64,000 nt of DNA, from sequence record PP695294.1; one strand, given 5' to 3'. Positions 1 through 64,000 of this stretch are shown in pieces. Under the pieces are notes generated by a model, which was given only the letters and a program-made list of their open reading frames with translations, did no database searches and was not told where the DNA came from. The position numbers were made by a program, and so were the translations under genes. Numbering within the stretch: the stretch's first letter is position 1; each line of letters opens with the position of its first letter.

Positions 1-763
1 GGATTTCTGTCCAGGTGTTTGAATTGGACGGTTTATTCCACACCCGTGCGTAGAAGAACTTGTTGGTGAACGTGCGCGTCATCACAAACGTGTTCTGCCC
101 CAACAACGTATCGTTCTCGTCCTTTACACTGTACTGCATCACCGGAATACGGATAGCCAGTATCTGCGACGGTGTGCTAGGAACACTTGTCAGTTCCCAG
201 TCCAACGCGTTAGTGGTTACGGGCGATATCGGTGACTGGGTTTCGGTAATCCACAAGACCTGGAAGGCTGGATTATCAACGGTACCATACGGCAGCACTC
301 GAATTTCGATGGGATACTGAATGGCAAAGTTGTAACCTGAAACAGTAAAGACGGTATCCCGTGGAATCACGACTTTACGAATACCTGCCACGTTTAACGG
401 CATCGCCTTCGCTAATAGAGAGTCGACATCTAGAAGCAACAGTAAGGTCGCTTGTGATGGCTGGGCAAAAACATCGACATAATCCACGTCAGACATATGG
501 CGAAACAGATCGTCGTGAGTTTGTGCCATAGAGGGGAACATTTTCGGAATGGTGTCCCGATCGCCCTGGATAATAGTGTGGCCCATCGTAATTCCGACCT
601 CGGTCATGTAGACCACCGGGTCGGTCGGGTCACGTAGCAGGATTTGCCCGTCGGCGTCCTGCACGTCTTGGAGCTGGTTCAGCATTAATGACTGCATTGC
701 TGATGGGTTATGTGCCATCAGTAGCAAGTCTTTCGATAATGCGTCGTACGTTTTCGTAGTCAT
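1..763 (-). CDS. Baseplate wedge-like virion protein, 5' part, truncated by window edge (phiKZ gp87/SPN3US gp48-like)
   Basis: Absent from ORF track; I translated MTTKTYDALSKDLLLMAHNPSAMQ...DPTDPVV...DLFRHMSDVDY. ATG overlaps the TAA of the 763-2025 gene (TAATG). Confidence 0.7.
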   Translation of the reverse strand, partial: MTTKTYDALSKDLLLMAHNPSAMQSLMLNQLQDVQDADGQILLRDPTDPVVYMTEVGITMGHTIIQGDRDTIPKMFPSMAQTHDDLFRHMSDVDYVDVFAQPSQATLLLLLDVDSLLAKAMPLNVAGIRKVVIPRDTVFTVSGYNFAIQYPIEIRVLPYGTVDNPAFQVLWITETQSPISPVTTNALDWELTSVPSTPSQILAIRIPVMQYSVKDENDTLLGQNTFVMTRTFTNKFFYARVWNKPSNSNTWTEI

Positions 764-2025
764 TACAGTAAGCCCGCTCGTTTAAGGATGAATTGGTAAT
801 CTGCCTGATAAACATACCAGGTCAGTTTACGACGCAGGGAGTCGATGTGCGGATAGCCGTAGTAGTTGAACAGCGGTAGTAGCTGTGGTGCAATCGGCAC
901 AAGCTGGTCTTCAGCAATCGGGATAAAGTTGCCCGCTGCAACGCTCCCTGGTTGCGGCATCATATCCGGGTTAAACATAGACACCGTCAAGTTGAACATC
1001 TCCATGTACAATGGGTCATCGAAGCGCGCCCCGATGCATTGCCAGTTGAGGTTAATTGTGGTGTCGTCATTTAATTGAGGCTTGGTGTTATCGACATTCG
1101 CCATTTGACCGGCGTTATCGTTCATTGGCCAACAAACACACGCTGTCCAGAAACGAGTGATGTTTCCGAGCGCGTCGTATTTGAACCCATACATCCTCGA
1201 CTGGTAGTCAATGCGACGTTGGATGGAATTACGCATCTTCGGTTTGAACTTACCCATCTTAATGCCGGACATATATTCCAGCCACACGCCCATCATTCGC
1301 ATGATGGGGTTGCCGTATGGGTTGTTCAGCGACATTGACATGCTGTACTGGTTATTGATTTCATGTGTGGAGTCAACCATACCCCACTGTTCGCGCATTA
1401 AACCTTCTTCAGACATCCAGTTATCGACAGACTGGTCAGGCATCCCCGAGAGGCTCAGCATCTGCGTACTCAGCAATGGTATGAATGCCTGAAGATTGTC
1501 AAACATAATGTCCTTCATGAATGGCGTGCCCAAACGGTTCTTTCTTCGCCCGTCTTCCATCGGTGAATCAGAGAACCCCAATTCAAAATCTGGGTCTAAC
1601 GCTGCCAGAATGGAATAGTCGAGTGACGATTTCGGCTGAGAAGCCATGTTCGACATCTTGCGCGAGTTGGCAATGTTGTCAAAGCACAAGTTGAAGTCAG
1701 GGCGGGTAATGAAGGTTAGGCCACCGTACTCACGGTTAACAGGCGTCGGGTTCGACGCCATCATATGGTTGAACCCCATGTAGGGGTTGGTCACACGCTG
1801 CGCAGCCAGACCCAAACCTAACGTAAGACGGATACGGTCATTCCAACCCGATAACTCATCATTAACGTTGTACGCCGTGGTGGGTTTCGCATCGGACAGT
1901 CGACGGTCAAAGTAGTCGGCGACCGATGGTACTGCATCGATATTATTCGGGTTTTGATACGAATTGTCGTAGTCGGTATTCGGGTCATACCCCGGATCGT
2001 TCTTATCGGTCTCGTTACTCATCAT
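763..2025 (-). CDS. Virion structural protein, probably baseplate/tail (phiKZ gp88/SPN3US gp49-like)
   Basis: 420 aa ORF; synteny recalled; likely start is ATG 2022 by SD spacing. Confidence 0.6.
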   Translation of the reverse strand: MMSNETDKNDPGYDPNTDYDNSYQNPNNIDAVPSVADYFDRRLSDAKPTTAYNVNDELSGWNDRIRLTLGLGLAAQRVTNPYMGFNHMMASNPTPVNREYGGLTFITRPDFNLCFDNIANSRKMSNMASQPKSSLDYSILAALDPDFELGFSDSPMEDGRRKNRLGTPFMKDIMFDNLQAFIPLLSTQMLSLSGMPDQSVDNWMSEEGLMREQWGMVDSTHEINNQYSMSMSLNNPYGNPIMRMMGVWLEYMSGIKMGKFKPKMRNSIQRRIDYQSRMYGFKYDALGNITRFWTACVCWPMNDNAGQMANVDNTKPQLNDDTTINLNWQCIGARFDDPLYMEMFNLTVSMFNPDMMPQPGSVAAGNFIPIAEDQLVPIAPQLLPLFNYYGYPHIDSLRRKLTWYVYQADYQFILKRAGLL

Positions 2026-2047
2026 TAACTCCGGAGTTTAGTTAAAA

Positions 2048-3166
2048 ATGGCAGAAAAAACATTTGAGACATCGCTCGTCTCCTTTCTTTCTAAGTTTCC
2101 CATGCTGCTTCGCCAGCGGGCGGAATCGACGGAAGAATTCAACTCTGTGCTGTACAACGAGCACACCACGCTGGTTGAACAAAGTCTGTTGGGCTTAGAT
2201 TACCTGCCAGGTATTCTGGAGAAAATCCAAATCCTGCTCGCGGGCAACCAACTTACCGCCATCTCAATTCTGGTAGGTGTTCCTGAGGTTGATATCCTTG
2301 GTACGCTTGACCAGGTTAGCACCCGTCGTAATGCCCTCGATGCGGCTGCACGTTCGGGTTCTCGCTTAGCGTCTTTCGCAATCGGCGAGTCCTCCCGTCA
2401 CACGCTGCCGTCATACGATAAAATCGGGCTTGCGGTCGGTGAATCCCGTCGCCAGAAATCCGATAACAAAGTAGCGACTGAATCGTCCGCAGGTTCTGTG
2501 CTGCCGAACAACACGCTGAAGCTCCTGCATGATCAAGAAGGTCTGTCCAACGGTAAAGTGTTCTCTGTTACCTTCGAACGTGACGGTAATAAAGTCGAGC
2601 TGCCGATGCGTCTGCGTCTTGATGTGAAGTCTCTGCCGACCGACGAAATGAAAACGCTCATTGCGTTCAGCGATCAAACCAAAACCTTCTGGGAACGTGT
2701 GCTGCGTGCGAAGGTCGGTTCTCTCAGCTACGCGAAAGATATCGCGCTGTGCAATGACCTCATTGAAGAATACCGTAAGAACCGCTTCCGTGATAAGTCC
2801 GGTTATTACCGTAAGATGATGGAAAAGAAAAACGCTAACTGGCTGTCTGGCCTGCTGACGCTGAGCCCATCCATCAACAACGCGTCTTCGGTTATGGTGG
2901 TTTCTCAAGAAACTATCGACGATCTGACTGCTCAGCTGGGCGGTGACTTCGATGATTACAATATCCGCCAGCGTGTGTTCAAAGACACCCTGACTGTTTA
3001 CTACGTGGTTGTCGACCAGACCTGGAACCGTGTAACCATTTATACGCGTGGTCAGACCGGGTCTCAAGAACTCGACAAATCAGACTTTAGCAAGGCGAAG
3101 TCCGGTAGCGGCGATGTAAACAAAATCATCGATGCCTATCGCGTCGGCGCGAATCCGGTACTGTAA
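2048..3166 (+). CDS. Inner head protein (phiKZ gp89/SPN3US gp50-like)
   Basis: 372 aa; AIGES, AVGES, VATES protease-type sites in the first ~145 aa; synteny. Confidence 0.6.
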   Translation: MAEKTFETSLVSFLSKFPMLLRQRAESTEEFNSVLYNEHTTLVEQSLLGLDYLPGILEKIQILLAGNQLTAISILVGVPEVDILGTLDQVSTRRNALDAAARSGSRLASFAIGESSRHTLPSYDKIGLAVGESRRQKSDNKVATESSAGSVLPNNTLKLLHDQEGLSNGKVFSVTFERDGNKVELPMRLRLDVKSLPTDEMKTLIAFSDQTKTFWERVLRAKVGSLSYAKDIALCNDLIEEYRKNRFRDKSGYYRKMMEKKNANWLSGLLTLSPSINNASSVMVVSQETIDDLTAQLGGDFDDYNIRQRVFKDTLTVYYVVVDQTWNRVTIYTRGQTGSQELDKSDFSKAKSGSGDVNKIIDAYRVGANPVL

Positions 3167-3176
3167 GGGGAAAAGA

Positions 3177-4109
3177 ATGCCGATTCCGAATATGTTGGCG
3201 ATGTTGCTGCCGAGCTTCGAAGCCACGAACTTAAAAAACCAACTGTCATCTAACTGCGACTCGATTGCTGCGTTAGAGCCACAGTTCCAGAACCTCCAGG
3301 AACTGGTAGGAAGTATCCAGGGTAAGCCATTTAAAGCGAAGTCTGTTGCTGACCTTTCTACTGAAATCGTTAAGTACCTGCATAGCTCCGGTTTGGAAGT
3401 TAAAGGGTTACGTAACGCAAGTATGCTGGAGTACGTCATCGCGTCTATGCAGAACGTACAGGCGCTGCGACCTTTCCTGGAGCAGTGTATCGACCGCGAC
3501 ATCGGGAAGACGTTAGTGACATCATCTCTAACGTTCAACAAACAAACCGTGTTGCAGTTGCTGGATATGATCGAATTCTTCGTCGGTTACGCTAGCACCC
3601 TGATTAACTACATCACGGCCGAAGAGATTGCCGCTGTACAAGACTCGAACATTGCAGTGAAGGGAATCGGTCCGAAAGACCTTCAGTATCTGCAAACTCG
3701 TAAGACGTCTTTCTGTATTGCGGTGCGCGTCCTGGCAACCCCCATTACCAAACTGAAAGCAGACTACGCTGAGATACCTGAAGCGGTGTTTGACGAAGAG
3801 ACATATAGCCAATTGGTTCAGCAGTTCGGTTCGAACACCACTGACCCACTGGGTATGTCCTCCGTTCCGTTCCCGCTGTCGATTATTTACCGCGTGCGTC
3901 TGAACATTGCAGAATGGCAAATGGATCGTTACGACGAGTGCGTGGAAGCCGCGAAAGCGACTGAGCTGCGTATTCTGTTGTACAAGAAACAACTGGCTGC
4001 CGGTGAAGGGGACGTGCACATTGAGAAACTCATCGAAGCGCACGAAAAGCGTTTGATGGAACTCAAGTACAAACGTGAACGTCTGGAGAAAAAATACGGT
4101 CTGGTCTAA
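3177..4109 (+). CDS. Head protein (phiKZ gp90/SPN3US gp51-like)
   Basis: Start moved to ATG 3177 (SD AAGGGG); helical C-terminus; synteny. Confidence 0.55.
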   Translation: MPIPNMLAMLLPSFEATNLKNQLSSNCDSIAALEPQFQNLQELVGSIQGKPFKAKSVADLSTEIVKYLHSSGLEVKGLRNASMLEYVIASMQNVQALRPFLEQCIDRDIGKTLVTSSLTFNKQTVLQLLDMIEFFVGYASTLINYITAEEIAAVQDSNIAVKGIGPKDLQYLQTRKTSFCIAVRVLATPITKLKADYAEIPEAVFDEETYSQLVQQFGSNTTDPLGMSSVPFPLSIIYRVRLNIAEWQMDRYDECVEAAKATELRILLYKKQLAAGEGDVHIEKLIEAHEKRLMELKYKRERLEKKYGLV

Positions 4110-4132
4110 GACCGTATTATCAGGAGAGTCTC

Positions 4133-4690
4133 ATGTTTGACAATGACCAGAATTTTAACCTCGCCGAGAAGTTGATTAAAAACTACATGGCGAAACTGAC
4201 CCAAAACCCCGTGCTGGTTCATGACGACGAACTGATACATGAAACCCTGGAAGCTGCAGCCGTTGTGTTGCCGTATTTCCGCATGATGGGCGCTGACTCT
4301 GTCCAACAAGTATTATATGACGAATATCCGCAGGTCGGTTTTACGTTTAATACGTTTTATAACGAATCTGCATCGTTCATACTTGACGGTAAACGCCGTA
4401 CAGTGTCAACAGGACAGTGGTCCGTTCTTCTGGTATCGTACATGAACGATATCCACTCTACTAAGCAAGTAGAGCGAACTGGTTCTCTGGGCTCACGACT
4501 TCTTGCTGCGGCTTACGGTCGTAGTGGGCAAGTTCGCCGTATGGGAACTGCGCATCAGACGTACACGCCTGACCGGCGTCTATTATCTTATGCAGACCAC
4601 GAACTGCTGGCACGTTGGTTGACACGTCCGAACGGGTTATCCGATATGATCTCGTCGTTAGCAGTGTTTTTAAAAATCGCACGTCCCTAA
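4133..4690 (+). CDS. Virion head protein, unknown function
   Basis: 185 aa, SD AGGAG, in structural operon. Confidence 0.5.
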   Translation: MFDNDQNFNLAEKLIKNYMAKLTQNPVLVHDDELIHETLEAAAVVLPYFRMMGADSVQQVLYDEYPQVGFTFNTFYNESASFILDGKRRTVSTGQWSVLLVSYMNDIHSTKQVERTGSLGSRLLAAAYGRSGQVRRMGTAHQTYTPDRRLLSYADHELLARWLTRPNGLSDMISSLAVFLKIARP

Positions 4691-4746
4691 GGGGGCCCCT
4701 TATCTAGGGGCGTGTAATTGGGTTATAACCAAAGGAACCGAAACAA

Positions 4747-6024
4747 ATGGCAAACTTTGTAAAAAGTAAACTCGCCCGCGAGTCCGTTGAAGCTACCGGC
4801 GACGTAATCGACGGTCTGAGCAACGTTGAACCGGCAGAAGAGAACATCGACGTTCAGCTGGCAGAAGTTGCGTCTATCGACGGTCAGCTGGAACAGCTCG
4901 ATGGTGACCAGGAAACCCTGGCTGCTGATACCGAGCGTACCGAAGCTGCTATCGACGCTGCTGACGAAAAAATCGAAAACGGTGAAGAGATGCCTGAAGA
5001 AGCCATCGCTCACACCGAAGTGGCGCAGGAATCTATCCGTAAGCGTTGGGCTATCGATCGTACCAAACTGGCACGCGAATCTTATCGTCGCGGCCGTGGC
5101 ATGACCAAAGCAGCTCAGGAAGGCTGGAAAGAAACCCTGAAAGATCTGTTCGAACGCTTCGTTGAACTGTGTAAAGCAGTTATCGCGAAAGCGAAAGAGC
5201 TGAAACTGAAGTACATCAACGTTGGTAAGTCCGCGCAGAAACGTGCGAAAGCTTACCAGGAGATGCTGCGTAAGCTCGGCAAACAGAAGAAAGAAAACAT
5301 TTCTGGTGGCTTTATTAGCAAACTGTCTATCGAAGGTGAATTCGATGTGGCCAACTCTATCGCTATCGCGAAAGAGCTGACCGGCGGTAAAGCGAAAGAT
5401 GCCATCAACAAGCTGTCCTCTCAGGCGGCTGACTCTGCTGTAGCGATCACCAAAACTTCAGACGGTACCGCAACCGCTGCTAAAGGCGCTGTTGACGTTG
5501 CCCTGTTTGGTACCGCTGCGAAGAAACTGCGCGCACTGCCGCAATTCGAAGACGGCGAAGGCGGTCAGAAAGTTCTGGCACTGCCAGGCAACGCCTATGT
5601 ACAGACCGGCAGCAAAACTCTGGCAGGCGGTCAGGAATTCACCGCAGTGGCCTTCCTGTCGACGGGTGACGTTTCTGAAACGAAAGAAATCGCTACTCCG
5701 GCTATTTCTGCACTGGCATCTGCTGCGTCTGCCCTGGACGTTATCGGTAAAGGCTTCGAGAAAGTCCTGCAAGACTTCCGCAGCTACGACGCTGACGTTG
5801 AGAAACTGGAAGAGGCTGCTGCCAAAGCTGCTGCCGCTCTGAAAAAATCCAACGACGAAGGCGAGTGGGAAGCGCTGCGTAATGCACGCACTGCGGCTGA
5901 CCAGGCTGTGCGTAACTACCAGACTCTGAACCGTGCTGTGGCTCACGTTGGTAACACTGTTATCAGCGGCCTGAACGGCTACATCGGTGCTGGTATTGGC
6001 GCGTACGAAAAGTCTAAAGCTTAA
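4747..6024 (+). CDS. Abundant inner-head/ejection protein, paralog 1 (SPN3US gp53-like)
   Basis: Acidic propeptide with ARES/AQES/AQE sites; Ala-rich body; strong codon bias. Confidence 0.75.
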   Translation: MANFVKSKLARESVEATGDVIDGLSNVEPAEENIDVQLAEVASIDGQLEQLDGDQETLAADTERTEAAIDAADEKIENGEEMPEEAIAHTEVAQESIRKRWAIDRTKLARESYRRGRGMTKAAQEGWKETLKDLFERFVELCKAVIAKAKELKLKYINVGKSAQKRAKAYQEMLRKLGKQKKENISGGFISKLSIEGEFDVANSIAIAKELTGGKAKDAINKLSSQAADSAVAITKTSDGTATAAKGAVDVALFGTAAKKLRALPQFEDGEGGQKVLALPGNAYVQTGSKTLAGGQEFTAVAFLSTGDVSETKEIATPAISALASAASALDVIGKGFEKVLQDFRSYDADVEKLEEAAAKAAAALKKSNDEGEWEALRNARTAADQAVRNYQTLNRAVAHVGNTVISGLNGYIGAGIGAYEKSKA

Positions 6025-6101
6025 TCCGCTTTACGTACTGAACGTCAGTTGACAAATCATTAATGGCGGTACACGGCGTACCGCCTAGAGGATAGAAAAA
6101 G

Positions 6102-7361
6102 ATGGCAAACTTTGTAAAAAGTAAACTCGCTCGTGAATCTGTCGAAGGCGCAGGCACTGTCGTTCCAGATGGTATCGAGCTGCCGGCTGAGTCCGTGGAA
6201 GGTACTCTGGCTGACATCGAGCATGACACCAAACCGATCGACCAGCTGGACGCAGAAGCAGACGTGCTGGCAGAAGACGGTGACGAAACTGATGCACAGC
6301 TGGATGCAGTTGATGCTGCTGAAGCCGCCGCTGACGGCGAAGGCGAAGATGGCGAAGAGCCAATGGAAGTGGAAGAAGATATGCCTGACGAAGCTGCTGA
6401 GCAGCTGGACGTTGCGCAGGAATCTATCCGTAAGCGTTGGGCATTTGATCACCGCGTAAGCGTTGCGCAGGAATCTTACGGCGCACGTAAACGCCGTCAG
6501 GTTGCTCGCGAATCACTGTGGGACGACATCAAAGCGTTCCTGCAGCGTATCTTCGACTGGCTGAAAGAACAAGGCCGTAAAATCAAAGATCGCTGGCTCA
6601 AGTTCAGCAACCAGGGTAAATCCATTCAGGCACGCGCTAAGAAATATGACGCGGCTCTGCGTGGCCTGGGCAAGCAGAAGAAAGACACCATTAGCGGTGG
6701 GTTCATTAAGAACCTGACCACCGGTGGTAAGTTTGTTGGTGACGACATCAATGCACTGAAAGGTGTTCTGTCTACTATCGGCAGCATCTACGGCGAGCAG
6801 GAAGCAGTGGTCAAAGATGCAACCCGCATGGTCAGCTCAGTTGAAGGCGGCAAACTGAACAGCGGCTTCGCAGCAGCGGTTAACAAAGCCACTGCAGGCA
6901 AAGCGGGCGAAGTTCAACTGCTGGGTAACCAGATCGGTAAAGCTGACGTGAAAGTGAACGGGGATGACCTGGAAGCTTCCTTCACCGTTATCGATGCTGA
7001 AGGCAGCGTAGAAAAATCTGTTTCTACTCCGTCTGCTCAGACGCTGTCTTCTCTGGTTGCGTTCTTCAACCAGCTGGGTAAAGCAGTCGAAGAGAACGTG
7101 AAAGCGTACCACAAAAATAACCAGGCTCAAGAATCGTACGAGCGGGCTATTGAGGCGCTGCTGAAACGTATCGACGGCGTGAAGATCGACGACAACGCTG
7201 AACTGACTTCCAACGTCCGTGTTGCACGTCGTGCAATCACCGTTGCGAACCAGTACATCTCCTGGACCGAACGTTGCGTTGCAACTGGCCAGAAAAACCT
7301 GATCGCCGGCGTTAACGGCTACATCAGCGCTGGTATCGGTGCGTATGAAAAGTCTAAGTAA
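6102..7361 (+). CDS. Abundant inner-head/ejection protein, paralog 2 (SPN3US gp54-like)
   Basis: Same N-terminus MANFVKSKLARESVE, AQESIRKRWA and near-identical C-terminus NGYI.AGIGAYEKSK as 4747-6024. Confidence 0.75.
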   Translation: MANFVKSKLARESVEGAGTVVPDGIELPAESVEGTLADIEHDTKPIDQLDAEADVLAEDGDETDAQLDAVDAAEAAADGEGEDGEEPMEVEEDMPDEAAEQLDVAQESIRKRWAFDHRVSVAQESYGARKRRQVARESLWDDIKAFLQRIFDWLKEQGRKIKDRWLKFSNQGKSIQARAKKYDAALRGLGKQKKDTISGGFIKNLTTGGKFVGDDINALKGVLSTIGSIYGEQEAVVKDATRMVSSVEGGKLNSGFAAAVNKATAGKAGEVQLLGNQIGKADVKVNGDDLEASFTVIDAEGSVEKSVSTPSAQTLSSLVAFFNQLGKAVEENVKAYHKNNQAQESYERAIEALLKRIDGVKIDDNAELTSNVRVARRAITVANQYISWTERCVATGQKNLIAGVNGYISAGIGAYEKSK

Positions 7362-7372
7362 TTAGACTGGCG

Positions 7373-7413
7373 AATCCCCCACTTCGGTGGGGGATTTACC
7401 CTTTCTTTTTTTT
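7373..7413 (+). terminator. Intrinsic terminator
   Basis: AATCCCCCAC-TTCG-GTGGGGGATT plus T tract. Confidence 0.9.
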
Positions 7414-7431
7414 GTCTCAGATTAGAAAAGA

Positions 7432-7456
7432 TTTCAGATATATATTACCTAGGTGA
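7432..7456 (+). promoter_or_regulatory. Early (virion RNAP-type) promoter
   Basis: TTTCAGATATATATTACCTAGGTGA contains the phiKZ early motif TATATTAC; identical copy at 15937. Confidence 0.75.
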
Positions 7457-7498
7457 GATTGCATTGGTAATCTTTTAACCGACCATCACTTAAGGAAT

Positions 7499-8260
7499 AT
7501 GAAAATGAAAACTATCAATCTGCTTACTCTGGCTAATGGCTCTATCGAACGTAGCGAAGACGACGGTGCTATCCTGCAAGCAACCAACGGCTTTAAAATT
7601 AGACTGTCCCCAATTCAATTCACCGGCTTACAAGTCTGGCTGCGCGAAATCAACAAACGCAAACTGCCGCGCCGTATGGCGGTTGGCGACCTGCTCTTTA
7701 CACTGGATAACGTTGACGGTGTTAAACCGGAACTGTACGAAGTTCAGTACAAAGCCGCAGTCGATACACTGCGCCTGAAGAAAGGGGAAGAAATCAAATT
7801 CATTCCGGTGACCTATAATGGTAACAATTACCTGCAGATGGAAGACACTCCGTTCGCTGCGCACGTCACTGACACTGCTGTTGAATTGGTCATTGCCTTT
7901 GGTCTGGTTGCGACTCCGGCGGTACTGGAAATCAGCGAAGACCCACTGCAAGATTTCGGTACGCTGTTCGATACCATGCTGGGTGGCATGAAGCTCGGGA
8001 ATATCACCAAGGTCATCCGCCGTATTCCGATTCTGAATGCGCAGCCGAAAGTGATGACCCTGGCAGAAAGCATGATGGAACACCCGGAGCTGACTGCTGA
8101 AGAAATTCAGGCGCAAGAAGACGCAATTGAAGAAGAACGTCAGAACGCCCAGCGTGAAGCCATGAAGCCGTTCCGTGGTTTCCTGGATGCTATCTTCGAC
8201 TGTGCTAACTCGCTGATGAAACCAGTTGAAGTGAAAACCGCTGAAGAACCAGCAGCGTAA
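7499..8260 (+). CDS. Hypothetical early protein
   Basis: 253 aa, SD TAAGGA, strong codon bias. Confidence 0.8.
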   Translation: MKMKTINLLTLANGSIERSEDDGAILQATNGFKIRLSPIQFTGLQVWLREINKRKLPRRMAVGDLLFTLDNVDGVKPELYEVQYKAAVDTLRLKKGEEIKFIPVTYNGNNYLQMEDTPFAAHVTDTAVELVIAFGLVATPAVLEISEDPLQDFGTLFDTMLGGMKLGNITKVIRRIPILNAQPKVMTLAESMMEHPELTAEEIQAQEDAIEEERQNAQREAMKPFRGFLDAIFDCANSLMKPVEVKTAEEPAA

Positions 8261-8318
8261 ATATTACGTTAGCCTGAAACCGTATGTAATCGACCATTAA
8301 TCTTAAGGAGCATTTATA

Positions 8319-8864
8319 ATGAAACGTGTCAATCTTAAAGATGTTATTAGCGTAAGTAACGATAAATCATCGCCCCTTTGGGATGAGGTTACTACGCTGC
8401 AATTTAGTACCAGTGCCATGACAATCCCACGTCCAGTTATGATTGGTCTGGGCGTATTCATTTTAGAATGCGACCGTCGTTCAACAGGCACGCACATTCT
8501 AACGTACGGTGGGTACGAGTTTGTCGTCGAAAGCGAACTTAACAAACATTGCTCAGAGGGCATCATCGGTCTTTGGAAATACTTAATCGATGCGGGATTG
8601 TCCGACATGTCTAAAGTCTGTAGTCACGATTACGGTAAGTTGGAGCATTTTGTTCGTCGTAACGGTGAGCGTGTTCCGGTGACGATTGATGGTTACCAGA
8701 CCAAAATGGTCACCGCGCCTTACAGCGCTGAGGGGATACGTGCAACGCTTTACATTCGCCAGACGCTCGTACGTGATGACCTGTTAGACGAAGCAGAGCA
8801 AACTCTACATGGTCGTGTTGTGAACCTCGCACCGTCTTACGACGCGCAGCGTATGGTTCAATGA
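8319..8864 (+). CDS. Hypothetical protein
   Basis: 181 aa, SD TAAGGAG. Confidence 0.75.
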   Translation: MKRVNLKDVISVSNDKSSPLWDEVTTLQFSTSAMTIPRPVMIGLGVFILECDRRSTGTHILTYGGYEFVVESELNKHCSEGIIGLWKYLIDAGLSDMSKVCSHDYGKLEHFVRRNGERVPVTIDGYQTKMVTAPYSAEGIRATLYIRQTLVRDDLLDEAEQTLHGRVVNLAPSYDAQRMVQ

Positions 8865-8870
8865 TTTAAT

Positions 8871-8900
8871 AAGGTGGCCTAACAAGCCACCTTCTTTTTT
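8871..8900 (+). terminator. Intrinsic terminator
   Basis: AAGGTGGC-7nt-GCCACCTT plus T tract. Confidence 0.75.
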
Positions 8901-8911
8901 GGGATTGTGTG

Positions 8912-9283
8912 ATGACCGATAAATTTAAATTTGAGATGACGCCAGAAACCGCAAACGTAGAACCGCAGATTCGCCTCCGTGTACGAGATGACGAATACTG
9001 TCTAGCGATAGTTGAAGAAGACCTGGCAGAGGCCTTGTTGCTGCTCGGCGACAGAGAATGGCTTGGCACGCTAACTATTAGGCTTAAGAGGCCGTTGGTT
9101 GGTAGTGGGATGTTTGCAGGTTGCTGTACGAACAGTCTGTTGGTCGAAGTGGATGCCAGAACGGTATCACTGTCGGTGATTCTGGACTATCCGGTGACAT
9201 TCTCGTATAGCCGTCTTGAATTTAGTCGTTATTTACGTCGCGCAATGAAAGAATTATCTAAAGCACGTAGGAGCAAACCGTGA
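8912..9283 (+). CDS. Hypothetical protein
   Basis: ~123 aa; stop overlaps DHFR start (GTGA). Confidence 0.7.
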   Translation: MTDKFKFEMTPETANVEPQIRLRVRDDEYCLAIVEEDLAEALLLLGDREWLGTLTIRLKRPLVGSGMFAGCCTNSLLVEVDARTVSLSVILDYPVTFSYSRLEFSRYLRRAMKELSKARRSKP

Positions 9284-9831
9284 AACTCTCTATTATCGTC
9301 GCGATGGACCGCAACAACGCCATCGGTAAAAACAACGAACTGCCGTGGCGTCTGCCTGCCGACCTGGCTAACTTTAAGGCAATCACCACAGGGAAGAACG
9401 TTATCATGGGCAGTAAGACCTGGGAATCGTTAGGTTGCCGTCCTTTGCCTAACCGCGGCAACTTAATTGTTACTCGTAACCCAGAAGGGTATATCAGTGG
9501 CCGGGAAGAACACACGGACATGCGTTTGGTGACGTTTCACACGAGTATTGATTTAGCCATCAAAGCTCTGGAACGTATCGAGAAAGATACCGGGAAAGAG
9601 CAAGAGGTGATGATTATTGGCGGCGCATCAATTTATCAACAAACCCTCGCTCGTGCGGATCGTATTTATCTATCGCGTATTGACATTGCTGTTGAAGGTG
9701 CAGATGCTTTCTTCCCAGAAATCGACAGAGATGTTTTTCAAGTCGACTACACCATGACCCATTTACCCGACGGCCAGAAACACACGCACCGTTGGACGTA
9801 TCAAATTTTAAATCGTATCGCTGGAGTTTAA
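9280..9831 (+). CDS. folA: Dihydrofolate reductase
   Basis: IVAMDRNNAIGKNNELPWRLPADLANFK, VIMGSKTWES, RPLPNR, IIGGASIY motifs. Confidence 0.95.
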   Translation: MKLSIIVAMDRNNAIGKNNELPWRLPADLANFKAITTGKNVIMGSKTWESLGCRPLPNRGNLIVTRNPEGYISGREEHTDMRLVTFHTSIDLAIKALERIEKDTGKEQEVMIIGGASIYQQTLARADRIYLSRIDIAVEGADAFFPEIDRDVFQVDYTMTHLPDGQKHTHRWTYQILNRIAGV

Positions 9832-9832
9832 A

Positions 9833-10162
9833 GTGGAAAAGAAATCTGTTAAGGGTTACGTGATGGAAGTAACCCCAAAAGCGGCTGAACTGGCGAGAGA
9901 ATATACCGGATGTATCGTGCCACTGACCTCAATCGTGGTGTGTGAGGGTTCCTTCTATCTCATCTTCGGCAGTAATGAGCCGGTCTATGCGCACATCAAT
10001 GACCCTGATCAGGTTACAGCCCTCTCTATCGCGATGGGTAAAATGGTATCAGACAAGATGATTGAATTCGTTGTCGGGAAAACGATGGACATTATCCGCA
10101 ATCCGGTTGGACACAGCGGAATAAAATGTAAGAAGTGGCAGCTAGCTTGGCTGGCACACTAA
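9833..10162 (+). CDS. Hypothetical protein
   Basis: 109 aa, GTG start, SD GGAG. Confidence 0.7.
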   Translation: MEKKSVKGYVMEVTPKAAELAREYTGCIVPLTSIVVCEGSFYLIFGSNEPVYAHINDPDQVTALSIAMGKMVSDKMIEFVVGKTMDIIRNPVGHSGIKCKKWQLAWLAH

Positions 10163-10168
10163 AACACG

Positions 10169-10200
10169 AAGGGAGTTTCGGCTCCCTTTCTTTTTTTTTT
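10169..10200 (+). terminator. Intrinsic terminator
   Basis: AAGGGAGT-TTCG-GCTCCCTT plus long T tract. Confidence 0.9.
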
Positions 10201-10217
10201 GCGTTTTAGGCCAGTGA

Positions 10218-10223
10218 TATGAC
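10218..10223 (+). promoter_or_regulatory. Candidate late promoter (TATG)
   Basis: TATGAC between terminator and structural operon; phiKZ late promoters use TATG at the start site. Confidence 0.45.
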
Positions 10224-10241
10224 TACAACGAGGGACAGCTA

Positions 10242-11744
10242 ATGCAACAGTATTTTGAAATTCCGTCGTTGGACAAGACCATGCGCAAAGCTGTGGTCGA
10301 CGGCGTCGTAGAACGTGTGCTAAACGAATCTGGTATTGAACGTGCCAGTGTTGTTTTCACGGATAGCTTCAACACCGCCCATCAGCCAGGCTCTACGCTC
10401 GGCGATGAGACACCGGTGGACTATTCAGCACCGAACCGTGTCTACGTCGAAGTGGAAGAAGAACGTGATGAACGCGCACGCATTAACCGTCAAGTTGGGT
10501 TAGCGGCAGAGATTCCATTCTTCCATAATCCCGAAGACCAAGTACGCGCTGCTCCTGTCCGCGTAATGTATAACGTGACTATCACGCTACGGCGTGTCGG
10601 CCCATCGCGTGACGAATTGTTACGTTGGGCGAACCGCCTGGATTCACTTATCGACATGGGTCGCTATTCGACCATGACGGAATCCGAAGCGTACTACCTG
10701 ATTCCAAAGCCTGCGCTTAAGCTATTGAACGAATGCTATATCGCCGCAGGGACACGTGTACCGAAGTACGACGACTTTAAAGATTATCTAAAGGCGCACT
10801 TCACACCAGACGTTTTCACCACAGGTAATGTCGCTGGTGGTCAGAATGTCTTAGCGGTACGCTACGCACCAACCCGTATCGAGACGGTTTACGATGTTAT
10901 CTCCCCTACCTGGGATAACGACGAAAACCATTACGAGACCAGCTTCGTTATACGCTTCTCATATCAGCGACCCGAAGAGGTGGTGATTACCTACCCGTAC
11001 ATCATCAACCAGACACCGTTGCCTGATGAATGGTGGCCTGAGATAGACCCACCGTTTGTGAGTAATGAAGAGGGCGTGCAACGTCACCAACAGCAAAAGA
11101 ACCTTGACGGCACTTGGTGGATTAATGAATCTCGCCAGTTCTTACGCCTACCGTATCTGCTGTCACCGACAGAACAGTTTGAACGTACACACTCGCCGCT
11201 AAAAGCAAAGCTTCTGCATGTGTTCGGCACCGATGTAGCATTCGGTGAAGAAAACATGACCGATCCTGAAGTTTGTAGCATTGACGACCTGCCGTATGTT
11301 TGGAACGCTGAGGTGGTTCCTTATATCGAACACTGCCGCACGATAGACCCGACAGGTCAGACGGGCATTATCCGTATGGAGTTGTTCGAGAACGGTCAAA
11401 TCATTGAACCACGTTTCTACCATTGGGAAAACGGTGTCTTCTCGCTACGTAACCGTGAAGTTCATGTCGAGAAAGCGTACTACTTAACAGAGTCGGCAAT
11501 ACACGACTGGCGTAATCTGGACTTATGGCCACTGCATCTTTATCCAAAAGCGGCAAAAGTGCTTATTGAGTGGTTATTCCCAGATTGGGATTGCCCGGAT
11601 TGGTGGTGGGATAAACCTGTGTTACCGCCAAGTGTGATTGATGAAATCACGAAGTTCTATCGCCGTGTCCTGTTGACGCAATTTAATACCACGATTATAG
11701 CCATCAGAGGAGCCGATAATGCTCAAGGCGAACAAGAGGGGTGA
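10242..11744 (+). CDS. Virion structural protein (SPN3US gp61-like)
   Basis: 500 aa, first gene of a tightly coupled late operon; synteny recalled. Confidence 0.55.
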   Translation: MQQYFEIPSLDKTMRKAVVDGVVERVLNESGIERASVVFTDSFNTAHQPGSTLGDETPVDYSAPNRVYVEVEEERDERARINRQVGLAAEIPFFHNPEDQVRAAPVRVMYNVTITLRRVGPSRDELLRWANRLDSLIDMGRYSTMTESEAYYLIPKPALKLLNECYIAAGTRVPKYDDFKDYLKAHFTPDVFTTGNVAGGQNVLAVRYAPTRIETVYDVISPTWDNDENHYETSFVIRFSYQRPEEVVITYPYIINQTPLPDEWWPEIDPPFVSNEEGVQRHQQQKNLDGTWWINESRQFLRLPYLLSPTEQFERTHSPLKAKLLHVFGTDVAFGEENMTDPEVCSIDDLPYVWNAEVVPYIEHCRTIDPTGQTGIIRMELFENGQIIEPRFYHWENGVFSLRNREVHVEKAYYLTESAIHDWRNLDLWPLHLYPKAAKVLIEWLFPDWDCPDWWWDKPVLPPSVIDEITKFYRRVLLTQFNTTIIAIRGADNAQGEQEG

Positions 11745-13074
11745 TACTAAATTCGTTCCTGTTGAACCTGAAATTCCGATTATCAATAAACCACAGGACG
11801 GGGTGAAAGAAGCCAGCAACTTGGTAACGATTCCAACCCGCACCACGGTAACGGACTTCGACAGGATTCCGAAACAGTATCTCCTGCAATACAACGAAGG
11901 TTCTGAATGGCCGGTTGATTTTTATCACGCGTTGTCGGGTCGCAACGATCCGAAGACGATGTTCGATACTCAGAATGACAGCCCTACGCAACAGCTGCTT
12001 AAGATTGTTAATCTGTCATTACGTGTTAACGCACCGCTCGACCGTACGCAGGACGAACAACGTAAGACTTTCGAACTGACCGGGACGTCGACCCTGGTAG
12101 CATCGATTACACCGAACGAGGGTGACTTCTTTGTTGCGCCGATAGGCGACCATCGACACGGTCTGTTTAACATCACTGCCGTTACCCGAATGTCGAACAA
12201 CAAAATTGCAACGTACCAGATACGTTACACGATGTTGTACGAGATTACACCGCAGATTGCAGAGACGATTCGTCTGTGCACTGTGAGAACGCTCCATTAC
12301 GTCCGTGAGCGCGCGTGGACCGGTGGTGATACCTTACTGACCCCCAACGAGTATCGTACGTTCCTGGAGCTGGGAGACCGCATTAAGGACATTGAGACGA
12401 CGTTTGTTCGCCGTTTCTACGATACCAGTTTAGAAACCCTCGCCTATCCACGTGACTGGAAACTCGACGGGTTAAAGGCGGGGGGTTATTACGACGTTTT
12501 CTTGGCGATGTTTGTGAAGGCTATTGGTCTTCGAACCGTTGGTAAAGATATCCGTATTTACCCACACCCGCCGAAACCTGTGCAGGATATCGAAACACTG
12601 TTCACGGTGTTGTTAAATCAACAGCCAGAACTACTACCGTACGTCGAGAAAGAATGCAGCGCAGTTAACCCGCGCACATTCAGAACGATGCAGACCCGCA
12701 ACACCATTGCATGGTCACAGTTCAGTTCGACGCGTTACTTTACATCACAGATTCGTCAGTTGGCAACGTACGATGGGGAGTGGCCAGAGTTCGAAGCATT
12801 CGAACCGGTTATGTTCCCTGAGTATCAGGGCAACGCAGGCGAGGATATGGTGGCTTTTCTGCCGTTGACGTATAAACCCTACCTGTTAAGCGAAACGTTC
12901 TATAGCGGCTCGTACAGCTCGGTTCTGGAGCATTGTTTGTACCTGTATCTGAACAAACAACCAGTACCTAGTGAAGTGGCTGCGCGTTTAGCAGAATTGG
13001 TACTGGCTTTACCGAAGGATAGTCAGTTCTATTACGTCCCGATGGTCTACGTGATTTTGAAATACGCGAGGTAG
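11719..13074 (+). CDS. Virion/baseplate protein (phiKZ gp101/SPN3US gp62-like)
   Basis: 451 aa; PNEGDFF motif; synteny recalled. Confidence 0.55.
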   Translation: MLKANKRGDTKFVPVEPEIPIINKPQDGVKEASNLVTIPTRTTVTDFDRIPKQYLLQYNEGSEWPVDFYHALSGRNDPKTMFDTQNDSPTQQLLKIVNLSLRVNAPLDRTQDEQRKTFELTGTSTLVASITPNEGDFFVAPIGDHRHGLFNITAVTRMSNNKIATYQIRYTMLYEITPQIAETIRLCTVRTLHYVRERAWTGGDTLLTPNEYRTFLELGDRIKDIETTFVRRFYDTSLETLAYPRDWKLDGLKAGGYYDVFLAMFVKAIGLRTVGKDIRIYPHPPKPVQDIETLFTVLLNQQPELLPYVEKECSAVNPRTFRTMQTRNTIAWSQFSSTRYFTSQIRQLATYDGEWPEFEAFEPVMFPEYQGNAGEDMVAFLPLTYKPYLLSETFYSGSYSSVLEHCLYLYLNKQPVPSEVAARLAELVLALPKDSQFYYVPMVYVILKYAR

Positions 13075-13076
13075 TA

Positions 13077-13616
13077 ATGTCGGAGAAGAAGCGCAGTGCA
13101 GCATTTATGCTGTTTAAAGCGTGGGTGTTCTTCCGGGTACCGGAATACGCAACCATCACAACCTACGCCAGTCAGGAACACGGATTGTTCTTGCCAGAAG
13201 ACCCGAAAAAACGACAAGCGTTGTTACTGAACATGAAGCCTATCTATCTGCACCCCTCAGAAGCTGCTGAGTATTTAGCGACAGGTGGTGCGTTGGATGT
13301 ACACGACCCGCATGACGGGATTAAAGTGTACGGGTGGATTATGGAACACCTTGCGGACTGGCTGAACTATCTGGAGAACCCGACGCTGATTTACCGGGAA
13401 GTCCCTATCGAAGGGTTGCGTCAGTTCAATGTGCTGGCTTCGAAACTGTTTCCTGTGGCTAACCGCTACGGGTATTTCAAGAAACCCACTGCAACGATGG
13501 CGGACTGTGTTCAGTCGTTATTTGGGCAGGTCCGCCTGGAGTCTAAACTCCACCGTTTTAATGATACGATTATGAAACGTATTGAGTACGCTTATAGAGC
13601 CCGAGGAGGTCGCTAA
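13077..13616 (+). CDS. Conserved hypothetical protein in baseplate operon
   Basis: 179 aa, coupled to neighbours. Confidence 0.7.
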   Translation: MSEKKRSAAFMLFKAWVFFRVPEYATITTYASQEHGLFLPEDPKKRQALLLNMKPIYLHPSEAAEYLATGGALDVHDPHDGIKVYGWIMEHLADWLNYLENPTLIYREVPIEGLRQFNVLASKLFPVANRYGYFKKPTATMADCVQSLFGQVRLESKLHRFNDTIMKRIEYAYRARGGR

Positions 13617-14929
13617 TGTCGTTTGGTCGGTTACAACAGATGGCGAACGGTCACATCGCTAATGCTCGGGGGTTACCGGCTATCGACTACGGGATATTCC
13701 TCACGGTACACGGTGCCCCAGTGACGGTGTTGAAGATGCTGTCTATCATTCACACCGGTCACTTTACGCGTGATATCTGTTTATTGACACATCTCACCTT
13801 GGCTATACCCTACAGCCACATGCGAATGATCACATCGTCCGCAGAAGGGGATTTGAAGGTAAAGCTGTTACTGCGTCGTGGACAGAAAATCGCGGGGGTC
13901 TTTAACTACCGCGGCATCGTGATAAATAACCGCGACCACAACGCGGAATCACCGACGATGTTCTTGAGTCAGTCTGATGAGAAATCTATCGCATTGGTAA
14001 CATTGGAGCTGATGGATGAGTCGATGTGGTTCCTGCGTAATCGTCAAGTGGGCGGCATCTACCACGAAACAGATGGGTTAACAGTGGCTCGCTCGATATT
14101 GGCGGATACGTTGCCGGAAGGGGTGGCTGCAGAGGGGCAGTTGAAAGGGATTGAATACGACGAGGAAGAACAGCAGGCATATCGGGACATTGTCATACCC
14201 GACTCCGAAGACTTCTTAAGCGTGTTTGATTATCTGCAGAACCATTACGGTGTTTACAGCAAAGGTATTGGAGTCTTCCAATACCTACAACGTTGGTATC
14301 TGTATCGACCTTGGGACTCGTTGAAGTTTAATAACACAACTAAGCCTAAACTGGTCATCTATAATCTGCCTCGTGAACAGGCTGCTCACATTGACCGCAC
14401 CACTGATATCGCGGGTAATGTTATCTATCTGATTTGTGGCGGCGACACCAGTAGTTTGGAATACCGTGACCAGGCCGCGCTTAACCAGGGTACGGGTTAC
14501 CGGGTAGGGTCTGTACGTGTGTTGGATGGGCGTAGTAGTTCATTTACGCCTGGCGACATCAGTATGACCACACCTGATAAATTTGTGGCACAGGCTGACC
14601 CTGCTGCGTATCCAGGTGGTGTGGTTAACGCACCAATCGATCCTGATAAGCACTTTAGCGATACCGATAAACCACAGCGGTCTAAACTGGAGATGAGTCT
14701 GGGTACGATTGTGCAAACAACCTGGAACCGTTCAACGCACGGCATCCTATATCCCGGTATGCCAGTAAAATACGTTTTTGCCAACGAGTATGGGGTCTAT
14801 ACCCGCTACGGCACGTTGGTGGGGGAGGTGTTCCAGTCTGCTGTCGACGGTCAAACGATGGCATCAGGACGCTATAACACCCAATCTCAACTGAGCCTTT
14901 GGCTCAAAGATGAAAAATTTACAGCTTAG
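13616..14929 (+). CDS. Baseplate hub-like protein (SPN3US gp64-like)
   Basis: 437 aa; YLQNHYGVYSKGIG and ILYPGMPVK segments typical of jumbo-phage hub proteins. Confidence 0.55.
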   Translation: MSFGRLQQMANGHIANARGLPAIDYGIFLTVHGAPVTVLKMLSIIHTGHFTRDICLLTHLTLAIPYSHMRMITSSAEGDLKVKLLLRRGQKIAGVFNYRGIVINNRDHNAESPTMFLSQSDEKSIALVTLELMDESMWFLRNRQVGGIYHETDGLTVARSILADTLPEGVAAEGQLKGIEYDEEEQQAYRDIVIPDSEDFLSVFDYLQNHYGVYSKGIGVFQYLQRWYLYRPWDSLKFNNTTKPKLVIYNLPREQAAHIDRTTDIAGNVIYLICGGDTSSLEYRDQAALNQGTGYRVGSVRVLDGRSSSFTPGDISMTTPDKFVAQADPAAYPGGVVNAPIDPDKHFSDTDKPQRSKLEMSLGTIVQTTWNRSTHGILYPGMPVKYVFANEYGVYTRYGTLVGEVFQSAVDGQTMASGRYNTQSQLSLWLKDEKFTA

Positions 14930-14972
14930 TCATCTAGTATGACCCGTAAGTAACCTTAAGGAAAATATTGCA

Positions 14973-15770
14973 ATGAAAGCGATTCACACCTTTCGCATGA
15001 CCGGCCAAACTGTTCTCGACATTGATGCGTACGAAGCCGCTAACTTCACCAAACCGACCAAGCTCTGGGATCGCCTGGTTAAGGTACTGCCGCAAAGCGG
15101 TGAGGTGCAGTTGGATTTTGTCATGGCATCGACGTTGGATAAAACAGTGGCAGTTATTTATACTGCTGACGGTGTGCAGAGTAAGAAGGACCTGGCAATC
15201 GAAGATAAAGGCGGGCTGGGTTATCACTTGTTCCTGCACTGCGTAACCACTGCACCGATTTCAGCTGCGCTGGCGGGACAGTACGGTTTCGCGAATGCGT
15301 ATTTCCTGGCACAGAAACTCGCCGTGAATGTTATTCCGGGTGACGTGACCACCTACCCTGAATACGTACAGCGTATCCTGCCAGAGCACTTCGCTGCAGA
15401 CGACTACGATTTCAACGTGTTCCGTTTCGCATTGATCGGCGAATCGCGCGATCCAGAATACACCGTTGGCTTGCGTGCCTGTCTGCGTCACTCCGTTATC
15501 TCTTCGGATGAAGGGATGTCGAATAACGTGAACGAAGTGTTCCCGATGATGCAAGTCGGTCCGTATATCACTTTCAACTCGTACATTCCGTTCCCGGCAC
15601 AGATTCTGCCGCCGCAGAACGATAACAGTGTACTGCCAATCGCCGACAAGTATTCACTGCGTGCGAGCGAAGCAGTTGAAGTGATTAACGATCGTCGCTT
15701 TACATTGTCAGTGACCAGCGGCATCAGTGAACCGGAAGTTGCGGTCTCACAGAGCCTGGATTTGATGTAA
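14973..15770 (+). CDS. Hypothetical protein
   Basis: 265 aa, SD TAAGGA, TATGAC at 14938. Confidence 0.8.
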   Translation: MKAIHTFRMTGQTVLDIDAYEAANFTKPTKLWDRLVKVLPQSGEVQLDFVMASTLDKTVAVIYTADGVQSKKDLAIEDKGGLGYHLFLHCVTTAPISAALAGQYGFANAYFLAQKLAVNVIPGDVTTYPEYVQRILPEHFAADDYDFNVFRFALIGESRDPEYTVGLRACLRHSVISSDEGMSNNVNEVFPMMQVGPYITFNSYIPFPAQILPPQNDNSVLPIADKYSLRASEAVEVINDRRFTLSVTSGISEPEVAVSQSLDLM

Positions 15771-15777
15771 AAGTGTG

Positions 15778-15812
15778 CCTGGTCTCCTTGTGAGACCAGG
15801 TCTCTTTATTTT
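15778..15812 (+). terminator. Intrinsic terminator
   Basis: CCTGGTCTC-5nt-GAGACCAGG plus T-rich tail. Confidence 0.8.
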
Positions 15813-15863
15813 AGCCCTCTAAACGCACTCACAACCTTCTAAAGCCTCTCTAACGGTAGAACG

Positions 15864-15917
15864 ACCCTCTGAAGTGATAAAAGCTCTCAAAACGCGTTTG
15901 AGAGCGTTATAGAGGGT
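15864..15917. repeat. Long imperfect inverted repeat in non-coding gap
   Basis: ACCCTCT..ATAA..GCTCTCAAA-ACGCG-TTTGAGAGC..TTAT-AGAGGGT. Confidence 0.8.
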
Positions 15918-15936
15918 GTACTCTGAATAAAAATAA

Positions 15937-15961
15937 TTTCAGATATATATTACCTAGGTGA
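15937..15961 (+). promoter_or_regulatory. Early promoter
   Basis: 25/25 identical to 7432-7456. Confidence 0.75.
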
Positions 15962-16012
15962 TAGAAGACAATCTATCAACTCAATCGACTATTAAGCTAA
16001 AGGAGTATTACC

Positions 16013-16156
16013 ATGTTAACTCGTAACCATAAACGTGCCATCTTCGCAATCGTTGCTGTTGTTGCTTTCGCGGTACTGTCTATCACTGTAACTCAAGATT
16101 ACAACAAGTGCATCGATAACGGTAACTCTGTTGCCATGTGTACAGGTCGCGGCTAA
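16013..16156 (+). CDS. 47-aa single-TM/exported peptide with Cys pair
   Basis: Below track cutoff; SD AAAGGAG; MLTRNHKRAIFAIVAVVAFAVLSITVTQDYNKCIDNGNSVAMCTGRG; TAATG-coupled to next gene. Confidence 0.75.
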   Translation: MLTRNHKRAIFAIVAVVAFAVLSITVTQDYNKCIDNGNSVAMCTGRG

Positions 16157-16338
16157 TGGACTTTTCTGATACGCAGTTTGCCGAGTTCTTATCTCACCCG
16201 CGTGTTAAACGTGAGTGGGATAATCTCACTAACGGTGTTCGTCATCAGGACGAAGAAGAAATTGTTCACGTTACCGCGCAAGTCTTACTCGTTTCACCGA
16301 CAGGTAATGTGTTTCCAATGCAGCAGGAGATTTACTAA
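16156..16338 (+). CDS. Small hypothetical protein
   Basis: 60 aa from ATG 16156, coupled on both sides. Confidence 0.65.
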   Translation: MDFSDTQFAEFLSHPRVKREWDNLTNGVRHQDEEEIVHVTAQVLLVSPTGNVFPMQQEIY

Positions 16339-16526
16339 TGGGCGTTTTAGTTAATTACGATGGTAAAAACGGAATCGTGCTTCGCGAAGTGGAAGATAAC
16401 GAAACAGTAGAGGTGAATCCGCAAACCTCAGAACGTACGTTTATCGTGGGGCCGAAAAGCGCATTACCGAAGCCGGACTGGAAAGAAGAGCTGGCGAAGT
16501 TCCGTGGGGAACTCGGGAAGAAGTAG
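16338..16526 (+). CDS. Small hypothetical protein
   Basis: 62 aa, SD AGGAG, TAATG coupling. Confidence 0.7.
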   Translation: MGVLVNYDGKNGIVLREVEDNETVEVNPQTSERTFIVGPKSALPKPDWKEELAKFRGELGKK

Positions 16527-16537
16527 TATAGATAATT

Positions 16538-16568
16538 TAATACCACCTACGGGTGGTATTATTTTTTG
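16538..16568 (+). terminator. Intrinsic terminator
   Basis: TAATACCACC-TACG-GGTGGTATTA plus T tract. Confidence 0.85.
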
Positions 16569-16578
16569 CCTAAGGAAC

Positions 16579-17001
16579 ATGAAAATGATTAATGAGAAGC
16601 TCCAAAAGTATTTAAAGAATGACACTGACTGGATGGTTCTTGACCAGTACGGACGATTTGTTCCGCTATCCAAGGATTCCCCTATACCCCGTGACAAGGC
16701 GATTTATATTCCTGACGGTAAGGGTGGCTATCGTTTCTGGGAAGGCCAGGAAGTAAAAGAGGAAATGTTCTACATGGAGCCGAAGTTCCGTGCAGCGTTC
16801 CCATCGAAAAATATTAACGGCTATGTTTACAACGCAATCCCGCCAATTACGCATCCTAACTTTGAGGTTGTGAACTACCCCGCAACCGTTCTGGATTGGC
16901 AACGTGCCATTAGTGAACACTACACGATTCCGCTTGAAGGTGTTTACTTCCCATTCCGTGATATTAGTTTGGACGACTTTATTAACTCTCTTAAGGACTA
17001 A
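16579..17001 (+). CDS. Hypothetical protein
   Basis: Start moved to ATG 16579 (SD TAAGGA), 140 aa. Confidence 0.7.
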   Translation: MKMINEKLQKYLKNDTDWMVLDQYGRFVPLSKDSPIPRDKAIYIPDGKGGYRFWEGQEVKEEMFYMEPKFRAAFPSKNINGYVYNAIPPITHPNFEVVNYPATVLDWQRAISEHYTIPLEGVYFPFRDISLDDFINSLKD

Positions 17002-17004
17002 AAA

Positions 17005-17865
17005 ATGTACAGTATTACAGATTTCATCAAAAATGCGGATTTCCTCCTACCTCCCAACCACGAAGTATTGGCTAGCGATCCGTTAACCGATGCGGCCATT
17101 GTTCAGCTGGACCGGGATAAACGTCGCACTTACGTCGTGTTGGTCGAAGGAAAGAGTTATGGTCTGTCTTCTTACGACCTGGAGCAGCAGGAGCGCTTCC
17201 TCGATGAAAGCCGCAAAACGTCAATGTATAGCGCTATCTCGCGTGCGCTGTGCAAGGTAATGGCAACCGTTACAGACAGCAAAAAGCGTATCGCTGTGTT
17301 ACAGGGTATCAATGCGCTAACGACCAAAATCCAACAACTTGAAGGTTTCCATTGCCCGCGATTGGAAGCCGCACAGAAGGATGCTAAGGGCGATGAGGCC
17401 ATGGCACTGTTTGAAGGCAATACTGTCTTTGCAACAGCTGAAGCTTGTTATCTCACCTATCCAACTTTTAACTATACGCCAATCAGCGACACCGTAGACG
17501 GGATTAAAGTAGAGAACGTCGTGCAATGGGGTCGCGCAAATCTCAAGTTTGTGATGTCCCATGAAGAAGAAAATCAAGACGGACTTGGGCAGAAGATTCA
17601 ACGTTGGTTCACGGCGCGTTTGGACGCCGACTGGGAAGCGCATGTTAACGCAGAGCTTCGTAAATTTCACGCGGTAGTCGCATTGTTAAAAGAAGACACA
17701 CCCGCCCAGAAACAATCGAAGGCACCCGTGGTTGGCTGGACGTGTTCCGGCTGTAACCGCAACCATGTCGCTACAGTACCGAGAACTCATCGCTACACTT
17801 CGCAGACGATGAACATTGCTTGCCCGGCTTGCGGTAAGATCAACGAAGTTGATTATAAACCGTAG
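17005..17865 (+). CDS. Hypothetical protein with C-terminal zinc ribbon
   Basis: CSGC...CPAC near C-terminus. Confidence 0.7.
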   Translation: MYSITDFIKNADFLLPPNHEVLASDPLTDAAIVQLDRDKRRTYVVLVEGKSYGLSSYDLEQQERFLDESRKTSMYSAISRALCKVMATVTDSKKRIAVLQGINALTTKIQQLEGFHCPRLEAAQKDAKGDEAMALFEGNTVFATAEACYLTYPTFNYTPISDTVDGIKVENVVQWGRANLKFVMSHEEENQDGLGQKIQRWFTARLDADWEAHVNAELRKFHAVVALLKEDTPAQKQSKAPVVGWTCSGCNRNHVATVPRTHRYTSQTMNIACPACGKINEVDYKP

Positions 17866-17871
17866 TAGTAC

Positions 17872-17911
17872 CCCCTCTTACCTTCGGGTAAGAGGGGTTT
17901 ATATTTATTTT
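17872..17911 (+). terminator. Intrinsic terminator
   Basis: CCCCTCTTACC-TTCG-GGTAAGAGGGG plus T-rich tail. Confidence 0.9.
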
Positions 17912-17914
17912 CGG

Positions 17915-17953
17915 AAAAGAAAATAAAAGGCGCTCTCTCCCGAAGGAGAGAGC
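17915..17953 (-). terminator. Minus-strand intrinsic terminator
   Basis: GCTCTCTCC-CGAA-GGAGAGAGC with A tract on its left (TTCG loop plus T tract on - strand). Confidence 0.8.
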
Positions 17954-17979
17954 TTATTCACATCCACTTAGAGGTTAAC

Positions 17980-18126
17980 ATGAATACCTTTATGCAACAA
18001 CTGCGTCAGCAACAGCTGAAACAAGTCGCTTTTCAACAACGTCTGCAAGAGGTTAGCCGCCAACCGCAGACTTCCACCCGTACCATTAAAGGACTAGGAG
18101 GTGAAATACTACTAAACAAAAGTTAA
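17980..18126 (+). CDS. 48-aa Gln-rich small protein
   Basis: SD AGAGG; MNTFMQQLRQQQLKQVAFQQRLQEVSRQPQTSTRTIKGLGGEILLNKS. Confidence 0.5.
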   Translation: MNTFMQQLRQQQLKQVAFQQRLQEVSRQPQTSTRTIKGLGGEILLNKS

Positions 18127-18258
18127 CATGAAATAACTCTTACCCGAGTGCTGGAACACTCGGGTAATTCCATGCATATAAATAGTTCGTCGTATTTTTT
18201 TTGATCTCGGCAAGACGCATAAACTGCCCGTAGGGGAGCCTAAGCTCCCCAGTGTTCG

Positions 18259-19821
18259 TTAGAACAAATCATCACCCATTCCACCGGTGAAGAAGTTGAT
18301 AGACGACGCTGTTACGGTTTCTTCTTTATCACAATCCCAAGGCAGGATGCCAACATCCTGGAAAGGTATCACTGTGTAGTGATAAGATTCTTTAGTATCG
18401 ATAATGGTGCGGTGTTTACCGCGTTGAACTTCTAAGAAGCTATGGCCGTTGACCACACGCTTGTTAAAATACATTTCACCATCGGCCTCGTTATCAAGGC
18501 TCGAACAACTATCGTAAAGACCACGACCAGGTAAGTTCTTACAGAAGCCTACCGGGTCTAACGCTTTTAAGCGTTTACCTTCTGGGGAAATCTGGTGTGG
18601 GGCAATTAAGAACCCACGGTTGCGAACCACTTGGATGTTACGAGCAATACGATAAATTTCTTTGATATCACTCCCGGCAATGCCGTTGCCGTGTCCTGCT
18701 TTGCTGATTGTGCCTAAGTAGTCTGCGCGAATGCCAACAACATGATAACCGCGACGACGTAAGTCGAGAATAAGGTCGTTGATGTAGTGCACTTTAAAAT
18801 CGGAGTTGGTGTGCTTTTGGAAAACGTAGTCCCAACCGTTTGCGCGAATCTTACCACAGAGGTAATCAGACATTGCTGTTGTGTGTGCTAACTTCTCTTC
18901 AGCGGTTGCATCCTGTGCAATGGTCATCTGTGGAACTTGTCCTTCAAAATGACCGTACAGTGCTTGATAGCCGTAAGCTAAGTTAACGTCGAGTTCGTTT
19001 TCTAAACTCAAGTCAAGAATAATTGGTTGCAGTGTGCCCTTCACATCCGCCATTACTTTCTCAGGCGTGTTGAAGATGGGAATCGACAAGCTCAGTAAGA
19101 GACTGAACAAAGACTTACAGTTAAAAGGCAACGCCGGCATAAGCCACAGTTCTTCGGTAATCCCTTTGTTACAACCGAGCATTTGGTTAATGGCTTTCCA
19201 GCCCGTCTGCAAACCATTACCTGCTGCTTTCTTGTTAATCGAGTCGAACACTTTAACAAACGGAGCCCGATTATCTGTAACCAGCTCACCGACCAGTGAT
19301 GGAATCTTATTATGAGAGCGTTCACCGAACGTAGATAGCGCCTCTTTGAGTTCGAGCACTGCGGTGTTCAGATCAACACGTGTCTCAGTTCCATTCAATG
19401 CTCCGAACGCGCGACCCATTTTTGTTTTGAGTTCGACGCTCTGTAAACATTGACGTAATTGGAAATAATATTGAGACAGTTGTCGATTAAGATGCTCGGT
19501 ACGCTTGTCTTCTTCCTCGGGCAAATCGTCTTCGAGGAATTTGGTAATCGTATCGTATAGAGGACGTACTTGAGTGGTGGCCAGCTTCAAGCGCTTCATA
19601 ACGCTCGCGTGGTCGTATTCCATGCCGCCGTCTATGATAGATGTGATAATGTCCTTGATCTCGATGAGTGCAAAGCGCTCTTCGCCATCTTCCGCATATT
19701 CCGGAAGCTTGATCTGCATCAGAACTTTTCTTATGACATCATGATCCTTGCTAGGGTCCGTCAGCATAGATTCTGTATACAGTGCGGCTAAGGCGGTTAT
19801 CAACATCATTTTACTATTCAT
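18259..19821 (-). CDS. DnaB-like replicative helicase (phiKZ gp118-like)
   Basis: LQTGWKAINQMLG, LSLENEL, RADYL, APHQIS, EVQRGKHR motifs; divergent from capsid operon. Confidence 0.8.
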   Translation of the reverse strand: MNSKMMLITALAALYTESMLTDPSKDHDVIRKVLMQIKLPEYAEDGEERFALIEIKDIITSIIDGGMEYDHASVMKRLKLATTQVRPLYDTITKFLEDDLPEEEDKRTEHLNRQLSQYYFQLRQCLQSVELKTKMGRAFGALNGTETRVDLNTAVLELKEALSTFGERSHNKIPSLVGELVTDNRAPFVKVFDSINKKAAGNGLQTGWKAINQMLGCNKGITEELWLMPALPFNCKSLFSLLLSLSIPIFNTPEKVMADVKGTLQPIILDLSLENELDVNLAYGYQALYGHFEGQVPQMTIAQDATAEEKLAHTTAMSDYLCGKIRANGWDYVFQKHTNSDFKVHYINDLILDLRRRGYHVVGIRADYLGTISKAGHGNGIAGSDIKEIYRIARNIQVVRNRGFLIAPHQISPEGKRLKALDPVGFCKNLPGRGLYDSCSSLDNEADGEMYFNKRVVNGHSFLEVQRGKHRTIIDTKESYHYTVIPFQDVGILPWDCDKEETVTASSINFFTGGMGDDLF

Positions 19822-19835
19822 GGAGCATCCTTAAA

Positions 19836-20360
19836 ATGCAAATTCGTTTTAGTCCACCGTGGGAAGTTCAATCTAACATAGATAAAGGGGCTGGCGTTAA
19901 AAAGTTGGAGGAACTCCAAGCAAGCTTCTTTAACTGGTTATATGACTGCTCGTCGGGCTTTAGTTCCATCATACTGCCAGTGAGTGACCCTATTTCGATT
20001 TATAAATCGATTATGGCACCACCTGCACTTCCGACTCTTTATTATGACCAGGTCTTAAACCTGGTTGAGAAAGGTACGAATGAAACCCTTGCTGATTTAT
20101 ATGGGGAATCATTCGACGGTCGTTTACGTTGGGTGTTCTCACAACGTGGCGATGTTGTTGTGGCGTCTTTTGCAGAAGCTAAATCCGGACCGGGTTTTTC
20201 TTTAAGTGAAGACCACGCTGCGAAAAAGATGTTCTGCGCAGAACTTTTTAAATATATGCGTCCCAAGACTCGTGTCGTGGATGATACGTTCAGTACGTCG
20301 ACGCAGTTTGCTGCGCACGAAGTGCTGACGCAGTTGTACGCATGTCATTTATCTAAATAA
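19836..20360 (+). CDS. Virion protein upstream of capsid (phiKZ gp119-like)
   Basis: Start moved to ATG 19836 (SD GGAG); synteny. Confidence 0.6.
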   Translation: MQIRFSPPWEVQSNIDKGAGVKKLEELQASFFNWLYDCSSGFSSIILPVSDPISIYKSIMAPPALPTLYYDQVLNLVEKGTNETLADLYGESFDGRLRWVFSQRGDVVVASFAEAKSGPGFSLSEDHAAKKMFCAELFKYMRPKTRVVDDTFSTSTQFAAHEVLTQLYACHLSK

Positions 20361-20372
20361 GGTAAACTTGAA

Positions 20373-22670
20373 ATGAAAGATACCCGTATCGCTAGTCTGG
20401 ACCAGCTGGTTCAGCAGGGCAATGCTCTGGTCGCTGCTGCCAAGGCAGGCTCTTCCGCTAATGACGTATGGCAAACCGTAGCCGTTGGCGAATCTGTACG
20501 TAAAAATGCTGCCGGCTTCACCAACCTGCGTGACACTGCTCAGCAGCACTACGAAGCTGTAAACCCTGGCAAAACCATGAGCCACGCTGCTCAGGTTGCT
20601 TCTGCGATGATTCTGGCTGCTGCCGGTCACGAAGACGACTTCATGACCCGTGTTGCTGCTGAGAGCGCGAAGCCGGAATATGCCAGCTACATGCCGATCG
20701 CTATTTCTGGTGCAGCATCTCTGGCTGCTGACTACGGTAAAACTCCGCTGGTCGCAACCGAATACTACACCAACAAAGACCTGGACAAAAACCTGGGTCT
20801 GACCTGGACGCTGAACGTGCGTGCTCTGGAAACTCAATCCAAGTTTGCAGAAACCCTGTTCCCGACCATCACTGTGGACACCAACGACGTCGGCATCACC
20901 GTTCGTACCAAAGTTACTACTGTAACTCGTGGTATCCTGAACGCCCTGCTGACCAAAGACGTGGTTGAAGACAACCGTCAGCCGCTGCATAACGCGCTGT
21001 CTAACCACAAAGTCCTGCAGGACGATGCTATCCGTATCGTACCTTACGTGATGGAAACCGGTGAGAACGCGAAGTTCTTCGTATCCGAAGACATCATCGA
21101 AAACGAAAACGTTCAGCTGGGTCGTGTGCCGGCGTATCCGACCAACTACCTGAGCTTCTCTGAACGTCGTCTGAACCTGTTCCAGCTGTCTGCCCATCCG
21201 GGTATCGTGCAGGAAGGTTACGATGAAACCGACGAAATCGCACCGGGTGCGGCGCTGGGTAGCCTGCTGCTGTCTGTGCGTAAGCCGACTGAAGAAGCGA
21301 AAGATGGCGCGCTGATCAAACTGAACGTACGCGACATGCAGTTCGCTACCTTCCAGCGTCCTCCTGAAGGTGATGGCCGTGAGCTGGTCCTGCAGTTCCG
21401 TCGCACTGTGTTCTCCCTGAACGCCAAGTCTCTGGACTGGAAAGGTGCTGAAATCCCGGCACTGGCCGCTCTGGCACAGAACGATTACACCATTCGTTAT
21501 TCCATGAACATCAGCATGTCTCTGTTCACCAACGGTCAGTTCTCTGGTCGTGTTGACGTGACTGCACCGTCTCTGGAAATCGAAGGTCTGTACGACGCAA
21601 CTGGTACTGCTGTTGATATCGAAAGCGGCACCGGTAAAGTGATCATCGACAACCTGAAACTGGAGCTGCTGGGCTGGCGCTTCGACGGTACTCGTACCAA
21701 CGAGAACCGGAGAACCCAGGGCCTTCTGCTCGACCCGATTTGGGAACAAGAGAACTACAAACTGCAGTACGGTTCTCCGATCATGACCAAATCTCCGGTT
21801 GGCGTTGAATACGACGACACCGAACGTCTGGACGACCTCGTTTCTGCGGTTAACATCCGTAACGAAATGCTGGCTATCACTCAGACTCTGTCTTACACCG
21901 AAGCGGTTAAGAACGCAGCTGCGTCCATGATCACTCCGTGGGACAAACCTGCTATCCGCGGCCTGGGCCGTCACTGGGTTGCTCCGTGGTACAGCGAAAG
22001 CGACTACGAAGTGGACAAAGTGATCCAGTCTCTGGATACCAAAGATGCGCTCATCAACGCCCGTCAGGGTCTGGTACAGCGTATCGGTGACCAGGTAACT
22101 CGTGCTATCCAGGACTCTCGCTTCATGCCGGCTCTGCGCCTGCTGACTGCGGACCCGAACGCACTGCCGAAAGTTGTTATCGCAACTGACGAACCGACTG
22201 CTGCAATGCTGCTGCTGGTTCAGGGTGACCAGCGTCTGCTGGGCGATCGCTACGAGTACGAAGTTATCACCACCAACGATGACCGCTGGCGTGTGAAGAA
22301 CGAAGCTGACGGCAGCTGGACTCGTCGCCTGCAGTGGGTTCTGAAAGTTCCAACCGCTGATGATGGTTCTTACTGTGTTCTGAACTGGGGTAACCACTTC
22401 TGGTCTCCGATCATGGTAACCAACATCAACATCCAGCGTAACGGCGCTACCAGCAAAGAGCTGGCAGTACAGCCTCGTAACGCGCACATCTGCCACTGCC
22501 CGATCACTGGTCTGATCTGGATTAAAGGTATCACCAAGTTCGTGGAAGAGAAACTGGCGTTCAACGTCACTACTACTTCCAACGGTACCGGCGGTACTGA
22601 CGGTGGTAATGCTGGTGATGTTGGCGGCGGTACCCAGCCAGGTACTGGCGGTGAAGGCGCTGGCGGCTAA
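20373..22670 (+). CDS. Major capsid protein (phiKZ gp120/SPN3US gp75-like)
   Basis: 765 aa, extreme codon bias, VATEY maturation site, FAETLFPTITV and HWVAPWY segments, strong terminator after. Confidence 0.9.
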   Translation: MKDTRIASLDQLVQQGNALVAAAKAGSSANDVWQTVAVGESVRKNAAGFTNLRDTAQQHYEAVNPGKTMSHAAQVASAMILAAAGHEDDFMTRVAAESAKPEYASYMPIAISGAASLAADYGKTPLVATEYYTNKDLDKNLGLTWTLNVRALETQSKFAETLFPTITVDTNDVGITVRTKVTTVTRGILNALLTKDVVEDNRQPLHNALSNHKVLQDDAIRIVPYVMETGENAKFFVSEDIIENENVQLGRVPAYPTNYLSFSERRLNLFQLSAHPGIVQEGYDETDEIAPGAALGSLLLSVRKPTEEAKDGALIKLNVRDMQFATFQRPPEGDGRELVLQFRRTVFSLNAKSLDWKGAEIPALAALAQNDYTIRYSMNISMSLFTNGQFSGRVDVTAPSLEIEGLYDATGTAVDIESGTGKVIIDNLKLELLGWRFDGTRTNENRRTQGLLLDPIWEQENYKLQYGSPIMTKSPVGVEYDDTERLDDLVSAVNIRNEMLAITQTLSYTEAVKNAAASMITPWDKPAIRGLGRHWVAPWYSESDYEVDKVIQSLDTKDALINARQGLVQRIGDQVTRAIQDSRFMPALRLLTADPNALPKVVIATDEPTAAMLLLVQGDQRLLGDRYEYEVITTNDDRWRVKNEADGSWTRRLQWVLKVPTADDGSYCVLNWGNHFWSPIMVTNINIQRNGATSKELAVQPRNAHICHCPITGLIWIKGITKFVEEKLAFNVTTTSNGTGGTDGGNAGDVGGGTQPGTGGEGAGG

Positions 22671-22700
22671 TAATCCGTAAGGATTACGTTGCCTAAGATT

Positions 22701-22740
22701 AGCTTACTCCCTTCGGGGAGTAAGCTTTTTCTTTTTTTCT
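22701..22740 (+). terminator. Intrinsic terminator of capsid gene
   Basis: AGCTTACTCCC-TTCG-GGGAGTAAGCT plus T tract. Confidence 0.92.
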
Positions 22741-22750
22741 AAAAATTTAT

Positions 22751-22771
22751 AGATAGATATTATCTTAGGGA
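22751..22771 (+). promoter_or_regulatory. Early promoter variant
   Basis: AGATAGATATTATCTTAGGGA. Confidence 0.65.
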
Positions 22772-22805
22772 GAGAGTCGTTCGGTTTTAACTTAAGGAGA
22801 CAGTA

Positions 22806-23504
22806 ATGGTAATCAATTTAGAAAAATCAAGATTAGTTGCGCCTATGTTCGACGGCAGAGGATTTATGGCAGCCGGCTTTTTTGCATCGGAATGCTCTGT
22901 TCCCTTCCGTGAAAATTCTGAAGAACCTACTAATTTTTATCTCAGTCACGATGCGGTAAGTGCGATATTGCAGTGGGTGAGGATGTGGGAACTTCATTTA
23001 CAAGGTGATGACAGTCTGCGGATGGATTATCCGCAGTTAAATATAAACGGTGTTGTGTTCACTCTATATTCCATCGCCGACTACGACTACAATGAGCTGA
23101 AAAATATACACCCTAGCCAGGCAACGCAAATATTCGACACCATACGTCAGAACTTCGCGACTGGGTTTACTGAACGGAAAGATTTGTGGGAAAAAGCCAA
23201 TCACCCATTTGGTAGTTATTCTGCGGAGTCGTTTAACGTTCTCGGCAGAAGGATGGAGTTTGACTACGATAACGCCGCAGTGCGTTATAATTACCAAATC
23301 GTGAATCAGCCGATCCCCGCCCCGTATGCGTCTCTCGAGTTAACGATGGTAAAGATAGCCGATGCACTCCTCTCAGTAGCAAACACGAACACGTATCCGC
23401 AAGCTGGGTACGAGCTGGGTCTGAAGTTGGGCTTCGGCGACCAGAAGTTGGCTGATTTAACCCGCGACCAACTCCGCGAAATAGCCCAACGCCTAATACC
23501 CTAA
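22806..23504 (+). CDS. Hypothetical protein in a single-gene cassette
   Basis: 232 aa, SD TAAGGAG, own promoter and downstream hairpin. Confidence 0.75.
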   Translation: MVINLEKSRLVAPMFDGRGFMAAGFFASECSVPFRENSEEPTNFYLSHDAVSAILQWVRMWELHLQGDDSLRMDYPQLNINGVVFTLYSIADYDYNELKNIHPSQATQIFDTIRQNFATGFTERKDLWEKANHPFGSYSAESFNVLGRRMEFDYDNAAVRYNYQIVNQPIPAPYASLELTMVKIADALLSVANTNTYPQAGYELGLKLGFGDQKLADLTRDQLREIAQRLIP

Positions 23505-23555
23505 AGTTTTTTACGTTACGGGCACTGGGTATGAACCCGTGCCCAAAGTAATCTG

Positions 23556-23576
23556 AGATAGATATTATCTACGTGA
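23556..23576 (+). promoter_or_regulatory. Early promoter variant driving nvRNAP subunit operon
   Basis: AGATAGATATTATCTACGTGA. Confidence 0.65.
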
Positions 23577-23609
23577 ATAATTCTTTTGGTATTATTACTG
23601 GGATGCTCA

Positions 23610-24614
23610 ATGAACCGTTATGATTTAGACGTTCAGCCAACGCTAACCCAGCGGCCCATGCACCGTGGTGCCGTGTCGAAGACTATCACGTACGAAAATA
23701 ATACCGGGTTTCCCATTTACGTCACTGAACTCAGTGGCGGGCATTTTGTTTTAGCCCCGTCGTCCACCACAGCGGCGGAATTTGGGATTGTGATTTACGT
23801 GACCTATACGGTGTTTGCGAACGGTGCTAACCTATCTGGTTTGCGCGACGCACATTCGCCAAAGCAGTATGCGCAGATATGTAAGGAATTAACTACGAAC
23901 GGCGAAACAACGCTGATGTATGTAGTTGATGATATCGGTGCATTAATGCGAGGCGACTTGGTGGTGTTGAAGAAGCTAGGAATGGCTTTCTCTACCCAAC
24001 CAGTAAAACTCGATTCTGAGGTTATTGGTAAGCCTGGAGGGGATCGTAAAGAATTTGCCTTGGGCGTGGTAGTTGTGCAGAAGTACGAAGACCCAGCACC
24101 TTTAAAGTGGCTGAGGTTCTATACAACGATGTTGGAAGTCGAACCGATTCGATCGAAGTATTACGACGAGGGTATTTACATGGTAATCGGTGGTGCGGAG
24201 TGTGTCGAAGGGGGTAAGATGATAATGTACGCTTTCGATGACCCGATGTCCCCGTTCCGGGCGTTTGCATCTGAAGATGAAGCGAGGCGTTATCGGTGGC
24301 TCGATAACATTCCAGAGTTGCGAGATGTTCGTGCGAAGCTGGAAGCCACGTATCAGGCCAAGTTGCAAGATCTCGATGAGAAAAAGAATCGGCAAGACCT
24401 CGATTATCGTACGCAACTTAATAATCTGGCGCTGGAGAAGGAGAGGATTAACACCCTTAACGCAATCCAGACGAATGAGCTTAAGTTGCGTTCCGATGTT
24501 CGTAAAGACCAATACGAGTCCCGAGCTTATCAGCGAAAAGATAGCTCGGAGTTCTTGAAATCCATTCCCGCGTATTTGGCTGCAGGGGTAGCACTCGTTG
24601 GGATGATTCTCTGA
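23610..24614 (+). CDS. Conserved protein with C-terminal coiled coil and hydrophobic tail (phiKZ gp122-like)
   Basis: Coiled coil then IPAYLAAGVALVGMIL; synteny before RNAP subunit. Confidence 0.6.
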   Translation: MNRYDLDVQPTLTQRPMHRGAVSKTITYENNTGFPIYVTELSGGHFVLAPSSTTAAEFGIVIYVTYTVFANGANLSGLRDAHSPKQYAQICKELTTNGETTLMYVVDDIGALMRGDLVVLKKLGMAFSTQPVKLDSEVIGKPGGDRKEFALGVVVVQKYEDPAPLKWLRFYTTMLEVEPIRSKYYDEGIYMVIGGAECVEGGKMIMYAFDDPMSPFRAFASEDEARRYRWLDNIPELRDVRAKLEATYQAKLQDLDEKKNRQDLDYRTQLNNLALEKERINTLNAIQTNELKLRSDVRKDQYESRAYQRKDSSEFLKSIPAYLAAGVALVGMIL

Positions 24615-24625
24615 GGGAGGCCGGT

Positions 24626-26404
24626 GTGTTTAAAGATGCGATTAGGAAGATTAAAGAGGCAGGCGAAATAGTGCCTTTTAATCGTGCAATTGCAGAAGGA
24701 GTTGGGTACACACAAGCTAAAGATGGGATACATGATCGTGTGGCAACCATTCTACGTCGTGAGTTGACGTATGATGAAATCGATAACCCGAAATTACCAG
24801 AAGGGTTAACGGTACTAGGTTGTCGCCAAATGTCGCCGTTTGAAGCTTTTATCTTTAAGTTATCGAAGTCGGATAACAATTCACGAAACAATCGTGGCCG
24901 GTCAATTATTAACATCTCATCCACTGACACGTATATGGTAATGGCCTCGTTCCGAGTTCCAGGTGATCCTCGCCCGGTACAACGACCAATGAGCCTGCCG
25001 TTTATTCGTCGTGGCGGCTTAATGAACTACTACGGTACAACGTACCACGTAGCACCTGTAATCCACCAACCTGGTATTTGTCGTGAGCACGGTGGTATCT
25101 TTATTAACTTTGACTTCACCCGCAAGGTGTCGATCAAGTTCTGTAAGAAACCAACGAAGATTCTGGTGAATGGTCGCCCTGAGCAGCTGTTCTTGCCAGG
25201 TACATCGAATCTGTTTGTCTCAACTGGACAGATTGGACACGACACCGATGAGAAGCCACTGATGTATTGGCTCTTTGGGCGTTATGGCTTTAAACAAGCC
25301 GTGAAGCGTTATGCGGGCGTTGATGTGACGATTTGGCCAGCGATTAAAGTACGTGATGTGGACTTAACGAAGTATGTGGTGATTCAGTCCGGTGAGCCAC
25401 AACTCGCGAAGACCATCCAGTACGTACTGTTGGTTAAACGTGAAGATATGCCTAACACCGATGCAGGGCGTTGGGATCAAAACGAACATCTGTTGCTGGT
25501 AGCGACTGCCGCATTCTTCAAAGCGGCGCACTATTACGCAGGTAAACAGAACAGTAAGAACGGTCGTGCACCAACACTGCCGGGGCTGTTTACACAGATT
25601 AATGAAATGGCAATGGACGAAGATATTGCAAACCTCAACTCTGCAGCGTCTTGGCGTGAAGTGTTGGGCCGCAGTATTCGCGGACTGAAGCCTTCGGATA
25701 TCGAACTGAGTCGCAGTATGGACAGCCACTTCCAGGAATGTGAACGCTATGTCAACAGCACCTTCCGTGGTGAGCTGATGGCAAACGATCCGTCCATCCC
25801 TGATGATTTGGATATGTTTGATTTCCTCTGGTACACCACGCAGCTGATGGTGCGTACTCGTCTTACCAAACAAGATGATATTCCGTCTATGTACGGAAAA
25901 CGTCTCACGGTAACCGATTACTTACTGTTGGGCCAACGTGGCTTTACCACAACGATCTCGAAAATACGTTGGAAGCTGGGGCAGTTGGAACATCGGACTC
26001 CAGAGACAGCGGCAAAGTCTATTCGAGACGCACTGAACAAACAGATCGTGCTCAATCTGGTGATGCGCACCATTACGAGCAACGGCGGTATCAGTTTCTT
26101 CAATGCCTCTACAGAATCAATGGTATTGGCAGTGTCTACGCACGCCATCGGTCAAACCGAAACCGATGCTAAGCGTTCGAAGAAAGGAGGCAAGACCGTT
26201 AACTTGAACGACCGTACTAAGCACGCATCCGCGTCGCATCTGGAATGTGGTAACGTCTATTATATTCCTAAGTCGGCACCGTTTAAGGCGAACATCCTCA
26301 ACCCGTACATGAAGACCAACCCAAGTTTGGTAATGATGCGGAATCCTAAACTGGACCCGTACATCAGACCGACCGAAGAAGACATTGCTAAAATCGGCCG
26401 CTAA
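24626..26404 (+). CDS. Non-virion RNA polymerase beta subunit, N-terminal part (phiKZ gp123/SPN3US gp77-like)
   Basis: 592 aa; RPMSLPFIRRGG, HASASHLECG segments; position two genes after capsid. Confidence 0.75.
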   Translation: MFKDAIRKIKEAGEIVPFNRAIAEGVGYTQAKDGIHDRVATILRRELTYDEIDNPKLPEGLTVLGCRQMSPFEAFIFKLSKSDNNSRNNRGRSIINISSTDTYMVMASFRVPGDPRPVQRPMSLPFIRRGGLMNYYGTTYHVAPVIHQPGICREHGGIFINFDFTRKVSIKFCKKPTKILVNGRPEQLFLPGTSNLFVSTGQIGHDTDEKPLMYWLFGRYGFKQAVKRYAGVDVTIWPAIKVRDVDLTKYVVIQSGEPQLAKTIQYVLLVKREDMPNTDAGRWDQNEHLLLVATAAFFKAAHYYAGKQNSKNGRAPTLPGLFTQINEMAMDEDIANLNSAASWREVLGRSIRGLKPSDIELSRSMDSHFQECERYVNSTFRGELMANDPSIPDDLDMFDFLWYTTQLMVRTRLTKQDDIPSMYGKRLTVTDYLLLGQRGFTTTISKIRWKLGQLEHRTPETAAKSIRDALNKQIVLNLVMRTITSNGGISFFNASTESMVLAVSTHAIGQTETDAKRSKKGGKTVNLNDRTKHASASHLECGNVYYIPKSAPFKANILNPYMKTNPSLVMMRNPKLDPYIRPTEEDIAKIGR

Positions 26405-26435
26405 TTATTACATCTCTTAAGGAGTATTATTTACA

Positions 26436-28106
26436 ATGAGCATTACTGTTGAACAAATCAAAAACGTCATCGTTAAACACCTCGATCAGGACGCGGTACT
26501 GTCGCAGTTGAATAACGTGATGCGTAGTCGTAGCATTCCGCCAGATCAGGCGTTAAAGATTGCGACGTATGTTGCGGCATGGGCAGCATCCAAAGGGGGT
26601 AGTGAAGCACAGGTTATCGCATATGCAGTCGATGCGTATAAAGCAGCTGCCTATCAGCAAGTGCATAACGCAGGCGACGCGTATAACGACGATCGTCACA
26701 CCAAACTGGTTAATGCTTGGGAACAAGTCGGTAAGATTCTTGCCGAAATTCGTTCTCAGCAGTCCGGCGGTTTGGGTGGCAGTGGTGGTTTAGGTGGTGG
26801 TAGCAACGCAGGCGGGTTACTGGGCGGTAACAGTTCTGGCGGTGTGCGTGTTACTGACGGCTTGACTATGTCTTCTGCGCCATCCGGTGGTGTTAAGATT
26901 GGTAACACAGATGCGGCACTAACCGTGATTGCTGGCGGTGCAGGTCTTAACCTGGTCAGTGATCCTATTCTGAACCCACAACCGGCGCAAGTAGCCCCAG
27001 CACAACAGCCCCAGCCTGAACCAGCACCGGTGCCTGTACAACCAATGCCGGTGTCTAATGCTACAGTTAATAACCCAGTGCTTTCCCCACTCGGCGCAAC
27101 AGAAGAAACCGAGAAGGACACTACCAATGGCCCAATTAACAACATTCTGCAGGAGATTGATTTGATGGAAGACTACGCACTTCACGAGCTGAAAACCCCC
27201 GAGCTTAAAATGTCGATCCCAGCGAAGGAAGCTAACAGTCGCATTAAGCAATCTGTTTACGCGGAAACGCGTGATTGGGCTACACCGTTGCAAGATATCT
27301 TTAACGGTAATGAAGAGGTTGTTTTCTACGACGGGGCTGACCTGATTGTGCGTGCACGGGATAGTTATCGCGCGTATCTGGTCGGTGTTAACACTGATAT
27401 GTGCGAACGCATGAAGCAATTTGTTGCTAAGCACGACGCACTGAAATCCGATCTCGACAACTTGGCGTTGGTAGAAGATGTTGAAACTATCATGGCTAAG
27501 GTGAAACGTACGATCGATGAGCTGCGTAAGAACACGAAAGAACTGCACGACTATGCGATTGCGAACAGCAGCGAAGCAGAAGTGGTTATCAGTGAAATTT
27601 CTCGCTTTGCTAATGCGTACCTGGCGAATATCACTTTCCTGGTACACAACGCGCTGTCGCTGGGCACTAAGCGTGGTAAAGATGTGCCGAAGTTCAAAGC
27701 TATCGATTTCGAACGGAAAATCAGCGATATCGACTTCTTCGTAAAAGATCTGTTCACTGCAACCGCTGGCGACAACGGCGTAAGTGAATATGAAGACTGG
27801 TTCCGTGACCTGTTCCTGATGGTGGCGAACTCTCTGCGCAAACTGACTATCAAGCTGAGCGATTCTGGCAAGGTGGTTAATCTGATTCAGAGCCAGTTCA
27901 CCATCGTGATTCCAGGCATGTACCATTCTGTTGATAAACATGACGTAGTTACGGTAGCGTCTCTGGGCAATACCGCAGACCCGGTTGTGTCTATCTACGA
28001 AGCAGTGCAGGAAAACGTGCCACATGCAATTGTATTGATGCAGCTGCCGCAGCACACTTACTTGCTTCTGAGCAATGGTGAGAAAACTGCACCAGTGTTG
28101 TACTAA
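26436..28106 (+). CDS. Conserved protein with Gly-rich and Pro/Gln-rich central linker
   Basis: 556 aa, SD TAAGGAG. Confidence 0.8.
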   Translation: MSITVEQIKNVIVKHLDQDAVLSQLNNVMRSRSIPPDQALKIATYVAAWAASKGGSEAQVIAYAVDAYKAAAYQQVHNAGDAYNDDRHTKLVNAWEQVGKILAEIRSQQSGGLGGSGGLGGGSNAGGLLGGNSSGGVRVTDGLTMSSAPSGGVKIGNTDAALTVIAGGAGLNLVSDPILNPQPAQVAPAQQPQPEPAPVPVQPMPVSNATVNNPVLSPLGATEETEKDTTNGPINNILQEIDLMEDYALHELKTPELKMSIPAKEANSRIKQSVYAETRDWATPLQDIFNGNEEVVFYDGADLIVRARDSYRAYLVGVNTDMCERMKQFVAKHDALKSDLDNLALVEDVETIMAKVKRTIDELRKNTKELHDYAIANSSEAEVVISEISRFANAYLANITFLVHNALSLGTKRGKDVPKFKAIDFERKISDIDFFVKDLFTATAGDNGVSEYEDWFRDLFLMVANSLRKLTIKLSDSGKVVNLIQSQFTIVIPGMYHSVDKHDVVTVASLGNTADPVVSIYEAVQENVPHAIVLMQLPQHTYLLLSNGEKTAPVLY

Positions 28107-28113
28107 GTAATAC

Positions 28114-28147
28114 GGAGACCTTCGGGTCTCCTATTATTATTTTTTAT
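28114..28147 (+). terminator. Intrinsic terminator
   Basis: GGAGACC-TTCG-GGTCTCC plus T-rich tail. Confidence 0.85.
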
Positions 28148-28171
28148 TCTATCGTGAAAAGGAGTATTAAA

Positions 28172-28438
28172 ATGTCTAGTGTTGAAGCAGTAATCTATTT
28201 TGAAAACGATGGGGTCGCGGGGTGCGGCTTCCCGAAGACAGCTGGGGTTAAATCTCTGTTGGCAAAGTATAAAGAAGAGCTTAAGAAAACGGCAGGGCAG
28301 AACCCTGGCGTGCCGCTGCGTAGTGTTTTTCCTGAGATGGAGAAGGCTGCAAAAGTTGATCCGGTGTTGGGTATGTTCTGCGGGATGATCAAAGAGCGAT
28401 TCCCTGACATTGATAAGTACCACATTACGCTGGTGTAA
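28172..28438 (+). CDS. Small hypothetical protein
   Basis: ATG 28172, SD AAGGAG. Confidence 0.7.
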   Translation: MSSVEAVIYFENDGVAGCGFPKTAGVKSLLAKYKEELKKTAGQNPGVPLRSVFPEMEKAAKVDPVLGMFCGMIKERFPDIDKYHITLV

Positions 28439-28472
28439 TTATTATAGAGTAGCTCTATAATGAGGTTCGAGC

Positions 28473-28775
28473 ATGGTAAAGTTCATTGTTGTCAATATGG
28501 ATTTTGAGCGTAGTGTGCGTTTTCGCTTTGAGTTACCTGAAAACAAAGCGACTGAAGCTTTCTTAGCCGACTTCCACAAAGCCAAAACTGCGATCAGTCA
28601 TGGACGTCGCTGGCAAATCTTCTATAACGCCCGTAAAGGCCTCCTGAAGGCGTTAAAAGCAGCAAAGGATACAAAGGTATTGGAAAAGCTAGAACCTTTC
28701 CAGAACGACCCTCTGGCGATTGGTATCATGCTCGACGAATTGGTTAATAAACCTAAAGCTGCTACAGAAGATTAA
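28473..28775 (+). CDS. Small hypothetical protein
   Basis: 100 aa, SD GAGG. Confidence 0.7.
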   Translation: MVKFIVVNMDFERSVRFRFELPENKATEAFLADFHKAKTAISHGRRWQIFYNARKGLLKALKAAKDTKVLEKLEPFQNDPLAIGIMLDELVNKPKAATED

Positions 28776-28838
28776 AAAAAAGAAAAGGTACCTCTCCCCG
28801 AAGGGAGAGGTAAACCTTATTTCTTTTTCTTTTTTTGT
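28776..28838. terminator. Bidirectional terminator between convergent genes
   Basis: A tract, ACCTCTCCC-CGAA-GGGAGAGGT, T tract. Confidence 0.9.
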
Positions 28839-31583
28839 TTAGAGGACGTTGTCTGGGTTGTCGTCGGTAGTTCCTTCACCGCCTTCTGTGCCTTCCGTTC
28901 CCTCGGTAGTTGTTTCCGTGGTTTCGGTCGACTCAGTAGTTTCCTCTGTACTATCACCACCGGTGCCGTTATCCGTATCGAGTTCGAGGTCTAAATCATC
29001 GTCACCCCCACCGCCGAGATCCCCATCACCGCCGCCGGTGTCACCGCCCGCATCAAAACCACCACCGAATCCGCCGGAAGCATCGTTAGGATCAAGGTCG
29101 GCATTCTTCGCTAACGTTTCCAGTCGCCCGGTGAAACGTTTCGCCAATTGAATCAGCGTTTTCGAAGCAGCCATCGCTTCATCAGTCATCATGGTGATGT
29201 TGTCCTGACGAGAATCATCGTCGTAAACCAGATCGAAGAAGTCGGTTTCAATACCTTGTTTACGCAGCCAGTTGCGCGTATAGAAGGACTTGATCATCGT
29301 CTTCAGATCGTTCGGGTCCATCGAGATGCCTTCTTGCTGGAGTTGCGCAGCAATGTCATCCGTTACAACCAGATCAGCCAGCTTCTCAAAGAACTCCGTA
29401 CGTTTATCGAACAGCTCCATCTGCGAAGCTGCTGCCGATGTGTCGGGTGGTGGTAAGGTTACTTTCATACCGTTGATAAACGCAGCCAGATACTCAGAGA
29501 CCTTTTTCGTAATCTGGTCAGTAGTCATCCCATTGCCGTTAGCATTGATGTACTCTGCAATGATTTTAATCATCGCTGATTGCAACGACGGAGAGGCCAA
29601 CATCCCATTAACTACGTAACGTGTCAGTGGCTTAGAGAGAATCTCTTGCTTCTTAACAACCTGCTGGGTGACCAGTAACGATTTAGAGAAGATCTGTGAA
29701 GCAAACTCGATGTTCTCGGGGGTCATTACCAGGTCAGGGTCAACACCTGCGATGTGACAAGTGCGACGTAACAGACCTTCGTCGAAATCCTTATCCGGGT
29801 ATTTATAATCCGGCGTAGTGTCCGACACAGACACTTTGGTACTACCGTAGTAGTCGTTACCAATAACGTTAAACGCAATACCTGCGTTTGTCGTCATTGC
29901 CCAGGTGTCGTTCATGTCCCCCCACATCGGTTGACGTCGGTTATAGGAGTTCATGATGTCTGTTTTCAGCTGGTCAATTGTTTTCTGACCGTTCATGTCA
30001 TCTGGTGCCAACTCAATGTCGTACTGCATGTGACGTGCAGAGTTCAACACCGCAGAGTTCATGGTAGCGAACAACAGCGCCATACGGACAGTAGAGATAA
30101 CGAACGAGCGTTCGGTAATAGATACACCGATACCATCTTCATCAAAGTCCGTGGCAAAATAGCAAAGGTTTTCCGCAGGAATATAAATAACCTGCGTATG
30201 ACGTTTTGCCAGATGGCGCGCCAGCATGATACGGCTGAACGTTTCGGTTACCGTCATGCTAATCTCAGCACCACCCAACGCCTCACCCAACGCTTTTGTC
30301 AGCTGGTCTTCAGCAATCTCACCATAACGCGCTGTTAAACGGTTAGCAATGTCTGGCGTGATTCGGGTTGTGTTGCCCATCCCCAGATTCGCACGGTTGA
30401 TTGTCGAATCTACCATACCGTCGTTGTTCAGGTAGTTCATGAAGTTCGCATCCCCGTAAAGTGTGGAACGCGAGTTAATGAAGTTACCCATTTCGTCAAC
30501 GATGGCCAGATAACCTATGGGGTTACGAACATCGTCACCGATAACGAGTGGGAGTGTGGACTCTGCTGGCAGTAATCGTTCCGTGTATTCGATTTTGTTG
30601 GCATCGGAGAAACTCATCTTCGGTACTTCGCCGTAAAGCTTTTGCTCAGGCGTTTTCTGGTACGCTTCGTTGAGGTCGCCGATGTTGATTAAACCGAGTT
30701 TTGCCTTCTCTTGTTCGCTGTCTGTGAACTGGTCAGCGTTATACTCTGACGCACCTGTCGGCGTAGAAGGTTGTTCATATGCGTACTGCTCTAACTGACC
30801 GAACAGGCCGGTGCGAGCATTCTCCTGTGCCACACGGCGATAAGCCTCTGGTAGCAGGGTAATACGCGGGTTGTCGGTGATAACGATATCCAGGGAAGCT
30901 AACATACCGTCTGCTTTAAACGGACTGTTAGGGGCTGCTGCAAAGTTAAGTTTAATGGTTTGTGGCTTGGTGGGCTTGTCAGCGCCACGTGCACGACCCA
31001 GAATACTTTCTACACCAACCTTCGGTTTGTTTTCACCGCCAATCTTGCCCAGGATACCCAACTGACGTTCAAAGAAGTCAGATTGGCTACGGCGCAACGA
31101 TTCGGTTGCAACAGACGGCTTTAAGCCGAAGAGTTCATCGAATCCGGTATCTGAAATCAGCAACACCGGGCTCGCGCCTTTGGATTTCAGTGCATCGTAA
31201 ATCCACTGATACAGTTTGTTGGGTAACTGGCGCGTGTGGTCATGGAATTCACGCACGGGTTCTAACAACTGTTGACGCAGGTCGATCGGGATATCAGCCA
31301 CGTTGTCGTAAATCAGCGTGGTGTTAATCAAATCTTTTGTGGACAGGAGCGAGGAGGTCGCGATGGTAACAATGACCTCTAACTCAGGGAGCGCATCAAA
31401 GATACGTTCGGCATTTTTAACGGTGCGAATGCGGCTACTCGCAATGCCCGTGAGTTCTGTACGGGTTGGTGTAACGCCGCCATCTTCACGCTTACCGCGT
31501 TGCTGCTGAGCCGACGGGCTCGTGGACTTACGCAGTATGGCAGCTACCGCGGGGTCGCCCGTTAATTTACTAATATCTTCCAT
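28839..31583 (-). CDS. Portal protein (phiKZ gp129/SPN3US gp81-like)
   Basis: 914 aa; IFDALPELEVIVTIATSSLLSTKDL, YFATDFDEDGIGVSI segments; VATES site; minus-strand synteny. Confidence 0.75.
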   Translation of the reverse strand: MEDISKLTGDPAVAAILRKSTSPSAQQQRGKREDGGVTPTRTELTGIASSRIRTVKNAERIFDALPELEVIVTIATSSLLSTKDLINTTLIYDNVADIPIDLRQQLLEPVREFHDHTRQLPNKLYQWIYDALKSKGASPVLLISDTGFDELFGLKPSVATESLRRSQSDFFERQLGILGKIGGENKPKVGVESILGRARGADKPTKPQTIKLNFAAAPNSPFKADGMLASLDIVITDNPRITLLPEAYRRVAQENARTGLFGQLEQYAYEQPSTPTGASEYNADQFTDSEQEKAKLGLINIGDLNEAYQKTPEQKLYGEVPKMSFSDANKIEYTERLLPAESTLPLVIGDDVRNPIGYLAIVDEMGNFINSRSTLYGDANFMNYLNNDGMVDSTINRANLGMGNTTRITPDIANRLTARYGEIAEDQLTKALGEALGGAEISMTVTETFSRIMLARHLAKRHTQVIYIPAENLCYFATDFDEDGIGVSITERSFVISTVRMALLFATMNSAVLNSARHMQYDIELAPDDMNGQKTIDQLKTDIMNSYNRRQPMWGDMNDTWAMTTNAGIAFNVIGNDYYGSTKVSVSDTTPDYKYPDKDFDEGLLRRTCHIAGVDPDLVMTPENIEFASQIFSKSLLVTQQVVKKQEILSKPLTRYVVNGMLASPSLQSAMIKIIAEYINANGNGMTTDQITKKVSEYLAAFINGMKVTLPPPDTSAAASQMELFDKRTEFFEKLADLVVTDDIAAQLQQEGISMDPNDLKTMIKSFYTRNWLRKQGIETDFFDLVYDDDSRQDNITMMTDEAMAASKTLIQLAKRFTGRLETLAKNADLDPNDASGGFGGGFDAGGDTGGGDGDLGGGGDDDLDLELDTDNGTGGDSTEETTESTETTETTTEGTEGTEGGEGTTDDNPDNVL

Positions 31584-31594
31584 TGGGGTCTCCG

Positions 31595-33778
31595 ATGCAG
31601 AGATTTAACATTTTTCGTGACCAGGCTATCCAGTTAGCGAAATCCCTGATTGTCAAATCAGAGAGCATCGCACAACAGATGAACCTGGCAATAACCAAAA
31701 ACGGCGGTTTCGTTTCCGAGAACCGTGAGACGTGGCGGTATTACCTACACTTAGCAGGTAAACGACATGCAATCGACAAGCCGATATACATTACGTCACT
31801 CGACACGCAAGAGCAGATAGAGTTAACGACGCAGAACCTCTCCCGTCATAAAAAGACCTCAAACGTATATCGTTCTAACCCGGAGTATATCGACGACTTA
31901 ATCGCCGAGTATCCGGACTACGCAGTATACATTCGCGGTACTTTCAATCCGATTGATATTGCATACGCGATACGTGTCGATGACTGCTCAATTTTGTATT
32001 ACGATCCTGCTTTAGTTGAACCGCAGGAGACGTCGTTAATTACACATATTGAGAACTTTATTCGTGCAGCACATGTGCGGTTCATGGCCGATGGCTGGAA
32101 AGTTCACAACGACTGTTTCGTACTGGCCTTTTACATGCAGCAGTACCCGGTGTGGCCGGGGCTTATCATGTACATCCGCAAACGGTTACAGTTTACGACC
32201 GAAACGCACTCCTACTACGTGACCGAGTTCTTGGCTTCGCACCAAGAACTGCACGAGTTCATGCCGTACCTGACCCTCAAGCAGAAATTCACACTGTATC
32301 GCAACATCCGTTACTGGGAACGTAACTCTGGTAAGGAAGAAATCTTTACCTGGATGATTGACACCCTGCTGACGGGTTGGGGTATGCCTGCTGTTGGATA
32401 TAAGGTCGCCCAGCAGATTCACGACCCGACGACGGGCAGTGACGATGACCTGACACCACTCCCGATCGGCTACCAGTCATCGCTTAACTATACTGAACGT
32501 GACTCGGGCCGTGACCTGGACATTGTTAGCACAACTGACATCATCCAGAAAGAAATCAATCTGGCGTACAATAACCCAGTGCACGAACCTGACTATCAGG
32601 AAGACCTCGATCGGCGTTTGAGCTTGACGCAGTATCCGAACCTGCCAACGAAGTTAGTTGAGGTAACGGCGATTGACCCAGAGGCCATCGAACGTTGGGA
32701 ATTTATGCATGGCTTGTTCAACGAGTGGATGCATATCGTGGCACGTGGACAGTACAACATTTACCACGAAATTCTTAACCCAACGAACGGGGATACGCTA
32801 AAGCTCACTTCAAAAGAGCTGCTGGCACTGTTCTTGTATGCGAGCTTCAAAGGTTATTCGGGTGTAGCACTGGATAAAATCCCGGTGTGGAACGTGTTTG
32901 GTGTACTAATCAAACGCTGGGTTGGTTTTGATGAGATGGAGCAGCATCTGCCAAGCTCATGGCCCGGCCGTTTTAATGCGTTGATTAACTATTACACGGA
33001 CACGCATCATGAAGTTATCGGTAATTTGATGTCTGCAGATGAGTTGTACGATGAAATCAGCGAAATCATGGTGCAGAAGCGTCGTCGTTACCGTTACTCG
33101 TATAATCGACACAAGCTAGCCGACCGTGCTGCCGGCACAATGCTGTTTACCTACCATTACCGTGACTATAAGTGCGATCTTGACCTACCTTACCGCGATT
33201 ACGACGAGTTCTTCAAAACGTTTGGTTTTGATTACGAGTTAGTCTCCGCGGAAACCTGGCAGGACATCGCCACCGACGCTTTAAACGTGGCCACTAATCT
33301 GGAAACACGTGCGTCTGTCTCACAAGCTGAAATACAACGCGCGATGGTGCGGTTAATGACGAAACTCTCGTCGTATACTGTCCATTTTGCCGCACGTATG
33401 GGTTCTGACACCTACGATGTCACCGACCCAGTCATCCCGATTCTGGATGATATTCTCGCAGAGGCTGCCGATACAACAAATATCATTTACCCTCTGACAG
33501 ACGTGCAGCGTGTGAGCCGTAGTTCATTCATGACGACGGATAAGCCCATCCCTGTCGCTCCCGTGATAAAGGAAATGGCAATCCCGCAACGTATTAAGTT
33601 GCGGATGAATGTCTACCCTGGTATCCGCGTGAAGGTCGAGCAGGATGTTGTGATCGATATGGTACAGCCACCTATTGATGTTATCCGTGTGCGGACGTCA
33701 TTTGAGGAGTGGACGCTTGCCGAGCGCGTGGCCGACCGTGACATGGATGGCTTCCGGCTAGACCAATTACCAAAGTGA
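31595..33778 (+). CDS. Baseplate/tail structural protein (phiKZ gp128-like)
   Basis: WRYYLHLAG and LYRNIRYWERNSGK motifs; start moved to ATG 31595. Confidence 0.65.
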   Translation: MQRFNIFRDQAIQLAKSLIVKSESIAQQMNLAITKNGGFVSENRETWRYYLHLAGKRHAIDKPIYITSLDTQEQIELTTQNLSRHKKTSNVYRSNPEYIDDLIAEYPDYAVYIRGTFNPIDIAYAIRVDDCSILYYDPALVEPQETSLITHIENFIRAAHVRFMADGWKVHNDCFVLAFYMQQYPVWPGLIMYIRKRLQFTTETHSYYVTEFLASHQELHEFMPYLTLKQKFTLYRNIRYWERNSGKEEIFTWMIDTLLTGWGMPAVGYKVAQQIHDPTTGSDDDLTPLPIGYQSSLNYTERDSGRDLDIVSTTDIIQKEINLAYNNPVHEPDYQEDLDRRLSLTQYPNLPTKLVEVTAIDPEAIERWEFMHGLFNEWMHIVARGQYNIYHEILNPTNGDTLKLTSKELLALFLYASFKGYSGVALDKIPVWNVFGVLIKRWVGFDEMEQHLPSSWPGRFNALINYYTDTHHEVIGNLMSADELYDEISEIMVQKRRRYRYSYNRHKLADRAAGTMLFTYHYRDYKCDLDLPYRDYDEFFKTFGFDYELVSAETWQDIATDALNVATNLETRASVSQAEIQRAMVRLMTKLSSYTVHFAARMGSDTYDVTDPVIPILDDILAEAADTTNIIYPLTDVQRVSRSSFMTTDKPIPVAPVIKEMAIPQRIKLRMNVYPGIRVKVEQDVVIDMVQPPIDVIRVRTSFEEWTLAERVADRDMDGFRLDQLPK

Positions 33779-33785
33779 GAGACTT

Positions 33786-34313
33786 ATGGGATACCGTATA
33801 GATTTATCAAAAACCCCGAAACAGATTCTGGTTGAGAGAATCAATTACGTTTTTAAGTTATCGTATAGTGAAAATAACTACGAGTTTAACCCACGTGGGG
33901 TGTGGCCGCTAACCCAAGCAGAGCGACGCGCTAAAGGTGTGGAGTCTAAAGTTGCGGCGCGCTTTGTAAATGGGGTACACGGCACTCAAGAGTTTTACCT
34001 GACTCGTGCGGACTTAAACAAGTTACTTAAAGACGTAACGGTTGAAGTCCCGAAGGGTGTGGCAGAATGGAGCCATGAATTAGTTCCGTATATTGTCGAT
34101 GAGCTGGGTCTCCAGCTTGACACCTACGATATCATGGTTGAACCGATTACCCCGGAAATGGAATCGTATGAGGCGCGCTTAATCCCGCACCATCTATCTT
34201 TCAAAGGCACGATTGCGATTACTTTTGTTGACCCAACTCCCCGTAAGCTGGCGCAGCTGGTAACTAAACGGGCACTCGACGGGTTTCGCCCAGGAGAATT
34301 TTTAAATGGCTAA
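33786..34313 (+). CDS. Virion protein of a small paralog family (with 38612 and 58447)
   Basis: IDLSKTPKQILVERIN...YLTRADL pattern. Confidence 0.6.
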   Translation: MGYRIDLSKTPKQILVERINYVFKLSYSENNYEFNPRGVWPLTQAERRAKGVESKVAARFVNGVHGTQEFYLTRADLNKLLKDVTVEVPKGVAEWSHELVPYIVDELGLQLDTYDIMVEPITPEMESYEARLIPHHLSFKGTIAITFVDPTPRKLAQLVTKRALDGFRPGEFLNG

Positions 34314-35193
34314 CACCAAAGTTTACGATGGTAAACTGTCAACAGTGACTCTTAACGCGATGCGACTTACGACCGCGTTATTGACAGGTGCTGACGTGCA
34401 GTACCCACAGAAATCCACGATGAACGAGTTTTATAAACTCATGACCTCGAAAGTTCCCGATGGCGCTACACGTCCGCATTTAGGATACATGTGCGTGGGT
34501 AACCGTGGTCACATCGTTGATCAGTCTGATGTTGTGGCAGACGTTGTTCCCGTCGCGAAATCCCCGATTGCGTCAGGGATGTTCTCGCGCGTTCCATTGG
34601 TACTGCGTACGTTGGATAATGACTTGTCTGATGAGCAACGTAAACAGTACGCTTTCCGTACTCGTGAAACTATCGGCGCGCGGGATTACTGGGCGTATTA
34701 TCTGAAACGTATCGACATGCGCGCAGTGAAGACCACTGACCTGGATATCACTCGCGAAAACGGTGTTGAAACCGTCAAAGATTTCGTCTATACCGATGCG
34801 GAACTGAACCCGGTACCGAAAGAACTCCCAGACTACGATTACGACGATGATGGCACTGTAGAGATCCCCGACGGTCGTTATGTTGAATCGGGCGCAGACC
34901 TGGTGATTCCATGGACTGAGTTTGATGTTCAGGAGTACATGAACGTGACGGCGATTCTACGTGGTACGCCACGCAGTTCGATTATCTCTGAAATTGCGCT
35001 GTGCTCTGGCGTTGATACCCCTGAAACGGGTGAGTCGGCTACCGGTTCACAGTTCAGCTACGACGAAGCTATCGGTGTGCAGGCGTTGTACTACATCTCC
35101 CTGTTCACTAACCTGGCACAGACCAACGATCGTCTGTCACTGACCATCCGTATCGGCCAGCCGGCACCGTGGTTCTTAGGGACAGCTAACTGA
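34306..35193 (+). CDS. Virion structural protein (phiKZ gp127-like)
   Basis: YMCVGNRGH, YWAYYLKRID, IISEIALCSGVD motifs. Confidence 0.65.
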   Translation: MANTKVYDGKLSTVTLNAMRLTTALLTGADVQYPQKSTMNEFYKLMTSKVPDGATRPHLGYMCVGNRGHIVDQSDVVADVVPVAKSPIASGMFSRVPLVLRTLDNDLSDEQRKQYAFRTRETIGARDYWAYYLKRIDMRAVKTTDLDITRENGVETVKDFVYTDAELNPVPKELPDYDYDDDGTVEIPDGRYVESGADLVIPWTEFDVQEYMNVTAILRGTPRSSIISEIALCSGVDTPETGESATGSQFSYDEAIGVQALYYISLFTNLAQTNDRLSLTIRIGQPAPWFLGTAN

Positions 35194-35843
35194 TGCTGAT
35201 TCCTGAGCCGAGGTTACCCGACAGTATGGTGAGGATTGCGGCTGTTGACCCCGGTACTGCCCATCTTGGGATGGCGGTTATCGACTGGGAATTTGGCCAA
35301 CCTCAAGGTGAAGTTGTCTGGGCGGGCACGGCTCATGTTGCGGACCCTACGCACAATGGCTCTTTTGGTGAGTGCGTAGGGAAACGCGATGCGCGTTTGG
35401 TAGAATTAGAAGAACGCTTTCGTGAGTTTTTAAAACTGGCAAGGCCGACTTTTGTCGCTACCGAAACTCCGTTCATGCGAAGAGCTAAGCTCTCAGCGTA
35501 CGAATCTGGGGTGGAATTGCAACTGATGTTGCGGCGAACGCTTTGGGACGTGTTTCCCGAAAAATATCTCCATGGGTTTAATCCTATTATTGTGAAGTCG
35601 TACGTTGGTGTGGAAGCAAAGGGTACAGATAAATCGCATATGCAACAAGCGGTGACCAAACTCTACGCGAACCATACCCGGTGCGACTTATCGGTATTGG
35701 ATGAACACAGTATCGATGCCGTGGCGGTGGGTAATATCTTCGTCAGGGTCAACTTATTAAACCTAAATAGTCTTCTTCCGCCCAAGGTTAAAGTTCCTAA
35801 AGCTAAGGCCGGTAAGCAGAAAGGAAGACGCCGGAGGAAATAG
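35193..35843 (+). CDS. ruvC: RuvC-like Holliday junction resolvase
   Basis: IAAVDPGT, VATETPF, DEHSIDAVAV acidic RNase H-fold motifs. Confidence 0.85.
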   Translation: MLIPEPRLPDSMVRIAAVDPGTAHLGMAVIDWEFGQPQGEVVWAGTAHVADPTHNGSFGECVGKRDARLVELEERFREFLKLARPTFVATETPFMRRAKLSAYESGVELQLMLRRTLWDVFPEKYLHGFNPIIVKSYVGVEAKGTDKSHMQQAVTKLYANHTRCDLSVLDEHSIDAVAVGNIFVRVNLLNLNSLLPPKVKVPKAKAGKQKGRRRRK

Positions 35844-35845
35844 CG

Positions 35846-36418
35846 ATGTCGCAGTCTTTGCAAGAAGCCTCGACGGATGTGTTGGATGTTCTTATCCAGG
35901 CGGGCACCAATAAATTAAGCCTGGAAGAGAGTAACCGACTAAAAACAGCCGCCCAGACCGCTTTGGGAAGTGATGTTGAAATTGATGTCACTAAACCTGC
36001 TAACGTGATTCTTACTTCTTTACGCCCCCTCATTCTTGAGCAGGTGGGGAACATGGCGAAAACGTTTGAATCGCAAGCAAAAGCCGCCGTAGAAAGCATG
36101 GATGAAAAGCTCGCCAAAGAAACGTTATTGACCCTGTGGCCAAATTTGAAAGGTCCGCAGAAAGTCCTTATCGTTTTGTTGGTGCTGACCACTGTGGTGA
36201 TTACTGGCGCGATGGCCTGGGACACGCACCTGCATTATCCACAGGAGTTAACGGATGTGCTGATTGTGGCGCTCTTACCTTTGTTTGCTCAGGCCGTGTT
36301 CTTTACATGGCCGATTAAGACGCTTGCTTACAATTCGATGGCCATTGGTGCCAAAGTTGTTGAATACAAGCTGAATAAGAGCAACGCGAAGCAACAGACT
36401 ACCGCACCTAAAGTGTAA
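35846..36418 (+). CDS. Two-TM membrane protein
   Basis: VLIVLLVLTTVVITGAMAW and VLIVALLPLFAQAVFFTW hydrophobic segments. Confidence 0.65.
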   Translation: MSQSLQEASTDVLDVLIQAGTNKLSLEESNRLKTAAQTALGSDVEIDVTKPANVILTSLRPLILEQVGNMAKTFESQAKAAVESMDEKLAKETLLTLWPNLKGPQKVLIVLLVLTTVVITGAMAWDTHLHYPQELTDVLIVALLPLFAQAVFFTWPIKTLAYNSMAIGAKVVEYKLNKSNAKQQTTAPKV

Positions 36419-36424
36419 TTAAGC

Positions 36425-36465
36425 CCTCTTCTCCTCCGGGAGAAGAGGCTTCTTATTTTTTTTAT
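36425..36465 (+). terminator. Intrinsic terminator
   Basis: CCTCTTCTCC-TCCG-GGAGAAGAGG plus T tract. Confidence 0.85.
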
Positions 36466-36513
36466 TACGTCTACGTAAATTACTGTGTAAGCACGACCCA
36501 AAAGGAATATAAA

Positions 36514-37152
36514 ATGCAATTACAATTTCGTCAACGGTCTGTACTACTACCGTTTAGCGCTATATTAGGTTCGTTTACCAAAATGCTGTCTGTGGATTTT
36601 ACTGCAGCTGAGAAAGAAGCGCTGTTATTGGCGGCAGTCGAAGAAGTATTGTGGGAGGTGTTTTACGTAGTGCCGTTTCGTAGCTGCTTAAACGCCCCGT
36701 ATGTTGAAGGGCAGTTTGTCAGCGCGCTTTCCGCTGCAATTACCAAACGTAAACTAAATGCCATGGCACACGTCAAAGAGATCACCGCGCAACGAGGACG
36801 GATATTCGCTACCGTCAGAAATGTGTTAATTAAAGAAGGGTTTCTTGCAGATGCGTTAGGTCCCGAAGTTCCTTGGGAACCGGGTCATCCGCCGCGTCAG
36901 TTTGACCACGGGTACAAGTTAAGTATAATTATGCCACGCGGTAAGCGTGACGTCTCATTGGGGAAATGGTTACAGATAAGTTGGGTTCGTCCTACTATCG
37001 ATTGGCAAGAAATGTCGGTCAATCGCTATCTGGAACACCTGGCAAAAACACCGGCACAGTTTCACCGTTCAACAATCCTGCCGCTACACATGCTGTTAAA
37101 ACCGTCCCTGTCATTGGCAGAAGCCAGATACCTGCTTAGTGGAGAGAAGTGA
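36514..37152 (+). CDS. Hypothetical protein
   Basis: 212 aa, SD AAGGA. Confidence 0.75.
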   Translation: MQLQFRQRSVLLPFSAILGSFTKMLSVDFTAAEKEALLLAAVEEVLWEVFYVVPFRSCLNAPYVEGQFVSALSAAITKRKLNAMAHVKEITAQRGRIFATVRNVLIKEGFLADALGPEVPWEPGHPPRQFDHGYKLSIIMPRGKRDVSLGKWLQISWVRPTIDWQEMSVNRYLEHLAKTPAQFHRSTILPLHMLLKPSLSLAEARYLLSGEK

Positions 37153-37634
37153 TGCTTGTTATTAATGTGGTCGAGGATAAGATTCCCGCGAATGTTTATC
37201 CTGAACTGGTTGAATGGGTGCGCGACTTAAACAGTATCCGTGAGGAGCCTATTAAACTCACGATGTTTGTTGAGGATGATATCGTGCGGGGAATCATGGC
37301 ATGGGAACCTGGCCATTTGGTCTATATGGTTGTGCCCGAAGAATCGCGCCGGGGCGGTGTCGGCAGATTTATGCTTAAGTATCTTCAGCAGAACTCCGAT
37401 CGTAAACACGTCAGCTGTCGTGTTCACCCGACCAACATTCCCGCGCTAGGATTCTTTCACCAACAAGGCTTCCAGATTGACCGATGGTATATTGCTGCTG
37501 ACGGCCAACGGTATTTTCGTATGACGAACTACAATGTTATTTCGTCACACACGCCACCGGAGGAAAAGCTTTTAACACATTACGCCGAAAGCGTTCCCAT
37601 TTTTCTTTCGATGGCAGAAGGTCATTTCGTCTAA
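37149..37634 (+). CDS. GNAT family acetyltransferase
   Basis: VPEESRRGGVGRFML (motif A), NIPALGFFHQQGF (motif B). Confidence 0.85.
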   Translation: MMLVINVVEDKIPANVYPELVEWVRDLNSIREEPIKLTMFVEDDIVRGIMAWEPGHLVYMVVPEESRRGGVGRFMLKYLQQNSDRKHVSCRVHPTNIPALGFFHQQGFQIDRWYIAADGQRYFRMTNYNVISSHTPPEEKLLTHYAESVPIFLSMAEGHFV

Positions 37635-37651
37635 ACGAGCGAGAGTGTATA

Positions 37652-38128
37652 ATGATACGTGTTGCTTACGAAACACGAGATACGGATGGAACCCGTATAA
37701 ACGTCATCCGCCGTGTGGAGCTTGTTCCTCAGCATGAACTGAATATTGCAGACAGTTCGCTTAGGGGCACTCCTGTTAAGATTCTGAATCTTACGAGACG
37801 TTCTTTTCATCACAGTAAGACATCACCAGCAATACGGTCCAGTAAAAGAAAAAGTTATGCCGATTTAAAACGTCGGTTGTCCCGGCATTTTCGTCGGAGT
37901 GCCTGGAAGGCTTTAGTTGAGGTTTTGGTCGACGAGCACCTTATCCAGAGGTTGGAGTGGGAAGAAGTTCTCAAGGAAGCGGGCTATCCAACAAAACCTT
38001 TCTCTTATCACTGGCATCACTTCAAAAAACAGTTCCATGATGCCTTACAGGTATCGCCAAACACCCGCAACATGATTCACCGTTTGGAGAAAATGGACTG
38101 GCTTCTACCCTATCTGGAAGAGGACTAG
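37652..38128 (+). CDS. Basic hypothetical protein
   Basis: 158 aa, Arg/Lys-rich middle. Confidence 0.7.
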   Translation: MIRVAYETRDTDGTRINVIRRVELVPQHELNIADSSLRGTPVKILNLTRRSFHHSKTSPAIRSSKRKSYADLKRRLSRHFRRSAWKALVEVLVDEHLIQRLEWEEVLKEAGYPTKPFSYHWHHFKKQFHDALQVSPNTRNMIHRLEKMDWLLPYLEED

Positions 38129-38130
38129 AT

Positions 38131-38520
38131 ATGATGCGTGCTGTATTAGCTGTGTTTATAGTCTGCGTTACTGCGCCAGTAAACGCCTTTACCATTCAGG
38201 ACTTCCCGCAGTATAAACCGATGTGGGAAACCGACGCACCTGTAAAATTTAGCGACAAAGATGAACCAGTCGTGACAGTGGTGAAGGGTGAGTTTGCCGT
38301 GGTCAACTACGGGCGTTCTGAACTGTGTCCGGGCGGTGGCTTTTATCTCGTTAACACAAAGCGCAAGACGTACCAGCCAATAGATGCCGGTACGTGTTCG
38401 CCGAAAGTTAAAGCGACAATTGTCCCGTCAGTACGAACACACCGCAGCGTTAATACCCACCAGTTAACTTTTTGGGTAGGTAAAGAAATTTCCGCGCGGT
38501 ATCCTTTGTACGATTATTAA
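38131..38520 (+). CDS. Exported protein (signal peptide, Cys pair)
   Basis: MMRAVLAVFIVCVTAPVNA signal-like; mature LCPGGG...GTC. Confidence 0.65.
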   Translation: MMRAVLAVFIVCVTAPVNAFTIQDFPQYKPMWETDAPVKFSDKDEPVVTVVKGEFAVVNYGRSELCPGGGFYLVNTKRKTYQPIDAGTCSPKVKATIVPSVRTHRSVNTHQLTFWVGKEISARYPLYDY

Positions 38521-38527
38521 ACACAGC

Positions 38528-38565
38528 GTATAGGGGCTTCGGCCCCTATACTGTTTATTATTTTC
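38528..38565 (+). terminator. Intrinsic terminator
   Basis: GTATAGGGGC-TTCG-GCCCCTATAC. Confidence 0.88.
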
Positions 38566-38611
38566 CTGTGAAGTATTATGACCCCCCTTAATCAAATACC
38601 AGGAGCGAGGC

Positions 38612-39229
38612 ATGTCTTTTGTTATTGACTTTAACCACCATCATAGTCAAACCTTGCTCGATTTAGTCAATGCTTTTAATGCTGAAACCGTTTATACGCC
38701 CCTGACCACAGAACGTATCCGTGTGGAGAGTTATGGTCCACCGGAACCGGACGGTCGTGTAAGTGCTTTGCTGACTAATAAGAGTAAGCCAGATGACTAT
38801 GTGGTTGTGCGTTACCGCAAATTGAGCTTAAATGATATAATCACATTGGGACCTGATCATCTCACGTGGTTTGATTTGTCGAAAGGTAAACCGGCCGATT
38901 TGCGCGTATGGTCTGAACCTGCAATGGCCAGTTTTGAATCGGCGTGTGCAGAACGTGGCATCGTTGTAAGTAAGGCGTGGGAAAACCCCGCGCAATGCCA
39001 CGTGGAGTATGACATCCCGACCGATCGATACGTCCTCGTCTATGAATGCGAATCATTTGTTTACGAATCACGCACACGCATTACGCTACCGTACCATATC
39101 GGCCAAGACTTAACCAAGACAACGCTGCCTGGTCTGGAATACGACCTGGCTGGTTTCTGGGGGCGTAAGCTGTTAGAAGAAGTGACTATCTCGAAGCTTA
39201 ACGGTTTTCGTTATCGTGAGTTTGTTTAA
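38612..39229 (+). CDS. Virion protein, paralog of 33786/58447
   Basis: IDFNHHHSQTLLDLVN...VRYRKLSL; TATGAC at 38577. Confidence 0.6.
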   Translation: MSFVIDFNHHHSQTLLDLVNAFNAETVYTPLTTERIRVESYGPPEPDGRVSALLTNKSKPDDYVVVRYRKLSLNDIITLGPDHLTWFDLSKGKPADLRVWSEPAMASFESACAERGIVVSKAWENPAQCHVEYDIPTDRYVLVYECESFVYESRTRITLPYHIGQDLTKTTLPGLEYDLAGFWGRKLLEEVTISKLNGFRYREFV

Positions 39230-39233
39230 GACA

Positions 39234-39275
39234 CTACCCTCGCCCGTTAGCGAGGGTAGGTATTTATTTTTTCTT
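39234..39275 (+). terminator. Intrinsic terminator
   Basis: CTACCCTCGC-6nt-GCGAGGGTAG plus T tract. Confidence 0.8.
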
Positions 39276-39308
39276 ACGAATCGTCCACTCCGTATAGGAG
39301 GTAAGTCC

Positions 39309-39908
39309 ATGAAAAAGATTTATAAAATTGCGGTAATCGGTTCTCGGAAGACTGATGAAGATACCATGTCTGAAATGTACATGCGATTGTTACGTGGGTT
39401 TAATGCGCTGCACGCCAAAGGCTACACGATTCATTTTTCTTCTGGCGGCTGCTGGTGTGGCCCAGACCAATTGCAATTCCGATTTGCCCGACAGTGGGCG
39501 AATACAATAGACCAGAACACTGGCAAGAAAGTGGTGTGGGATGACGAGTTCATCTGCTATTTACCCGATGAGAAAAAGCTTTGGCTCAAGAAACAGAACC
39601 CCAACGTAGAGTTCCGTGTAATCCCTCAGGACGACCGCTATCGTGAGATAGTAGGTAAGCTTCATCCCGCGCCAGAAAAGCTCCAGGAGTTCGCCTGGGC
39701 GCTTCACGGGCGTAATCTGAATATAATTATGGGCGATGATTTAGCAACGCCTGTAGACGCAGTCTATTACTCTGCGCCTTTAGATAAACAAGGTAATCCG
39801 ACCGGCGGTACTGCCATGGGCGTAAAATACGCTAAGCAGTGTGGTATTCCTTGTTACCACCATGCGCTTGAAGGACATCTGTGGCTTGAGAGCTTGTGCT
39901 TATTATGA
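39309..39908 (+). CDS. SLOG (DprA/Smf-like Rossmann) domain protein
   Basis: IAVIGSR, SSGGCWCGPD, GGTAMGVKYAKQCGIP; SD GGAGGT supports ATG 39309. Confidence 0.7.
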   Translation: MKKIYKIAVIGSRKTDEDTMSEMYMRLLRGFNALHAKGYTIHFSSGGCWCGPDQLQFRFARQWANTIDQNTGKKVVWDDEFICYLPDEKKLWLKKQNPNVEFRVIPQDDRYREIVGKLHPAPEKLQEFAWALHGRNLNIIMGDDLATPVDAVYYSAPLDKQGNPTGGTAMGVKYAKQCGIPCYHHALEGHLWLESLCLL

Positions 39909-39938
39909 CCACGTTGCCTTTAATCAGAGGTCGCTATT

Positions 39939-40211
39939 ATGCAAACAACCGGTTTAGCTCGTCGTTTGTGGGAAGCCTTCTTCCCCACGCCATCAAAACC
40001 CATTAAGAAGGTGACTAGCCTTCGCTTGTTCCCAGGCACCGAGGATGAGTTCTTCGATTACCTGGAACGGCATGGTTTTGATTCGAAAGTTGCACCGCAG
40101 GAAAATGACCCAATTCAGACGGTCTACACTACACCGGATACGGGTGAAATATTTGCTTTGTGTGTTCGCTGGCCACATCGTAATTATTACTACACTTTGA
40201 CGCAGATATAA
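39939..40211 (+). CDS. Small hypothetical protein
   Basis: 90 aa, SD GAGG. Confidence 0.7.
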   Translation: MQTTGLARRLWEAFFPTPSKPIKKVTSLRLFPGTEDEFFDYLERHGFDSKVAPQENDPIQTVYTTPDTGEIFALCVRWPHRNYYYTLTQI

Positions 40212-40221
40212 GGAGCAGGGG

Positions 40222-41355
40222 ATGTCGACGCTCGATTTAGATTTAGAAGTCCTGACTGACGACTACGATCGCCTGGTCGCACTCGAAGGTCTGGGAGTTA
40301 AGCCCGACTTCCCTGCGGTTTGCGCGATTCGTCAGCGTTGGTGCTTAACCGACGACGGTGAAGATATGTTGGTTGCTCGTGAATCGCGTGAAGCGATGGA
40401 GCGTGCTCAGTTTATGACTGATACCGACCCGCGGGCTGGCATCCATCGCGCAGCAGGGCGCATTACTGCGAAAGCTGTTAAAGGCGCTGGAAAGCTAGTG
40501 GGTGCTGGACTAGGTGCAACCGCAAAGGGCGCGGGTAAACTTTCGAAAAAGCTCGCATTACGCTTTTACGATTTCGCGGAAGCGCTAGCGAAAGAACAAG
40601 CCGACCGTTTGAAAGAAATAACTTCGAAAGCTGCTTTCATGGAACGTAAGCTCAATAAGCTTAAAACGCGAATGTCGCTGCTAGATGACCACAAAACACT
40701 CGCTGCAGTTGACGTTCACACGAGTAGCTGGACGTCTAAAATTTGCTTTGAAGATCGACCCGATTTTGAAGCGTGTGTTAAGTTTTCTAAACAAACAAAC
40801 GCGTACGAAGGCGTCGTGCAAAAGTACACGGTTTACACACGCACCGCTCTGAAGAAAAGCAAAGCATTCGAAGGGCCAGGCTTAAAACAAATCAGCAAGT
40901 CCACGAACTGGGCAGTTAAGCGTGCTGCTGGGTTGCTTGGCATCATCGATCCCTTTAAAAAGGTGGAAGCTTTTCCTGTCCCTGGAAATATCGTTGTGGT
41001 TGAGCACCATAGTGGTAAGGTCAGTTGGGCAATTGCGCGTGACGGTGAGTATGGTGAAACCATTAAATCGCTGGATATGCATCAGTGTGGGAAAGCAATA
41101 GAGGCTGTGGAAGCACTTATCAAATCTATTGCTGCACGTGGAACAAAGAACCGTGTTGTGGGCTACACCGGCATTTACGAAGAAGTGGAAGCGATGAAGT
41201 CCGAGCTTAAGAACCTAGAAGGGGATGAGCTGAAGGAGGCCACGTTACGTTACCGTAATGCAATGGCGATGGAAGACGCATTCACCACGGCGTTGGTACG
41301 CGTGGCGGAGGGTCTAATGGAGTGGACGAAGCAATCGCTGGCCGAGGTGAACTGA
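40222..41355 (+). CDS. Head protein, distant paralog of 4747/6102
   Basis: IRQRW...VARES propeptide motifs; AFPVPGN resembles VLALPGN. Confidence 0.65.
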   Translation: MSTLDLDLEVLTDDYDRLVALEGLGVKPDFPAVCAIRQRWCLTDDGEDMLVARESREAMERAQFMTDTDPRAGIHRAAGRITAKAVKGAGKLVGAGLGATAKGAGKLSKKLALRFYDFAEALAKEQADRLKEITSKAAFMERKLNKLKTRMSLLDDHKTLAAVDVHTSSWTSKICFEDRPDFEACVKFSKQTNAYEGVVQKYTVYTRTALKKSKAFEGPGLKQISKSTNWAVKRAAGLLGIIDPFKKVEAFPVPGNIVVVEHHSGKVSWAIARDGEYGETIKSLDMHQCGKAIEAVEALIKSIAARGTKNRVVGYTGIYEEVEAMKSELKNLEGDELKEATLRYRNAMAMEDAFTTALVRVAEGLMEWTKQSLAEVN

Positions 41356-41816
41356 TGAAGATTATTACCATAGTGGGGCCAGACACGGCTAACGGCAGGA
41401 AATATTCCACAGATATCCTCGCGCTTTATAACGAGCTGGACAAAAGCGAAATAGAAAGCTATCGAAAAGAGACGGGTATTAATGTCCGTTTTACGCCGGC
41501 TAAATCGTTAGCCGAGCGCTTCCGGGGTCGTTTACTGGCGGTCGTGGACGACGGTGTCTTGTATGGCTTTGCGCAATACCGCACGATGACTGAAGAGGGT
41601 GTGACGATGATGTCGGTATCCTCACTGGTCGTTAGCAGCAGCGCACGTGGTAAAGGTTACGGCACCGCGTTGATGGATGCGGTAAAGAAATCCGCAACGG
41701 AAAAAGGGTGTACAGTTGTTCACCTGTCCGTGAACGCCGGTAACGCTGCCGCGAAGTCGCTCTACGACAAAGCTGGCTTTAAGGTAGGTGCTTACCAGAT
41801 GTATTGGAGGGTGTGA
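41355..41816 (+). CDS. GNAT family acetyltransferase (tandem copy 1)
   Basis: VSSSARGKGYGTALM; NAAAKSLYDKAGF; start moved to ATG 41355. Confidence 0.92.
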   Translation: MKIITIVGPDTANGRKYSTDILALYNELDKSEIESYRKETGINVRFTPAKSLAERFRGRLLAVVDDGVLYGFAQYRTMTEEGVTMMSVSSLVVSSSARGKGYGTALMDAVKKSATEKGCTVVHLSVNAGNAAAKSLYDKAGFKVGAYQMYWRV

Positions 41817-42280
41817 TGAAAATCGTTTTTGTCACCAAGCCCAACTCCCCGTATGGAAAGAAATACTACGCGGATTTGTTAGGACTACACAACAAGTTAT
41901 ACGACGATCAGAAAATAAAACTCGCCGACTTAAACGGTCGTGAAGGGTTTAATCAAATCTCAAAACTGGAGGAGGTTTGGGGTGAAGGTACGCTGTGCGC
42001 TTGCGCCGTTGATGACCGTGGTGTGGCTGTTGGCTTCATCACCTTTGGCTACACCAAAAAGGGACAACGTTTCCTCTGGGTATATAACTTTTTTGTAGAT
42101 GAATCAGTTCGTTCACAAGGCGTTGGCCATGAACTGATCGAAGCCGTAGAAAACTACGGCAAATCAAAAGGCTGCGCATGGATGCAGCTTAACGTGCTCG
42201 GTAATAACGACCGTGCTATTGCGTTTTATGAACGTTTCGGATTCCGAACTGAATACCAGGATATGGTAAAGGAGCTTTAA
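41816..42280 (+). CDS. GNAT family acetyltransferase (tandem copy 2)
   Basis: VDESVRSQGVGHELI; NDRAIAFYERFGF; start moved to ATG 41816. Confidence 0.92.
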   Translation: MKIVFVTKPNSPYGKKYYADLLGLHNKLYDDQKIKLADLNGREGFNQISKLEEVWGEGTLCACAVDDRGVAVGFITFGYTKKGQRFLWVYNFFVDESVRSQGVGHELIEAVENYGKSKGCAWMQLNVLGNNDRAIAFYERFGFRTEYQDMVKEL

Positions 42281-42281
42281 C

Positions 42282-42890
42282 ATGGTGGCTGTCCGCAGCG
42301 TGCCACATCAGACTGGCTCGCGATATACTTTTTGTGTAAAGCGTTTTGGGGCAAGAAATCGCCCTGGTTGGAAGGTGGTACGTGCGATGGGACAGTTCTG
42401 GCAATTACCGCCCGGCACGTTAAAATATTTTTCAGTAGACAGAATAGCCCAGTTCTTAAATGCGGCTGACCCAAGTCAACGGTCCAGTTTTATGGCAGGG
42501 GTTGTTTGTCGTCCCGATGGGAAAACACGCGATGCAACCACACGTGGAATTTACTGGACAGGACAGAACGCGTTTCAGGTTGGCTTACCTTGCCTGAAGT
42601 GTGAAGTGACGCCGTTTAATGGCCCCTATGCCGATGCGTACTTCACCGGTATCTTTGTGTCGTTCCCAGACGACCCGTCTTTAAACTACTTTTTATCGGT
42701 AGACAAAGACGTCAGTATTGATACCTTCTACAAATACTTGTTGTTTTACAGCCGGTATATCCGCGTGACTCCTGTGCATGAAGATTGGTATTATAAAAAT
42801 CCCTTGAACTATGGGAGGGACAGGAGACTAGAAGGATGTTCTATCGAGAGCTTCAACTCTGTACCGCAGCGCTCCATGGCGCTAATGTGA
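42282..42890 (+). CDS. Hypothetical protein
   Basis: 202 aa, SD AAGGAG. Confidence 0.7.
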   Translation: MVAVRSVPHQTGSRYTFCVKRFGARNRPGWKVVRAMGQFWQLPPGTLKYFSVDRIAQFLNAADPSQRSSFMAGVVCRPDGKTRDATTRGIYWTGQNAFQVGLPCLKCEVTPFNGPYADAYFTGIFVSFPDDPSLNYFLSVDKDVSIDTFYKYLLFYSRYIRVTPVHEDWYYKNPLNYGRDRRLEGCSIESFNSVPQRSMALM

Positions 42891-43207
42891 GCAAGAACGG
42901 GGACCTGGAAGACGTCGCGCAAGCCTTACGGGCTGTGCCGGAGGTTGACCAGGTCGACATCGACGCTAAATATTTAGGCGACGGCGTAAAGCGTATTCAG
43001 TTGACCGTGCGAGCCAAACATGGCAGCTGCTCGTTACATTTCCGAGTCAGTGCGGATTATTTCCTGGTACTGCGCTCCACATTCAGTCACGATGGTCGGA
43101 CTCACCGGGTTCGGTGGATGCACGACATTACTAAATTTGGCTACCCGCTTGCAGAACAACGTAAAGTCGTTCATGACTTTATGTCTGCAGTCGTTGCGGG
43201 GTTTTAA
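42887..43207 (+). CDS. Small hypothetical, possibly virion, protein
   Basis: GTG 42887 overlaps upstream TGA; start uncertain (42836 possible). Confidence 0.6.
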   Translation: MSKNGDLEDVAQALRAVPEVDQVDIDAKYLGDGVKRIQLTVRAKHGSCSLHFRVSADYFLVLRSTFSHDGRTHRVRWMHDITKFGYPLAEQRKVVHDFMSAVVAGF

Positions 43208-43216
43208 GGGGAAACT

Positions 43217-43816
43217 GTGATGTCTGAGATGATTCTCGATTCGCTGTTTTTGATTACGGTTGCAAACATCAATAAAAACGGCAATCTTCCAGAATACGTA
43301 GACATAAGTCGTCATGGCTTTAAGCGTCGCTATCAAATCGGTAAGGTGTTAGAAATTGCCTGTTTAGTAACGAACATGCGTAGACCGGTGGACGGCTGTA
43401 GCGTTAAACACGCACAGATGATACTTGGACGTGCTATTTCAGAAGTACGTCGTAAGCGTCGTCGTGCACCGTATCGCTTTTATCCTAACTCTACCAAACA
43501 GGTGGTGGGCGAGGGTGAAGGTGTGGTTGATTTGCGCGAGGCCAGTTGTAATGTGGGTGGTATTGCACGTGACTGGTTAATGAGTATTATCAGTAAGCAT
43601 CCACGTACACCCACGCCGCAAGAAGGACAGGCGGTACTCGCGCTTATGCGTAAGACCCATTTGGTGATCACCGATACAGCGAATCAGGCAGCACGAATGC
43701 AGCACTATTTGGCGTGTCGTGGCTTTACCACGCTCGCAGTGCCTTCAGAATACGCAACTGATATTAAACTTCCGCCAGTCCCCGAGTGGTCTGAACCGAA
43801 AGTTGATCATCAGTGA
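43217..43816 (+). CDS. Basic hypothetical, possibly virion, protein
   Basis: 199 aa, RRKRRR patch. Confidence 0.65.
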   Translation: MMSEMILDSLFLITVANINKNGNLPEYVDISRHGFKRRYQIGKVLEIACLVTNMRRPVDGCSVKHAQMILGRAISEVRRKRRRAPYRFYPNSTKQVVGEGEGVVDLREASCNVGGIARDWLMSIISKHPRTPTPQEGQAVLALMRKTHLVITDTANQAARMQHYLACRGFTTLAVPSEYATDIKLPPVPEWSEPKVDHQ

Positions 43817-43821
43817 GTTAT

Positions 43822-43859
43822 ACCCACTCCTTCGGGAGTGGGTCGACTCTATTGTTTTT
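43822..43859 (+). terminator. Intrinsic terminator
   Basis: ACCCACTCC-TTCG-GGAGTGGGT. Confidence 0.75.
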
Positions 43860-43860
43860 C

Positions 43861-43881
43861 GGATAGATATTATTTTAGGGA
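43861..43881 (+). promoter_or_regulatory. Early promoter variant
   Basis: GGATAGATATTATTTTAGGGA. Confidence 0.6.
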
Positions 43882-43973
43882 GACGTACAAAATTTACGTT
43901 TCATCCTTAGCATATGCTAGAAGCCGTTGTGAGTCGGTTAAAACTCACCAACTTAAACTAAGAGAGAAATACC

Positions 43974-44720
43974 ATGACTGTTAATACTACGAAGAAAAAG
44001 TTCCTGTCCGTCCCCACTGCCTGTGGCGAATATCGTTATGTGTTTTTGTATAACGAAGAGATGATCGGCAAGGGCGGGATGCCGATTATGATAGAGCATA
44101 AGCTCATCAGCGCTAAAACAGGCGGTACCGTTGTACATGGCACGACTGAGTTCTTCGCAACTAACGCAACGCGGGAAACTGTTATTCGCGGGCTGCTGAA
44201 AGCACTGCGTGAAGTCTCAGCCAGGATGTTCTTTAAACACATCGCTCGTAAGCCTGAACTCATACCCGCGTGGAAAGAGTTCGACTTAGAAGCACTGCGT
44301 GAAGCTGCACCACGCTATGTCTTCATTGAAGAATGCATCAATGCGTATTTTAAAGACGTGATGCAAACCGAGCGATTGGTAAATAAAGCATCCGAAACAG
44401 GAAATCGTTTCTTCCGCAGTGTCAAATTTAAAGAAGACCTCCGGGCTAACTTCAACGATATTGAACTGCGTGTCACCCGCCGCATGACACTGCTGCGTCC
44501 CGAATCGGATACGCCGCAGGCCATGTTGTCTTATTCCTTGGCCCCTTCTGCGTTGTTTAACAAACGCGAAGGCTTCAGTGTAATGTCGCTCAATTTCACT
44601 AACAAATACGCGTTAGGGGAATGGCCGTCATTAAATGCATTCTTCAAAAGTCCGGGCATCAAGCCGGTCATCGAAGCATGGATTGAGCACACCTGGACAC
44701 CAGAAATGAAGAACCACTAG
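43974..44720 (+). CDS. Hypothetical early protein
   Basis: 248 aa single-gene cassette. Confidence 0.75.
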   Translation: MTVNTTKKKFLSVPTACGEYRYVFLYNEEMIGKGGMPIMIEHKLISAKTGGTVVHGTTEFFATNATRETVIRGLLKALREVSARMFFKHIARKPELIPAWKEFDLEALREAAPRYVFIEECINAYFKDVMQTERLVNKASETGNRFFRSVKFKEDLRANFNDIELRVTRRMTLLRPESDTPQAMLSYSLAPSALFNKREGFSVMSLNFTNKYALGEWPSLNAFFKSPGIKPVIEAWIEHTWTPEMKNH

Positions 44721-44745
44721 GCTATCGAGTAATAACATCTAATGT

Positions 44746-44786
44746 CAGGCATCCTTCGGGGTGCCTGTTTTATTTTTTTTTCTTTA
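44746..44786 (+). terminator. Intrinsic terminator
   Basis: CAGGCATCC-TTCG-GGGTGCCTG plus T tract. Confidence 0.88.
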
Positions 44787-44845
44787 CGTCTGGTCGCTAT
44801 ATTGTGACACCACTACAATTAATTAAACTTTTGGGGAAGAATAAA

Positions 44846-45469
44846 ATGTTAAACTCAGTGGCGCTGGATGGTCCAGATTTTTCTGGCAAATCAACACTCG
44901 CTAAAATGATTCAAGCGATGTTGCGCTCCGCTGGCGTTAATGCCATCATCGTCAATCACCCGACGAATACCACTGAAGCCGGTATTAGTGCACGCTCTCT
45001 GGTTATCCAGCACGCCTCTAGTGAACGTATTGCCAAAGCGATGTGTCTGGATTTCCAATATACAATGGACTTCGTTGTACCAGAGCACGATGTCGTTATT
45101 TTTGACCGTTTTTGTCAATCGACCATTGTCTACCAGGGCGTAGATGGTAAAGGGGAAGTTTTCCGTTCGCGGGTATTAGACCACATTAACGCACCAAAGC
45201 TTTACGTGGCAACCGATGTATCTTACGAAACCGCCACAGAACGCTTTAAGAAGCGCGTAGAAGCACAAGGTAAGCACTGGGATGATGAGGTACTGACAGC
45301 GAAGTATCTGCGCTCACAGACCGATTGGGACGCCTTACGCGACCATTACCGTTTTGCGTTCCACATCACTACAGACGGTGGTGATAAGTTTCCACTGATG
45401 CGAATTACAGCAGACGACGATATGGCGTTACAGGCCGCCCGTATCGTTGAACGTATTCTGGCAGGTTAG
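44846..45469 (+). CDS. tmk: Thymidylate (dTMP) kinase
   Basis: P-loop DGPDFSGKST, VIFDRF motif; ATG 44846 with SD GGGGA. Confidence 0.85.
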   Translation: MLNSVALDGPDFSGKSTLAKMIQAMLRSAGVNAIIVNHPTNTTEAGISARSLVIQHASSERIAKAMCLDFQYTMDFVVPEHDVVIFDRFCQSTIVYQGVDGKGEVFRSRVLDHINAPKLYVATDVSYETATERFKKRVEAQGKHWDDEVLTAKYLRSQTDWDALRDHYRFAFHITTDGGDKFPLMRITADDDMALQAARIVERILAG

Positions 45470-45475
45470 TTGTAC

Positions 45476-45512
45476 CCCTCTTACCTTCGGGTAAGAGGGC
45501 ATTGTCTTTTTT
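45476..45512 (+). terminator. Intrinsic terminator, same stem as 17872
   Basis: CCCTCTTACC-TTCG-GGTAAGAGGG. Confidence 0.85.
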
Positions 45513-45556
45513 ACAGATCAGAACAGTCCTATGCTTTTTGCTTCCAGTCCACTAAA

Positions 45557-45581
45557 TTTCAGATATATATTACCTTAGTGA
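45557..45581 (+). promoter_or_regulatory. Early promoter
   Basis: TTTCAGATATATATTACCTTAGTGA (23/25 to the 7432 copy). Confidence 0.75.
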
Positions 45582-45631
45582 GAGTTGTCGTTAAACTCTC
45601 TAATCGACTATTAATCTAAAGGAGTATTCTA

Positions 45632-45997
45632 ATGCGTTTTAAACATCAAACCGTTGTGTTGGCAAAGAAAGCATTTCTGGTTCGTCTCTCTTACATTATT
45701 ACCCGTGTCACTGCGAAGGATGTTACGCAGAAAGACATTGCATTGTTGGTAGGCTGCTCACCGTCACAAATCTCTGCGATTAAAAATGAACGCGAGAAAG
45801 CTGTGACTATCGAAACTCTGATGCGTGTTGCCGATACACTGCGCCTGAATTACGAAATCGTTTACCGTTCCATCAACGGCAAATGCCGCCATAGCTTCAA
45901 AATTGAATCCTGCATCGACTACATGAATAACTGTCCTATCCGGGTACGAGAAACAGGACTTAAAGTCATGGCACGTAAACCTTCTGCAGTGATGTAA
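45632..45997 (+). CDS. XRE/Cro-family helix-turn-helix protein
   Basis: TQKDIALLVGCSPSQISAIKNE...VTIETLMRVADTL. Confidence 0.85.
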   Translation: MRFKHQTVVLAKKAFLVRLSYIITRVTAKDVTQKDIALLVGCSPSQISAIKNEREKAVTIETLMRVADTLRLNYEIVYRSINGKCRHSFKIESCIDYMNNCPIRVRETGLKVMARKPSAVM

Positions 45998-46034
45998 ATT
46001 AAGGAGCATTTATGAACATAGATGAGGGCTTCGA

Positions 46035-46421
46035 ATGAACTGGTATGTGAGCGGTATCACCCGTCGTGTAATGACGGAAGAGGATGATCGATGTAAACAT
46101 CTTAAAGTGGGGTCTATAGCTCCACGTTATACGGCAGAGTGCGACCCATGGGGCCGCGAAACGTATTACATGTGCGAGAACTGCTGGGAAAAACTGCAGG
46201 CTGAAATTGCAGCTGAAGAAGTGGTCTGCGACGATTGCAAAGGTACCTTCCCGAAACGGGATACTGTTGAGTGGAAATGGCACGACTTTGACCCCAGTCA
46301 AGGGGATAAAGAACTTTGTATCTGTAATAACTGCGTGTCTTTACCGACACATTTAAACCGTGTAGAGAATGACCGTCGGGCATTTGAACACGACTTTCCA
46401 GAAGCAGCTTTCTGGGATTAA
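46035..46421 (+). CDS. Cys-rich, probable zinc-finger protein
   Basis: CENC, CDDC, CNNC motifs. Confidence 0.7.
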   Translation: MNWYVSGITRRVMTEEDDRCKHLKVGSIAPRYTAECDPWGRETYYMCENCWEKLQAEIAAEEVVCDDCKGTFPKRDTVEWKWHDFDPSQGDKELCICNNCVSLPTHLNRVENDRRAFEHDFPEAAFWD

Positions 46422-46447
46422 CTAGTGTAAACCTTAAGGAGTATACC

Positions 46448-47104
46448 ATGGCGAAGGCCCCTAAAACTGTAGCAAAAGATTCAATGGCAAGCAGCGCGGT
46501 TAAATCCACAAAAACGCGCACCACTGAATCCACGCGTACATCTAGCATTCCGAAGCCGGATGTGATTGTACCGATCAGTGAGCGTCTGAAAACGATTCAC
46601 ATCGAACGTGAATTTCCGATTGACCTTGGTCAGGAAATCGTTTCGGTTAACCTTGGTAGCGACGTACGCTTTACCATCTATAAAGGCGCGCATCTGAACA
46701 ACATGGTGCTAACCCGCGGTGATGAAGTTATCGGCCTGTCTCGTTACGACACGCAAATCGAAAACATCTATCCGGTGTTTGCAGTAGCGATGTTGCGTTT
46801 GTTCATGCAGGATAAAGCCGACCTTTGTGGCCAGCTTGCGGGTATGGCCGATCGTGTTGGCCACATTCTGCCGACGCTGGTGAAACTTTACCCGGTTACG
46901 ATTGATGTGGCGTTCACTACGGTAGACAACAACCACGGCTATATCGTGCTGACCAAAGACGGTAAAGTTATCGCTGGCAATCTGACTGATAACGAAGTGC
47001 AGAAACATATGGACAAATTTGCGTTCATGGTGAATCGCCTAGCACACGTCAGTGTCAAACATTCCGAAACTTGGACGACGCTTGTCTCCAAACCGGAACT
47101 GTAA
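46448..47104 (+). CDS. Hypothetical protein with K/S/T-rich N-terminal tail
   Basis: 218 aa, SD TAAGGAG, strong codon bias. Confidence 0.8.
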   Translation: MAKAPKTVAKDSMASSAVKSTKTRTTESTRTSSIPKPDVIVPISERLKTIHIEREFPIDLGQEIVSVNLGSDVRFTIYKGAHLNNMVLTRGDEVIGLSRYDTQIENIYPVFAVAMLRLFMQDKADLCGQLAGMADRVGHILPTLVKLYPVTIDVAFTTVDNNHGYIVLTKDGKVIAGNLTDNEVQKHMDKFAFMVNRLAHVSVKHSETWTTLVSKPEL

Positions 47105-47107
47105 TCA

Positions 47108-47145
47108 TTAAGGGGTCTTCGGACCCCTTAATTTTTTGTCTTTTT
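47108..47145 (+). terminator. Intrinsic terminator
   Basis: TTAAGGGGTC-TTCG-GACCCCTTAA plus T tract. Confidence 0.9.
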
Positions 47146-47193
47146 ACGCATTATCCTCATGATGTGACAGCAATACCTTTTGAGGGCATTACA

Positions 47194-48195
47194 ATGAAAA
47201 CTGTGGCTAAATTGTTTCGCACCAGCATCCGCACTGCCGAGTTCCGAAATAACGTCGGTAGCGATACTGTACGAGCACGCCGCCTAAAAGAGTTTCTAAA
47301 GGACGAGACTTATTCTGTTTACGTGGTGAAGAATAAAGAAACCTGGGAGGGTTATTTAGTGGCCACCTATCGACACGGTGACCCTACGCTAACCTGTCAC
47401 TATTTTGAGGAGTTTGTACCTGGGGCATTCGATAAAGTTGGTTTGGCTCTTGTGCTCGACCATACCGGATTCGAATATATGTCGTGCCCAGCACCTACTG
47501 ACGATGTTGAACAAAAACTGGTCGAAAAAGGGTTTGTTCTTTCAGATATCGTTTGGGCATGTCATTCTAAACTGTTTGACAAAGTAATCACCGCATCAGA
47601 AATCAAGATTATTTCTGGTGATGCATACGCAGAACTTACCAAGGAAGATAAAGACGTTATCCTGAATTTGATTAGCGGTGCAATTTGCGAAGAGCTAGAA
47701 TACGATATGCGTGGCTACTATACACACATTGGTCCGTTAGCAGAAACAGTAATAGCAAGAATTCAGCACGCTAATGTGGAGACTGCAATTTGGCGAGACG
47801 GTCATGATATCGTCGGTATTGCCCAGATGCGCTTGGTTACACCAGGCGTCGTTGAACTTTCTGGTTTAACCGTTGCGCCCACGCACCGTAAACGTGGCAT
47901 TGGCCGCCGGCTAATGGGCGCGCTATTCGATTTCGCACAACGTCATTCCGACCAAGTCTATATTGAAACAGCTGCTGATAATAATCCAGCAAATCACCTG
48001 TACGGTAACATCTTACGTTGCAAGCAGGTACTGCGTACACTAACGTTGAAACGCGATCCTGAACTTATTAGCTGGAAACGGGTGAATGGGAACCGCGCCG
48101 ATCGAGTGCTGAAAGAAGAACCTAGCATTCCGGTGGAGACTACAACCAGGCTGACTATCAGTGATATGTTTCAATCTGGCATGAGAGGATGTTAA
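47194..48195 (+). CDS. Tandem-GNAT acetyltransferase (degenerate N domain, intact C domain)
   Basis: LTVAPTHRKRGIGRRLM and NNPANHLY in C domain; LVEKGFVL in N domain; ATG 47194 with SD GAGG. Confidence 0.85.
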   Translation: MKTVAKLFRTSIRTAEFRNNVGSDTVRARRLKEFLKDETYSVYVVKNKETWEGYLVATYRHGDPTLTCHYFEEFVPGAFDKVGLALVLDHTGFEYMSCPAPTDDVEQKLVEKGFVLSDIVWACHSKLFDKVITASEIKIISGDAYAELTKEDKDVILNLISGAICEELEYDMRGYYTHIGPLAETVIARIQHANVETAIWRDGHDIVGIAQMRLVTPGVVELSGLTVAPTHRKRGIGRRLMGALFDFAQRHSDQVYIETAADNNPANHLYGNILRCKQVLRTLTLKRDPELISWKRVNGNRADRVLKEEPSIPVETTTRLTISDMFQSGMRGC

Positions 48196-48198
48196 CGG

Positions 48199-49017
48199 GT
48201 GATAAAACCAATTTTAAAATGGATGGGTGGTAAGAGTCGTGTACTGCCCGAGCTGCTACAGGTGTTTCCGGATGCTGAGTATTTCGTTGAACCTTTTGTG
48301 GGCGCAGGGTCAGTGTTTTTAAACACTAAATACCCGAACTATATTCTCGGCGACACGAACCCGGACTTAATCGAGTTACTGACCATGGCGCGCGATCGTC
48401 CGGAAGCGCTGATTCTGGAAGCAAAGGCGCTCTTTGCAAATGGGACGGACCGCGGTCTCTACATGGAACGACGCGAGGGATTTAACAGCGAAACAACCAC
48501 GGGGAAACCTAATCTCCAGCGCGCCGCGATGTTCCTGTATCTTACACGTCATGGTTACAATGGTTTGTGCAGATACAATCAGTCGGGTGGGTTTAACGTG
48601 CCCTATGGTCAACACCCGAACGGTGTCTATTTCCCTGAAGAGGAAATTCTGGCGTGGGCAAAACGTTGTTCGGAAACCAACGTCGAGCTGCTCTGCGCGG
48701 ACTTCCGCGACATCCTAAATAAGTGCCCATCTAACGCTGTGATATACGCCGACCCGCCCTACATCCCACTTTCGGATACGGCTAAACACGCGCAGTATCA
48801 CAGCAAAGAATTTTCACAAGCTGACCACCGCGAGTTAGCGAAACTTTTAAAACAACAAGCTGCCGATGGCAATAAGGTCGTTCTGTCAAACGCAGATACG
48901 TTACTCACACGTGACATCTACTACGGTTTTACCTGGCGTGAAGTTCAGGTGGGCCGATATATGTCCGCCGATGCGAATAAACGTAAAGCGGTGACAGAGC
49001 TAATCGGCACCTTATAA
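48199..49017 (+). CDS. dam: DNA adenine methyltransferase (Dam family)
   Basis: LKWMGGKSR, VEPFVGAGSVF, YADPPY. Confidence 0.95.
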   Translation: MIKPILKWMGGKSRVLPELLQVFPDAEYFVEPFVGAGSVFLNTKYPNYILGDTNPDLIELLTMARDRPEALILEAKALFANGTDRGLYMERREGFNSETTTGKPNLQRAAMFLYLTRHGYNGLCRYNQSGGFNVPYGQHPNGVYFPEEEILAWAKRCSETNVELLCADFRDILNKCPSNAVIYADPPYIPLSDTAKHAQYHSKEFSQADHRELAKLLKQQAADGNKVVLSNADTLLTRDIYYGFTWREVQVGRYMSADANKRKAVTELIGTL

Positions 49018-49026
49018 GGTACCAAC

Positions 49027-49830
49027 ATGCAACTATTTAATCTATACGGTATGGACAAAAATGACCTGACCGTAGAGTTTAGTGGTCGATTGACCACCTT
49101 GGGGCAACTCCGTGAACGGATTCAAGATTTGCGACCCGTCGCAGACCAAGAAGACGATCATTGGTTAGTGTTGAGCAATAGCGGTCGTGCGCAAATGTAT
49201 TTTCGTGGATGTCGTTCAGGTATTGTTTACTACATCTACGAGTTGCACGTGCTTTCCGAGCCCCTGTTCCACGAGTGGAAGCGTTTAACGCGACTCCTGG
49301 AAGTGCAGATGCTTGATATCACCTGTTTTCCGCATGACACCGAACATGCGGCATTGTACCAATGTCTGGGGTTCGAAGCTGTAACGAAGCGTGTGGAGAT
49401 TACTGTCAGTCCGAAATACGGTTTTACGTCAGACCCATCGGTTGTCCCGTTGGAGACATTGTCATTAGAACAAACCCAAGATGTTTGCTATCTAATGCGA
49501 CCTACGCTAAAAGACGCAGGAACGCGTGAGATGTTGGGTGAATTAGCAAATGGTTTTGTCTCTGCGTTCGTGGGGCTGCACGGCCAGAAACCGTTTTCAT
49601 TAATGCTTTATAAGGAGTTCCCGAAGAGCATCATTACTGAGCAATTCTGCTGCCAAACTTTTGACCCGGTTGCTTACTCGGTAGAGTTTCTAAAACACTA
49701 CCACGCCATTTTGCATTTGGCGGGACAGAAAGGTAAGAAGGTCAACATGGGCGTTGCGATAGAGCACGAGTTTCCTTCTATCGAAGGGTTAGAGTATCGT
49801 GTAATCACGCATCACTACACCCTTGCGTAA
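49027..49830 (+). CDS. Degenerate tandem GNAT-fold protein
   Basis: AALYQCLGFEAV resembles motif B at mid-protein; no clear motif A. Confidence 0.45.
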   Translation: MQLFNLYGMDKNDLTVEFSGRLTTLGQLRERIQDLRPVADQEDDHWLVLSNSGRAQMYFRGCRSGIVYYIYELHVLSEPLFHEWKRLTRLLEVQMLDITCFPHDTEHAALYQCLGFEAVTKRVEITVSPKYGFTSDPSVVPLETLSLEQTQDVCYLMRPTLKDAGTREMLGELANGFVSAFVGLHGQKPFSLMLYKEFPKSIITEQFCCQTFDPVAYSVEFLKHYHAILHLAGQKGKKVNMGVAIEHEFPSIEGLEYRVITHHYTLA

Positions 49831-49839
49831 GGAGAGAAT

Positions 49840-50652
49840 ATGCTGAGAGTTATCGAACGCACGGAGAGGATTCTGGACCGAACGTGGTTGGAAGACCGTA
49901 AAGCGTTATCGTTGTTAAATGATATCGATCCTTCCACGTTACAAGATGAACGTCGTCTTTACTACCGAATCTTTGAAGTTTTCAGTCGGGACACAGTTGC
50001 GCCCGACGCGATCGTGCTCTGTCTGGACCACGGATACATGTTAGAAGTTATCAATATGGTTCGTGCTTTAGACGCCCAGTTAACCTCGCTTGCGGATGCT
50101 TTACTCCGCTCAGCGGGGTGTAACTACGCGATGCATTTTACTCGTTCGGAAGGGGACGAATATTCGCGCATGGGCTTTTGTTGCGAAACGATAAACTACC
50201 GCAAAATTAATACATCGGTGCCTAGCCACGATGAGGATTTCTGTGGGGATGTCAGTTCGTTGTTCGATAGTAAGAAAGCGTTCTTGGATTGGGTTAGGAT
50301 GCTTTACGGTACAAGCTCTATCTACTCAACGCTTGTCATGGGCGGGAGGATGATGTCATGGCGGAGCAGCGATAGTTACAAACTGACAGTGCTCTCACAT
50401 CGTGGACGACGCTGGGTTATTGGTGGATGGTTTACCGCAGAAGGGGTGGTTACTCTAACTCGAGAGGAGTTCGGACTGTTGATGCACTGTATCCAGTCTG
50501 AATTACCGGTGGGGGATGAATTAGTTTACACTTACCACCAATATACTGGGGGACCAGCCGCAATGTGGTTATTAGAAAATGGTTGGCTACCCGAAAGTTA
50601 TGTGTACGGACGTGCCCTGAAAACTACTAATGGAGAAAATAATGCAAATTAA
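49840..50652 (+). CDS. Degenerate tandem GNAT-fold protein
   Basis: EYSRMGF mid-protein and AMWLLENGW near end, both motif-B-like; no clear motif A. Confidence 0.35.
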   Translation: MLRVIERTERILDRTWLEDRKALSLLNDIDPSTLQDERRLYYRIFEVFSRDTVAPDAIVLCLDHGYMLEVINMVRALDAQLTSLADALLRSAGCNYAMHFTRSEGDEYSRMGFCCETINYRKINTSVPSHDEDFCGDVSSLFDSKKAFLDWVRMLYGTSSIYSTLVMGGRMMSWRSSDSYKLTVLSHRGRRWVIGGWFTAEGVVTLTREEFGLLMHCIQSELPVGDELVYTYHQYTGGPAAMWLLENGWLPESYVYGRALKTTNGENNAN

Positions 50653-50920
50653 TCGTACAGTGTCGAAGTCTAAAGAAGTCGTTTACAACGTTGAGGACGG
50701 CGACGTAATGCAGTTCCGTGCCGTTATTGACGAACAGCACGTACTCCAAGTCGTTTATTCGAAAGAAGAAATGACTCGCGCACATAGCCGCGTGTTGGAA
50801 AAGCTCGTCGCGAAAGCCAAACAACGCGACGGCATTAAATCCTACAACGTTATGTACGGTTATCAGTTACGTGAGGTGGAAGGGGAGCTGTTAATCACCC
50901 CTGTTCCGGTAACGGCGTAA
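50642..50920 (+). CDS. Small hypothetical protein
   Basis: 92 aa from ATG 50642, SD GGAG. Confidence 0.75.
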   Translation: MQINRTVSKSKEVVYNVEDGDVMQFRAVIDEQHVLQVVYSKEEMTRAHSRVLEKLVAKAKQRDGIKSYNVMYGYQLREVEGELLITPVPVTA

Positions 50921-50960
50921 TTCGCCATTGTATGACCCTTAAACACCGTTGAGGTTAACT

Positions 50961-51443
50961 ATGGATATGATCGAATTAGGTCAGCTCCCTCAGCACGATT
51001 TCGATTTAGGCGTGCGTCATGAGGAAGGGGCCGACGCGAACACACTGATGGCCCGCTACTACGAGCTACTGACCGGTCAACCGTTGGACGATGAACACAT
51101 CAACCGTTTTGAAAAACTGTTGGCACAACTCATCACCTCTAACGCAGAACGCATTGGCATGTTGAACGAAATGAACTTTGCCGATGTAGAGCCGTCTGAC
51201 GCTCAGAAGATTCTTATCGATGGTCCTGTGCCAAGCGATGAGGTACAAGACCTTCTGGCAGGTATCCGTGCAGGCTTCGATGAAGCTGCTGAGAAATACG
51301 CGGAAGAGCTGGCAGATGTCGATTTGGCTGCGCCGGTTGACCCGAATCCATCTGCAGAGGAGACTGCAGCTGCGAAATTGAAACTCGCACGCTTTATCTG
51401 TGCTGCTGTCTTGACAGACGACCGTGAAGAAAACCAACTGTAA
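50961..51443 (+). CDS. Acidic protein, probable late/head protein
   Basis: TATGAC at 50931, SD GAGG, AEE/AAE sites, own terminator at 51450. Confidence 0.6.
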   Translation: MDMIELGQLPQHDFDLGVRHEEGADANTLMARYYELLTGQPLDDEHINRFEKLLAQLITSNAERIGMLNEMNFADVEPSDAQKILIDGPVPSDEVQDLLAGIRAGFDEAAEKYAEELADVDLAAPVDPNPSAEETAAAKLKLARFICAAVLTDDREENQL

Positions 51444-51539
51444 GGCCCGCCTCCTTGCCCACGGGTGAGGAGGTCCCTTTTTATTTACATCAGTCCACTA
51501 ACTTATGTGAAACAACCCACGTAATGAGGAATTAAGAGA

Positions 51540-51857
51540 ATGTGGTTAAGTGCTATTCATCGTGACCTGCCAAAACGTGAAGTGACTCTTTCTGTCGATG
51601 CGGAACCGATTACCGTTGGTGTCGCTAACTTCGACCGTATGGAAGAAGGGCAGTATGTCGTGGTGGACAACGATGAAAACGAATTCATGTTATTCCATCC
51701 CGAAGTTGATGCGTCTGAAATCCGCGAGGGTTCTATCTTGTTTTCTTGGCAAGACAAAGAAACTAAACAGTGGATGTGGTGCGTTGCTAACACAACCAAT
51801 GAAAAAGGTACCGCGTATGCCCCAGGACAGCTTCATGTCGAACCTAAACCCCATTGA
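51540..51857 (+). CDS. Small beta-rich (OB/SH3-like) hypothetical protein
   Basis: 105 aa, SD GAGGA. Confidence 0.65.
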   Translation: MWLSAIHRDLPKREVTLSVDAEPITVGVANFDRMEEGQYVVVDNDENEFMLFHPEVDASEIREGSILFSWQDKETKQWMWCVANTTNEKGTAYAPGQLHVEPKPH

Positions 51858-52149
51858 GCCCACACTGACGCACCAGGAACTGCACGTCCGCTTTATTCGG
51901 GCGTTCACACCCCCGTTAGGTGGTGAGGTACACGATCGTTCCGTGGTTGCAGAAGTTAAAGGTATCGGCGAAGAACTAATGACACTGTCTAATATTGTGA
52001 CGGGTGTTGAGTTCACGTTACCGTTAAACGTATTCCGGTTTATTCCGCGTGTAAACGAAACGTTGCTCATCGACCGTGTACATCATCGGATTATGGCGCA
52101 GGTACATCCTAGCCGTAAAGAGTATGTGCGCTTAGAGATGATGGTCTAA
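51835..52149 (+). CDS. Small beta-rich (OB-like) hypothetical protein
   Basis: Start moved to ATG 51835 (SD AGGA). Confidence 0.6.
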   Translation: MSNLNPIEPTLTHQELHVRFIRAFTPPLGGEVHDRSVVAEVKGIGEELMTLSNIVTGVEFTLPLNVFRFIPRVNETLLIDRVHHRIMAQVHPSRKEYVRLEMMV

Positions 52150-52162
52150 CGCACGACTTTTC

Positions 52163-52183
52163 AGATAGATGTTATTTTACTGA
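52163..52183 (+). promoter_or_regulatory. Early promoter variant
   Basis: AGATAGATGTTATTTTACTGA. Confidence 0.6.
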
Positions 52184-52211
52184 ACCTAACTGTAAAGAAA
52201 GGAAAAAGTAG

Positions 52212-52517
52212 ATGGCTAAACAATACACAATTGTTAAACGCGCAGGTACGACTCTGCTGTACGTGGAGAAAGGTTGTGAGAACACTGCAACCGCCAAGAA
52301 ACTGAACCTGCAAGGGTTTCTGTATCAAGGTCTCCGCGCGGGCTTGACCATCACTTTCAAAGGTTTACCACAGGCGAAGAATCTGCGTGTTCTCCGCGCA
52401 GACGGCGTAGAACGTGCCTTGGTAGCCGACACCCCGGTTGATACCATCCCTGCCACTAAGAAGGTAGCGAAAGCAACCAAGAAAGTCGTCGATAAACGCA
52501 AACGCGTTGTCGCTTAA
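52212..52517 (+). CDS. Basic protein with Lys-rich C-terminal tail
   Basis: PATKKVAKATKKVVDKRKRVVA. Confidence 0.75.
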   Translation: MAKQYTIVKRAGTTLLYVEKGCENTATAKKLNLQGFLYQGLRAGLTITFKGLPQAKNLRVLRADGVERALVADTPVDTIPATKKVAKATKKVVDKRKRVVA

Positions 52518-52522
52518 ATAGT

Positions 52523-52565
52523 CCCCTACCTAACTTCGGTTAGGTAGGGTTCTTTTTATTTTTAA
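52523..52565 (+). terminator. Intrinsic terminator
   Basis: CCCTACCTAAC-TTCG-GTTAGGTAGGG plus T tract. Confidence 0.92.
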
Positions 52566-52583
52566 CCCTTTGGGGGGTATACC

Positions 52584-53036
52584 ATGTTTCAATGTTCAGT
52601 CGTCAATGATGCGGAATTGGCCGCGTACAAGCAGCGCACAATCCGGGCGCTGGATGCTGAAAAACCAGTCGATGTTAAAACGCGTGCAATCATTAGGGCA
52701 TTTAGCGAATGGCCGAATATCGCAACCGTTTGGGCATTCACGGGAGAAGTTCGCAAAGACGGAGACAAGCTTCGTACACGTAGACACCACAGCTTAACAT
52801 TTGTGGCAACCGAGGCGGGTCTTAAAGACATTAATCATTTATTAGAAGGATGGCAGCCGCACGAATACGGGAAACGTTTTCAGTTAAACTTTACTTGGCT
52901 GCGTCAAGAAGGCAACGCGAATCTCTGTTATCCAAGCTGGACGTTTAGACTCAACTATCGACCTGACCCGGATGTGATGGAAAGAGTGATGGAGCACTGG
53001 CTCGCACTCGCAATTTTTACAGAACATAACCATTAA
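52584..53036 (+). CDS. TYW3-like fold protein, degenerate motif
   Basis: VDVKTRAII...ATVWAFTGE aligns with 53065. Confidence 0.45.
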   Translation: MFQCSVVNDAELAAYKQRTIRALDAEKPVDVKTRAIIRAFSEWPNIATVWAFTGEVRKDGDKLRTRRHHSLTFVATEAGLKDINHLLEGWQPHEYGKRFQLNFTWLRQEGNANLCYPSWTFRLNYRPDPDVMERVMEHWLALAIFTEHNH

Positions 53037-53064
53037 ATGAAGACACCCTTAAGGAGAATTAAAG

Positions 53065-53535
53065 ATGCCAGTTTTATACGGTGGTGTGGATCTGAAAGTT
53101 TTGGATCGGTTTAAACTACGGGCATCCGAAGCGCTCGTAAACGGTTGGGTCGAGCGTGGGGTACGGGATGCGTGTGAAGTTATTTGCCGTTACCCCGGCG
53201 CGACGACAATGTGGTCATGTCATGGACACGGACCATATTCTAAAAAGAACTCGCCAGGGGAGTTCCATGTAGTGTTTGTTCTTGGTGTTGGCTTTGAGCA
53301 CAAAGCGCATGAGCTAGTTGCTGAGTTAATGAAAGCGGATATTCCACCGTTGTGGGATTTATCCATGGCGAGACTCATGTACCCTGATGATGATTTCGTT
53401 TATGACCTCAGCGAAATCACCCTGAAAAACACGTATAACGCGTGGAAGATAACGTATCGTTATCTGCACACCGAACAATCCCTTCGTGAAATTCGTAAAG
53501 TATTCCACACAGTTTGCAAAAAGGTTTTTAACTAA
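53065..53535 (+). CDS. TYW3-like fold protein
   Basis: VERGVRDAC...TTMWSCHGH resembles the TYW3 N-terminal TTSSCSGR motif. Confidence 0.55.
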   Translation: MPVLYGGVDLKVLDRFKLRASEALVNGWVERGVRDACEVICRYPGATTMWSCHGHGPYSKKNSPGEFHVVFVLGVGFEHKAHELVAELMKADIPPLWDLSMARLMYPDDDFVYDLSEITLKNTYNAWKITYRYLHTEQSLREIRKVFHTVCKKVFN

Positions 53536-54233
53536 TGGCTAAGCAAAAGAAACCCCGTAACAAAAAGTATAACCCGAAAGTTGCCACAGAACGTACGGCA
53601 CACACCGTCGCTGAAAACGCTCTGAATCGTATCACGTTTATCGGTAGTTCGATTCGTCGCCTCGGGCCGTACGCGGGCCGTGGTTTTCACTTTACAGCAA
53701 GCCCACGTATTCGTGCTATCGCCACAGATATGTTAGTCGGTGGGCTGTTCGACCAACCGCGACCATGGCATCTTTGGGTGATGCACCTCACTGAACTCGA
53801 CACCGGTGAAATTGTAACAGAAACCGCAGTTGCCACACTTGACGATTATACTTTGGCGGACTTCTGTGAACATGCTGAGGAGTTAGTTAAATCGTTACGC
53901 CCTGAACAGGAAGAGGGGAAGTATTTCGGTTATGCATTTGTGGCTGCACCGAACGAGCGATACGACTTCAAAGCGGAAGAAGACCAGCTCATTGAAAACT
54001 TCATGCATTCTGGACTACTTGATACGTCGTTACATCTGTCGGAAGAACAGCAGTTCGTTAGTCGTGCAGAAATGGCAAAGTTACTTGTTGGTTATACTCG
54101 GAAGTTTGACGTGACCGTTGAACATGTCAAAGAAGTACCAGAGATTGTGAGCAAGAAAGACGAGGTGGTGCTTCCGGTTGACGAGGTTGTCAGTAAAGTA
54201 GCGACTGCGATAGGGGCAACGGGGGATTACTGA
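53535..54233 (+). CDS. Hypothetical protein with basic N-terminus
   Basis: MAKQKKPRNKKYNPKVATE; 232 aa. Confidence 0.7.
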   Translation: MAKQKKPRNKKYNPKVATERTAHTVAENALNRITFIGSSIRRLGPYAGRGFHFTASPRIRAIATDMLVGGLFDQPRPWHLWVMHLTELDTGEIVTETAVATLDDYTLADFCEHAEELVKSLRPEQEEGKYFGYAFVAAPNERYDFKAEEDQLIENFMHSGLLDTSLHLSEEQQFVSRAEMAKLLVGYTRKFDVTVEHVKEVPEIVSKKDEVVLPVDEVVSKVATAIGATGDY

Positions 54234-54442
54234 TGAATCTACGTTGGCCGATTGCAGCTGCTGTGTTGTTCTGTATTTATATCGCCGTCAGTACCAGTAC
54301 CCGCACTGCAGAACGTCGCGAGACCGCAACCAGTACGTTCAGAATGTGTATTGATCGAGTAGACCCGAACAATAGCACTTATCCTGACGCGGTGAACGCG
54401 TGTCGCAAAGCGGTTGCTGAGATATTGAAAGAGGAAAAATAA
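54233..54442 (+). CDS. Small exported/membrane protein with Cys pair
   Basis: Hydrophobic N-terminus; C-x17-C. Confidence 0.65.
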   Translation: MNLRWPIAAAVLFCIYIAVSTSTRTAERRETATSTFRMCIDRVDPNNSTYPDAVNACRKAVAEILKEEK

Positions 54443-56202
54443 TGGAAAACCTTACGCCGATTGAGATAGTGGCGCTATTCGACCGTTACGTATACGGACA
54501 AACGCAGGCAAAGAAAATGCTGGCGATTGCGCTACGTAATCGATATCGTGCCAACAAACTCAACGTAGTGGACCGTATGTCGGTCCACAAACAGAACCTT
54601 TTAATAGAAGGTCCAACAGGCACGGGTAAAACGGCGTTGATGCGGGTACTGAAAACTAAATTCGGTTTACCCGTACTGGAACTCGACATGACCGCGTTTA
54701 CAGAATCGGGCTACGTAGGCCGGGAAGTTACATCAATCGGCAAGGACTTAGCCGACTTAGCGCGTTCTGTCGAATTGCCCGACTGGTATATCGAACTGCG
54801 TACCAAACGTCGTGTCGAGTCGGAAGTAGACGGTAATCGTCTTACTCGAGAAGAGTGGGAGCGTGAATCCCGCAAGGAAGTTGAACGTGAACTAGACGAG
54901 CGCGCCGCTGAGCGCCAGCTGCGGTATCAAGCTAAACGTGAACACACCGAACTATTACGGCGTCAGGGTATACTCGATCCGAAGGAGTTGTACGAAGAAT
55001 ACCAAGACATCTATTGTCTTCGCGCGTTTATGGTTGGCTATTGCCGTCAACATAATTTAACCTACGAAGACTTCGATATTTATTCTGTTGCGCTCGGTGG
55101 TCGTACTGTGCAGGAATGGATAGATAAGATGTCGGAAATCGCAAGGAGTCTGCTCGGTGTCTCGTCAATTTCTGAACTGTTAAATAGTGAAGAACTTGAA
55201 AGTCAAGTCGATGAGTTAATGGGTGGCGATATACCGGGCACGATTGGGTATATGGGTGAGTTTATGTCGCTGATGGCTTTAGGCGAACAGATTGACTTAT
55301 ACGTTGATGCTGGTCAAAAGTTGATGTCGAATAACCTTCCGCTCTCATGTGCCGATGGCTCAGATTTCTACGATTTGTTCGACACGTTTAACGGCGACGA
55401 CGAGGACGCCGAGCCGGTGGGCATTAATTGGTTCCCGATCGACGCTGCAGCGTTTACTATTCGCATGTTGTCTCGTTTGGAAGATCCTGAGAAGTGGTGT
55501 CGTTGGTGGGATGACGTGTTCGAAGGTTCTCCAGAATTTACCAAATACGCTGATGAACGACTCTGGCATTACGAGATACCTGAAACAGTTGCACCAGAAA
55601 AAGAAACAGTCAGCCGCAAAGACCTCAAGAAACTACCCAACTGTAATGGGCATGATTTCGTTGAGAACTTTGCGGTGGTGTTCCTGGATGAGTTTGACAA
55701 ACTTATCGAGGTTGACACGCAACACTCTGCACGTGTATCCCGTAGTGGTGTGCAGCGTAGCTTGTTGAAAATGGTTGAAGGAGGTATTTATCATGGCGTT
55801 GACACAACCAATGTGCTTTTTGTCGCTGCTGGGTCGTTTGCTCAAGCGCCTGTTTCTAAACTCATGGCAGAACTCCAGGGACGTTTTCCGTTAAGGGCGA
55901 AAATGTCTTCGCTGGATACCGAGGCACTGATTGCTATCTGTAAGTTGGATAACAGTGAGTTCCACGGCATGATTAAGTTGTTGAAAACCGAAGGGGTGGA
56001 AACGCAGTACGACATGGACACCTATACGTTCATCGCTGAGAAAACAATGGAAGCCAATGCTGTAGAGAACCTTGGTGCTCGTCGACTGGCGGATATTGTT
56101 CATCAGATCTTCTTACCTGCGTCTTACGACTCTTCGAAATATAAGCAATACGACATACGTGGTGAAACGCTGCGTGGTCACGCTTGGACAGAGAAAGCAT
56201 AG
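54442..56202 (+). CDS. hslU: HslU-like AAA+ ATPase
   Basis: GPTGTGKT, FTESGYVG, FLDEFDKL, VSRSGVQRSLL, ELQGRFP, ENLGARRL. Confidence 0.9.
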   Translation: MENLTPIEIVALFDRYVYGQTQAKKMLAIALRNRYRANKLNVVDRMSVHKQNLLIEGPTGTGKTALMRVLKTKFGLPVLELDMTAFTESGYVGREVTSIGKDLADLARSVELPDWYIELRTKRRVESEVDGNRLTREEWERESRKEVERELDERAAERQLRYQAKREHTELLRRQGILDPKELYEEYQDIYCLRAFMVGYCRQHNLTYEDFDIYSVALGGRTVQEWIDKMSEIARSLLGVSSISELLNSEELESQVDELMGGDIPGTIGYMGEFMSLMALGEQIDLYVDAGQKLMSNNLPLSCADGSDFYDLFDTFNGDDEDAEPVGINWFPIDAAAFTIRMLSRLEDPEKWCRWWDDVFEGSPEFTKYADERLWHYEIPETVAPEKETVSRKDLKKLPNCNGHDFVENFAVVFLDEFDKLIEVDTQHSARVSRSGVQRSLLKMVEGGIYHGVDTTNVLFVAAGSFAQAPVSKLMAELQGRFPLRAKMSSLDTEALIAICKLDNSEFHGMIKLLKTEGVETQYDMDTYTFIAEKTMEANAVENLGARRLADIVHQIFLPASYDSSKYKQYDIRGETLRGHAWTEKA

Positions 56203-56292
56203 TGCTAATAGCGCCGCATGTGCGCTATTGACCCTAGGTTACATGGATTTAATTTTAACCCTACGTTATCAACTTATACGCACGGTGAAACA

Positions 56293-56625
56293 ATGAAGAA
56301 AGTTTTAGTTCTGTTAGGCGCACTCGTTGCGCCTATGGTTGCCCACGCTGCGGACAAACCACTCTTACTCGACCAGGATGTTTACGAACGTGTATTCCTG
56401 GAATGCGCTAAAACCTTTAACGGACCACAGAAGACAACCTTTAACGATTTGGACGAAGCGTTAGAGGTCTGCCGTGACACTGCAAAAGAAATCGCGGTAC
56501 GTCAAGGAACCCTCAAAATGGCGGTGGGAAGCAACTGGGAAGAAGTGCAGGTGATGGAAAAACCGGGTTACATGGTCGACCTGAACGCTAAGTTGATGCG
56601 TGAAGAAAAACAGAAACAAAAGTGA
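56293..56625 (+). CDS. Exported protein with Cys pair
   Basis: MKKVLVLLGALVAPMVAHA signal peptide; C-x21-C. Confidence 0.7.
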   Translation: MKKVLVLLGALVAPMVAHAADKPLLLDQDVYERVFLECAKTFNGPQKTTFNDLDEALEVCRDTAKEIAVRQGTLKMAVGSNWEEVQVMEKPGYMVDLNAKLMREEKQKQK

Positions 56626-56633
56626 GGTAAAGG

Positions 56634-57641
56634 ATGACGAAGCTCGTTTCGTTTTCAGCAGGGTTGGATTCCACCTGGATAATGTATCAGCTGTTGTGCA
56701 AAGCACCGGCCAATGAAGCGCGACATGTCCGTCCTGCATATTTCTCCATGTGGAATGGAGGTAACGCGAACTTCATGGAAATTCTTTGTAGTGTGGCCAT
56801 TGTTGAACGGTTAATGGACAGATACCACGCACAAACCGATCGTGTTACATGGGCGGTGCTCGGGGAAGAGAACTTTCCGCCTGTCGTTAGCGCCGGCTAC
56901 GCTAACGGCTGGTCGCCTCTGGTTCAGCAAGGCAATGTTGTTAACGGTCTCGCTAAACTGATGTGCGACATTACACGCAAACAGCACCACGCCTATGCAG
57001 TTGTTGGTTGGAATAAGCTAGATGCGTTGGAGAATAGTCTAGAGCTGGGAGATTGGACATTAGACGAGTACGCCCGCTTAAAGAGCCTTTATAGCGAACT
57101 GATGTATTTCCAAGATCATGCCGGTCGCGTTCCACCGCTTCTAACACCTGCGTGGGATAAAGAGAAACTGGAAATGTGGCAGGAGTTGCCGGAAGACATT
57201 CGTAGATTGGTGCAGGTCAGTAACTACAACAACTACGAATTCGCGATAGACCGTGAGAATAACATGCTCATCGTTTATGCCCATCCGTCGGCAAAGTCGC
57301 AGAATTATCGTAGTCTTGGTATTACACCGTCTGTGGGATGGGAGATTAAAATCAACGATGCTTACAGACGGGTATGGTGCTCTGCTCTTGGTGGTGCTAT
57401 TTCTGCTATGGGTTTGGACGTACCGACTTTTGCTAACTTTAAGGACCCGAAAAGAAATCAGACAACCTTTACGGTAACTGAAGATACTGAAAGACTATTT
57501 ATCACGTCATTTACAGCAGAAGAGTGGTGCGAATATGCACCGCATTTTAAAGCGCTTCAGGAGAAAGAAAAAGAGAGAGCGAAAAATGCCAAAGCAAGTA
57601 AAGCTGTGGACGCTCCAACTGGCGAAGTGGCGGATAGCTGA
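56634..57641 (+). CDS. QueC-like PP-loop (adenine nucleotide alpha hydrolase) protein
   Basis: LVSFSAGLDST; LLTPAWDKEKLEMWQELP. Confidence 0.7.
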   Translation: MTKLVSFSAGLDSTWIMYQLLCKAPANEARHVRPAYFSMWNGGNANFMEILCSVAIVERLMDRYHAQTDRVTWAVLGEENFPPVVSAGYANGWSPLVQQGNVVNGLAKLMCDITRKQHHAYAVVGWNKLDALENSLELGDWTLDEYARLKSLYSELMYFQDHAGRVPPLLTPAWDKEKLEMWQELPEDIRRLVQVSNYNNYEFAIDRENNMLIVYAHPSAKSQNYRSLGITPSVGWEIKINDAYRRVWCSALGGAISAMGLDVPTFANFKDPKRNQTTFTVTEDTERLFITSFTAEEWCEYAPHFKALQEKEKERAKNAKASKAVDAPTGEVADS

Positions 57642-57969
57642 AAAACGGAATTTGCCAAAGCTGGATATAACAGTTAAGTCGGGGTTGAAATATTTGGCAC
57701 CCGACTGGGACTTTCTGATGGACTACAAGAAGTCTGACAAAGGCCCCGACGCAGAAGCTGCGTATACCAAACGCTACCTGCAGAAACTTAGTCGGTTGTT
57801 TGATGAAGACACTGATAAGTTGATAGAGATTCTCCGCCAGGGCGAGGTCGTACTAATGTGCTATTGCCCACCGGGGAAATTCTGTCATCGCCACTTGCTA
57901 GTTTCTTACCTTATTGAAATCGGTGAGTGGTTCGGTTATGAAGTAATTTACATGGGCGAGTTATCGTAA
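57586..57969 (+). CDS. DUF488-like protein
   Basis: LAPDWDFLMDYKK, YTKRYL, LMCYCPPGKFCHRHLL; ATG 57586. Confidence 0.7.
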   Translation: MPKQVKLWTLQLAKWRIAEKRNLPKLDITVKSGLKYLAPDWDFLMDYKKSDKGPDAEAAYTKRYLQKLSRLFDEDTDKLIEILRQGEVVLMCYCPPGKFCHRHLLVSYLIEIGEWFGYEVIYMGELS

Positions 57970-57980
57970 GGAGAGTCCTC

Positions 57981-58376
57981 GTGAAATTGATTATGCCTAA
58001 AACCGTTCCTAATCAGGATATGGTTACGACTACACTGTTTTCTGAATCATTACGTAACTCTGTACGTCAGACCGCTTCACGTCTAGACGTGGCAGTTGAA
58101 GAACTCGACCCTGAAGTCTTCATGAAGTATGCGTTTATTGCAGAAGGTTACGCGATCGCCCTGAGTTATGCGCGGTATGTCGATGACGTGACAGAAGCTA
58201 AACGTTATTTAGAAGGCTGTTGTCAAGTTTTCCGTGAAGAAATCACCGAGATGGAGATGGTTGACCGCGGCTTACCTGAATTTGTAAAGGTGGGTTACGA
58301 TAAGCTGTTGCAATCCATCGCGGATGAGATCAAACGTCGCGGGTTAACTGTGGTGCACAGCGCTACACTGCACTAA
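57981..58376 (+). CDS. Hypothetical protein
   Basis: 131 aa, GTG start, SD AAGGAG. Confidence 0.75.
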   Translation: MKLIMPKTVPNQDMVTTTLFSESLRNSVRQTASRLDVAVEELDPEVFMKYAFIAEGYAIALSYARYVDDVTEAKRYLEGCCQVFREEITEMEMVDRGLPEFVKVGYDKLLQSIADEIKRRGLTVVHSATLH

Positions 58377-58389
58377 CACCGTACGAGTA

Positions 58390-58431
58390 GGCTACCACAC
58401 GATCATATGTGTGGTAGCTTATTTTTTTTTG
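58390..58431 (+). terminator. Intrinsic terminator
   Basis: GGCTACCACAC-8nt-GTGTGGTAGCT plus T tract. Confidence 0.85.
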
Positions 58432-58446
58432 TTTCTGGAGGCGTTA

Positions 58447-58980
58447 ATGGCAGACCGCTATCAGCCCGACCTAACACTCTCGTCGAAAGCGCTTGTCGTG
58501 GCGTTAATTAATCACGATAACGGCTTGTCATTATCGCCTGACGAGATTGTGATAAGCGGAGTAGGGCCAATCGACTTAGGTGTTGAAAGTGCCCGTACCT
58601 CGCAAGCGTACATTGCGAAAGCACGTAAACCTAACGGCAAGAAAGTTACCGTCTATTACGACCGTCTAGCTGCTAATAAGATTATCGACCCGCAAGGACC
58701 GATACTGGTTACTGTAGCTCCCGGCGACACCTATGCTGATTTAGCGACAGTTGTAAACCAGTTGTGCGGTTTAAACTTGTCACGTGAGGACATCTCGACA
58801 GGGGTTATTACACCAACAAACGAGCCGTTGATTGCACCGATGAGTGACGATTCACCGGCTTGGACGGCTACCTTTACATTCACGGCGTTTAATGAAAAAG
58901 AAGCTGTGGCAAGTCTGGATGAAGAAACTGTTTTATGCATCGGTGATGATGCAGTGTTAACCTACGGAGACGATGCATAA
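58447..58980 (+). CDS. Virion protein, paralog of 33786/38612
   Basis: PDLTLSSKALVVALIN...VYYDRL; ATG 58447 with SD GGAGG. Confidence 0.6.
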   Translation: MADRYQPDLTLSSKALVVALINHDNGLSLSPDEIVISGVGPIDLGVESARTSQAYIAKARKPNGKKVTVYYDRLAANKIIDPQGPILVTVAPGDTYADLATVVNQLCGLNLSREDISTGVITPTNEPLIAPMSDDSPAWTATFTFTAFNEKEAVASLDEETVLCIGDDAVLTYGDDA

Positions 58981-59450
58981 TGGCAACTGTAGTCAAAAAG
59001 AAACGTTTGCATGAACTCGATTCTTACAACGGTGATAAGTCGAGCGCGGTAGCGCTTATCAGCGTTGATGAAAAGGAGTACAAACTTCCTCTCAGTGAAA
59101 TCGGCGGCGGGGCAGATGCAAACCCTATCCAAAACTTATCCGGTGCTGACGGTGTCGTTGAAATAGATCCCAATATTGCGGACGACTTCATTATCCGTTT
59201 AGGTGACCCCACCACTGCGCTTTCTATCACACCTATTACCGACCCGGTTCCGGGTACGCGATATGAGTTATTACTGACGCTACGTCAGGGTACCGGTGCA
59301 AACAAAATCACCTGGCCGGCTTCGGTTAAATGGCCTAACGGTGCAGAACCTCCGTTATCGTACACGCTAGACGCCGAGGATGTGTTGTCTTTGTCATCTA
59401 CGGATGGCGGCACAACCTGGAAAGGGGCCATTTGCGGAACAGGATACTAA
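58980..59450 (+). CDS. Tail-fibre-associated protein
   Basis: LRQGTGANKITWPASVKWPNG...DGGTTW beta-sandwich pattern; coupled to next gene. Confidence 0.6.
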   Translation: MATVVKKKRLHELDSYNGDKSSAVALISVDEKEYKLPLSEIGGGADANPIQNLSGADGVVEIDPNIADDFIIRLGDPTTALSITPITDPVPGTRYELLLTLRQGTGANKITWPASVKWPNGAEPPLSYTLDAEDVLSLSSTDGGTTWKGAICGTGY

Positions 59451-59453
59451 GCC

Positions 59454-62400
59454 ATGCGCAAATTTAAAATCTCTGCTAAACGACATGCGCTGAACTACGC
59501 ACTGTCGCTGGCTTACGGACATCAGGACTTTGTTCGTCGAAACACCGGCTTAACTAACGACGCCCACAATGACCATTATCTGATTAACCCAGAAGGGGTG
59601 CTATCTAATAACCGACATTTCATTGCTGACTCCATGGCTGTGTATCAACCTAATGGTGACGCCACCACAGAAGGTCAATCGTTGCTGATTATTGGCTACT
59701 GTCACATGTACATTGCTACCAAAAACCAGATGTGGTTAGATGCGGCGATTCATGCATGGGAAGCGTACGCTACCTACTATTACGCAGGTCAGGCCATTCC
59801 CGATTCACCACAACGTTGGATTTGTAACTGGCTAGTTAACGGTAAAGAGCCAGTGCTGGCAGACTATCCGGTGCATCCGACCGAGCCAACCCACGGTGGT
59901 TATAAGTGTGTACCGGTAACGTTTACGAACGGGCGTTGCCAGATACCCCAAGGCGCACCATTCTTTGGTGAATATCTGAACAATTTCTTTTCTGCGCATC
60001 GTGGCCATCCTACTTGGGGTGCGGTTAATGCCGACGTACAGAAAATTAAGGAATCGGAAGACGGGTTAATTGACTGGTCTAAAGTCCCTGATTACTTAAT
60101 CGTCAATCCAGAGAAACCTTACGATGTAAAAGCGTGGGTGGACTGGAACACGATGCTAAACGACCCAACCGGATATACCCCAATATGGGGCGGTTCTACC
60201 TCGAAAGGTCCGCGGTACGAACCTGACTGGTTTGTTGTGTGGACGGGTGAGAAGGTTCAAGACGGCGATGTCATCGAATCCGGTTTACCTGATGCCCAGA
60301 AAGGAACCGTACAATTAAAGGACACTAGTATTAACGGTGTATATTTGATTAACTACGCTTCCCAGGTACCTGTAGAGCACGGCGGATATTTGTTTGACCG
60401 CAATGAGCCGTGGCACAACCGTCCGGTTCATACCCCGTTAAAAGGGTCTGTTAACCAGATGGGTAACGCGGCAGATGCGGAAGTGTGGTTTATTGATGCC
60501 TGTTATCTGCTCTGGCGTATCACAGGTGAACCGCGCTATAAAGCCGCATTAGACTCCGTGTTCTATACAGCGCACGAGTACACGTATATCGATGCGAAGG
60601 ACAAGTTTTTCCGTCGTTCTAAGCTAGCCGAAACACCATTTACAGATGGTATCTCGTACGACTATAAATACCCCAGCACCGTTGAGGTCGCTTACGGTCG
60701 TGATGAAAATGGTGATATTGTGTTCCGTTCTGAGGAAGCTGTGCAGAACTTTATGGAACAGCAAGCCGTGCGTTTCAGGATAAACAGTCAATCGAAGTTA
60801 CGTGTGACGTATGGCGGTGTTTGCGACAACGGTGATGCACTTGCGTGTAAAGTGATGGTGGATATTAACCCCGTCAAAGCGGATACTGAAGAAGTAAACT
60901 GGTACGGCTGTACGCTTCCGGGATCAACATCGATGGAAGTAGAACAGCATGACATCGATTTAGGGCATCTGGCCAGAATGACCAATCCGGCCAACGGCGA
61001 AGATTACATCATTGCCGATGCACGAGCATGTTCGGACTACGGTGGGTGTACGTGGCAGGAGAAGTTTGAGAACAACATTTACGATGGTCGTTCAGGCACA
61101 ATCGTAGAAGCGTTATTCCCGAACGACGATGCGGGTTTCATTATCGGTTTCTGGTTAACCGATGCCGGTGTTGCACCCCCACAGTCAATTGTCTATCGTG
61201 CCGATGCTGATTTCAACTTCCGTTTCGAAGATACCGACAAGTGGCGTTGGTGGTGGATGTTGCCCGCGACTAACGGGGAATGGAAACAGGTTATTATTCG
61301 CCCTGAAGACGCAACACTCTCGGGCTATCAACCTGACCACGATACCGACGTCGAACCAAAACCGGCTGCGCCAAATTATACAACTATCGATCAGGTAACC
61401 ATACTGCCCGATTCGGCTGTGGAGAATGCGCACTTTAGCTGGTATTGCGTAAACGATGTTCCGCCACTGTTTAATGGAGACGATGGTTGGACGTTAACGT
61501 TCCGTATTGTAATTCGGGGAGGTTCTGCATTTACGGGTAAGGTGGGCGATTGTACGATAAAAGATTACCGTCTTGACTCGCTCGCGTATTGTCCAGGTAC
61601 GATACCGTTCTCGAACATTTATTCGGAAGGAACGTATCAGCTAGGTGCATGGCACGGGATGCCGTATCCCGGCTATCAGTATCCGTTTATGTACACCATA
61701 CACACCGATGATCGCTACAAAGACTGGCTCTTAAATCAGATTCGGTTTATGCACGATTCACAAACCAACTACCAAACGCAGATAGGTGAGTTAGGTCCAG
61801 GTTGTGCGGCGTATATTTGGAACCGTTGGGATAACTACTCTTACGGCCCGGCAGATACGTGGACAACGTTCCATTGGGGCGATGGACATCCGTGGGCAGG
61901 TTATCAGGCGCGCGCGTATAACGCCGCTGCGCGTTGTTGGTACGAATTAGTTGTGCGTGGTAAAGAGGTTCCACCTGAACTAGTAGTGTACGTTGAAAAT
62001 TGGGCTAAGTGGCTCGTAGGGTTCTTAGACCGCTTTGACAACCACACCCCGAATGAATTCCCTACGGCACCAAATAAACCGGTATGGGTAGAGAATGATT
62101 TCACAGCACATATGTGTGCGCTCTGGATAGCAGGCAGCGCTTATGCGGCAATGGCCGGCTGTACAGTGGAAGGGTTGAACCGTATTATGGATATGGGGAT
62201 GAAGGAGATGGGTGACAACTTCACCGTCACCGACATTCCAGGAAAAGCCATTAACGGTGCCTGGTCTCCATGGGCAAATCCTACCACGGATAACGGTCAG
62301 GCTTTTGGGTTTTATACTGGAGAAGCGATGCGCGCAATCGGGTTGTATCTCCTCTATAAAGAACATGGTGCAGGGCATGATATCTATCACGACTTGGCAA

Positions 62401-62471
62401 TCCCCGACCACACAACAGCTTCACTTGATATAACGTTTACTATCCCAGACGATCCGCTCGAAACTAATTAA
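59454..62471 (+). CDS. Large tail fibre / receptor-binding protein (SPN3US gp124-like)
   Basis: 1005 aa, Trp/Tyr-rich; GDATTEGQSLLIIG and NAADAEVWF motifs like enterobacterial prophage tail proteins. Confidence 0.65.
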   Translation: MRKFKISAKRHALNYALSLAYGHQDFVRRNTGLTNDAHNDHYLINPEGVLSNNRHFIADSMAVYQPNGDATTEGQSLLIIGYCHMYIATKNQMWLDAAIHAWEAYATYYYAGQAIPDSPQRWICNWLVNGKEPVLADYPVHPTEPTHGGYKCVPVTFTNGRCQIPQGAPFFGEYLNNFFSAHRGHPTWGAVNADVQKIKESEDGLIDWSKVPDYLIVNPEKPYDVKAWVDWNTMLNDPTGYTPIWGGSTSKGPRYEPDWFVVWTGEKVQDGDVIESGLPDAQKGTVQLKDTSINGVYLINYASQVPVEHGGYLFDRNEPWHNRPVHTPLKGSVNQMGNAADAEVWFIDACYLLWRITGEPRYKAALDSVFYTAHEYTYIDAKDKFFRRSKLAETPFTDGISYDYKYPSTVEVAYGRDENGDIVFRSEEAVQNFMEQQAVRFRINSQSKLRVTYGGVCDNGDALACKVMVDINPVKADTEEVNWYGCTLPGSTSMEVEQHDIDLGHLARMTNPANGEDYIIADARACSDYGGCTWQEKFENNIYDGRSGTIVEALFPNDDAGFIIGFWLTDAGVAPPQSIVYRADADFNFRFEDTDKWRWWWMLPATNGEWKQVIIRPEDATLSGYQPDHDTDVEPKPAAPNYTTIDQVTILPDSAVENAHFSWYCVNDVPPLFNGDDGWTLTFRIVIRGGSAFTGKVGDCTIKDYRLDSLAYCPGTIPFSNIYSEGTYQLGAWHGMPYPGYQYPFMYTIHTDDRYKDWLLNQIRFMHDSQTNYQTQIGELGPGCAAYIWNRWDNYSYGPADTWTTFHWGDGHPWAGYQARAYNAAARCWYELVVRGKEVPPELVVYVENWAKWLVGFLDRFDNHTPNEFPTAPNKPVWVENDFTAHMCALWIAGSAYAAMAGCTVEGLNRIMDMGMKEMGDNFTVTDIPGKAINGAWSPWANPTTDNGQAFGFYTGEAMRAIGLYLLYKEHGAGHDIYHDLAIPDHTTASLDITFTIPDDPLETN

Positions 62472-62477
62472 GTGTAT

Positions 62478-62519
62478 ACCAGCTATCCTTCGGGGTGGCT
62501 GGTACGCTTTATTTTATTT
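62478..62519 (+). terminator. Intrinsic terminator
   Basis: ACCAGCTATCC-TTCG-GGGTGGCTGGT (G-U pairs) plus T tract. Confidence 0.8.
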
Positions 62520-62520
62520 C

Positions 62521-62541
62521 AGATAGATGTTATCTCAGTGA
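62521..62541 (+). promoter_or_regulatory. Early promoter variant
   Basis: AGATAGATGTTATCTCAGTGA. Confidence 0.62.
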
Positions 62542-62598
62542 ACCTCTGAAATTTACGTTTCAATCAGAGCTTATGTCATGTATTAAGGAGCACTTAAA

Positions 62599-62931
62599 AT
62601 GTCTAAAGTCTATCACATTGCGGTATTGCGTCAGGCAACTGACCTTGAAGGCGACGGTGAACTTCGAATGCAGGAAGCCATTCTGAGCACTGTTAAAGAA
62701 CTTAACCAAGCAAACAATTTCGATGCACGCTTCGAAGCGCTGCCTGTAAGCCGTGGTGCTTTCTACGGCAGTCAAATACTGGCAACCCAGTATGCGATGG
62801 CTTTAAGTGAATTGCGCAATAACCCTAGCCCAGAGACCGCAGCGAAGATGAACAAGCTGTCGCTATGGATGAATAACCTGGATGTCCCCGCAGCATCCAC
62901 TGTAAGTGGTTTGGGGGTGGTCAATGAGTAG
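62599..62931 (+). CDS. Small hypothetical early protein
   Basis: 110 aa, SD TAAGGAG. Confidence 0.75.
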   Translation: MSKVYHIAVLRQATDLEGDGELRMQEAILSTVKELNQANNFDARFEALPVSRGAFYGSQILATQYAMALSELRNNPSPETAAKMNKLSLWMNNLDVPAASTVSGLGVVNE

Positions 62932-63259
62932 AGTAATCGGTGTTGCCAGACCAATGCGTCTCAATAGGACACCAATGATAAATCGTGATATCGGTGAAGC
63001 TGTAAAACAGTTGTCGAATATCGACGGTTACACCTTTAAAGTGATAACACTGTACGACTACCCAGAAGGTAAAGTTCCGCAAGAGGCGCTGGATAAATTC
63101 GTTAATGTATTAGACGATTGCCTTAAGAGTCCAACGGACGTAAATCTTATCAAACTAAACACCATGTCCCTTGAACTGTACCGGCTGCGTAAAATGGGCA
63201 TTCATGCTCGCATCGGTAAAGGTGACCAAACGTTAGCCGAATACTGGGCTAAACAGTAA
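62924..63259 (+). CDS. Small hypothetical protein, possible paralog of 62599
   Basis: Start moved to ATG 62924. Confidence 0.65.
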   Translation: MSRVIGVARPMRLNRTPMINRDIGEAVKQLSNIDGYTFKVITLYDYPEGKVPQEALDKFVNVLDDCLKSPTDVNLIKLNTMSLELYRLRKMGIHARIGKGDQTLAEYWAKQ

Positions 63260-63286
63260 GCTATTTTAAATCCTAAGGAGCATTAA

Positions 63287-63805
63287 GTGAATATTATCAT
63301 GAACCTGTATACCAAACGGGAACGTAACGTTTTAGAATCTGGCGTTGCCCCGGAAGTATTGGCTGCGGGGGATATTAGTATCGACCCATTGAAAGTGAAA
63401 GTCGCGGAACTGTTCCCTCGTGATGAATGGGACATCTGGTATTTCCGTTGTTCGTCGGTATTAAATGCAATCAAGCAACTGTCTGATTATCAGCCTGGTC
63501 CGTATATCGGTACCTGGCACTGGTACGTTCCACGCACACCAAACTTCCTTTACCTGCACGACGATGATAAACGTACTCATATTCGCACTGTAGCGACGCC
63601 TGCGCGTTTGGAGCGTTATCTGGAGCTAATCCACGACCGGCCTCGTAACGAGCTGCAGAGCATCGTAGAGGTGCTCAGACAGGTACCTTTAGACGGTATA
63701 CTGGAACTGGACATGAAAATCGCCGATCGTCCGAGACATTACTGGGAATTTTCCTGGGTAGACGCGAAGTACGAAAACCATAACGTTATCTATCTGAAGC
63801 GTTAA
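63287..63805 (+). CDS. Hypothetical protein
   Basis: 172 aa, SD TAAGGAG. Confidence 0.75.
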   Translation: MNIIMNLYTKRERNVLESGVAPEVLAAGDISIDPLKVKVAELFPRDEWDIWYFRCSSVLNAIKQLSDYQPGPYIGTWHWYVPRTPNFLYLHDDDKRTHIRTVATPARLERYLELIHDRPRNELQSIVEVLRQVPLDGILELDMKIADRPRHYWEFSWVDAKYENHNVIYLKR

Positions 63806-63815
63806 GGGGGACAGG

Positions 63816-64000
63816 ATGTTGAACTGGTTACTGGCGCTGATTAACAAGCGACAAAAACAACTGTACGAAGAAAACCGAGAATTAGCTGCCGCTAACCGTC
63901 GTGTACAGGCCGATAACTTGCAGTTAAGACACGACCTCGCGGAACTGGGCGTTAATGCGAGTAGGCTCTGCACGCACATAAGTCGCTGTCACGACATTAT
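63816..64000 (+). CDS. Coiled-coil hypothetical protein, truncated by window end
   Basis: MLNWLLALINKRQKQLYEENRELAAANRRVQADNLQL..., open to 64000. Confidence 0.55.
   Translation, partial: MLNWLLALINKRQKQLYEENRELAAANRRVQADNLQLRHDLAELGVNASRLCTHISRCHDI

Follow-up and report, generated by a model that had tools for sequence, protein, structure and literature searches.

The GNAT fold is a mixed sheet with the order beta1-alpha1-alpha2-beta2-3-4-alpha3-beta5-alpha4-beta6, and its motif A, Q/R-x-x-G-x-G/A, sits in the beta4-alpha3 loop and binds the pyrophosphate of acetyl-CoA. The anti-CRISPR AcrVA5 acetylates Cas12a, and Rac of the LUZ19-like phages acetylates the alpha subunit of RNA polymerase. 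GNATs are already known to be abundant in jumbo phages, and the T4 protein Alt is a long-established example of a head-packaged, injected enzyme that modifies the host (PMC7824862). The tandem GNATs form a subfamily of which only a handful of members have been characterised, and in these the C-terminal lobe alone is catalytic (PMC10936415); a literature search pairing 'tandem GNAT' with 'bacteriophage' found no paper. Two further phage proteins have this fold or one like it: Mu Mom, a GNAT-fold enzyme acting on dsDNA, in which the N6 of adenine receives a glycine donated by Gly-tRNA (PMC13219725), and chimallin, the shell protein of the phage nucleus, whose C-terminal domain is GNAT-like and of which a diverged homologue is present in SPN3US (PMC9365700).

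The window analysed here comprises the opening 64,000 nucleotides of the genome of Salmonella jumbo phage 1252, to which SPN3US is closely related, and its letters are 100% identical to PP695294.1. On balance, and with modest confidence, we read its GNAT genes as three separate conserved modules of SPN3US-like jumbo phages and not as one system.

Six GNAT genes in the window

All six open reading frames lie on the + strand, and each corresponds to a GenBank CDS of PP695294.1; the sole discrepancy concerns the first gene, which starts at ATG 37152 in GenBank as against GTG 37149 (Table 1). Four of the proteins have Pfam Acetyltransf_1 matches above the gathering cut-off of 20.7 bits (37152-37634, a weak match; 41355-41816; 41816-42280; and the C-terminal half of 47194-48195, at 53.7 bits), and AlphaFold2 models searched with Foldseek add 49027 and 49840, bearing out the original prediction of six GNAT genes in 13.5 kb. 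That prediction had also counted up to nine GNAT domains, of which eight are supported directly and one, the N-half of 47194, indirectly. Because the rest of the 243-kb genome holds only one further Pfam GNAT, at 124845-125333, four of the five canonical GNATs of this phage fall within 11 kb, a clustering with a chance probability of about 2e-3 by rough arithmetic.

Table 1. GNAT genes, neighbouring genes and transcription signals; genes are named in the text by their first position.
Feature	Position	Strand	Evidence or remark
GNAT genes		+	three units separated by hairpin terminators
Unit A	36514-38520	+	contains lone GNAT 37152
Single-domain GNAT, SPN3US gp88 type	37152..37634	+	Pfam 25.9 bits; phrog_7861 'acetyltransferase' 1.3e-78
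Internal head protein, SPN3US gp94 type	40222..41355	+	phrog_2497 'internal head protein' 4.2e-88; weak phiKZ_IP Pfam match
Extra single-domain GNAT, paralogue of 41816	41355..41816	+	Pfam 63.7 bits; 34% identical to 41816
Single-domain GNAT	41816..42280	+	Pfam 65.0 bits; 100% identical to SPN3US gp95
Hairpin terminator	47107..47132	+	11-bp stem then T-run; divides unit E from the gp104-Dam-gp106-gp107 operon
Tandem GNAT, SPN3US gp104 type	47194..48195	+	canonical C-lobe, degenerate N-lobe
Dam-type N6-adenine DNA methyltransferase	48199..49017	+	Pfam MethyltransfD12 1.7e-53
Predicted tandem GNAT-fold protein, SPN3US gp106 type	49027..49830	+	AF2 pLDDT 90.2, pTM 0.78
Predicted tandem GNAT-fold protein, SPN3US gp107 type	49840..50652	+	AF2 pLDDT 82.5, pTM 0.57
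gp108 and gp109 types	50642..51443	+	two downstream genes, same unit as gp107; gaps -11 and 40 nt
Terminator	51449-51474		ends the unit carrying the gp104-gp109 types

Motif A occurs exactly once in each of the four canonical GNAT domains, against a background of 0.09 per 100 aa across the window's ORFs; these include the single-domain proteins 37152, 41355 and 41816, for which intact acetyl-CoA motifs had been noted. The motif is absent from both lobes of 49027, both lobes of 49840 and the N-half of 47194, and the position in 49027 aligned to it reads D-P-V-A-Y-S. As these lobes lack the motif, as many as five of the nine domains probably do not work as acetyl-CoA-dependent catalysts, a missing canonical motif being in itself no proof of lost CoA binding. 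Toxins of the AtaT/TacT kind were considered and rejected: there was no NCBIfam or PADLOC match, and the genes on either side are conserved phage genes with no antitoxin among them.

A lone GNAT and a head-packaged GNAT

The first module would be the lone small GNAT 37152, whose gene begins within the stop codon overlap shared with its upstream neighbour and whose product carries R-R-G-G-V-G at residue 66. Its SPN3US counterpart gp88 is absent from the virion list obtained by published mass spectrometry, as are gp104-gp107 (PMC5105663 Table S4), and the product would not be a virion protein. The second module would comprise the internal head protein gene 40222 followed by the small GNAT gene 41816, with overlapping stop and start codons. 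In phage 1252 a second, diverged GNAT copy, 41355, is inserted as a 461-nt cassette that SPN3US does not have; the stop of 40222 overlaps the start of 41355, and both cassette junctions read TGATGAA(A/G)AT. This copy occurs at 99% identity or more in four phage records, phage 1252, EC001 and Lh1B among those listed, and the fourth is probably JN03, whose match covers the whole stretch in one piece.

In the mass spectrometry of SPN3US virions gp95 gave counts of 17/12/11/6, tailless particles included, and the tailless heads contain gp94, gp95, gp97 and gp109 (PMC5105663 Table S4), values that report presence in heads and not ejection into the cell. That supplementary table is now tied to sequence, in that the small head-packaged GNAT is encoded directly after the internal head protein. 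Since the 41816 product is packed into the capsid, it probably enters the cell with the DNA, and its target for acetylation there, right at the onset of infection, would be some small molecule or host protein. The action across infection stages that had originally been predicted finds some basis here, 41816, as head-packaged gp95, being available at DNA entry and the counterparts of 37152, 47194, 49027 and 49840 being absent from the virion list.

Directly after their internal head protein genes, the Erwinia phages Caitlin and phiEaH2 have a GNAT gene with 53-72% identity to 41816; we take the candidate enzymes of these phages to be its positional orthologues, and such presumed orthologues would acetylate spermidine. 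The Caitlin and phiEaH2 candidates were positive as spermidine N-acetyltransferases, whereas SPN3US gp95 was inactive in the same assay, with no N-acetylspermidine found in E. coli (PMC9992855). Assignment of 41816 as a spermidine N-acetyltransferase of the SpeG/PaiA/BltD kind was rejected: it scored 23.6 bits against a cut-off of 250 for PaiA NF053587, and scores with the NCBIfam spermidine acetyltransferase profiles were far under their cut-offs.

Some or all of the GNATs might instead serve in anti-defence or host takeover by acetylating a particular host protein, as AcrVA5 and Rac do, which we regard as unlikely. Jumbo-phage GNATs have been predicted to be Rac-like or ribosomal-protein-GNAT-like (PMC7824862); among NCBIfam profiles, 41355, 41816 and the gp104 type most resemble RimI, far under its cut-off; the C-lobe of the gp107 model matches AcrVA5 at Z 5.5, as a fold match only; and a head-packaged enzyme would act ahead of any phage gene expression. 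Against these stand the lack of any significant PADLOC match or equivalog-level protein acetyltransferase match, and the phage's own RNA polymerases and nucleus-like shell, which reduce the need for takeover (PMC9365700).

Predicted tandem GNATs around a Dam methyltransferase gene

The gp104-type protein 47194 had been called a clear tandem GNAT, a description that stands for its C-lobe and is softened for its N-lobe. In the annotated 333-aa protein one Pfam GNAT match spans residues 194-270, which are 235-311 in the 374-aa ORF, with the motif R-K-R-G-I-G at residue 232, and with this motif kept the C-lobe is probably an active N-acetyltransferase. The degenerate N-half gave no Pfam or PDB sequence match in any of eight members and is supported indirectly, through models: a BFVD entry of 317 aa from Erwinia phage Kwan, named 'Putative GCN5-related N-acetyltransferase' and taken here to be the 47194 orthologue, can be aligned with the 49027 model across 278 columns at TM 0.63, and a 314-aa BFVD entry aligns likewise.

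For 49027 and 49840, no Pfam, NCBIfam or PDB sequence match was found when 18 and 15 family members, respectively, were scanned singly. In every database and record checked their families, phrog_9941 and phrog_13677, are 'hypothetical' only; they were found only in SPN3US-like phages, in one clade, and an exhaustive HMMER search of 1.8 billion proteins for 49027 picked out no more than 11 cluster representatives. The original prediction had guessed a tandem architecture for both proteins and proposed Foldseek as the check, and the AlphaFold2 models agree with it, the GNAT fold being present in both predicted structures. The 49027 model contains two GNAT units and has 199 PDB matches at E<=1e-3 with tandem GNATs on top (VipF 6wqb, E 3e-10, then MAB_4324, Orf14 and MshD), and its Swiss-Prot AFDB matches are SpsD and MshD. 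The 49840 model has 20 PDB matches at E<=1e-3, every one a GNAT (Orf14 2wpw, E 1.4e-6; VipF, 2.3e-6); its best VIA Z, over the full length, is 8.5, and each lobe alone matches single-domain GNATs at rmsd 3.3-4.4 A, with Z 6-6.8 against RimI, YhhK and GCN5. Both folds were predicted from alignments only 18 and 15 rows deep, and TM-scores against solved structures are only 0.25-0.52.

Several comparisons suggest that the gp104, gp106 and gp107 types are tandem GNATs paralogous to one another. Its own orthologues aside, the gp106 model is matched best in BFVD by presumed gp104 orthologues, whose models align with it over their full length (TM 0.60-0.63), and next by gp107-type proteins. Sequence-level tests of kinship between gp106/gp107 and GNATs were all below significance; HHalign gave weak, collinear alignments of the merged C-lobes with canonical GNATs (probability 57%, P 1e-4, 100 columns) and of the gp107 N-lobe with the gp104 N-lobe (P 7e-4). 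With respect to the tandem subfamily, two lobes are predicted in 49027 and 49840 and deduced in 47194; of the three, 47194 alone has the motif in its C-lobe.

The neighbouring Dam gene invites another reading, in which gp104-Dam-gp106-gp107 would be a nucleic-acid modification module whose motif-less tandem GNATs use another donor, e.g. aminoacyl-tRNA, with DNA adenines or tRNA as targets alongside Dam and with Mu Mom and the Fem transferases as precedents for the donor. We consider this highly improbable. The operon is tight, with gaps of 3-9 nt, the Dam-gp106-gp107 core is kept where gp104 is lost, Mom itself provides the precedent of glycine transfer from Gly-tRNA to adenine N6 (PMC13219725), and the models match Sbb17 (E 3e-7), MprF DUF2156, FemX, L/F-transferase and Ate1. 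For both models, however, VipF, Orf14 and MshD outrank the Fem-type enzymes; no Mom or Fem-family sequence match was found in Pfam, NCBIfam or the PDB, no report of a non-methyl adenine modification was found for SPN3US-like DNA, and the adjacency to Dam is perhaps plain synteny. Identification of any of the six as a Mom-type DNA adenine acyltransferase was likewise rejected, since neither Pfam nor the PDB gave a sequence match, and Mom is absent among the best 50 structural matches of the 49027 and 49840 models. There is a very slim chance that a novel module for acylating nucleic acids or proteins is formed by the Dam-gp106-gp107 core together with gp104 and, in some phages, one more paralogue; its double-GNAT proteins, no longer binding acetyl-CoA, would draw on a different activated donor, for instance an aminoacyl-tRNA, and Mom-like chemistry would have arisen independently in a jumbo-phage lineage. 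In the reading that we prefer, of three separate modules, the third would be an operon in which the genes of three paralogous tandem-GNAT proteins, resembling MshD and VipF, surround that of a Dam methylase, and in which the gp106 and gp107 types keep the double-GNAT fold with the motif lost in both lobes and are most likely non-catalytic binding proteins or users of a donor other than acetyl-CoA.

Terminator-bounded units and conservation

The hairpin at 47107 is also marked in RNA libraries, with a 50-100 fold drop in contig depth and contig starts at 47069-47083. The contigs break at this hairpin and are continuous across gp104-gp107, where the RNA depth is low and indistinguishable from DNA carry-over; two of the four runs show a rise in depth that starts near 50700. 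The three units are conserved across four phage genera: the order of a GNAT gene, the internal head protein gene with its GNAT, and the tandem GNAT-Dam-gp106-gp107 series is common to Seoulvirus, Machinavirus and Wellingtonvirus, and Erskinevirus has the same order minus gp104.

The genes lie in three terminator-bounded units and do not form the single dedicated acylation programme that had been proposed. In its full form, with all six proteins and up to nine domains active as acyltransferases in one coordinated programme through successive infection stages, that proposal is improbable. It would account for the crowding of six GNAT-fold genes into 13.5 kb when the other 230 kb has only a seventh, for a set conserved across four genera and for one virion-borne member beside others that are not. 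Apart from the separate units, it is opposed by the five of nine lobes that have no acetyl-CoA motif, by Erskinevirus, which does without gp104 yet has the rest, and by the extra copy 41355, confined to four phage records; no common regulator or shared target was found, and in the sole published assay gp95, identical to 41816, was spermidine-negative (PMC9992855).

Comparison with known GNAT systems

The best full-length structural matches of the gp106 and gp107 models are MshD (1OZP), VipF (6WQB/7WX5), Orf14/CBG (2WPW) and GlmA (5KF1), each a single chain of about 270-330 aa that contains two GNAT lobes. Like these enzymes, the gp104 type has the cofactor motif in its C-terminal lobe only (PMC10936415). 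Unlike them, the gp106 and gp107 types have the motif in neither lobe and no detectable sequence similarity to them, and the gp104, gp106 and gp107 types are encoded by phages, which carry two or three of these paralogues next to a Dam gene. Two families so far 'hypothetical' can be given a fold and are newly recognised, on their predicted models, as degenerate tandem GNATs.

Mu Mom and the Fem-type transferases have the GNAT fold and do not use acetyl-CoA, the Mom substrate being DNA adenine. Fem- and Sbb17-type enzymes are among the structural matches of the gp106 and gp107 models, ranked under the CoA-dependent tandem GNATs; the phage proteins differ from Mom and Fem-type enzymes in giving no sequence match to them and in coming from phages with no known modified base. 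Chimallin, a GNAT-fold protein from the same phage group, is catalytically dead, as the gp106 and gp107 types may be. It is built differently, with a single GNAT-like domain, an alpha/beta N-domain and long tails, and it is not among the named best 50 BFVD matches of the gp106 model, several of whose rows are nameless.

The mode of action proposed for 41816 is that of T4 Alt, an enzyme packed in the head with internal proteins and available at DNA entry. Alt is an ADP-ribosyltransferase, not a GNAT, and the likeness of gp95 to it rests on virion mass spectrometry, i.e. on presence in the head. Head-packaged and encoded directly after the internal head protein, the 41816-type GNAT is therefore a candidate for an enzyme delivered together with the DNA, in a phage with working amber-mutant genetics.

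Canonical GNATs in the left part of the genome

The region 37149-50652 matches the 243,229-bp record PP695294.1 at 100% identity with unchanged coordinates, and this match to Salmonella phage 1252, a nucleus-forming jumbo phage, makes the window the left 64 kb of its genome; identity to SPN3US and other phages of the genus Seoulvirus is 96–97%. PP695294.1 annotates all six ORFs as CDSs, each as a 'hypothetical protein', and their SPN3US counterparts are gp88, gp95, gp104, gp106 and gp107, the extra small GNAT gene having none. The original prediction of six GNAT genes in this stretch was borne out, by Pfam for four of them (Acetyltransf_1, cut-off 20.7 bits; see the table) and by predicted folds for gp106 and gp107. 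The products of gp88, the extra gene and gp95 also carry the PHROGs label 'acetyltransferase', and each of the four canonical GNATs contains exactly one copy of motif A of the acetyl-CoA site, Q/R-x-x-G-x-G/A (residue 66 in gp88, 98 in the extra copy, 99 in gp95 and 232 in gp104), against a background of 0.09 per 100 aa. gp88 is an ordinary small GNAT. Since a Pfam scan of the whole public record returned one further GNAT only, four of the five canonical GNATs of the 243-kb genome are crowded into 11 kb, an arrangement with a chance of about 2e-3 by rough arithmetic. In relatives the canonical GNATs have been annotated before, and the GNAT richness of jumbo phages is in print; GNATs were found to be numerous in these phages, with Rac-like or RimI-like roles predicted (Iyer et al. 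2021, PMC7824862).

Features of the region and related loci
Feature	Coordinates	Acetyltransf_1 (bits)	Content or remark
gp88	37152-37634	25.9	GNAT
Extra small GNAT	41355-41816	63.7	GNAT
gp95	41816-42280	65.0	GNAT
gp104	47194-48195	53.7	Single match, residues 194-270 of annotated 333-aa protein
Fifth canonical GNAT	124845-125333 (L021:1346-1834)	21.3	Outside the window; 162 aa; barely over cut-off; annotated hypothetical
gp96-type gene	42282-42890		Directly after gp95
gp99-type gene	43974-44720		Single here
gp99-type neighbours, Caitlin	L007:7094-9443		gp107-gp109
gp99-type neighbours, Wellington	L008:10576-12043		gp130, gp131
Caitlin gp119	L007:15595-16359		Distant family
Huxley gp119	L011:3764-4525		Distant family
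Wellington gp135	L008:14841-15578		Distant family
Hairpins with T-run, + strand	36425, 38528, 39234, 44746, 45476, 47107, 51449		Unit boundaries
Unit A	36514-38520		gp87, GNAT gp88, gp89, gp90
Unit B	38612-39229		gp91
Unit C	39309-44720		DprA-like protein, gp93, internal head protein gp94, two small GNATs, gp96-gp99
Unit D	44846-45469		Thymidylate kinase
Unit E	45632-47104		HTH protein, gp102, gp103
Unit F	47194-51443		gp104, Dam, gp106, gp107, gp108, gp109; gaps 3, 9, 9, -11, 40 nt

Hairpin-bounded units and their conservation

Strong hairpins followed by a T-run separate six units here. For units A, C and F, gene order is kept in SPAsTU and pEa_SNUABM_29 (Seoulvirus), in Caitlin, Huxley and SNUABM_8/9 (Machinavirus) and in Wellington; the Erskinevirus phages phiEaH2 and Asesino (loci L006 and L009) have no gp104-type gene before Dam and keep the order Dam-gp106-gp107. 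Homologues of gp104 were found in 59 phage records, all within the SPN3US-like supergroup. The gp88-type gene of phiEaH2 carries a shorter annotation, of 369 nt. Several SPFM records (LR535901-LR535917) match these genes only as 3–8 short pieces, or the whole stretch as 40, with sister records collinear, a pattern suggestive of bad assembly or numerous frameshifts.

RNA data back the boundary between units E and F: in contigs of four libraries, made from a phage with about 97% identity, depth drops 50–100 fold at the 47107 hairpin. Single contigs span from 47069 through the whole of gp104-gp107; because depth there is low, like the neighbouring baseline, this RNA may reflect weak transcription or DNA carry-over. 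The unit of the HTH protein, gp102 and gp103 (45645-47100) seems to form a small operon with very strong expression: its contig word depth of 4e4-2e5 is 50–100 times that of both neighbour units and breaks off sharply at hairpin 47107. Within 50640-51499, depth increases from about 50700 by about 3–4 fold in one RNA run and 2–3 fold in another and is flat in the other two of the four; the rise spans gp109, which encodes a head protein, together with the end of gp108, and may mark an internal promoter of a later stage.

A sigma-70 promoter scan yielded fewer sites than shuffled sequence, as expected because the phage has its own RNA polymerases. In the intergenic spaces of 36425-51490, each of the strong plus-strand hairpins runs into a T-run and then TTAC(G/A) (e.g. 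at 36459, 39268, 44778, 45505 and 51479), and these sites may be combined terminator-promoter units. The spacer 45470-45631 contains an exact TATATTAC, the phiKZ early-promoter consensus, and across the window the pattern TTTTNTTTACR, with one mismatch allowed, has 23 occurrences where 13.7 would be expected.

A head-packaged GNAT and its extra copy

In purified SPN3US particles, researchers detected gp94, gp95, gp97 and gp109, and the presence of all four in tailless particles as well establishes them as head proteins (Thomas et al. 2016, PMC5105663, Table S4). The 17.6-kDa gp95 was recorded there with 17, 12, 11 and 6 spectra; gp88, gp104, Dam, gp106 and gp107 are missing from the same particle list. 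The product of 41816-42280 is 100% identical to SPN3US gp95, and gp94 is a possible prohead protease substrate (PMC10052503).

The extra small GNAT shares 34% identity and a common N-terminal pattern with gp95, and is present at a level of at least 99% identity in four phage records, among them phage 1252, EC001 and Lh1B, with JN03 probably the fourth. It forms a 461-nt cassette lying precisely between the gp94 stop and the gp95 start, and an identical TGATGAA(A/G)AT junction at either end keeps the overlapping stop/start layout. Because this translationally coupled position equals that of gp95, the product of the extra gene is expected, by analogy, to be head-packaged too. What is new here is the link between the virion presence of gp95, its place behind an internal head protein gene and its duplication in phage 1252.

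As to substrates, the SPN3US protein YP_009153389, which is gp95, gave no N-acetylspermidine in E. coli lacking speG; activity on spermidine was seen with candidate enzymes of two Erwinia phages, Caitlin and phiEaH2 (Li et al. 2023, PMC9992855). Polyamines are the sole substrate class with experimental support, which comes from orthologues of gp95. The assayed Caitlin and phiEaH2 enzymes are presumably its positional orthologues, at 53% and 72% identity respectively. As a rival to the three-module picture given below, acetylation of one particular host protein, in the service of anti-defence or host takeover, is rather unlikely. A toxin-antitoxin reading was rejected, there being no toxin match and no antitoxin gene.

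gp106 and gp107 as predicted degenerate tandem GNATs

Sequence comparison leaves the products of the genes at 49027 and 49840, gp106 and gp107 respectively, nearly isolated. BLASTP found no significant relationship between them or of either with gp104; neither matched Pfam, NCBIfam or PADLOC, no GNAT model was matched by any member of the two families searched singly against Pfam at E≤10, and PHROGs places both only in unknown-function families. Profile searches of PDB sequences returned nothing relevant, and HHalign of the whole-protein profiles, with each other and with gp104, stayed below 10% probability. An exhaustive HMMER search with the gp106 profile against 1.8 billion cluster representatives retrieved nothing beyond its own family, represented by 11 proteins, and the gp107 family is as small. 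Language-model look-alikes of both proteins pointed to GNAT-named clusters (scores 0.94–0.95), which are leads and not evidence. The main texts of three SPN3US papers are silent on the gene products discussed here, and nothing on them turned up in the supplement of PMC10052503.

As far as prediction goes, structural models settle the fold question: the tandem-GNAT call, originally made with low confidence, is upheld by Foldseek searches in which both proteins emerge with a predicted GNAT fold. The gp106 model (18-row alignment, pLDDT 90.2, pTM 0.78) consists of two successive beta-alpha-alpha-beta-beta-beta-alpha-beta(-alpha)-beta units, residues 1-127 and 139-266, and matches 199 PDB chains at E≤1e-3. 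Best among these are known tandem GNATs aligned over nearly the whole chain (VipF 6wqb, E 3e-10; MAB_4324; 3tt2; Orf14/CBG 2wpw; GlmA 5kf1, TM 0.52; MshD 1ozp; Eis), and Swiss-Prot AFDB adds SpsD, many MshD entries, WecD and YitH. The gp107 model (15 rows, pLDDT 82.5, pTM 0.57) has 20 PDB matches at the same threshold, all GNATs, headed by Orf14 (1.4e-6) and VipF (2.3e-6); VIA-align gives a Z of 8.0–8.5 with VipF across residues 1-254. Its residues 1-117 align with the single-domain GCN5, PCAF and RibT at an rmsd of 3.3–3.5 A and residues 131-257 with YhhK and RimI at 4.0–4.4 A, the low TM-scores (0.25–0.35) arising because the packing of the two lobes is uncertain. A second, independent predictor was likewise confident for gp106 (pLDDT 80) and gp107 (pLDDT 76).

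The models also bear on paralogy. In the viral structure library BFVD, the gp106 model has as its top matches outside its own orthologues two entries taken to be gp104 orthologues, a 317-aa 'Putative GCN5-related N-acetyltransferase' of Erwinia phage Kwan (E 9e-15, TM 0.63, 278 columns) and a 314-aa protein (TM 0.60), and next in rank are gp107-type proteins, including one of 256 aa from phiEaH2. Profiles of single lobes (the halves of a tandem protein) gave weak but collinear matches between the gp107 and gp104 N-lobes (P 7e-4), between the merged gp106 and gp107 N-lobes and that of gp104 (P 2e-3, 79 columns) and between the merged C-lobes and canonical GNATs (probability 57%, P 1e-4, 100 columns); merged half-domain profiles were the sole sequence-level test with a moderate signal. 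The structural and profile matches agree, and we regard gp104, gp106 and gp107 as ancient paralogues that share a predicted double-GNAT architecture. The assignment of two 'hypothetical' families as putative degenerate tandem GNATs paralogous to gp104 is new. The N-terminal 160 residues of gp104 match nothing in Pfam or PDB sequences in any of eight orthologues; thus, of the up to nine domains originally counted, eight are directly supported and the gp104 N-lobe indirectly, through the BFVD matches of the gp106 model.

Motif A is absent from all four gp106/gp107 lobes and from the gp104 N-lobe; HHalign places the residues D-P-V-A-Y-S of the gp106 C-lobe at the motif position. The original reading, acylation across infection stages, is partly supported: the stage difference between virion-borne and non-virion GNATs is real, but nothing speaks for one dedicated programme, and several of the domains are probably not acetyl-CoA enzymes. 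A single coordinated programme of nine active domains is decidedly improbable. A GNAT-like, catalytically dead domain occurs in chimallin, which forms the shell in these phages (PMC9365700); a relationship with chimallin was rejected, as none of the named proteins that top the BFVD list for gp106 is chimallin. In Mu Mom the GNAT fold serves an enzyme that modifies adenine in DNA with Gly-tRNA as donor (PMC13219725). In the present region Dam lies between gp104 and gp106; a modification module linked to Dam and working without acetyl-CoA is very improbable.

Further families at neighbouring sites

A further, very distant family occupies the gp106/gp107 site in Machinavirus and Wellingtonvirus (Caitlin gp119, Huxley gp119 and Wellington gp135). 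These proteins of about 250 aa, encoded directly 3' of the gp106/gp107 genes, are 25–33% identical to one another, show a faint N-terminal likeness to gp107 and have no Pfam hit; in Huxley and Wellington they seem to stand in place of a true gp107. The gp106 model also matches uncharacterised BFVD proteins of 213–215 aa from Erwinia phages Kwan, Huxley and others (E 1e-7 to 9e-6). As the Caitlin orthologue of the gp96-type gene has a fitting 215 aa, this gene may encode another GNAT-like fold, the BFVD entries being linked to it by length. The gp99-type gene has 2–3 weakly similar neighbours in Caitlin and Wellington, which suggests a locally expanding family.

A proposed three-module picture

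On balance we lean, at somewhat better than even odds, towards a picture of three modules, corresponding to units A, C and F. In module F, gp104 would be an active N-acetyltransferase whose lobes divide labour in the manner of MshD or VipF, and gp106 and gp107 would be gp104-derived binding proteins devoid of catalysis, or users of another donor. Characterised tandem GNATs catalyse in the C-terminal lobe only (PMC10936415), a rule that gp104 fits, whereas gp106 and gp107 lack the signature in either lobe. In module C, the gp95 enzyme contained in heads could acetylate a small amine or a host protein ahead of phage gene expression, having entered the cell with the DNA and internal proteins by the route that Alt takes in phage T4.

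What the first reader, a model, noticed from the sequence alone, without database searches (positions are those of the whole stretch)
47194..50920. Dam methylase embedded among tandem-GNAT proteins: candidate DNA-modification or acylation system
Seen: one tight unit (gaps 3, 9, 9 bp, then overlap) of tandem-GNAT (intact RKRGIG motif), Dam, two ~270-aa proteins with motif-B-like signatures at matching mid-protein positions (LVEKGF / LYQCLGF / YSRMGF) but no motif A, and a 92-aa protein. Established: Mu Mom is a GNAT-fold adenine-modifying enzyme giving restriction resistance, and degenerate GNAT domains often act as substrate-binding partners. Inference: a heteromeric complex of one catalytic and two pseudo-GNAT subunits working with Dam, either hypermodifying adenine or acylating a protein/RNA target. 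I know of no description of this arrangement.
Basis: partly seen in the sequence, partly recalled or inferred. Interest (0 to 1): 0.8.

Follow-up and report, generated by a model that had tools for sequence, protein, structure and literature searches.

The report
Phage Dam gene among GNAT-fold paralogues
In a Salmonella jumbo phage, an ordinary GATC-type DNA adenine methylase gene sits in one operon with three fast-evolving proteins that all look like double acetyltransferase (GNAT) folds, but nothing shows that they act with the methylase to build a new DNA modification.

Summary
The window is Salmonella phage 1252, an SPN3US-like nucleus-forming jumbo phage. Genes at 47194-50920 (SPN3US gp104-gp108) are packed with gaps of 3, 9 and 9 bp and then an overlap. 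With gp109 they lie between two strong hairpin terminators (47107-47132, 51449-51474).

- **gp105** is a Dam-subfamily methylase. It keeps the cofactor and catalytic motifs and nearly all E. coli Dam GATC-contact residues.
- **gp104** has a recognisable GNAT domain only in its C-terminal half.
- **gp106 and gp107** have no sequence-level family. Moderate-confidence AlphaFold models of both match tandem-GNAT structures over their full length. The gp106 model also matches independent models of gp104 and gp107 orthologues. So the three are probably old paralogues, and two have lost the CoA-binding motif.

The proposed mechanism is not supported. The only CoA-motif GNAT (gp104) is missing from Erskinevirus phages, which keep Dam, gp106 and gp107. 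gp107 is missing or replaced in other lineages. gp106 and gp107 are acidic and show no Mom-like signal. Linkage is seen only in collinear relatives.

Most likely the Dam methylates phage GATC sites, which are strongly depleted across the clade, while the GNAT-fold array does a separate job aimed at the host. The parts are new members of known kinds; interest is moderate to low.

The parts
47107..47132 (+). Upstream hairpin terminator (11-bp stem, TTCG loop, T-run). It marks the 5' boundary of the unit.
   Evidence: sequence
47143..47169 (+). Possible promoter-like element, TTTAC-N15-ATGTGACA. It is shared with sites at 44783 and 51484, each also just after a hairpin. This is inferred only, from three sites.
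   Evidence: the pattern was derived from these same three sites, so the count is circular
47194..48195 (+). gp104 homologue, 333 aa. The C-terminal half is a GNAT acyl-CoA N-acyltransferase domain carrying RKRGIG (nt 47887-47904). The N-terminal half has no sequence family and is probably a degenerate GNAT domain.
   Evidence: Pfam Acetyltransf_1 2.3e-14 at residues 194-270; phrog_8663; PDB and NCBIfam hits cover the C-half only; orthologue alignment; BFVD models of its orthologues match the gp106 model over full length
48199..49017 (+). gp105 homologue, 272 aa. It is an orphan Dam-family N6-adenine DNA methyltransferase, with FxGxG at nt 48295-48312, DPPY at 48751-48762 and the YNGLCRYN...NVP DNA-contact block at 48556-48609.
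   Evidence: PF02086 1.7e-53; TIGR00571 256.7 bits against a cutoff of 114.85; E. coli Dam 2g1p 3.9e-57 with alignment; PADLOC best hit is an orphan MTase; motif positions
49027..49830 (+). gp106 homologue, 267 aa. Predicted tandem GNAT fold without the CoA pyrophosphate-binding motif. Together with gp108 and gp109, it is one of the non-Dam genes present in every relative's cluster.
   Evidence: phrog_9941; AF2 model with pLDDT 61 (C-domain 70-90); Foldseek PDB E 2.5e-6 to tandem-GNAT proteins; BFVD; family of 11 clusters
49840..50652 (+). gp107 homologue, 270 aa. Predicted tandem GNAT fold without the CoA motif. Present in Seoulvirus, Erskinevirus and Machinavirus only.
   Evidence: phrog_13677; AF2 pLDDT 65; Foldseek PDB E 6e-5 to tandem-GNAT proteins; distribution
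50642..50920 (+). gp108 homologue, 92 aa, function unknown. It is conserved in all relatives (42-95% identity) and overlaps the end of gp107 by 11 bp.
   Evidence: phrog_7896; weak resemblance to the C-terminal part of Dam
50961..51443 (+). gp109 homologue, 160 aa, very acidic (pI 4.1). It is the last gene before the downstream terminator and is conserved in all relatives.
   Evidence: phrog_8221
51449..51474 (+). Downstream hairpin terminator (11-bp stem, T-run). It marks the 3' boundary of the unit.

Best explanation
This is a six-gene transcription unit (gp104-gp109) bounded by hairpins. It was inherited vertically within the SPN3US-like branch of nucleus-forming jumbo phages.

One gene, gp105, is an orphan Dam that puts N6-methyl groups on adenine in GATC in the phage's own DNA. 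This step is inferred from family membership and conserved contact residues.

Three other genes (gp104, gp106, gp107) are anciently duplicated, fast-diverging tandem-GNAT-fold proteins.
- gp104 keeps an acyl-CoA site in its C-terminal domain and is probably an active N-acyltransferase acting on a protein or small-molecule target.
- gp106 and gp107 have lost the CoA-binding motif. They are either pseudoenzymes that bind something or enzymes that use another acyl donor.

I infer that the GNAT-fold array is a diversifying, host-directed or anti-defence gene family. I also infer that it shares an operon with dam because of common timing and ancestry, not because the proteins form one DNA-modifying machine.
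For: Unit boundaries.

Dam identity and GATC-type contacts:
- establish family membership.
- Residues equivalent to EcoDam K9, Y119, N120, L122, R124 and P134 are kept; only Y138 is changed, to His. The roles of these residues come from PMC4417163.
- No nuclease partner is present, and the best PADLOC model is an orphan MTase.

GATC depletion:
- GATC is the most depleted 4-bp palindrome in the window (125 observed against 301.5 expected, z = -14).
- It is also depleted in every relative's locus (O/E 0.15-0.50), while CATG and GTAC are near 1.
- GATC status therefore matters to this clade.

Tandem-GNAT fold of gp106 and gp107.

Paralogy:
- Same-position domain pairs give the best hhalign scores (P 0.0008-0.08, except gp106-C against gp107-C at 0.35). 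Cross-position pairs give P >= 0.19, except gp104-N against gp104-C at 0.05.
- The motif-B-like GF sits at residues 108-116 in all three proteins.

Fast divergence (Seoulvirus against Machinavirus): GNAT-fold genes are 26-31% identical, Dam is 53-54%, and gp108/gp109 are 53-60%.

Modular gain and loss:
- gp104 is absent from Erskinevirus.
- gp107 is absent or replaced by a third ~250-aa family elsewhere, and ChrisDB has all three.
Against: - Dam and gp106 are adjacent in every genome that has either of this clade's versions. In some genomes their stop and start codons overlap (ChrisDB 4180/4183; L016 7001). This would also fit a functional pair.
- The AF2 models are only moderate (pLDDT 61 and 65; N-terminal domains mostly below 50) and were built from 5-8 sequences.
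- No sequence-level link to GNAT exists for gp106 or gp107.
- No target, donor or expression timing is known.
- gp106 keeps a few near-invariant polar residues (R122, E205, H263), so it may be catalytic after all.
Confidence: 0.5

Rival explanations
1. gp104 (catalytic), gp106 and gp107 (pseudo-GNAT subunits) form a complex that works with Dam to hypermodify adenine in phage DNA, analogous to Mom, or to acylate a common target.
For: Tight spacing in one hairpin-bounded unit. GNAT folds on both sides of dam. The cluster is kept in five lineages. Mom is a GNAT-superfamily adenine modifier, as stated in the review PMC7824862.
Against: - The supposed catalytic subunit, gp104, is missing from whole Erskinevirus genomes that keep the rest.
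- gp107 is missing from L016-L019 and replaced in Kwan and L015.
- There is no hit to any Mom or DNA-modification family in Pfam, PHROGs, NCBIfam or PADLOC.
- gp106 and gp107 are acidic.
- The GNAT-fold genes evolve much faster than Dam.
- All linked cases are collinear relatives.
Confidence: 0.07
2. gp106 alone is an accessory partner of Dam, for example tuning its activity or specificity or helping it reach the DNA inside the phage nucleus. gp104 and gp107 would be dispensable paralogues with other roles.
For: Dam, gp106, gp108 and gp109 are the only members present in all lineages. gp106 always directly follows dam, sometimes with overlapping stop and start codons.
Against: Adjacency is expected anyway in collinear genomes. 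gp106 diverges far faster than Dam (21-30% against 53-68%), which is unusual for an obligate partner. No known Dam needs a partner (own knowledge). Overlapping starts are common in phage genomes.
Confidence: 0.12
3. gp106 and/or gp107 are active transferases that use a donor other than acyl-CoA, such as aminoacyl-tRNA or acyl-ACP, as in the FemX, MprF, L/F-transferase or Sbb17-type tandem GNAT enzymes. They would act on a host envelope, protein or metabolite target.
For: The best PDB match of the gp106 model is an aminoacyl-tRNA-dependent peptide synthase (9wqw, 2.5e-6). FemX and aminoacyl-phosphatidylglycerol synthase domains are also among the hits. These enzyme classes also lack the CoA motif (own knowledge). 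gp106 has near-invariant R122, E205 and H263.
Against: Foldseek hits to CoA-dependent tandem GNATs (MshD, Eis, CBG, 3n7z) are equally good, and TM-scores are low at 0.3-0.44. There is no sequence similarity to FemAB or DUF2156 families. The ranking of hits from a moderate model cannot identify the donor.
Confidence: 0.08
4. The GNAT-fold assignment of gp106 and gp107 is an artefact of low-confidence models. They would be unrelated clade-specific proteins of unknown fold, and only gp104 and Dam have recognisable functions.
For: Mean pLDDT is 61 and 65, with large stretches below 50. TM-scores to PDB hits are 0.2-0.44. Whole-protein profile-profile comparisons are not significant. Profile searches of the PDB find nothing.
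Against: - Both models independently retrieve almost only tandem-GNAT entries out of 350,542 chains.
- The well-predicted C-domain of gp106 (pLDDT 70-90) has the GNAT strand-helix order.
- Independent BFVD models of gp104 and gp107 orthologues match the gp106 model.
- Domain-wise hhalign shows a consistent same-position signal.
- The GF motif is at the same position in all three proteins.
Confidence: 0.13

Closest known systems
E. coli Dam and orphan phage Dam methylases (D12 class; T4, P1/P7 and temperate enterobacterial phage Dams)
   Same: gp105 aligns end to end with EcoDam (3.9e-57). It has FxGxG, DPPY and the Y119/N120/L122/R124/P134 contact residues and passes the TIGR00571 cutoff. It has no nuclease partner.
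   Different: It scores below the EcoDam equivalog cutoff (242 against 441). The residue equivalent to Y138 is His. It is encoded by a nucleus-forming jumbo phage whose genome is strongly GATC-depleted. Its closest non-clade relatives are only about 44% identical.
Tandem-GNAT proteins with one active and one degenerate domain (mycothiol synthase MshD, clavulanate-pathway ORF14/CBG, Eis, the Legionella protein VipF)
   Same: Size is about 270-330 aa, with two GNAT-like halves. gp104 has the CoA motif only in its C-terminal half, as reported for MshD (own knowledge). These proteins are the top structural matches for the gp106 and gp107 models.
   Different: gp106 and gp107 lack the CoA motif in both halves. 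There is no sequence-level similarity, and TM-scores are only 0.3-0.44. The substrates are unknown.
Aminoacyl-tRNA-dependent tandem-GNAT transferases (FemX, MprF synthase domain, Sbb17/Sba18)
   Same: Tandem GNAT fold without the acyl-CoA P-loop-like motif. They are among the best structural hits for gp106.
   Different: There are no Pfam FemAB or DUF2156 hits and no evidence for tRNA use. Hits to CoA-dependent enzymes are equally good.
Phage Mu Mom (GNAT-superfamily adenine N6 acyl-modifying enzyme)
   Same: GNAT superfamily, phage-encoded, and linked in the literature to Dam through regulation of mom expression (own knowledge; PMC7824862 for the Mom family in jumbo phages).
   Different: Mom is a single-domain protein. 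None of gp104, gp106 or gp107 hits a Mom family or a PHROG annotated as such. In Mu, Dam is a host regulator, not a subunit.
Phage GNATs that modify host proteins (e.g. Rac of phiKMV-like phages; the RimI-like GNATs of jumbo phages discussed in PMC7824862)
   Same: A phage-encoded acetyltransferase that is not a virion part as far as the SPN3US papers read here report. The best NCBIfam hit of gp104 is RimI (1.5e-8, below cutoff).
   Different: It is a two-domain protein belonging to a three-member (in some phages four-member) paralogue array. No target is known.

Membership tests
Dam family (D12 class N6-adenine DNA methyltransferase, TIGR00571) | Profile score above the curated cutoff over the full length | tested here: met
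   TIGR00571 256.7 bits (cutoff 114.85), residues 2-269; PF02086 182.4 bits (cutoff 22)
Dam family (D12 class N6-adenine DNA methyltransferase, TIGR00571) | AdoMet-binding FxGxG and catalytic DPPY motifs | tested here: met
   FVGAGS at aa 33-38 and DPPY at aa 185-188
Dam family (D12 class N6-adenine DNA methyltransferase, TIGR00571) | GATC-contact residues of EcoDam (K9, Y119, N120, L122, R124, P134, Y138) | tested here: met
   Six of the seven are identical in the alignment to 2g1p. The Y138 equivalent is His (residue roles from PMC4417163).
Dam family (D12 class N6-adenine DNA methyltransferase, TIGR00571) | m6A actually made at GATC in DNA | not testable with these tools
   Needs DpnI/MboI digests or SMRT/nanopore reads of virion DNA
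E. coli Dam equivalog (NF008152) | Score above the equivalog cutoff | tested here: not met
   242.4 bits against a cutoff of 441. It is a Dam-subfamily member, not the host orthologue.
Type II restriction-modification system | A cognate restriction endonuclease gene next to the methylase | tested here: not met
   No nuclease family in any neighbour. The best PADLOC model is 'orphan methyltransferase' (1.3e-84).
GNAT superfamily (gp104) | Profile match and Q/R-x-x-G-x-G/A acyl-CoA motif | tested here: met
   PF00583 54.1 bits (cutoff 20.7) at residues 194-270; RKRGIG at aa 232-237. In Machinavirus and Wellingtonvirus orthologues the first Gly is Arg but the second Gly is invariant.
GNAT superfamily (gp104) | A second, N-terminal GNAT domain ('tandem') | tested here: inconclusive
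   No profile hit for residues 1-165. Indirect support only: BFVD models of orthologues align over full length with the tandem-GNAT-like gp106 model, and hhalign of N-domains gives P 0.015-0.03.
GNAT superfamily (gp106, gp107) | GNAT fold (beta1-alpha1-alpha2-beta2-4-alpha3-beta5-alpha4-beta6) | tested here: met
   AF2 models of moderate confidence. Foldseek PDB top hits are almost all tandem GNATs (E 2.5e-6 and 6e-5). The secondary-structure order fits.
GNAT superfamily (gp106, gp107) | Sequence-profile membership | tested here: not met
   No Pfam or NCBIfam hit at E <= 1 or 0.1. Profile search of the PDB gives only noise.
GNAT superfamily (gp106, gp107) | Acyl-CoA pyrophosphate-binding motif at the beta4-alpha3 junction | tested here: not met
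   No Q/R-x-x-G-x-G/A at the predicted junctions in either half, and none conserved in the family alignments.
Mom-type DNA adenine acyl-modification | Similarity to the Mom family | tested here: not met
   The only hits are each protein's own clade-specific PHROG and generic acetyltransferase PHROGs. There is no Mom-annotated family in Pfam, PHROGs, NCBIfam or PADLOC.
Mom-type DNA adenine acyl-modification | Modified adenine other than m6A in phage DNA | not testable with these tools
   Needs nucleoside LC-MS
FemABX / aminoacyl-tRNA-dependent tandem-GNAT transferases | Family profile match, or structural match specific to this class | tested here: inconclusive
   Structural hits to Sbb17, FemX and A-PGS (E 2.5e-6 to 1e-3) are interleaved with equally good CoA-dependent tandem GNATs. 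No Pfam hit.

The most novel reading that the evidence does not exclude
Dam, gp106, gp108 and gp109 are the four genes kept in every lineage. They might form a dedicated module of nucleus-forming SPN3US-like phages in which a CoA-independent tandem-GNAT protein acts with the methylase. It could convert or extend adenine methylation into a bulkier mark, or gate where and when GATC sites are methylated inside the phage nucleus. gp104, gp107 and the third family would be exchangeable specificity paralogues.
Probability: 0.08. Interest if true: 0.75.

Novelty: new member of a known kind. Interest (0 to 1): 0.33.

Why it matters
If the ordinary reading is right, the gain is annotation. Two 'hypothetical' gene families of SPN3US-like phages (phrog_9941, phrog_13677) can be labelled as CoA-motif-less tandem-GNAT-fold paralogues of gp104. 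The operon can be described as an orphan Dam plus a diversifying GNAT-fold array.

Two points deserve a simple experiment. First, these nucleus-forming phages both carry a Dam and avoid GATC two- to six-fold, which raises the question of which host activity reads GATC status on their DNA. Second, a phage paralogue family that keeps the GNAT fold while losing the CoA site is a candidate set of pseudoenzymes or of transferases using other donors. Such proteins could act in host takeover or counter-defence. Only if Dam and gp106 prove to act together would this become a new DNA-modification system.

Tried and rejected
- **Pairwise BLAST** among the five proteins and their neighbours gave nothing above chance.
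- **Whole-protein hhalign** between family alignments was not significant. A first run with a wrong flag forced global alignments and was discarded.
- **Profile searches of the PDB** with the gp106 and gp107 alignments gave only noise: PDE4D and condensin at E about 0.1.
- **A word-index search of 5.8 billion proteins** for gp104, gp106 and gp107 found only close phage relatives.
- **A full HMMER scan of 1.84 billion representatives** with the gp106 profile found 11 clusters, all of the same size and, where checked, all from jumbo phages. No cellular relatives appeared.
- **An IMG/VR scan** with the gp107 alignment found only the already known genomes.
- **The gp107 HMM** does not detect the proteins in the same position in Kwan or L015. 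Those belong to a third family, shared with ChrisDB gp124.
- **Literature.** SPN3US virion and essential-gene papers do not mention gp104-gp108. Searches for jumbo-phage Dam/GATC and for Chimalliviridae methyltransferases gave nothing on this clade.
- **The promoter-like pattern** TTTAC-N15-ATGTGACA matches only the three sites it was derived from, so it is not evidence.
- **The gp108 resemblance to the Dam C-terminus** (hhalign P 0.0012, probability 19%) was judged unproven.
- **Recent horizontal transfer of the block** was considered and rejected. GC content is the same as in the rest of the window, and the gene order is shared across genera.

Full report
**What the window is.** The region 47000-51000 is 100% identical to Salmonella phage 1252 (PP695294.1, same coordinates). 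It is 96.7% identical to Salmonella phage SPN3US, a 240-kb Seoulvirus. The genes of the finding correspond to SPN3US gp104 to gp108 (locus tags SPN3US_0104-0108). The family assignment to nucleus-forming jumbo phages (Chimalliviridae) rests on my own knowledge of SPN3US and on the papers listed.

**Checking the observation.** The ORFs and spacings are as reported:
- 47194-48195 (333 aa);
- a 3-bp gap, then 48199-49017 (272 aa, GTG start);
- a 9-bp gap, then 49027-49830 (267 aa);
- a 9-bp gap, then 49840-50652 (270 aa);
- 50642-50920 (92 aa), overlapping the previous gene by 11 bp.

RKRGIG lies at residues 232-237 of the first protein. The three 'motif-B-like' strings lie at residues 109-114, 110-116 and 108-113 of the three larger proteins, so they do sit at matching positions.

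Pfam sees a GNAT domain only in residues 194-270 of the 333-aa protein and a D12 methylase in the second protein (1.7e-53). It sees nothing in the other three. PHROGs puts each unknown protein in a small family of unknown function.

The unit is longer than reported. Strong terminator-like hairpins with 11-bp stems stand at 47107-47132 and 51449-51474, with none between them. The unit therefore also holds gp109 (50961-51443).

**The methylase.**
- gp105 aligns over its whole length with E. coli Dam (2g1p, 3.9e-57) and passes the curated cutoff of the Dam subfamily model (256.7 against 114.85 bits). It does not pass the cutoff of the E. coli equivalog.
- It has FxGxG and DPPY.
- Residues equivalent to EcoDam K9, Y119, N120, L122, R124 and P134 are identical; Y138 is His. 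PMC4417163 describes these residues as the GATC contacts, with R124 being the main discriminator.
- No neighbour resembles a nuclease, and the best PADLOC model is an orphan methyltransferase.

I conclude, by inference from the sequence, that it makes m6A at GATC. Outside this phage clade the nearest relatives are Dams of temperate Klebsiella and Salmonella phages at about 38-44% identity.

**The two unknown ~270-aa proteins.**
- Word-index searches of 5.8 billion proteins found only close phage relatives.
- AlphaFold2 models built on those shallow alignments were of moderate quality. gp106 had pLDDT 61, with the C-terminal half at 70-90 and the N-terminal half mostly below 50. gp107 had pLDDT 65.
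- Foldseek against 350,542 PDB chains returned almost only two-domain GNAT proteins, aligned over 240-300 columns. For gp106 these were an aminoacyl-tRNA-dependent peptide synthase, 3frm, 3n7z, VipF, the clavulanate-pathway tandem GNAT, FemX, MshD and Eis, with 48 hits at E <= 0.001 and a best E of 2.5e-6.
- For gp107 the hits were VipF, Eis-like proteins and the clavulanate-pathway protein, best E 6e-5. TM-scores were low (0.2-0.44), as expected when domain packing is uncertain.
- Against BFVD, whose models were made independently, the gp106 model matched its own orthologues. It then matched the gp104 orthologue of phage Kwan over full length (1.3e-8) and other gp104-type acetyltransferases. 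It also matched the gp107 orthologue of phiEaH2 (4.9e-5).
- Whole-protein profile comparison between the three families was not significant.
- Domain by domain, the same-position pairs scored best:
  - gp104-N/gp106-N 0.015
  - gp104-N/gp107-N 0.028
  - gp106-N/gp107-N 0.013
  - gp104-C/gp106-C 0.0008
  - gp104-C/gp107-C 0.084

  Cross-position pairs were 0.19 or worse, apart from gp104-N against gp104-C at 0.05. gp106-C against gp107-C was 0.35.
- Neither protein has a Q/R-x-x-G-x-G/A motif at the predicted beta4-alpha3 junctions, and none is conserved in the wider alignments.

Together this makes it probable, at about 0.75-0.8, that gp104, gp106 and gp107 are old paralogues with a tandem-GNAT architecture and that only gp104 keeps an acyl-CoA site.

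**Distribution and synteny.** The full HMMER scan of 1.84 billion representatives with the gp106 profile found 11 clusters, all 257-285 aa apart from fragments. The loci I could fetch are all jumbo phages of 220-250 kb with the same local gene order, running from thymidylate kinase and an HTH gene through this cluster to gp109 and gp110.

| Lineage | Content of the cluster |
|---|---|
| Seoulvirus (SPN3US, SPAsTU, pEa_SNUABM_29) | all five genes |
| Machinavirus (ChrisDB, Caitlin) | all five genes plus a third ~250-aa gene |
| Wellingtonvirus (Kwan) and UViG L015 | gp104, Dam, gp106, the third family in place of gp107, gp108 |
| Erskinevirus (Asesino, phiEaH2) | no gp103 or gp104; a tblastn of all phage records finds no gp104 relative anywhere in these genomes |
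| UViGs L016-L019 | no gp107 and no third family |

Dam, gp106, gp108 and gp109 are present everywhere. Between Seoulvirus and Machinavirus, Dam is 53-54% identical and gp108/gp109 are 53-60%. gp104, gp106 and gp107 are only 26-31% identical.

**What this means for the proposed mechanism.**
- An obligate complex of one catalytic and two pseudo-GNAT subunits is hard to keep when the only CoA-motif subunit is dispensable in one genus and one 'pseudo' subunit is dispensable or replaced in others.
- No search connected any of the proteins with Mom or another DNA-modification family.
- gp106 and gp107 are acidic, with pI 5.8 and 5.3. This does not exclude DNA work but does not suggest it.
The test has little power here, since every genome with these genes is a collinear relative and the families occur nowhere else.
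- What remains open is a narrower idea: that gp106, which always directly follows dam and sometimes overlaps it by start and stop codons, is a partner of Dam.

**Best explanation.** The unit is an operon inherited within this clade. It combines an orphan GATC Dam with a diversifying array of tandem-GNAT-fold paralogues. Dam most likely methylates phage DNA. This matters to these phages, because GATC is the most depleted 4-bp palindrome in the window (125 against 301.5 expected, z = -14). It is depleted in every 8-kb block and in every relative's locus (O/E 0.15-0.50), while CATG and GTAC are near 1.

gp104 is probably an active N-acyltransferase with an unknown, probably protein or small-molecule, target. 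Its best family hits (RimI, MshD, streptothricin acetyltransferase) are all below cutoffs. gp106 and gp107 are either pseudoenzymes or transferases that use another donor. Their fast divergence and gain/loss pattern fit genes at the phage-host interface. These functional statements are inferences; none was tested.

**Comparison with known systems and novelty.** The Dam is a normal member of the Dam subfamily. gp104 is a normal, if two-domain, GNAT. gp106 and gp107 are very divergent members of the GNAT fold class, closest in architecture to tandem GNATs such as MshD, the clavulanate-pathway protein and VipF. In lacking the CoA motif they resemble the aminoacyl-tRNA-dependent class. I found no paper that describes gp104-gp108 or this arrangement. 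I rate the finding as new members of known kinds. The 'system' reading has a small residual chance (about 0.08).

**Limits.** No multimer prediction was available. The hhalign P-values come from small alignments and are not calibrated. The expression class and localisation of these proteins are unknown.

Noticed in passing
whole window 1-64000; also loci L004-L009, L015-L017, L020: GATC is the most depleted 4-bp palindrome: 125 observed against 301.5 expected (O/E 0.41, z -14), and 0.24-0.57 in every 8-kb block. It is also depleted (O/E 0.15-0.50) in the homologous loci of all relatives, all of which carry the Dam. CATG and GTAC are near 1.
   Followed up: partly
window 7437, 15942, 22752, 23557, 31783, 43862, 45562, 52164, 62522 (+ strand) and 62377 (- strand): The AT-rich motif GATAKATATTAY occurs 10 times (up to 1 mismatch) against 0.59 expected, nine of them on the + strand. 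Where checked (43862, 45562, 52164) it lies just upstream of a gene (gp99, gp101, gp112), so it is probably a phage promoter class. None precedes the gp104-gp109 unit.
   Followed up: partly
window 50642-50920 (gp108) versus 48796-48951 (Dam residues ~200-251): The 92-aa protein weakly resembles the C-terminal helix-strand part of the Dam (31% over 52 aa; hhalign P 0.0012, probability 19%). It could be a remnant of a duplicated dam fragment or it could be chance.
   Followed up: partly
window 50961-51443 (gp109): The last gene of the unit encodes a very acidic 160-aa protein (pI 4.1, 35 Asp+Glu) that is conserved in all relatives. Its charge is reminiscent of DNA-mimic proteins, but no family hit was found.
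   Followed up: no
window 46448-47104 (gp103); Kwan gp127 in L020:809-1456: Proteins of about 215 aa from Kwan and Huxley, upstream of the GNAT gene, give weak structural matches to the gp106 model (E 7e-4 to 4e-3). gp103 itself, in the window, has no detectable relation to them. gp103 is lost together with gp104 in Erskinevirus.
   Followed up: partly
L005:5792-6550 (ChrisDB gp124), L020:6672-7409 (Kwan gp134), L015:~7834-8571: A third family of ~245-255-aa proteins occupies the slot after gp106 or gp107 in Machinavirus, Wellingtonvirus and one uncultured phage. It is not detectably related to gp107 by HMM, and its fold was not tested.
   Followed up: partly
window 43974-44720 (gp99): This 248-aa protein belongs to another clade-specific paralogue family that has three adjacent copies in phage Kwan (gp128-gp130) and one in L015.
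   Followed up: no
window 41322-41816: A separate single-domain GNAT (164 aa) lies next to head-protein genes. The gp104-family HMM detects it at 1.2e-8.
   Followed up: no
window 46035-46421 (gp102): A Cys-rich 128-aa protein with several CxxC pairs and a weak SprT-like hit (1e-3, far below cutoff).
   Followed up: no
GenBank records LR535901, LR535903-LR535908, LR535911-LR535913, LR535917 (SPFM phages): These records match the region only as 3-40 broken pieces covering about 60% of it, and their annotated proteins are scrambled. This looks like frameshift-ridden assemblies rather than biology.
   Followed up: no
window 44746-44767, 45476-45499, 47107-47132, 51449-51474, 52524-52549: Regular, strong hairpins with 9-11-bp stems, 4-nt loops (TTCG in four, ACGG at 51449) and T-runs punctuate the + strand. 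They split this region into short units.
   Followed up: partly

Follow-up and report, generated by a model that had tools for sequence, protein, structure and literature searches.

Salmonella phage 1252 encodes a member of a conserved jumbo-phage PP-loop family that is remotely related to QueC

The protein encoded at positions 56634–57641 (+) of the DNA analysed here (a 64,000-nucleotide stretch of sequence record PP695294.1, referred to below as the window) belongs to a real and conserved family that forms a divergent branch of a known kind of enzyme. Judged from its sequence and its structure model, it is a true but remote relative of QueC, placed in the QueC/Cap9 branch of the PP-loop enzymes. 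The pattern of retained and replaced residues indicates that the ATP side of the active site has been kept and that the substrate side, which in QueC binds 7-carboxy-7-deazaguanine (CDG), has been rebuilt; the protein is not a working QueC.

The window comes from Salmonella phage 1252 (PP695294.1, 243,229 bp), an SPN3US-type, phiKZ-like jumbo phage with 96–98% identity to SPN3US and other Seoulvirus jumbo phages. The SPN3US counterparts of the 335-residue PP-loop gene and of the DUF488 gene that overlaps its 3′ end are gp119 (SPN3US_0119) and gp120 (SPN3US_0120), and we use these names for the proteins of phage 1252. The gp119 homologue has the N-terminus MTKLVSFSAGLDST and is 98.8% identical to the SPN3US protein. 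Database annotation lists both proteins as hypothetical, with the exception of RefSeq, in which gp120 is a DUF488 family protein. Neither is mentioned in the part of the SPN3US literature that was covered. Upstream of gp119 lies a gene at 56293–56625, the stop codon of which shares bases with the GAGG of a Shine–Dalgarno-like GAGG...AAGG (56624–56633, +) read from the sequence 5′ of the gp119 start. Downstream, gp120 (127 residues; 57586–57969, +) is followed by a gene at 57981–58376 and then by a terminator-like hairpin with a 17-bp stem and a T-run (58385–58424, +; found by a consensus scan only). The hairpin is situated directly 5′ of virion and tail genes and likely marks the 3′ end of a unit that includes gp119 and gp120. 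The phage has its own RNA polymerases, the promoters of which are invisible to a σ70 scan, and the public sequence matches consist only of wastewater metagenome and metatranscriptome contigs, which cannot show transcription.

gp119 matches phrog_8825, a group of unknown function (E = 7.5e-140), and no family in Pfam (E ≤ 1), NCBIfam or PADLOC. An exhaustive phmmer search of 1.84 billion protein representatives gave a family of 26 representatives, while tblastn found homologues in 64 of 50,697 phage records, all from jumbo phages, of Salmonella, Erwinia, Escherichia, Proteus and, in one case, Aeromonas. Pseudomonas phages gave no PP-loop homologue (tblastn, E 1e-5), and a related-locus search with a narrow family alignment returned only four loci. 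The phiKZ-type prohead protease (Peptidase_S80) is present in all four of the complete gp119-bearing genomes tested, and outside phiKZ-like jumbo phages and jumbo-phage-type contigs the family was not found.

The PP-loop that the original prediction had recognized, the ATP pyrophosphate-binding loop S8-A-G-L-D-S13 (56655–56672, +), is present and reads [ST][GAS]G[LVI][DE]S across 29 family members, with G10 and S13 invariant; its second position is Ala in the Seoulvirus clade and Gly in most members. The ‘TP..K.E’ region noted at the same time is a real element that aligns with the TP...K.E of QueC and in which P172 and K178 are invariant, the shorthand being loose for an actual sequence of T171-P-A-W-D-K-E-K178-L-E. 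Both elements lie in the conserved catalytic core (residues 1–240; 56634–57353, +), as delimited by invariant columns, structural matches and hhalign, and the core elements are V97-Q-Q-G-N101, G125-W-N-K-x-D130, G139-D140, T171-P...K178.E..W182 and K221...Y225...G229. Q98, Q99, W126 and K221 are family-specific invariants, and Y225 and G229 are nearly invariant among the 29 members; D130 and K178 are invariant together with the Gly and Ser of the PP-loop in proteins that are only 18–25% identical. The five cysteines of gp119 are unclustered and none is conserved in alignments of 11 and 29 members; the protein therefore lacks a Zn motif, and the absence of a C-terminal Cys cluster was correctly predicted. 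The core is followed by an extension of ∼95 residues (241–335), the lineage-variable part of which is encoded by 57354–57585 (+). In the model this extension has a pair of short strands and a long helix rich in Lys and Glu (residues 295–325), and it is not conserved family-wide: the alignment falls apart after about column 300.

The AlphaFold2 model of gp119, built with the 29-member alignment, has a pLDDT of 89.3 and a pTM of 0.89. It was compared with 48,161 PDB representatives using VIA-align, with Foldseek as a second search. The best match is Cap9 (PDB entry 9nto, chain B; 9nto_B), with a Z-score of 13.8 and an r.m.s.d. of 2.8 Å over 174/181 residues; QueC (3bl5) follows with a Z-score of 11.8 and an r.m.s.d. 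of 3.4 over 179 aligned residues, and other matches are ThiI (Z = 11.1), YcfA (Z = 10.4) and TilS (Z = 9.8). These matches span residues 1–230. The top Foldseek matches are PP-loop enzymes throughout, and universal stress protein folds appear lower among the structural matches (Z = 6–7). The structure comparison that the original prediction had suggested thus returns a PP-loop fold, and with its Rossmann-like α/β fold and SAGLDS loop gp119 is a member of the PP-loop superfamily.

Profile comparison narrows this assignment. The hhalign alignment of the family profile with E. coli QueC extends over 152 columns and takes in gp119 residues 1–183 (probability 95.8%, E = 6.7e-9), whereas those with TilS and ThiI extend over only 22 and 53 columns, respectively. 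With an alignment so much longer for QueC than for TilS or ThiI, gp119 can rightly be called ‘QueC-like’ in the sense of the QueC/Cap9 branch; the original description as QueC-like holds at the superfamily level, with Cap9 and QueC as the nearest folds and the longest profile alignment, and no closer than that. HMM searches with the family detect the PP-loop region only, and SAGLDS aligns with the SGGxDS of TilS, QueC, Cap9, LarE and a nitrile synthetase. A more distant relative from a phage, P0084, which matches the family profile with E = 1.2e-11, still has CGQCVPC at the place of the QueC Zn motif, and by this resemblance links the gp119 family to zinc-bearing viral QueC-like proteins. The ESM Atlas neighbours of gp119 are viral clusters in which ∼20% of the members match Pfam QueC.

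The residues needed for QueC function are defined by the work of Libby et al. (2026; PMC13329287), in which canonical QueC has SGGxDS, YxQxHxxE, VPxRN, YPDC, K165 and a zinc motif, and in which the Y35A, R99A, Y131A and Y189A substitutions each abolish queuosine formation. According to hhalign, gp119 keeps the PP-loop, E49 (QueC E42), N101 (N100), G125...D130, D140 (the Asp of YPDC) and TP...K178.E..W182, which contains the equivalent of QueC K165. The other positions differ. In YxQxHxxE, the Tyr, Gln and His are replaced by M39, N41 and G43, and only the Glu (E49) is retained; in VPxRN, which corresponds to V97-Q-Q-G-N101, R99 has become G100; and in YPDC, which corresponds to L138-G-D-W141, Y131 has become L138 and the Asp alone is retained. 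The C(x)8CxxCxxC Zn motif, which holds Y189, is missing, and its equivalent in gp119 is a Cys-free segment with the invariant K221.

The genome gives the same answer as the residues. QueC (PF06508) has no match in the 243,229-bp genome, even at E ≤ 10, and among the 29 family members this model gives sub-threshold matches to nine, with a best E of 0.0012. No TGT/DpdA (PF01702), QueD/PTPS (PF01242), FolE (PF01227) or QueE (TIGR04322) was found in the genome, and control genomes gave positive matches in these searches; the absence of que and dpd genes first noted for the window thus extends to the whole genome. Ordinary preQ0 synthesis by gp119 was rejected because the genome lacks the pathway genes and the protein lacks Y35, R99, Y131 and the Zn motif, and the view that the protein does not take part in ordinary 7-deazaguanine synthesis is borne out: it has no partners, and neither the QueC residues defined by mutagenesis nor the zinc motif has been retained.

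With moderate confidence, we propose that gp119 is a catalytically competent PP-loop ATP pyrophosphatase, a zinc-less offshoot of the QueC/Cap9 branch that has a substrate other than CDG and works as a stand-alone accessory enzyme. ATP would be bound in the PP-loop and, by analogy with its relatives, gp119 would adenylate a carboxylate or carbonyl O atom of this substrate; a nitrogen nucleophile, or possibly a sulfur nucleophile, would then displace AMP. An ATP-dependent ligase that modifies a protein or a nucleotide, as was originally suggested, would be compatible with the retained ATP-side residues. As the class of substrate we favour a compound that resembles a nucleobase or nucleotide, or else a base within nucleic acid, because of the invariants Q98, Q99, W126, K221 and Y225 and because of neighbours that act in replication and nucleotide metabolism; these are weak evidence for such a substrate. 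Among the distant members, RNase H is encoded directly upstream twice, a DNA ligase is nearby, thymidylate synthase lies within 4 kb twice and the order Macro-SNF2-[QueC-like]-PolA occurs once. No other neighbour family common to the distant members emerged from an all-against-all BLASTP comparison of the flanking small proteins. Gene context of this kind says little, as jumbo-phage genes are scattered and some of the distant loci possibly represent one lineage. The DUF488 gene, widely conserved in jumbo phages, has the PP-loop gene directly ahead of it in one set of enterobacterial phages. Counting against the proposal are the Ala at the second position of the Seoulvirus PP-loop, the DUF488 overlap shared by Salmonella and Erwinia phages, and the activity of Cap9, the best structural match, on a protein and not on a nucleotide.

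A different relationship between the two proteins is conceivable, in which gp119 and gp120 form a two-enzyme module: gp119 would adenylate a base or nucleic-acid end and the DUF488 protein would deliver or remove a group, for example a persulfide sulfur, as by the rhodanese of ThiI, or a phosphate on a ribose or DNA end. We regard this as unlikely. PP-loop and rhodanese domains are a known pairing in E. coli ThiI, and the PP-loop thiolases ThiI, YcfA, NcsA, TtuA and LarE are among the structural neighbours of gp119. gp120 itself is a DUF488-N3a protein (PF22751; 46.1 bits against a cutoff of 27, E = 7e-12). Its motif C92-Y-C94-PPGK-F-C100-H-R102 (57859–57891, +) is the source of the CYC...CHR pattern seen originally; in an alignment of 18 homologues C92, C94, F99, C100, H101 and R102 are invariant, and such a conserved Cys/His/Arg set would suit an enzyme in a module. 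The gp120 model (pLDDT 95.8) has only weak nearest folds: an exopolyphosphatase-like protein (Z = 5.3), the RapZ C-terminal domain (Z = 5.0), the CbiL methyltransferase (Z = 5.0) and dual-specificity phosphatases (Z of about 4). Burroughs and Aravind, in their 2023 work on the rhodanese-phosphatase superfamily, reportedly define a RapZ-C/DUF488/DUF4326 clade. DUF4326, which is related to DUF488, has been assigned to the rhodanese-phosphatase superfamily (PMC9503650), and the RapZ-C and phosphatase matches of the gp120 model agree both with this placement and with such a clade.

A further point for a module is the overlap of the genes. As originally predicted, it is 56 nt long (57586–57641, +), with gp120 read in the +1 frame relative to gp119 (frame 0); an alternative upstream in-frame ATG of the DUF488 gene at 57535 would lengthen it to 107 nt. 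Frame 0 of the overlap gives the disordered gp119 tail VDAPTGEVADS, and frame +1 gives the beginning of the DUF488 protein with its first strand, MPKQVKLWTLQLAKWR. Within it, VDAPTGEVA is the other-frame reading of the conserved DUF488 segment LWTLQLAKWR. The last two ten-residue blocks of gp119 have pLDDT values of 66 and then 47, and family members without an overlapping DUF488 gene, such as the Wellington-type proteins, lack the tail. Overprinting by the DUF488 start is the simplest account of the conserved tail, and we dropped the idea that ‘GEVA’ is a docking motif or protease site in favour of this explanation. The same arrangement is found in Erwinia phages, with PP-loop proteins ∼35% identical to that of phage 1252. 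In these phages a conserved IWTVQMAKWR precedes the annotated DUF488 start, so the overlap probably exceeds the annotation. Seoulvirus shares this translationally coupled overlap with the Erwinia phages ChrisDB and Caitlin, and its persistence from Salmonella to Erwinia phages at ∼35% identity could still reflect a coupled function.

The distribution of the two genes argues against a module. Homologues of DUF488-N3a are found in 290 phage records, among them those of phiKZ (PHIKZ151), PhiPA3 and jumbo phages of Vibrio, Serratia and Klebsiella, against 64 for the PP-loop gene, for which tblastn at E 1e-5 gave no homologue in any Pseudomonas phage. In HMM scans of the fetched loci, DUF488 adjoins the PP-loop gene only in Seoulvirus and in ChrisDB and Caitlin. 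The two genes are 2.5–2.8 kb apart in Kwan-type phages and ∼115 kb apart in pEa_SNUABM_37, and the genome of the Aeromonas phage AhC3_1 has the PP-loop gene and no DUF488-N3a gene. DUF488 occurs without a PP-loop gene in five of the fetched loci, and several loci show the reverse. An obligate pair is thus excluded, each gene occurring alone, and the pairing implied by the original prediction is weak because the genes are apart in many phages. In a maximum-likelihood tree, the members with a known adjoining DUF488 gene are all placed in the same half, which has weak support (74/76). A gp119–DUF488 fusion by +1 frameshifting is far-fetched: naturally fused genes were not observed, and most phages have a free-standing DUF488 gene. 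The 190-residue ORF that overlaps DUF488 in one further locus (L013) is not a remnant of a PP-loop gene.

A broader reading, which we consider speculative and distinctly improbable, is that nucleus-forming jumbo phages have repurposed QueC a third time, as a zinc-less adenylating enzyme for an undescribed modification of a nucleotide, of phage or host nucleic acid or of a protein, possibly together with the Cys-dependent DUF488 enzyme in the enterobacterial lineage. The modification might be an amidation, a thiolation or an end-capping that shields phage molecules exposed to the cytoplasm.

Still lower in probability is that gp119 is a protein-modifying ligase of the Cap9/QatC type, which would attach a nucleobase-like acid to a protein N-terminus, or a counter-defence factor against Qat or type IV CBASS, which would compete for the substrate or target of the defence system. 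Cap9 is the top structural match, protein deazaguanylation is a known activity of QueC-family enzymes (PMC13329287) and a protein specific to the lineage could dock onto the variable C-terminal extension. Against this, the PADLOC models for Cap9 and QatC do not match gp119, the Cap9 and QatC motifs and the Zn site are absent and the distant members have no conserved neighbouring target gene. Counter-defence by sequestration of CDG is unlikely because the CDG-binding residues are missing; the suggestion of a decoy against QueC-based defence therefore finds no backing.

We assign an equally small chance to gp119 being a non-catalytic protein that binds ATP or plays a structural role with a PP-loop fold, in the manner of universal stress proteins. 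Several catalytic residues of QueC have been lost and universal stress protein folds are among the lower structural matches, but the Gly and Ser of the PP-loop, D130 and K178, along with the new residues Q98, Q99 and K221, are invariant at 18–25% identity. Their persistence across such divergent members argues for an active site that is conserved rather than decayed. That gp119 could be an ordinary QueC, the preQ0 of which would serve to modify DNA or tRNA once the host had contributed the steps that the phage lacks, is barely credible: it could appeal to the automatic JGI name of one homologue (7-cyano-7-deazaguanine synthase) and to the Pfam QueC matches in the ESM Atlas viral clusters, and is contradicted by the loss of the essential residues and Zn motif, by the lack of a genome-wide Pfam QueC match at E 10 and by the absence of a TGT/DpdA for base insertion.

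QueC was long regarded as a single-purpose enzyme. It is now known that bacteria also employ its scaffold in immunity, where Qat and type IV CBASS use it to deazaguanylate proteins (PMC13329287). The gp119 family would add the use of the same scaffold in phages with a more radical change, in which the zinc site, the deazaguanine-binding residues and the pathway are gone and a new set of residues in the pocket is strictly conserved. Knowledge of the gp119 substrate could lead to PP-loop chemistry not seen before or to a new modification in nucleus-forming jumbo phages, and a gene conserved in SPN3US-type phages, which are being considered for Salmonella control, would gain a function. Should the substrate prove mundane, the value would be limited to improved annotation.

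In comparison with known systems, gp119 has its fold (Z = 8–11) and PP-loop in common with ThiI, YcfA, TilS, LarE and the GMP and NAD synthetases, but its sequence-profile similarity to these other PP-loop enzymes ends past the PP-loop region, and it lacks their THUMP, rhodanese and amidotransferase domains. Relative to QueC it adds the variable C-terminal extension of ∼95 residues. As a DUF488-N3a protein resembling PHIKZ151, gp120 is ordinary in itself; the special feature is the overlap with the PP-loop gene, which is confined to some enterobacterial jumbo phages. Cap9, the nearest fold, shares with gp119 a pared-down QueC fold. Cap9 keeps the canonical QueC substrate motifs and the Zn motif and adjoins its CD-NTase target (PMC13329287), whereas this signature, the Zn motif and a neighbouring CD-NTase are all absent in the case of gp119; the target of Cap9 is moreover a protein and not a nucleotide. 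Both Cap9 and QatC have an adjacent conserved target protein, which gp119 does not: its neighbours in phage 1252 are phage genes of unknown function, and no qatA, qatB or qatD (TatD) is found among them. With no PADLOC match and with motifs and neighbours missing, membership of gp119 in either group is excluded. QatC has its own motif set and a variant Zn motif on a QueC scaffold (PMC13329287); these specific motifs and the variant Zn motif were not seen in gp119. The overall pattern of gp119 is nevertheless QatC-like, with a QueC scaffold, a remodelled substrate site and added extensions.

The DUF488 genes adjoining the PP-loop gene in the Erwinia phages ChrisDB (locus L003, 4875-5363) and Caitlin (locus L020, 5854-6339) are annotated with the starts MAKWR... 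and MQMAKWR..., respectively, which omit the conserved first strand of the protein (IWTVQ or LWTVQ). The reading frame encoding this strand is open 5' of both annotated starts; translation of both genes probably begins upstream of those starts, and the annotation would then understate how far they overlap the PP-loop gene. A different problem affects several of the SPFM phage assemblies (LR535901-LR535920), in which the region homologous to window positions 54000-59500 was matched only in numerous short pieces (up to 40) and the gp119 (PP-loop) and gp120 (DUF488) proteins are truncated and have odd scores. These fragmented matches look like sequence or assembly errors in the records rather than biology.

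P0084, a remote relative of the PP-loop family, is a 365-residue QueC-like phage protein that retains the CxxCxxC zinc motif. Its gene lies in a replication module on an 88 kb Logan contig, flanked by a Macro-domain gene and an SNF2 helicase on one side and a family-A DNA polymerase on the other; genes for RecA, a 5'-3' exonuclease, DnaB and ribonucleotide reductase are close by. No deazaguanine genes were visible around it within the 17 kb of the contig that was examined; P0084 is a further orphan viral QueC relative.

In the window, the gene directly 5' of the PP-loop gene is the homologue of SPN3US gp118 (56293-56625, plus strand; phrog_10627). Its signal-peptide-like N-terminus, MKKVLVLLGALVAPMVAHA, suggests that the protein is exported; the reading frame can also be extended upstream to 56218, giving a longer ORF. 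Further upstream, the neighbouring plus-strand genes at 52584-53036 and 53065-53535 are, judging from their shared match to phrog_7413 (E = 3e-59 and 6e-56), a tandem paralogue pair. On the other side, a strong terminator-like hairpin (58385-58424, plus strand; a 17 bp stem followed by a T-run) separates the non-structural genes, ending at 58376, from the virion/tail block, starting at 58447.

The gene at 54442-56202 (plus strand) encodes a 586-residue HslU/ClpX-like AAA+ ATPase (TIGR00390 hslU, E = 8e-62; phrog_4339). It occupies the position of gp117 in SPN3US, a 161-residue diverged paralogue of the prohead protease (PMC5694885). Peptidase_S80, the phiKZ-type prohead protease family, has a single match in the phage 1252 genome; in ChrisDB the ATPase and a protease-like fragment are both present, near each other. 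The two may represent an HslUV-like ATPase/protease pair that has undergone differential loss among the Seoulviruses.
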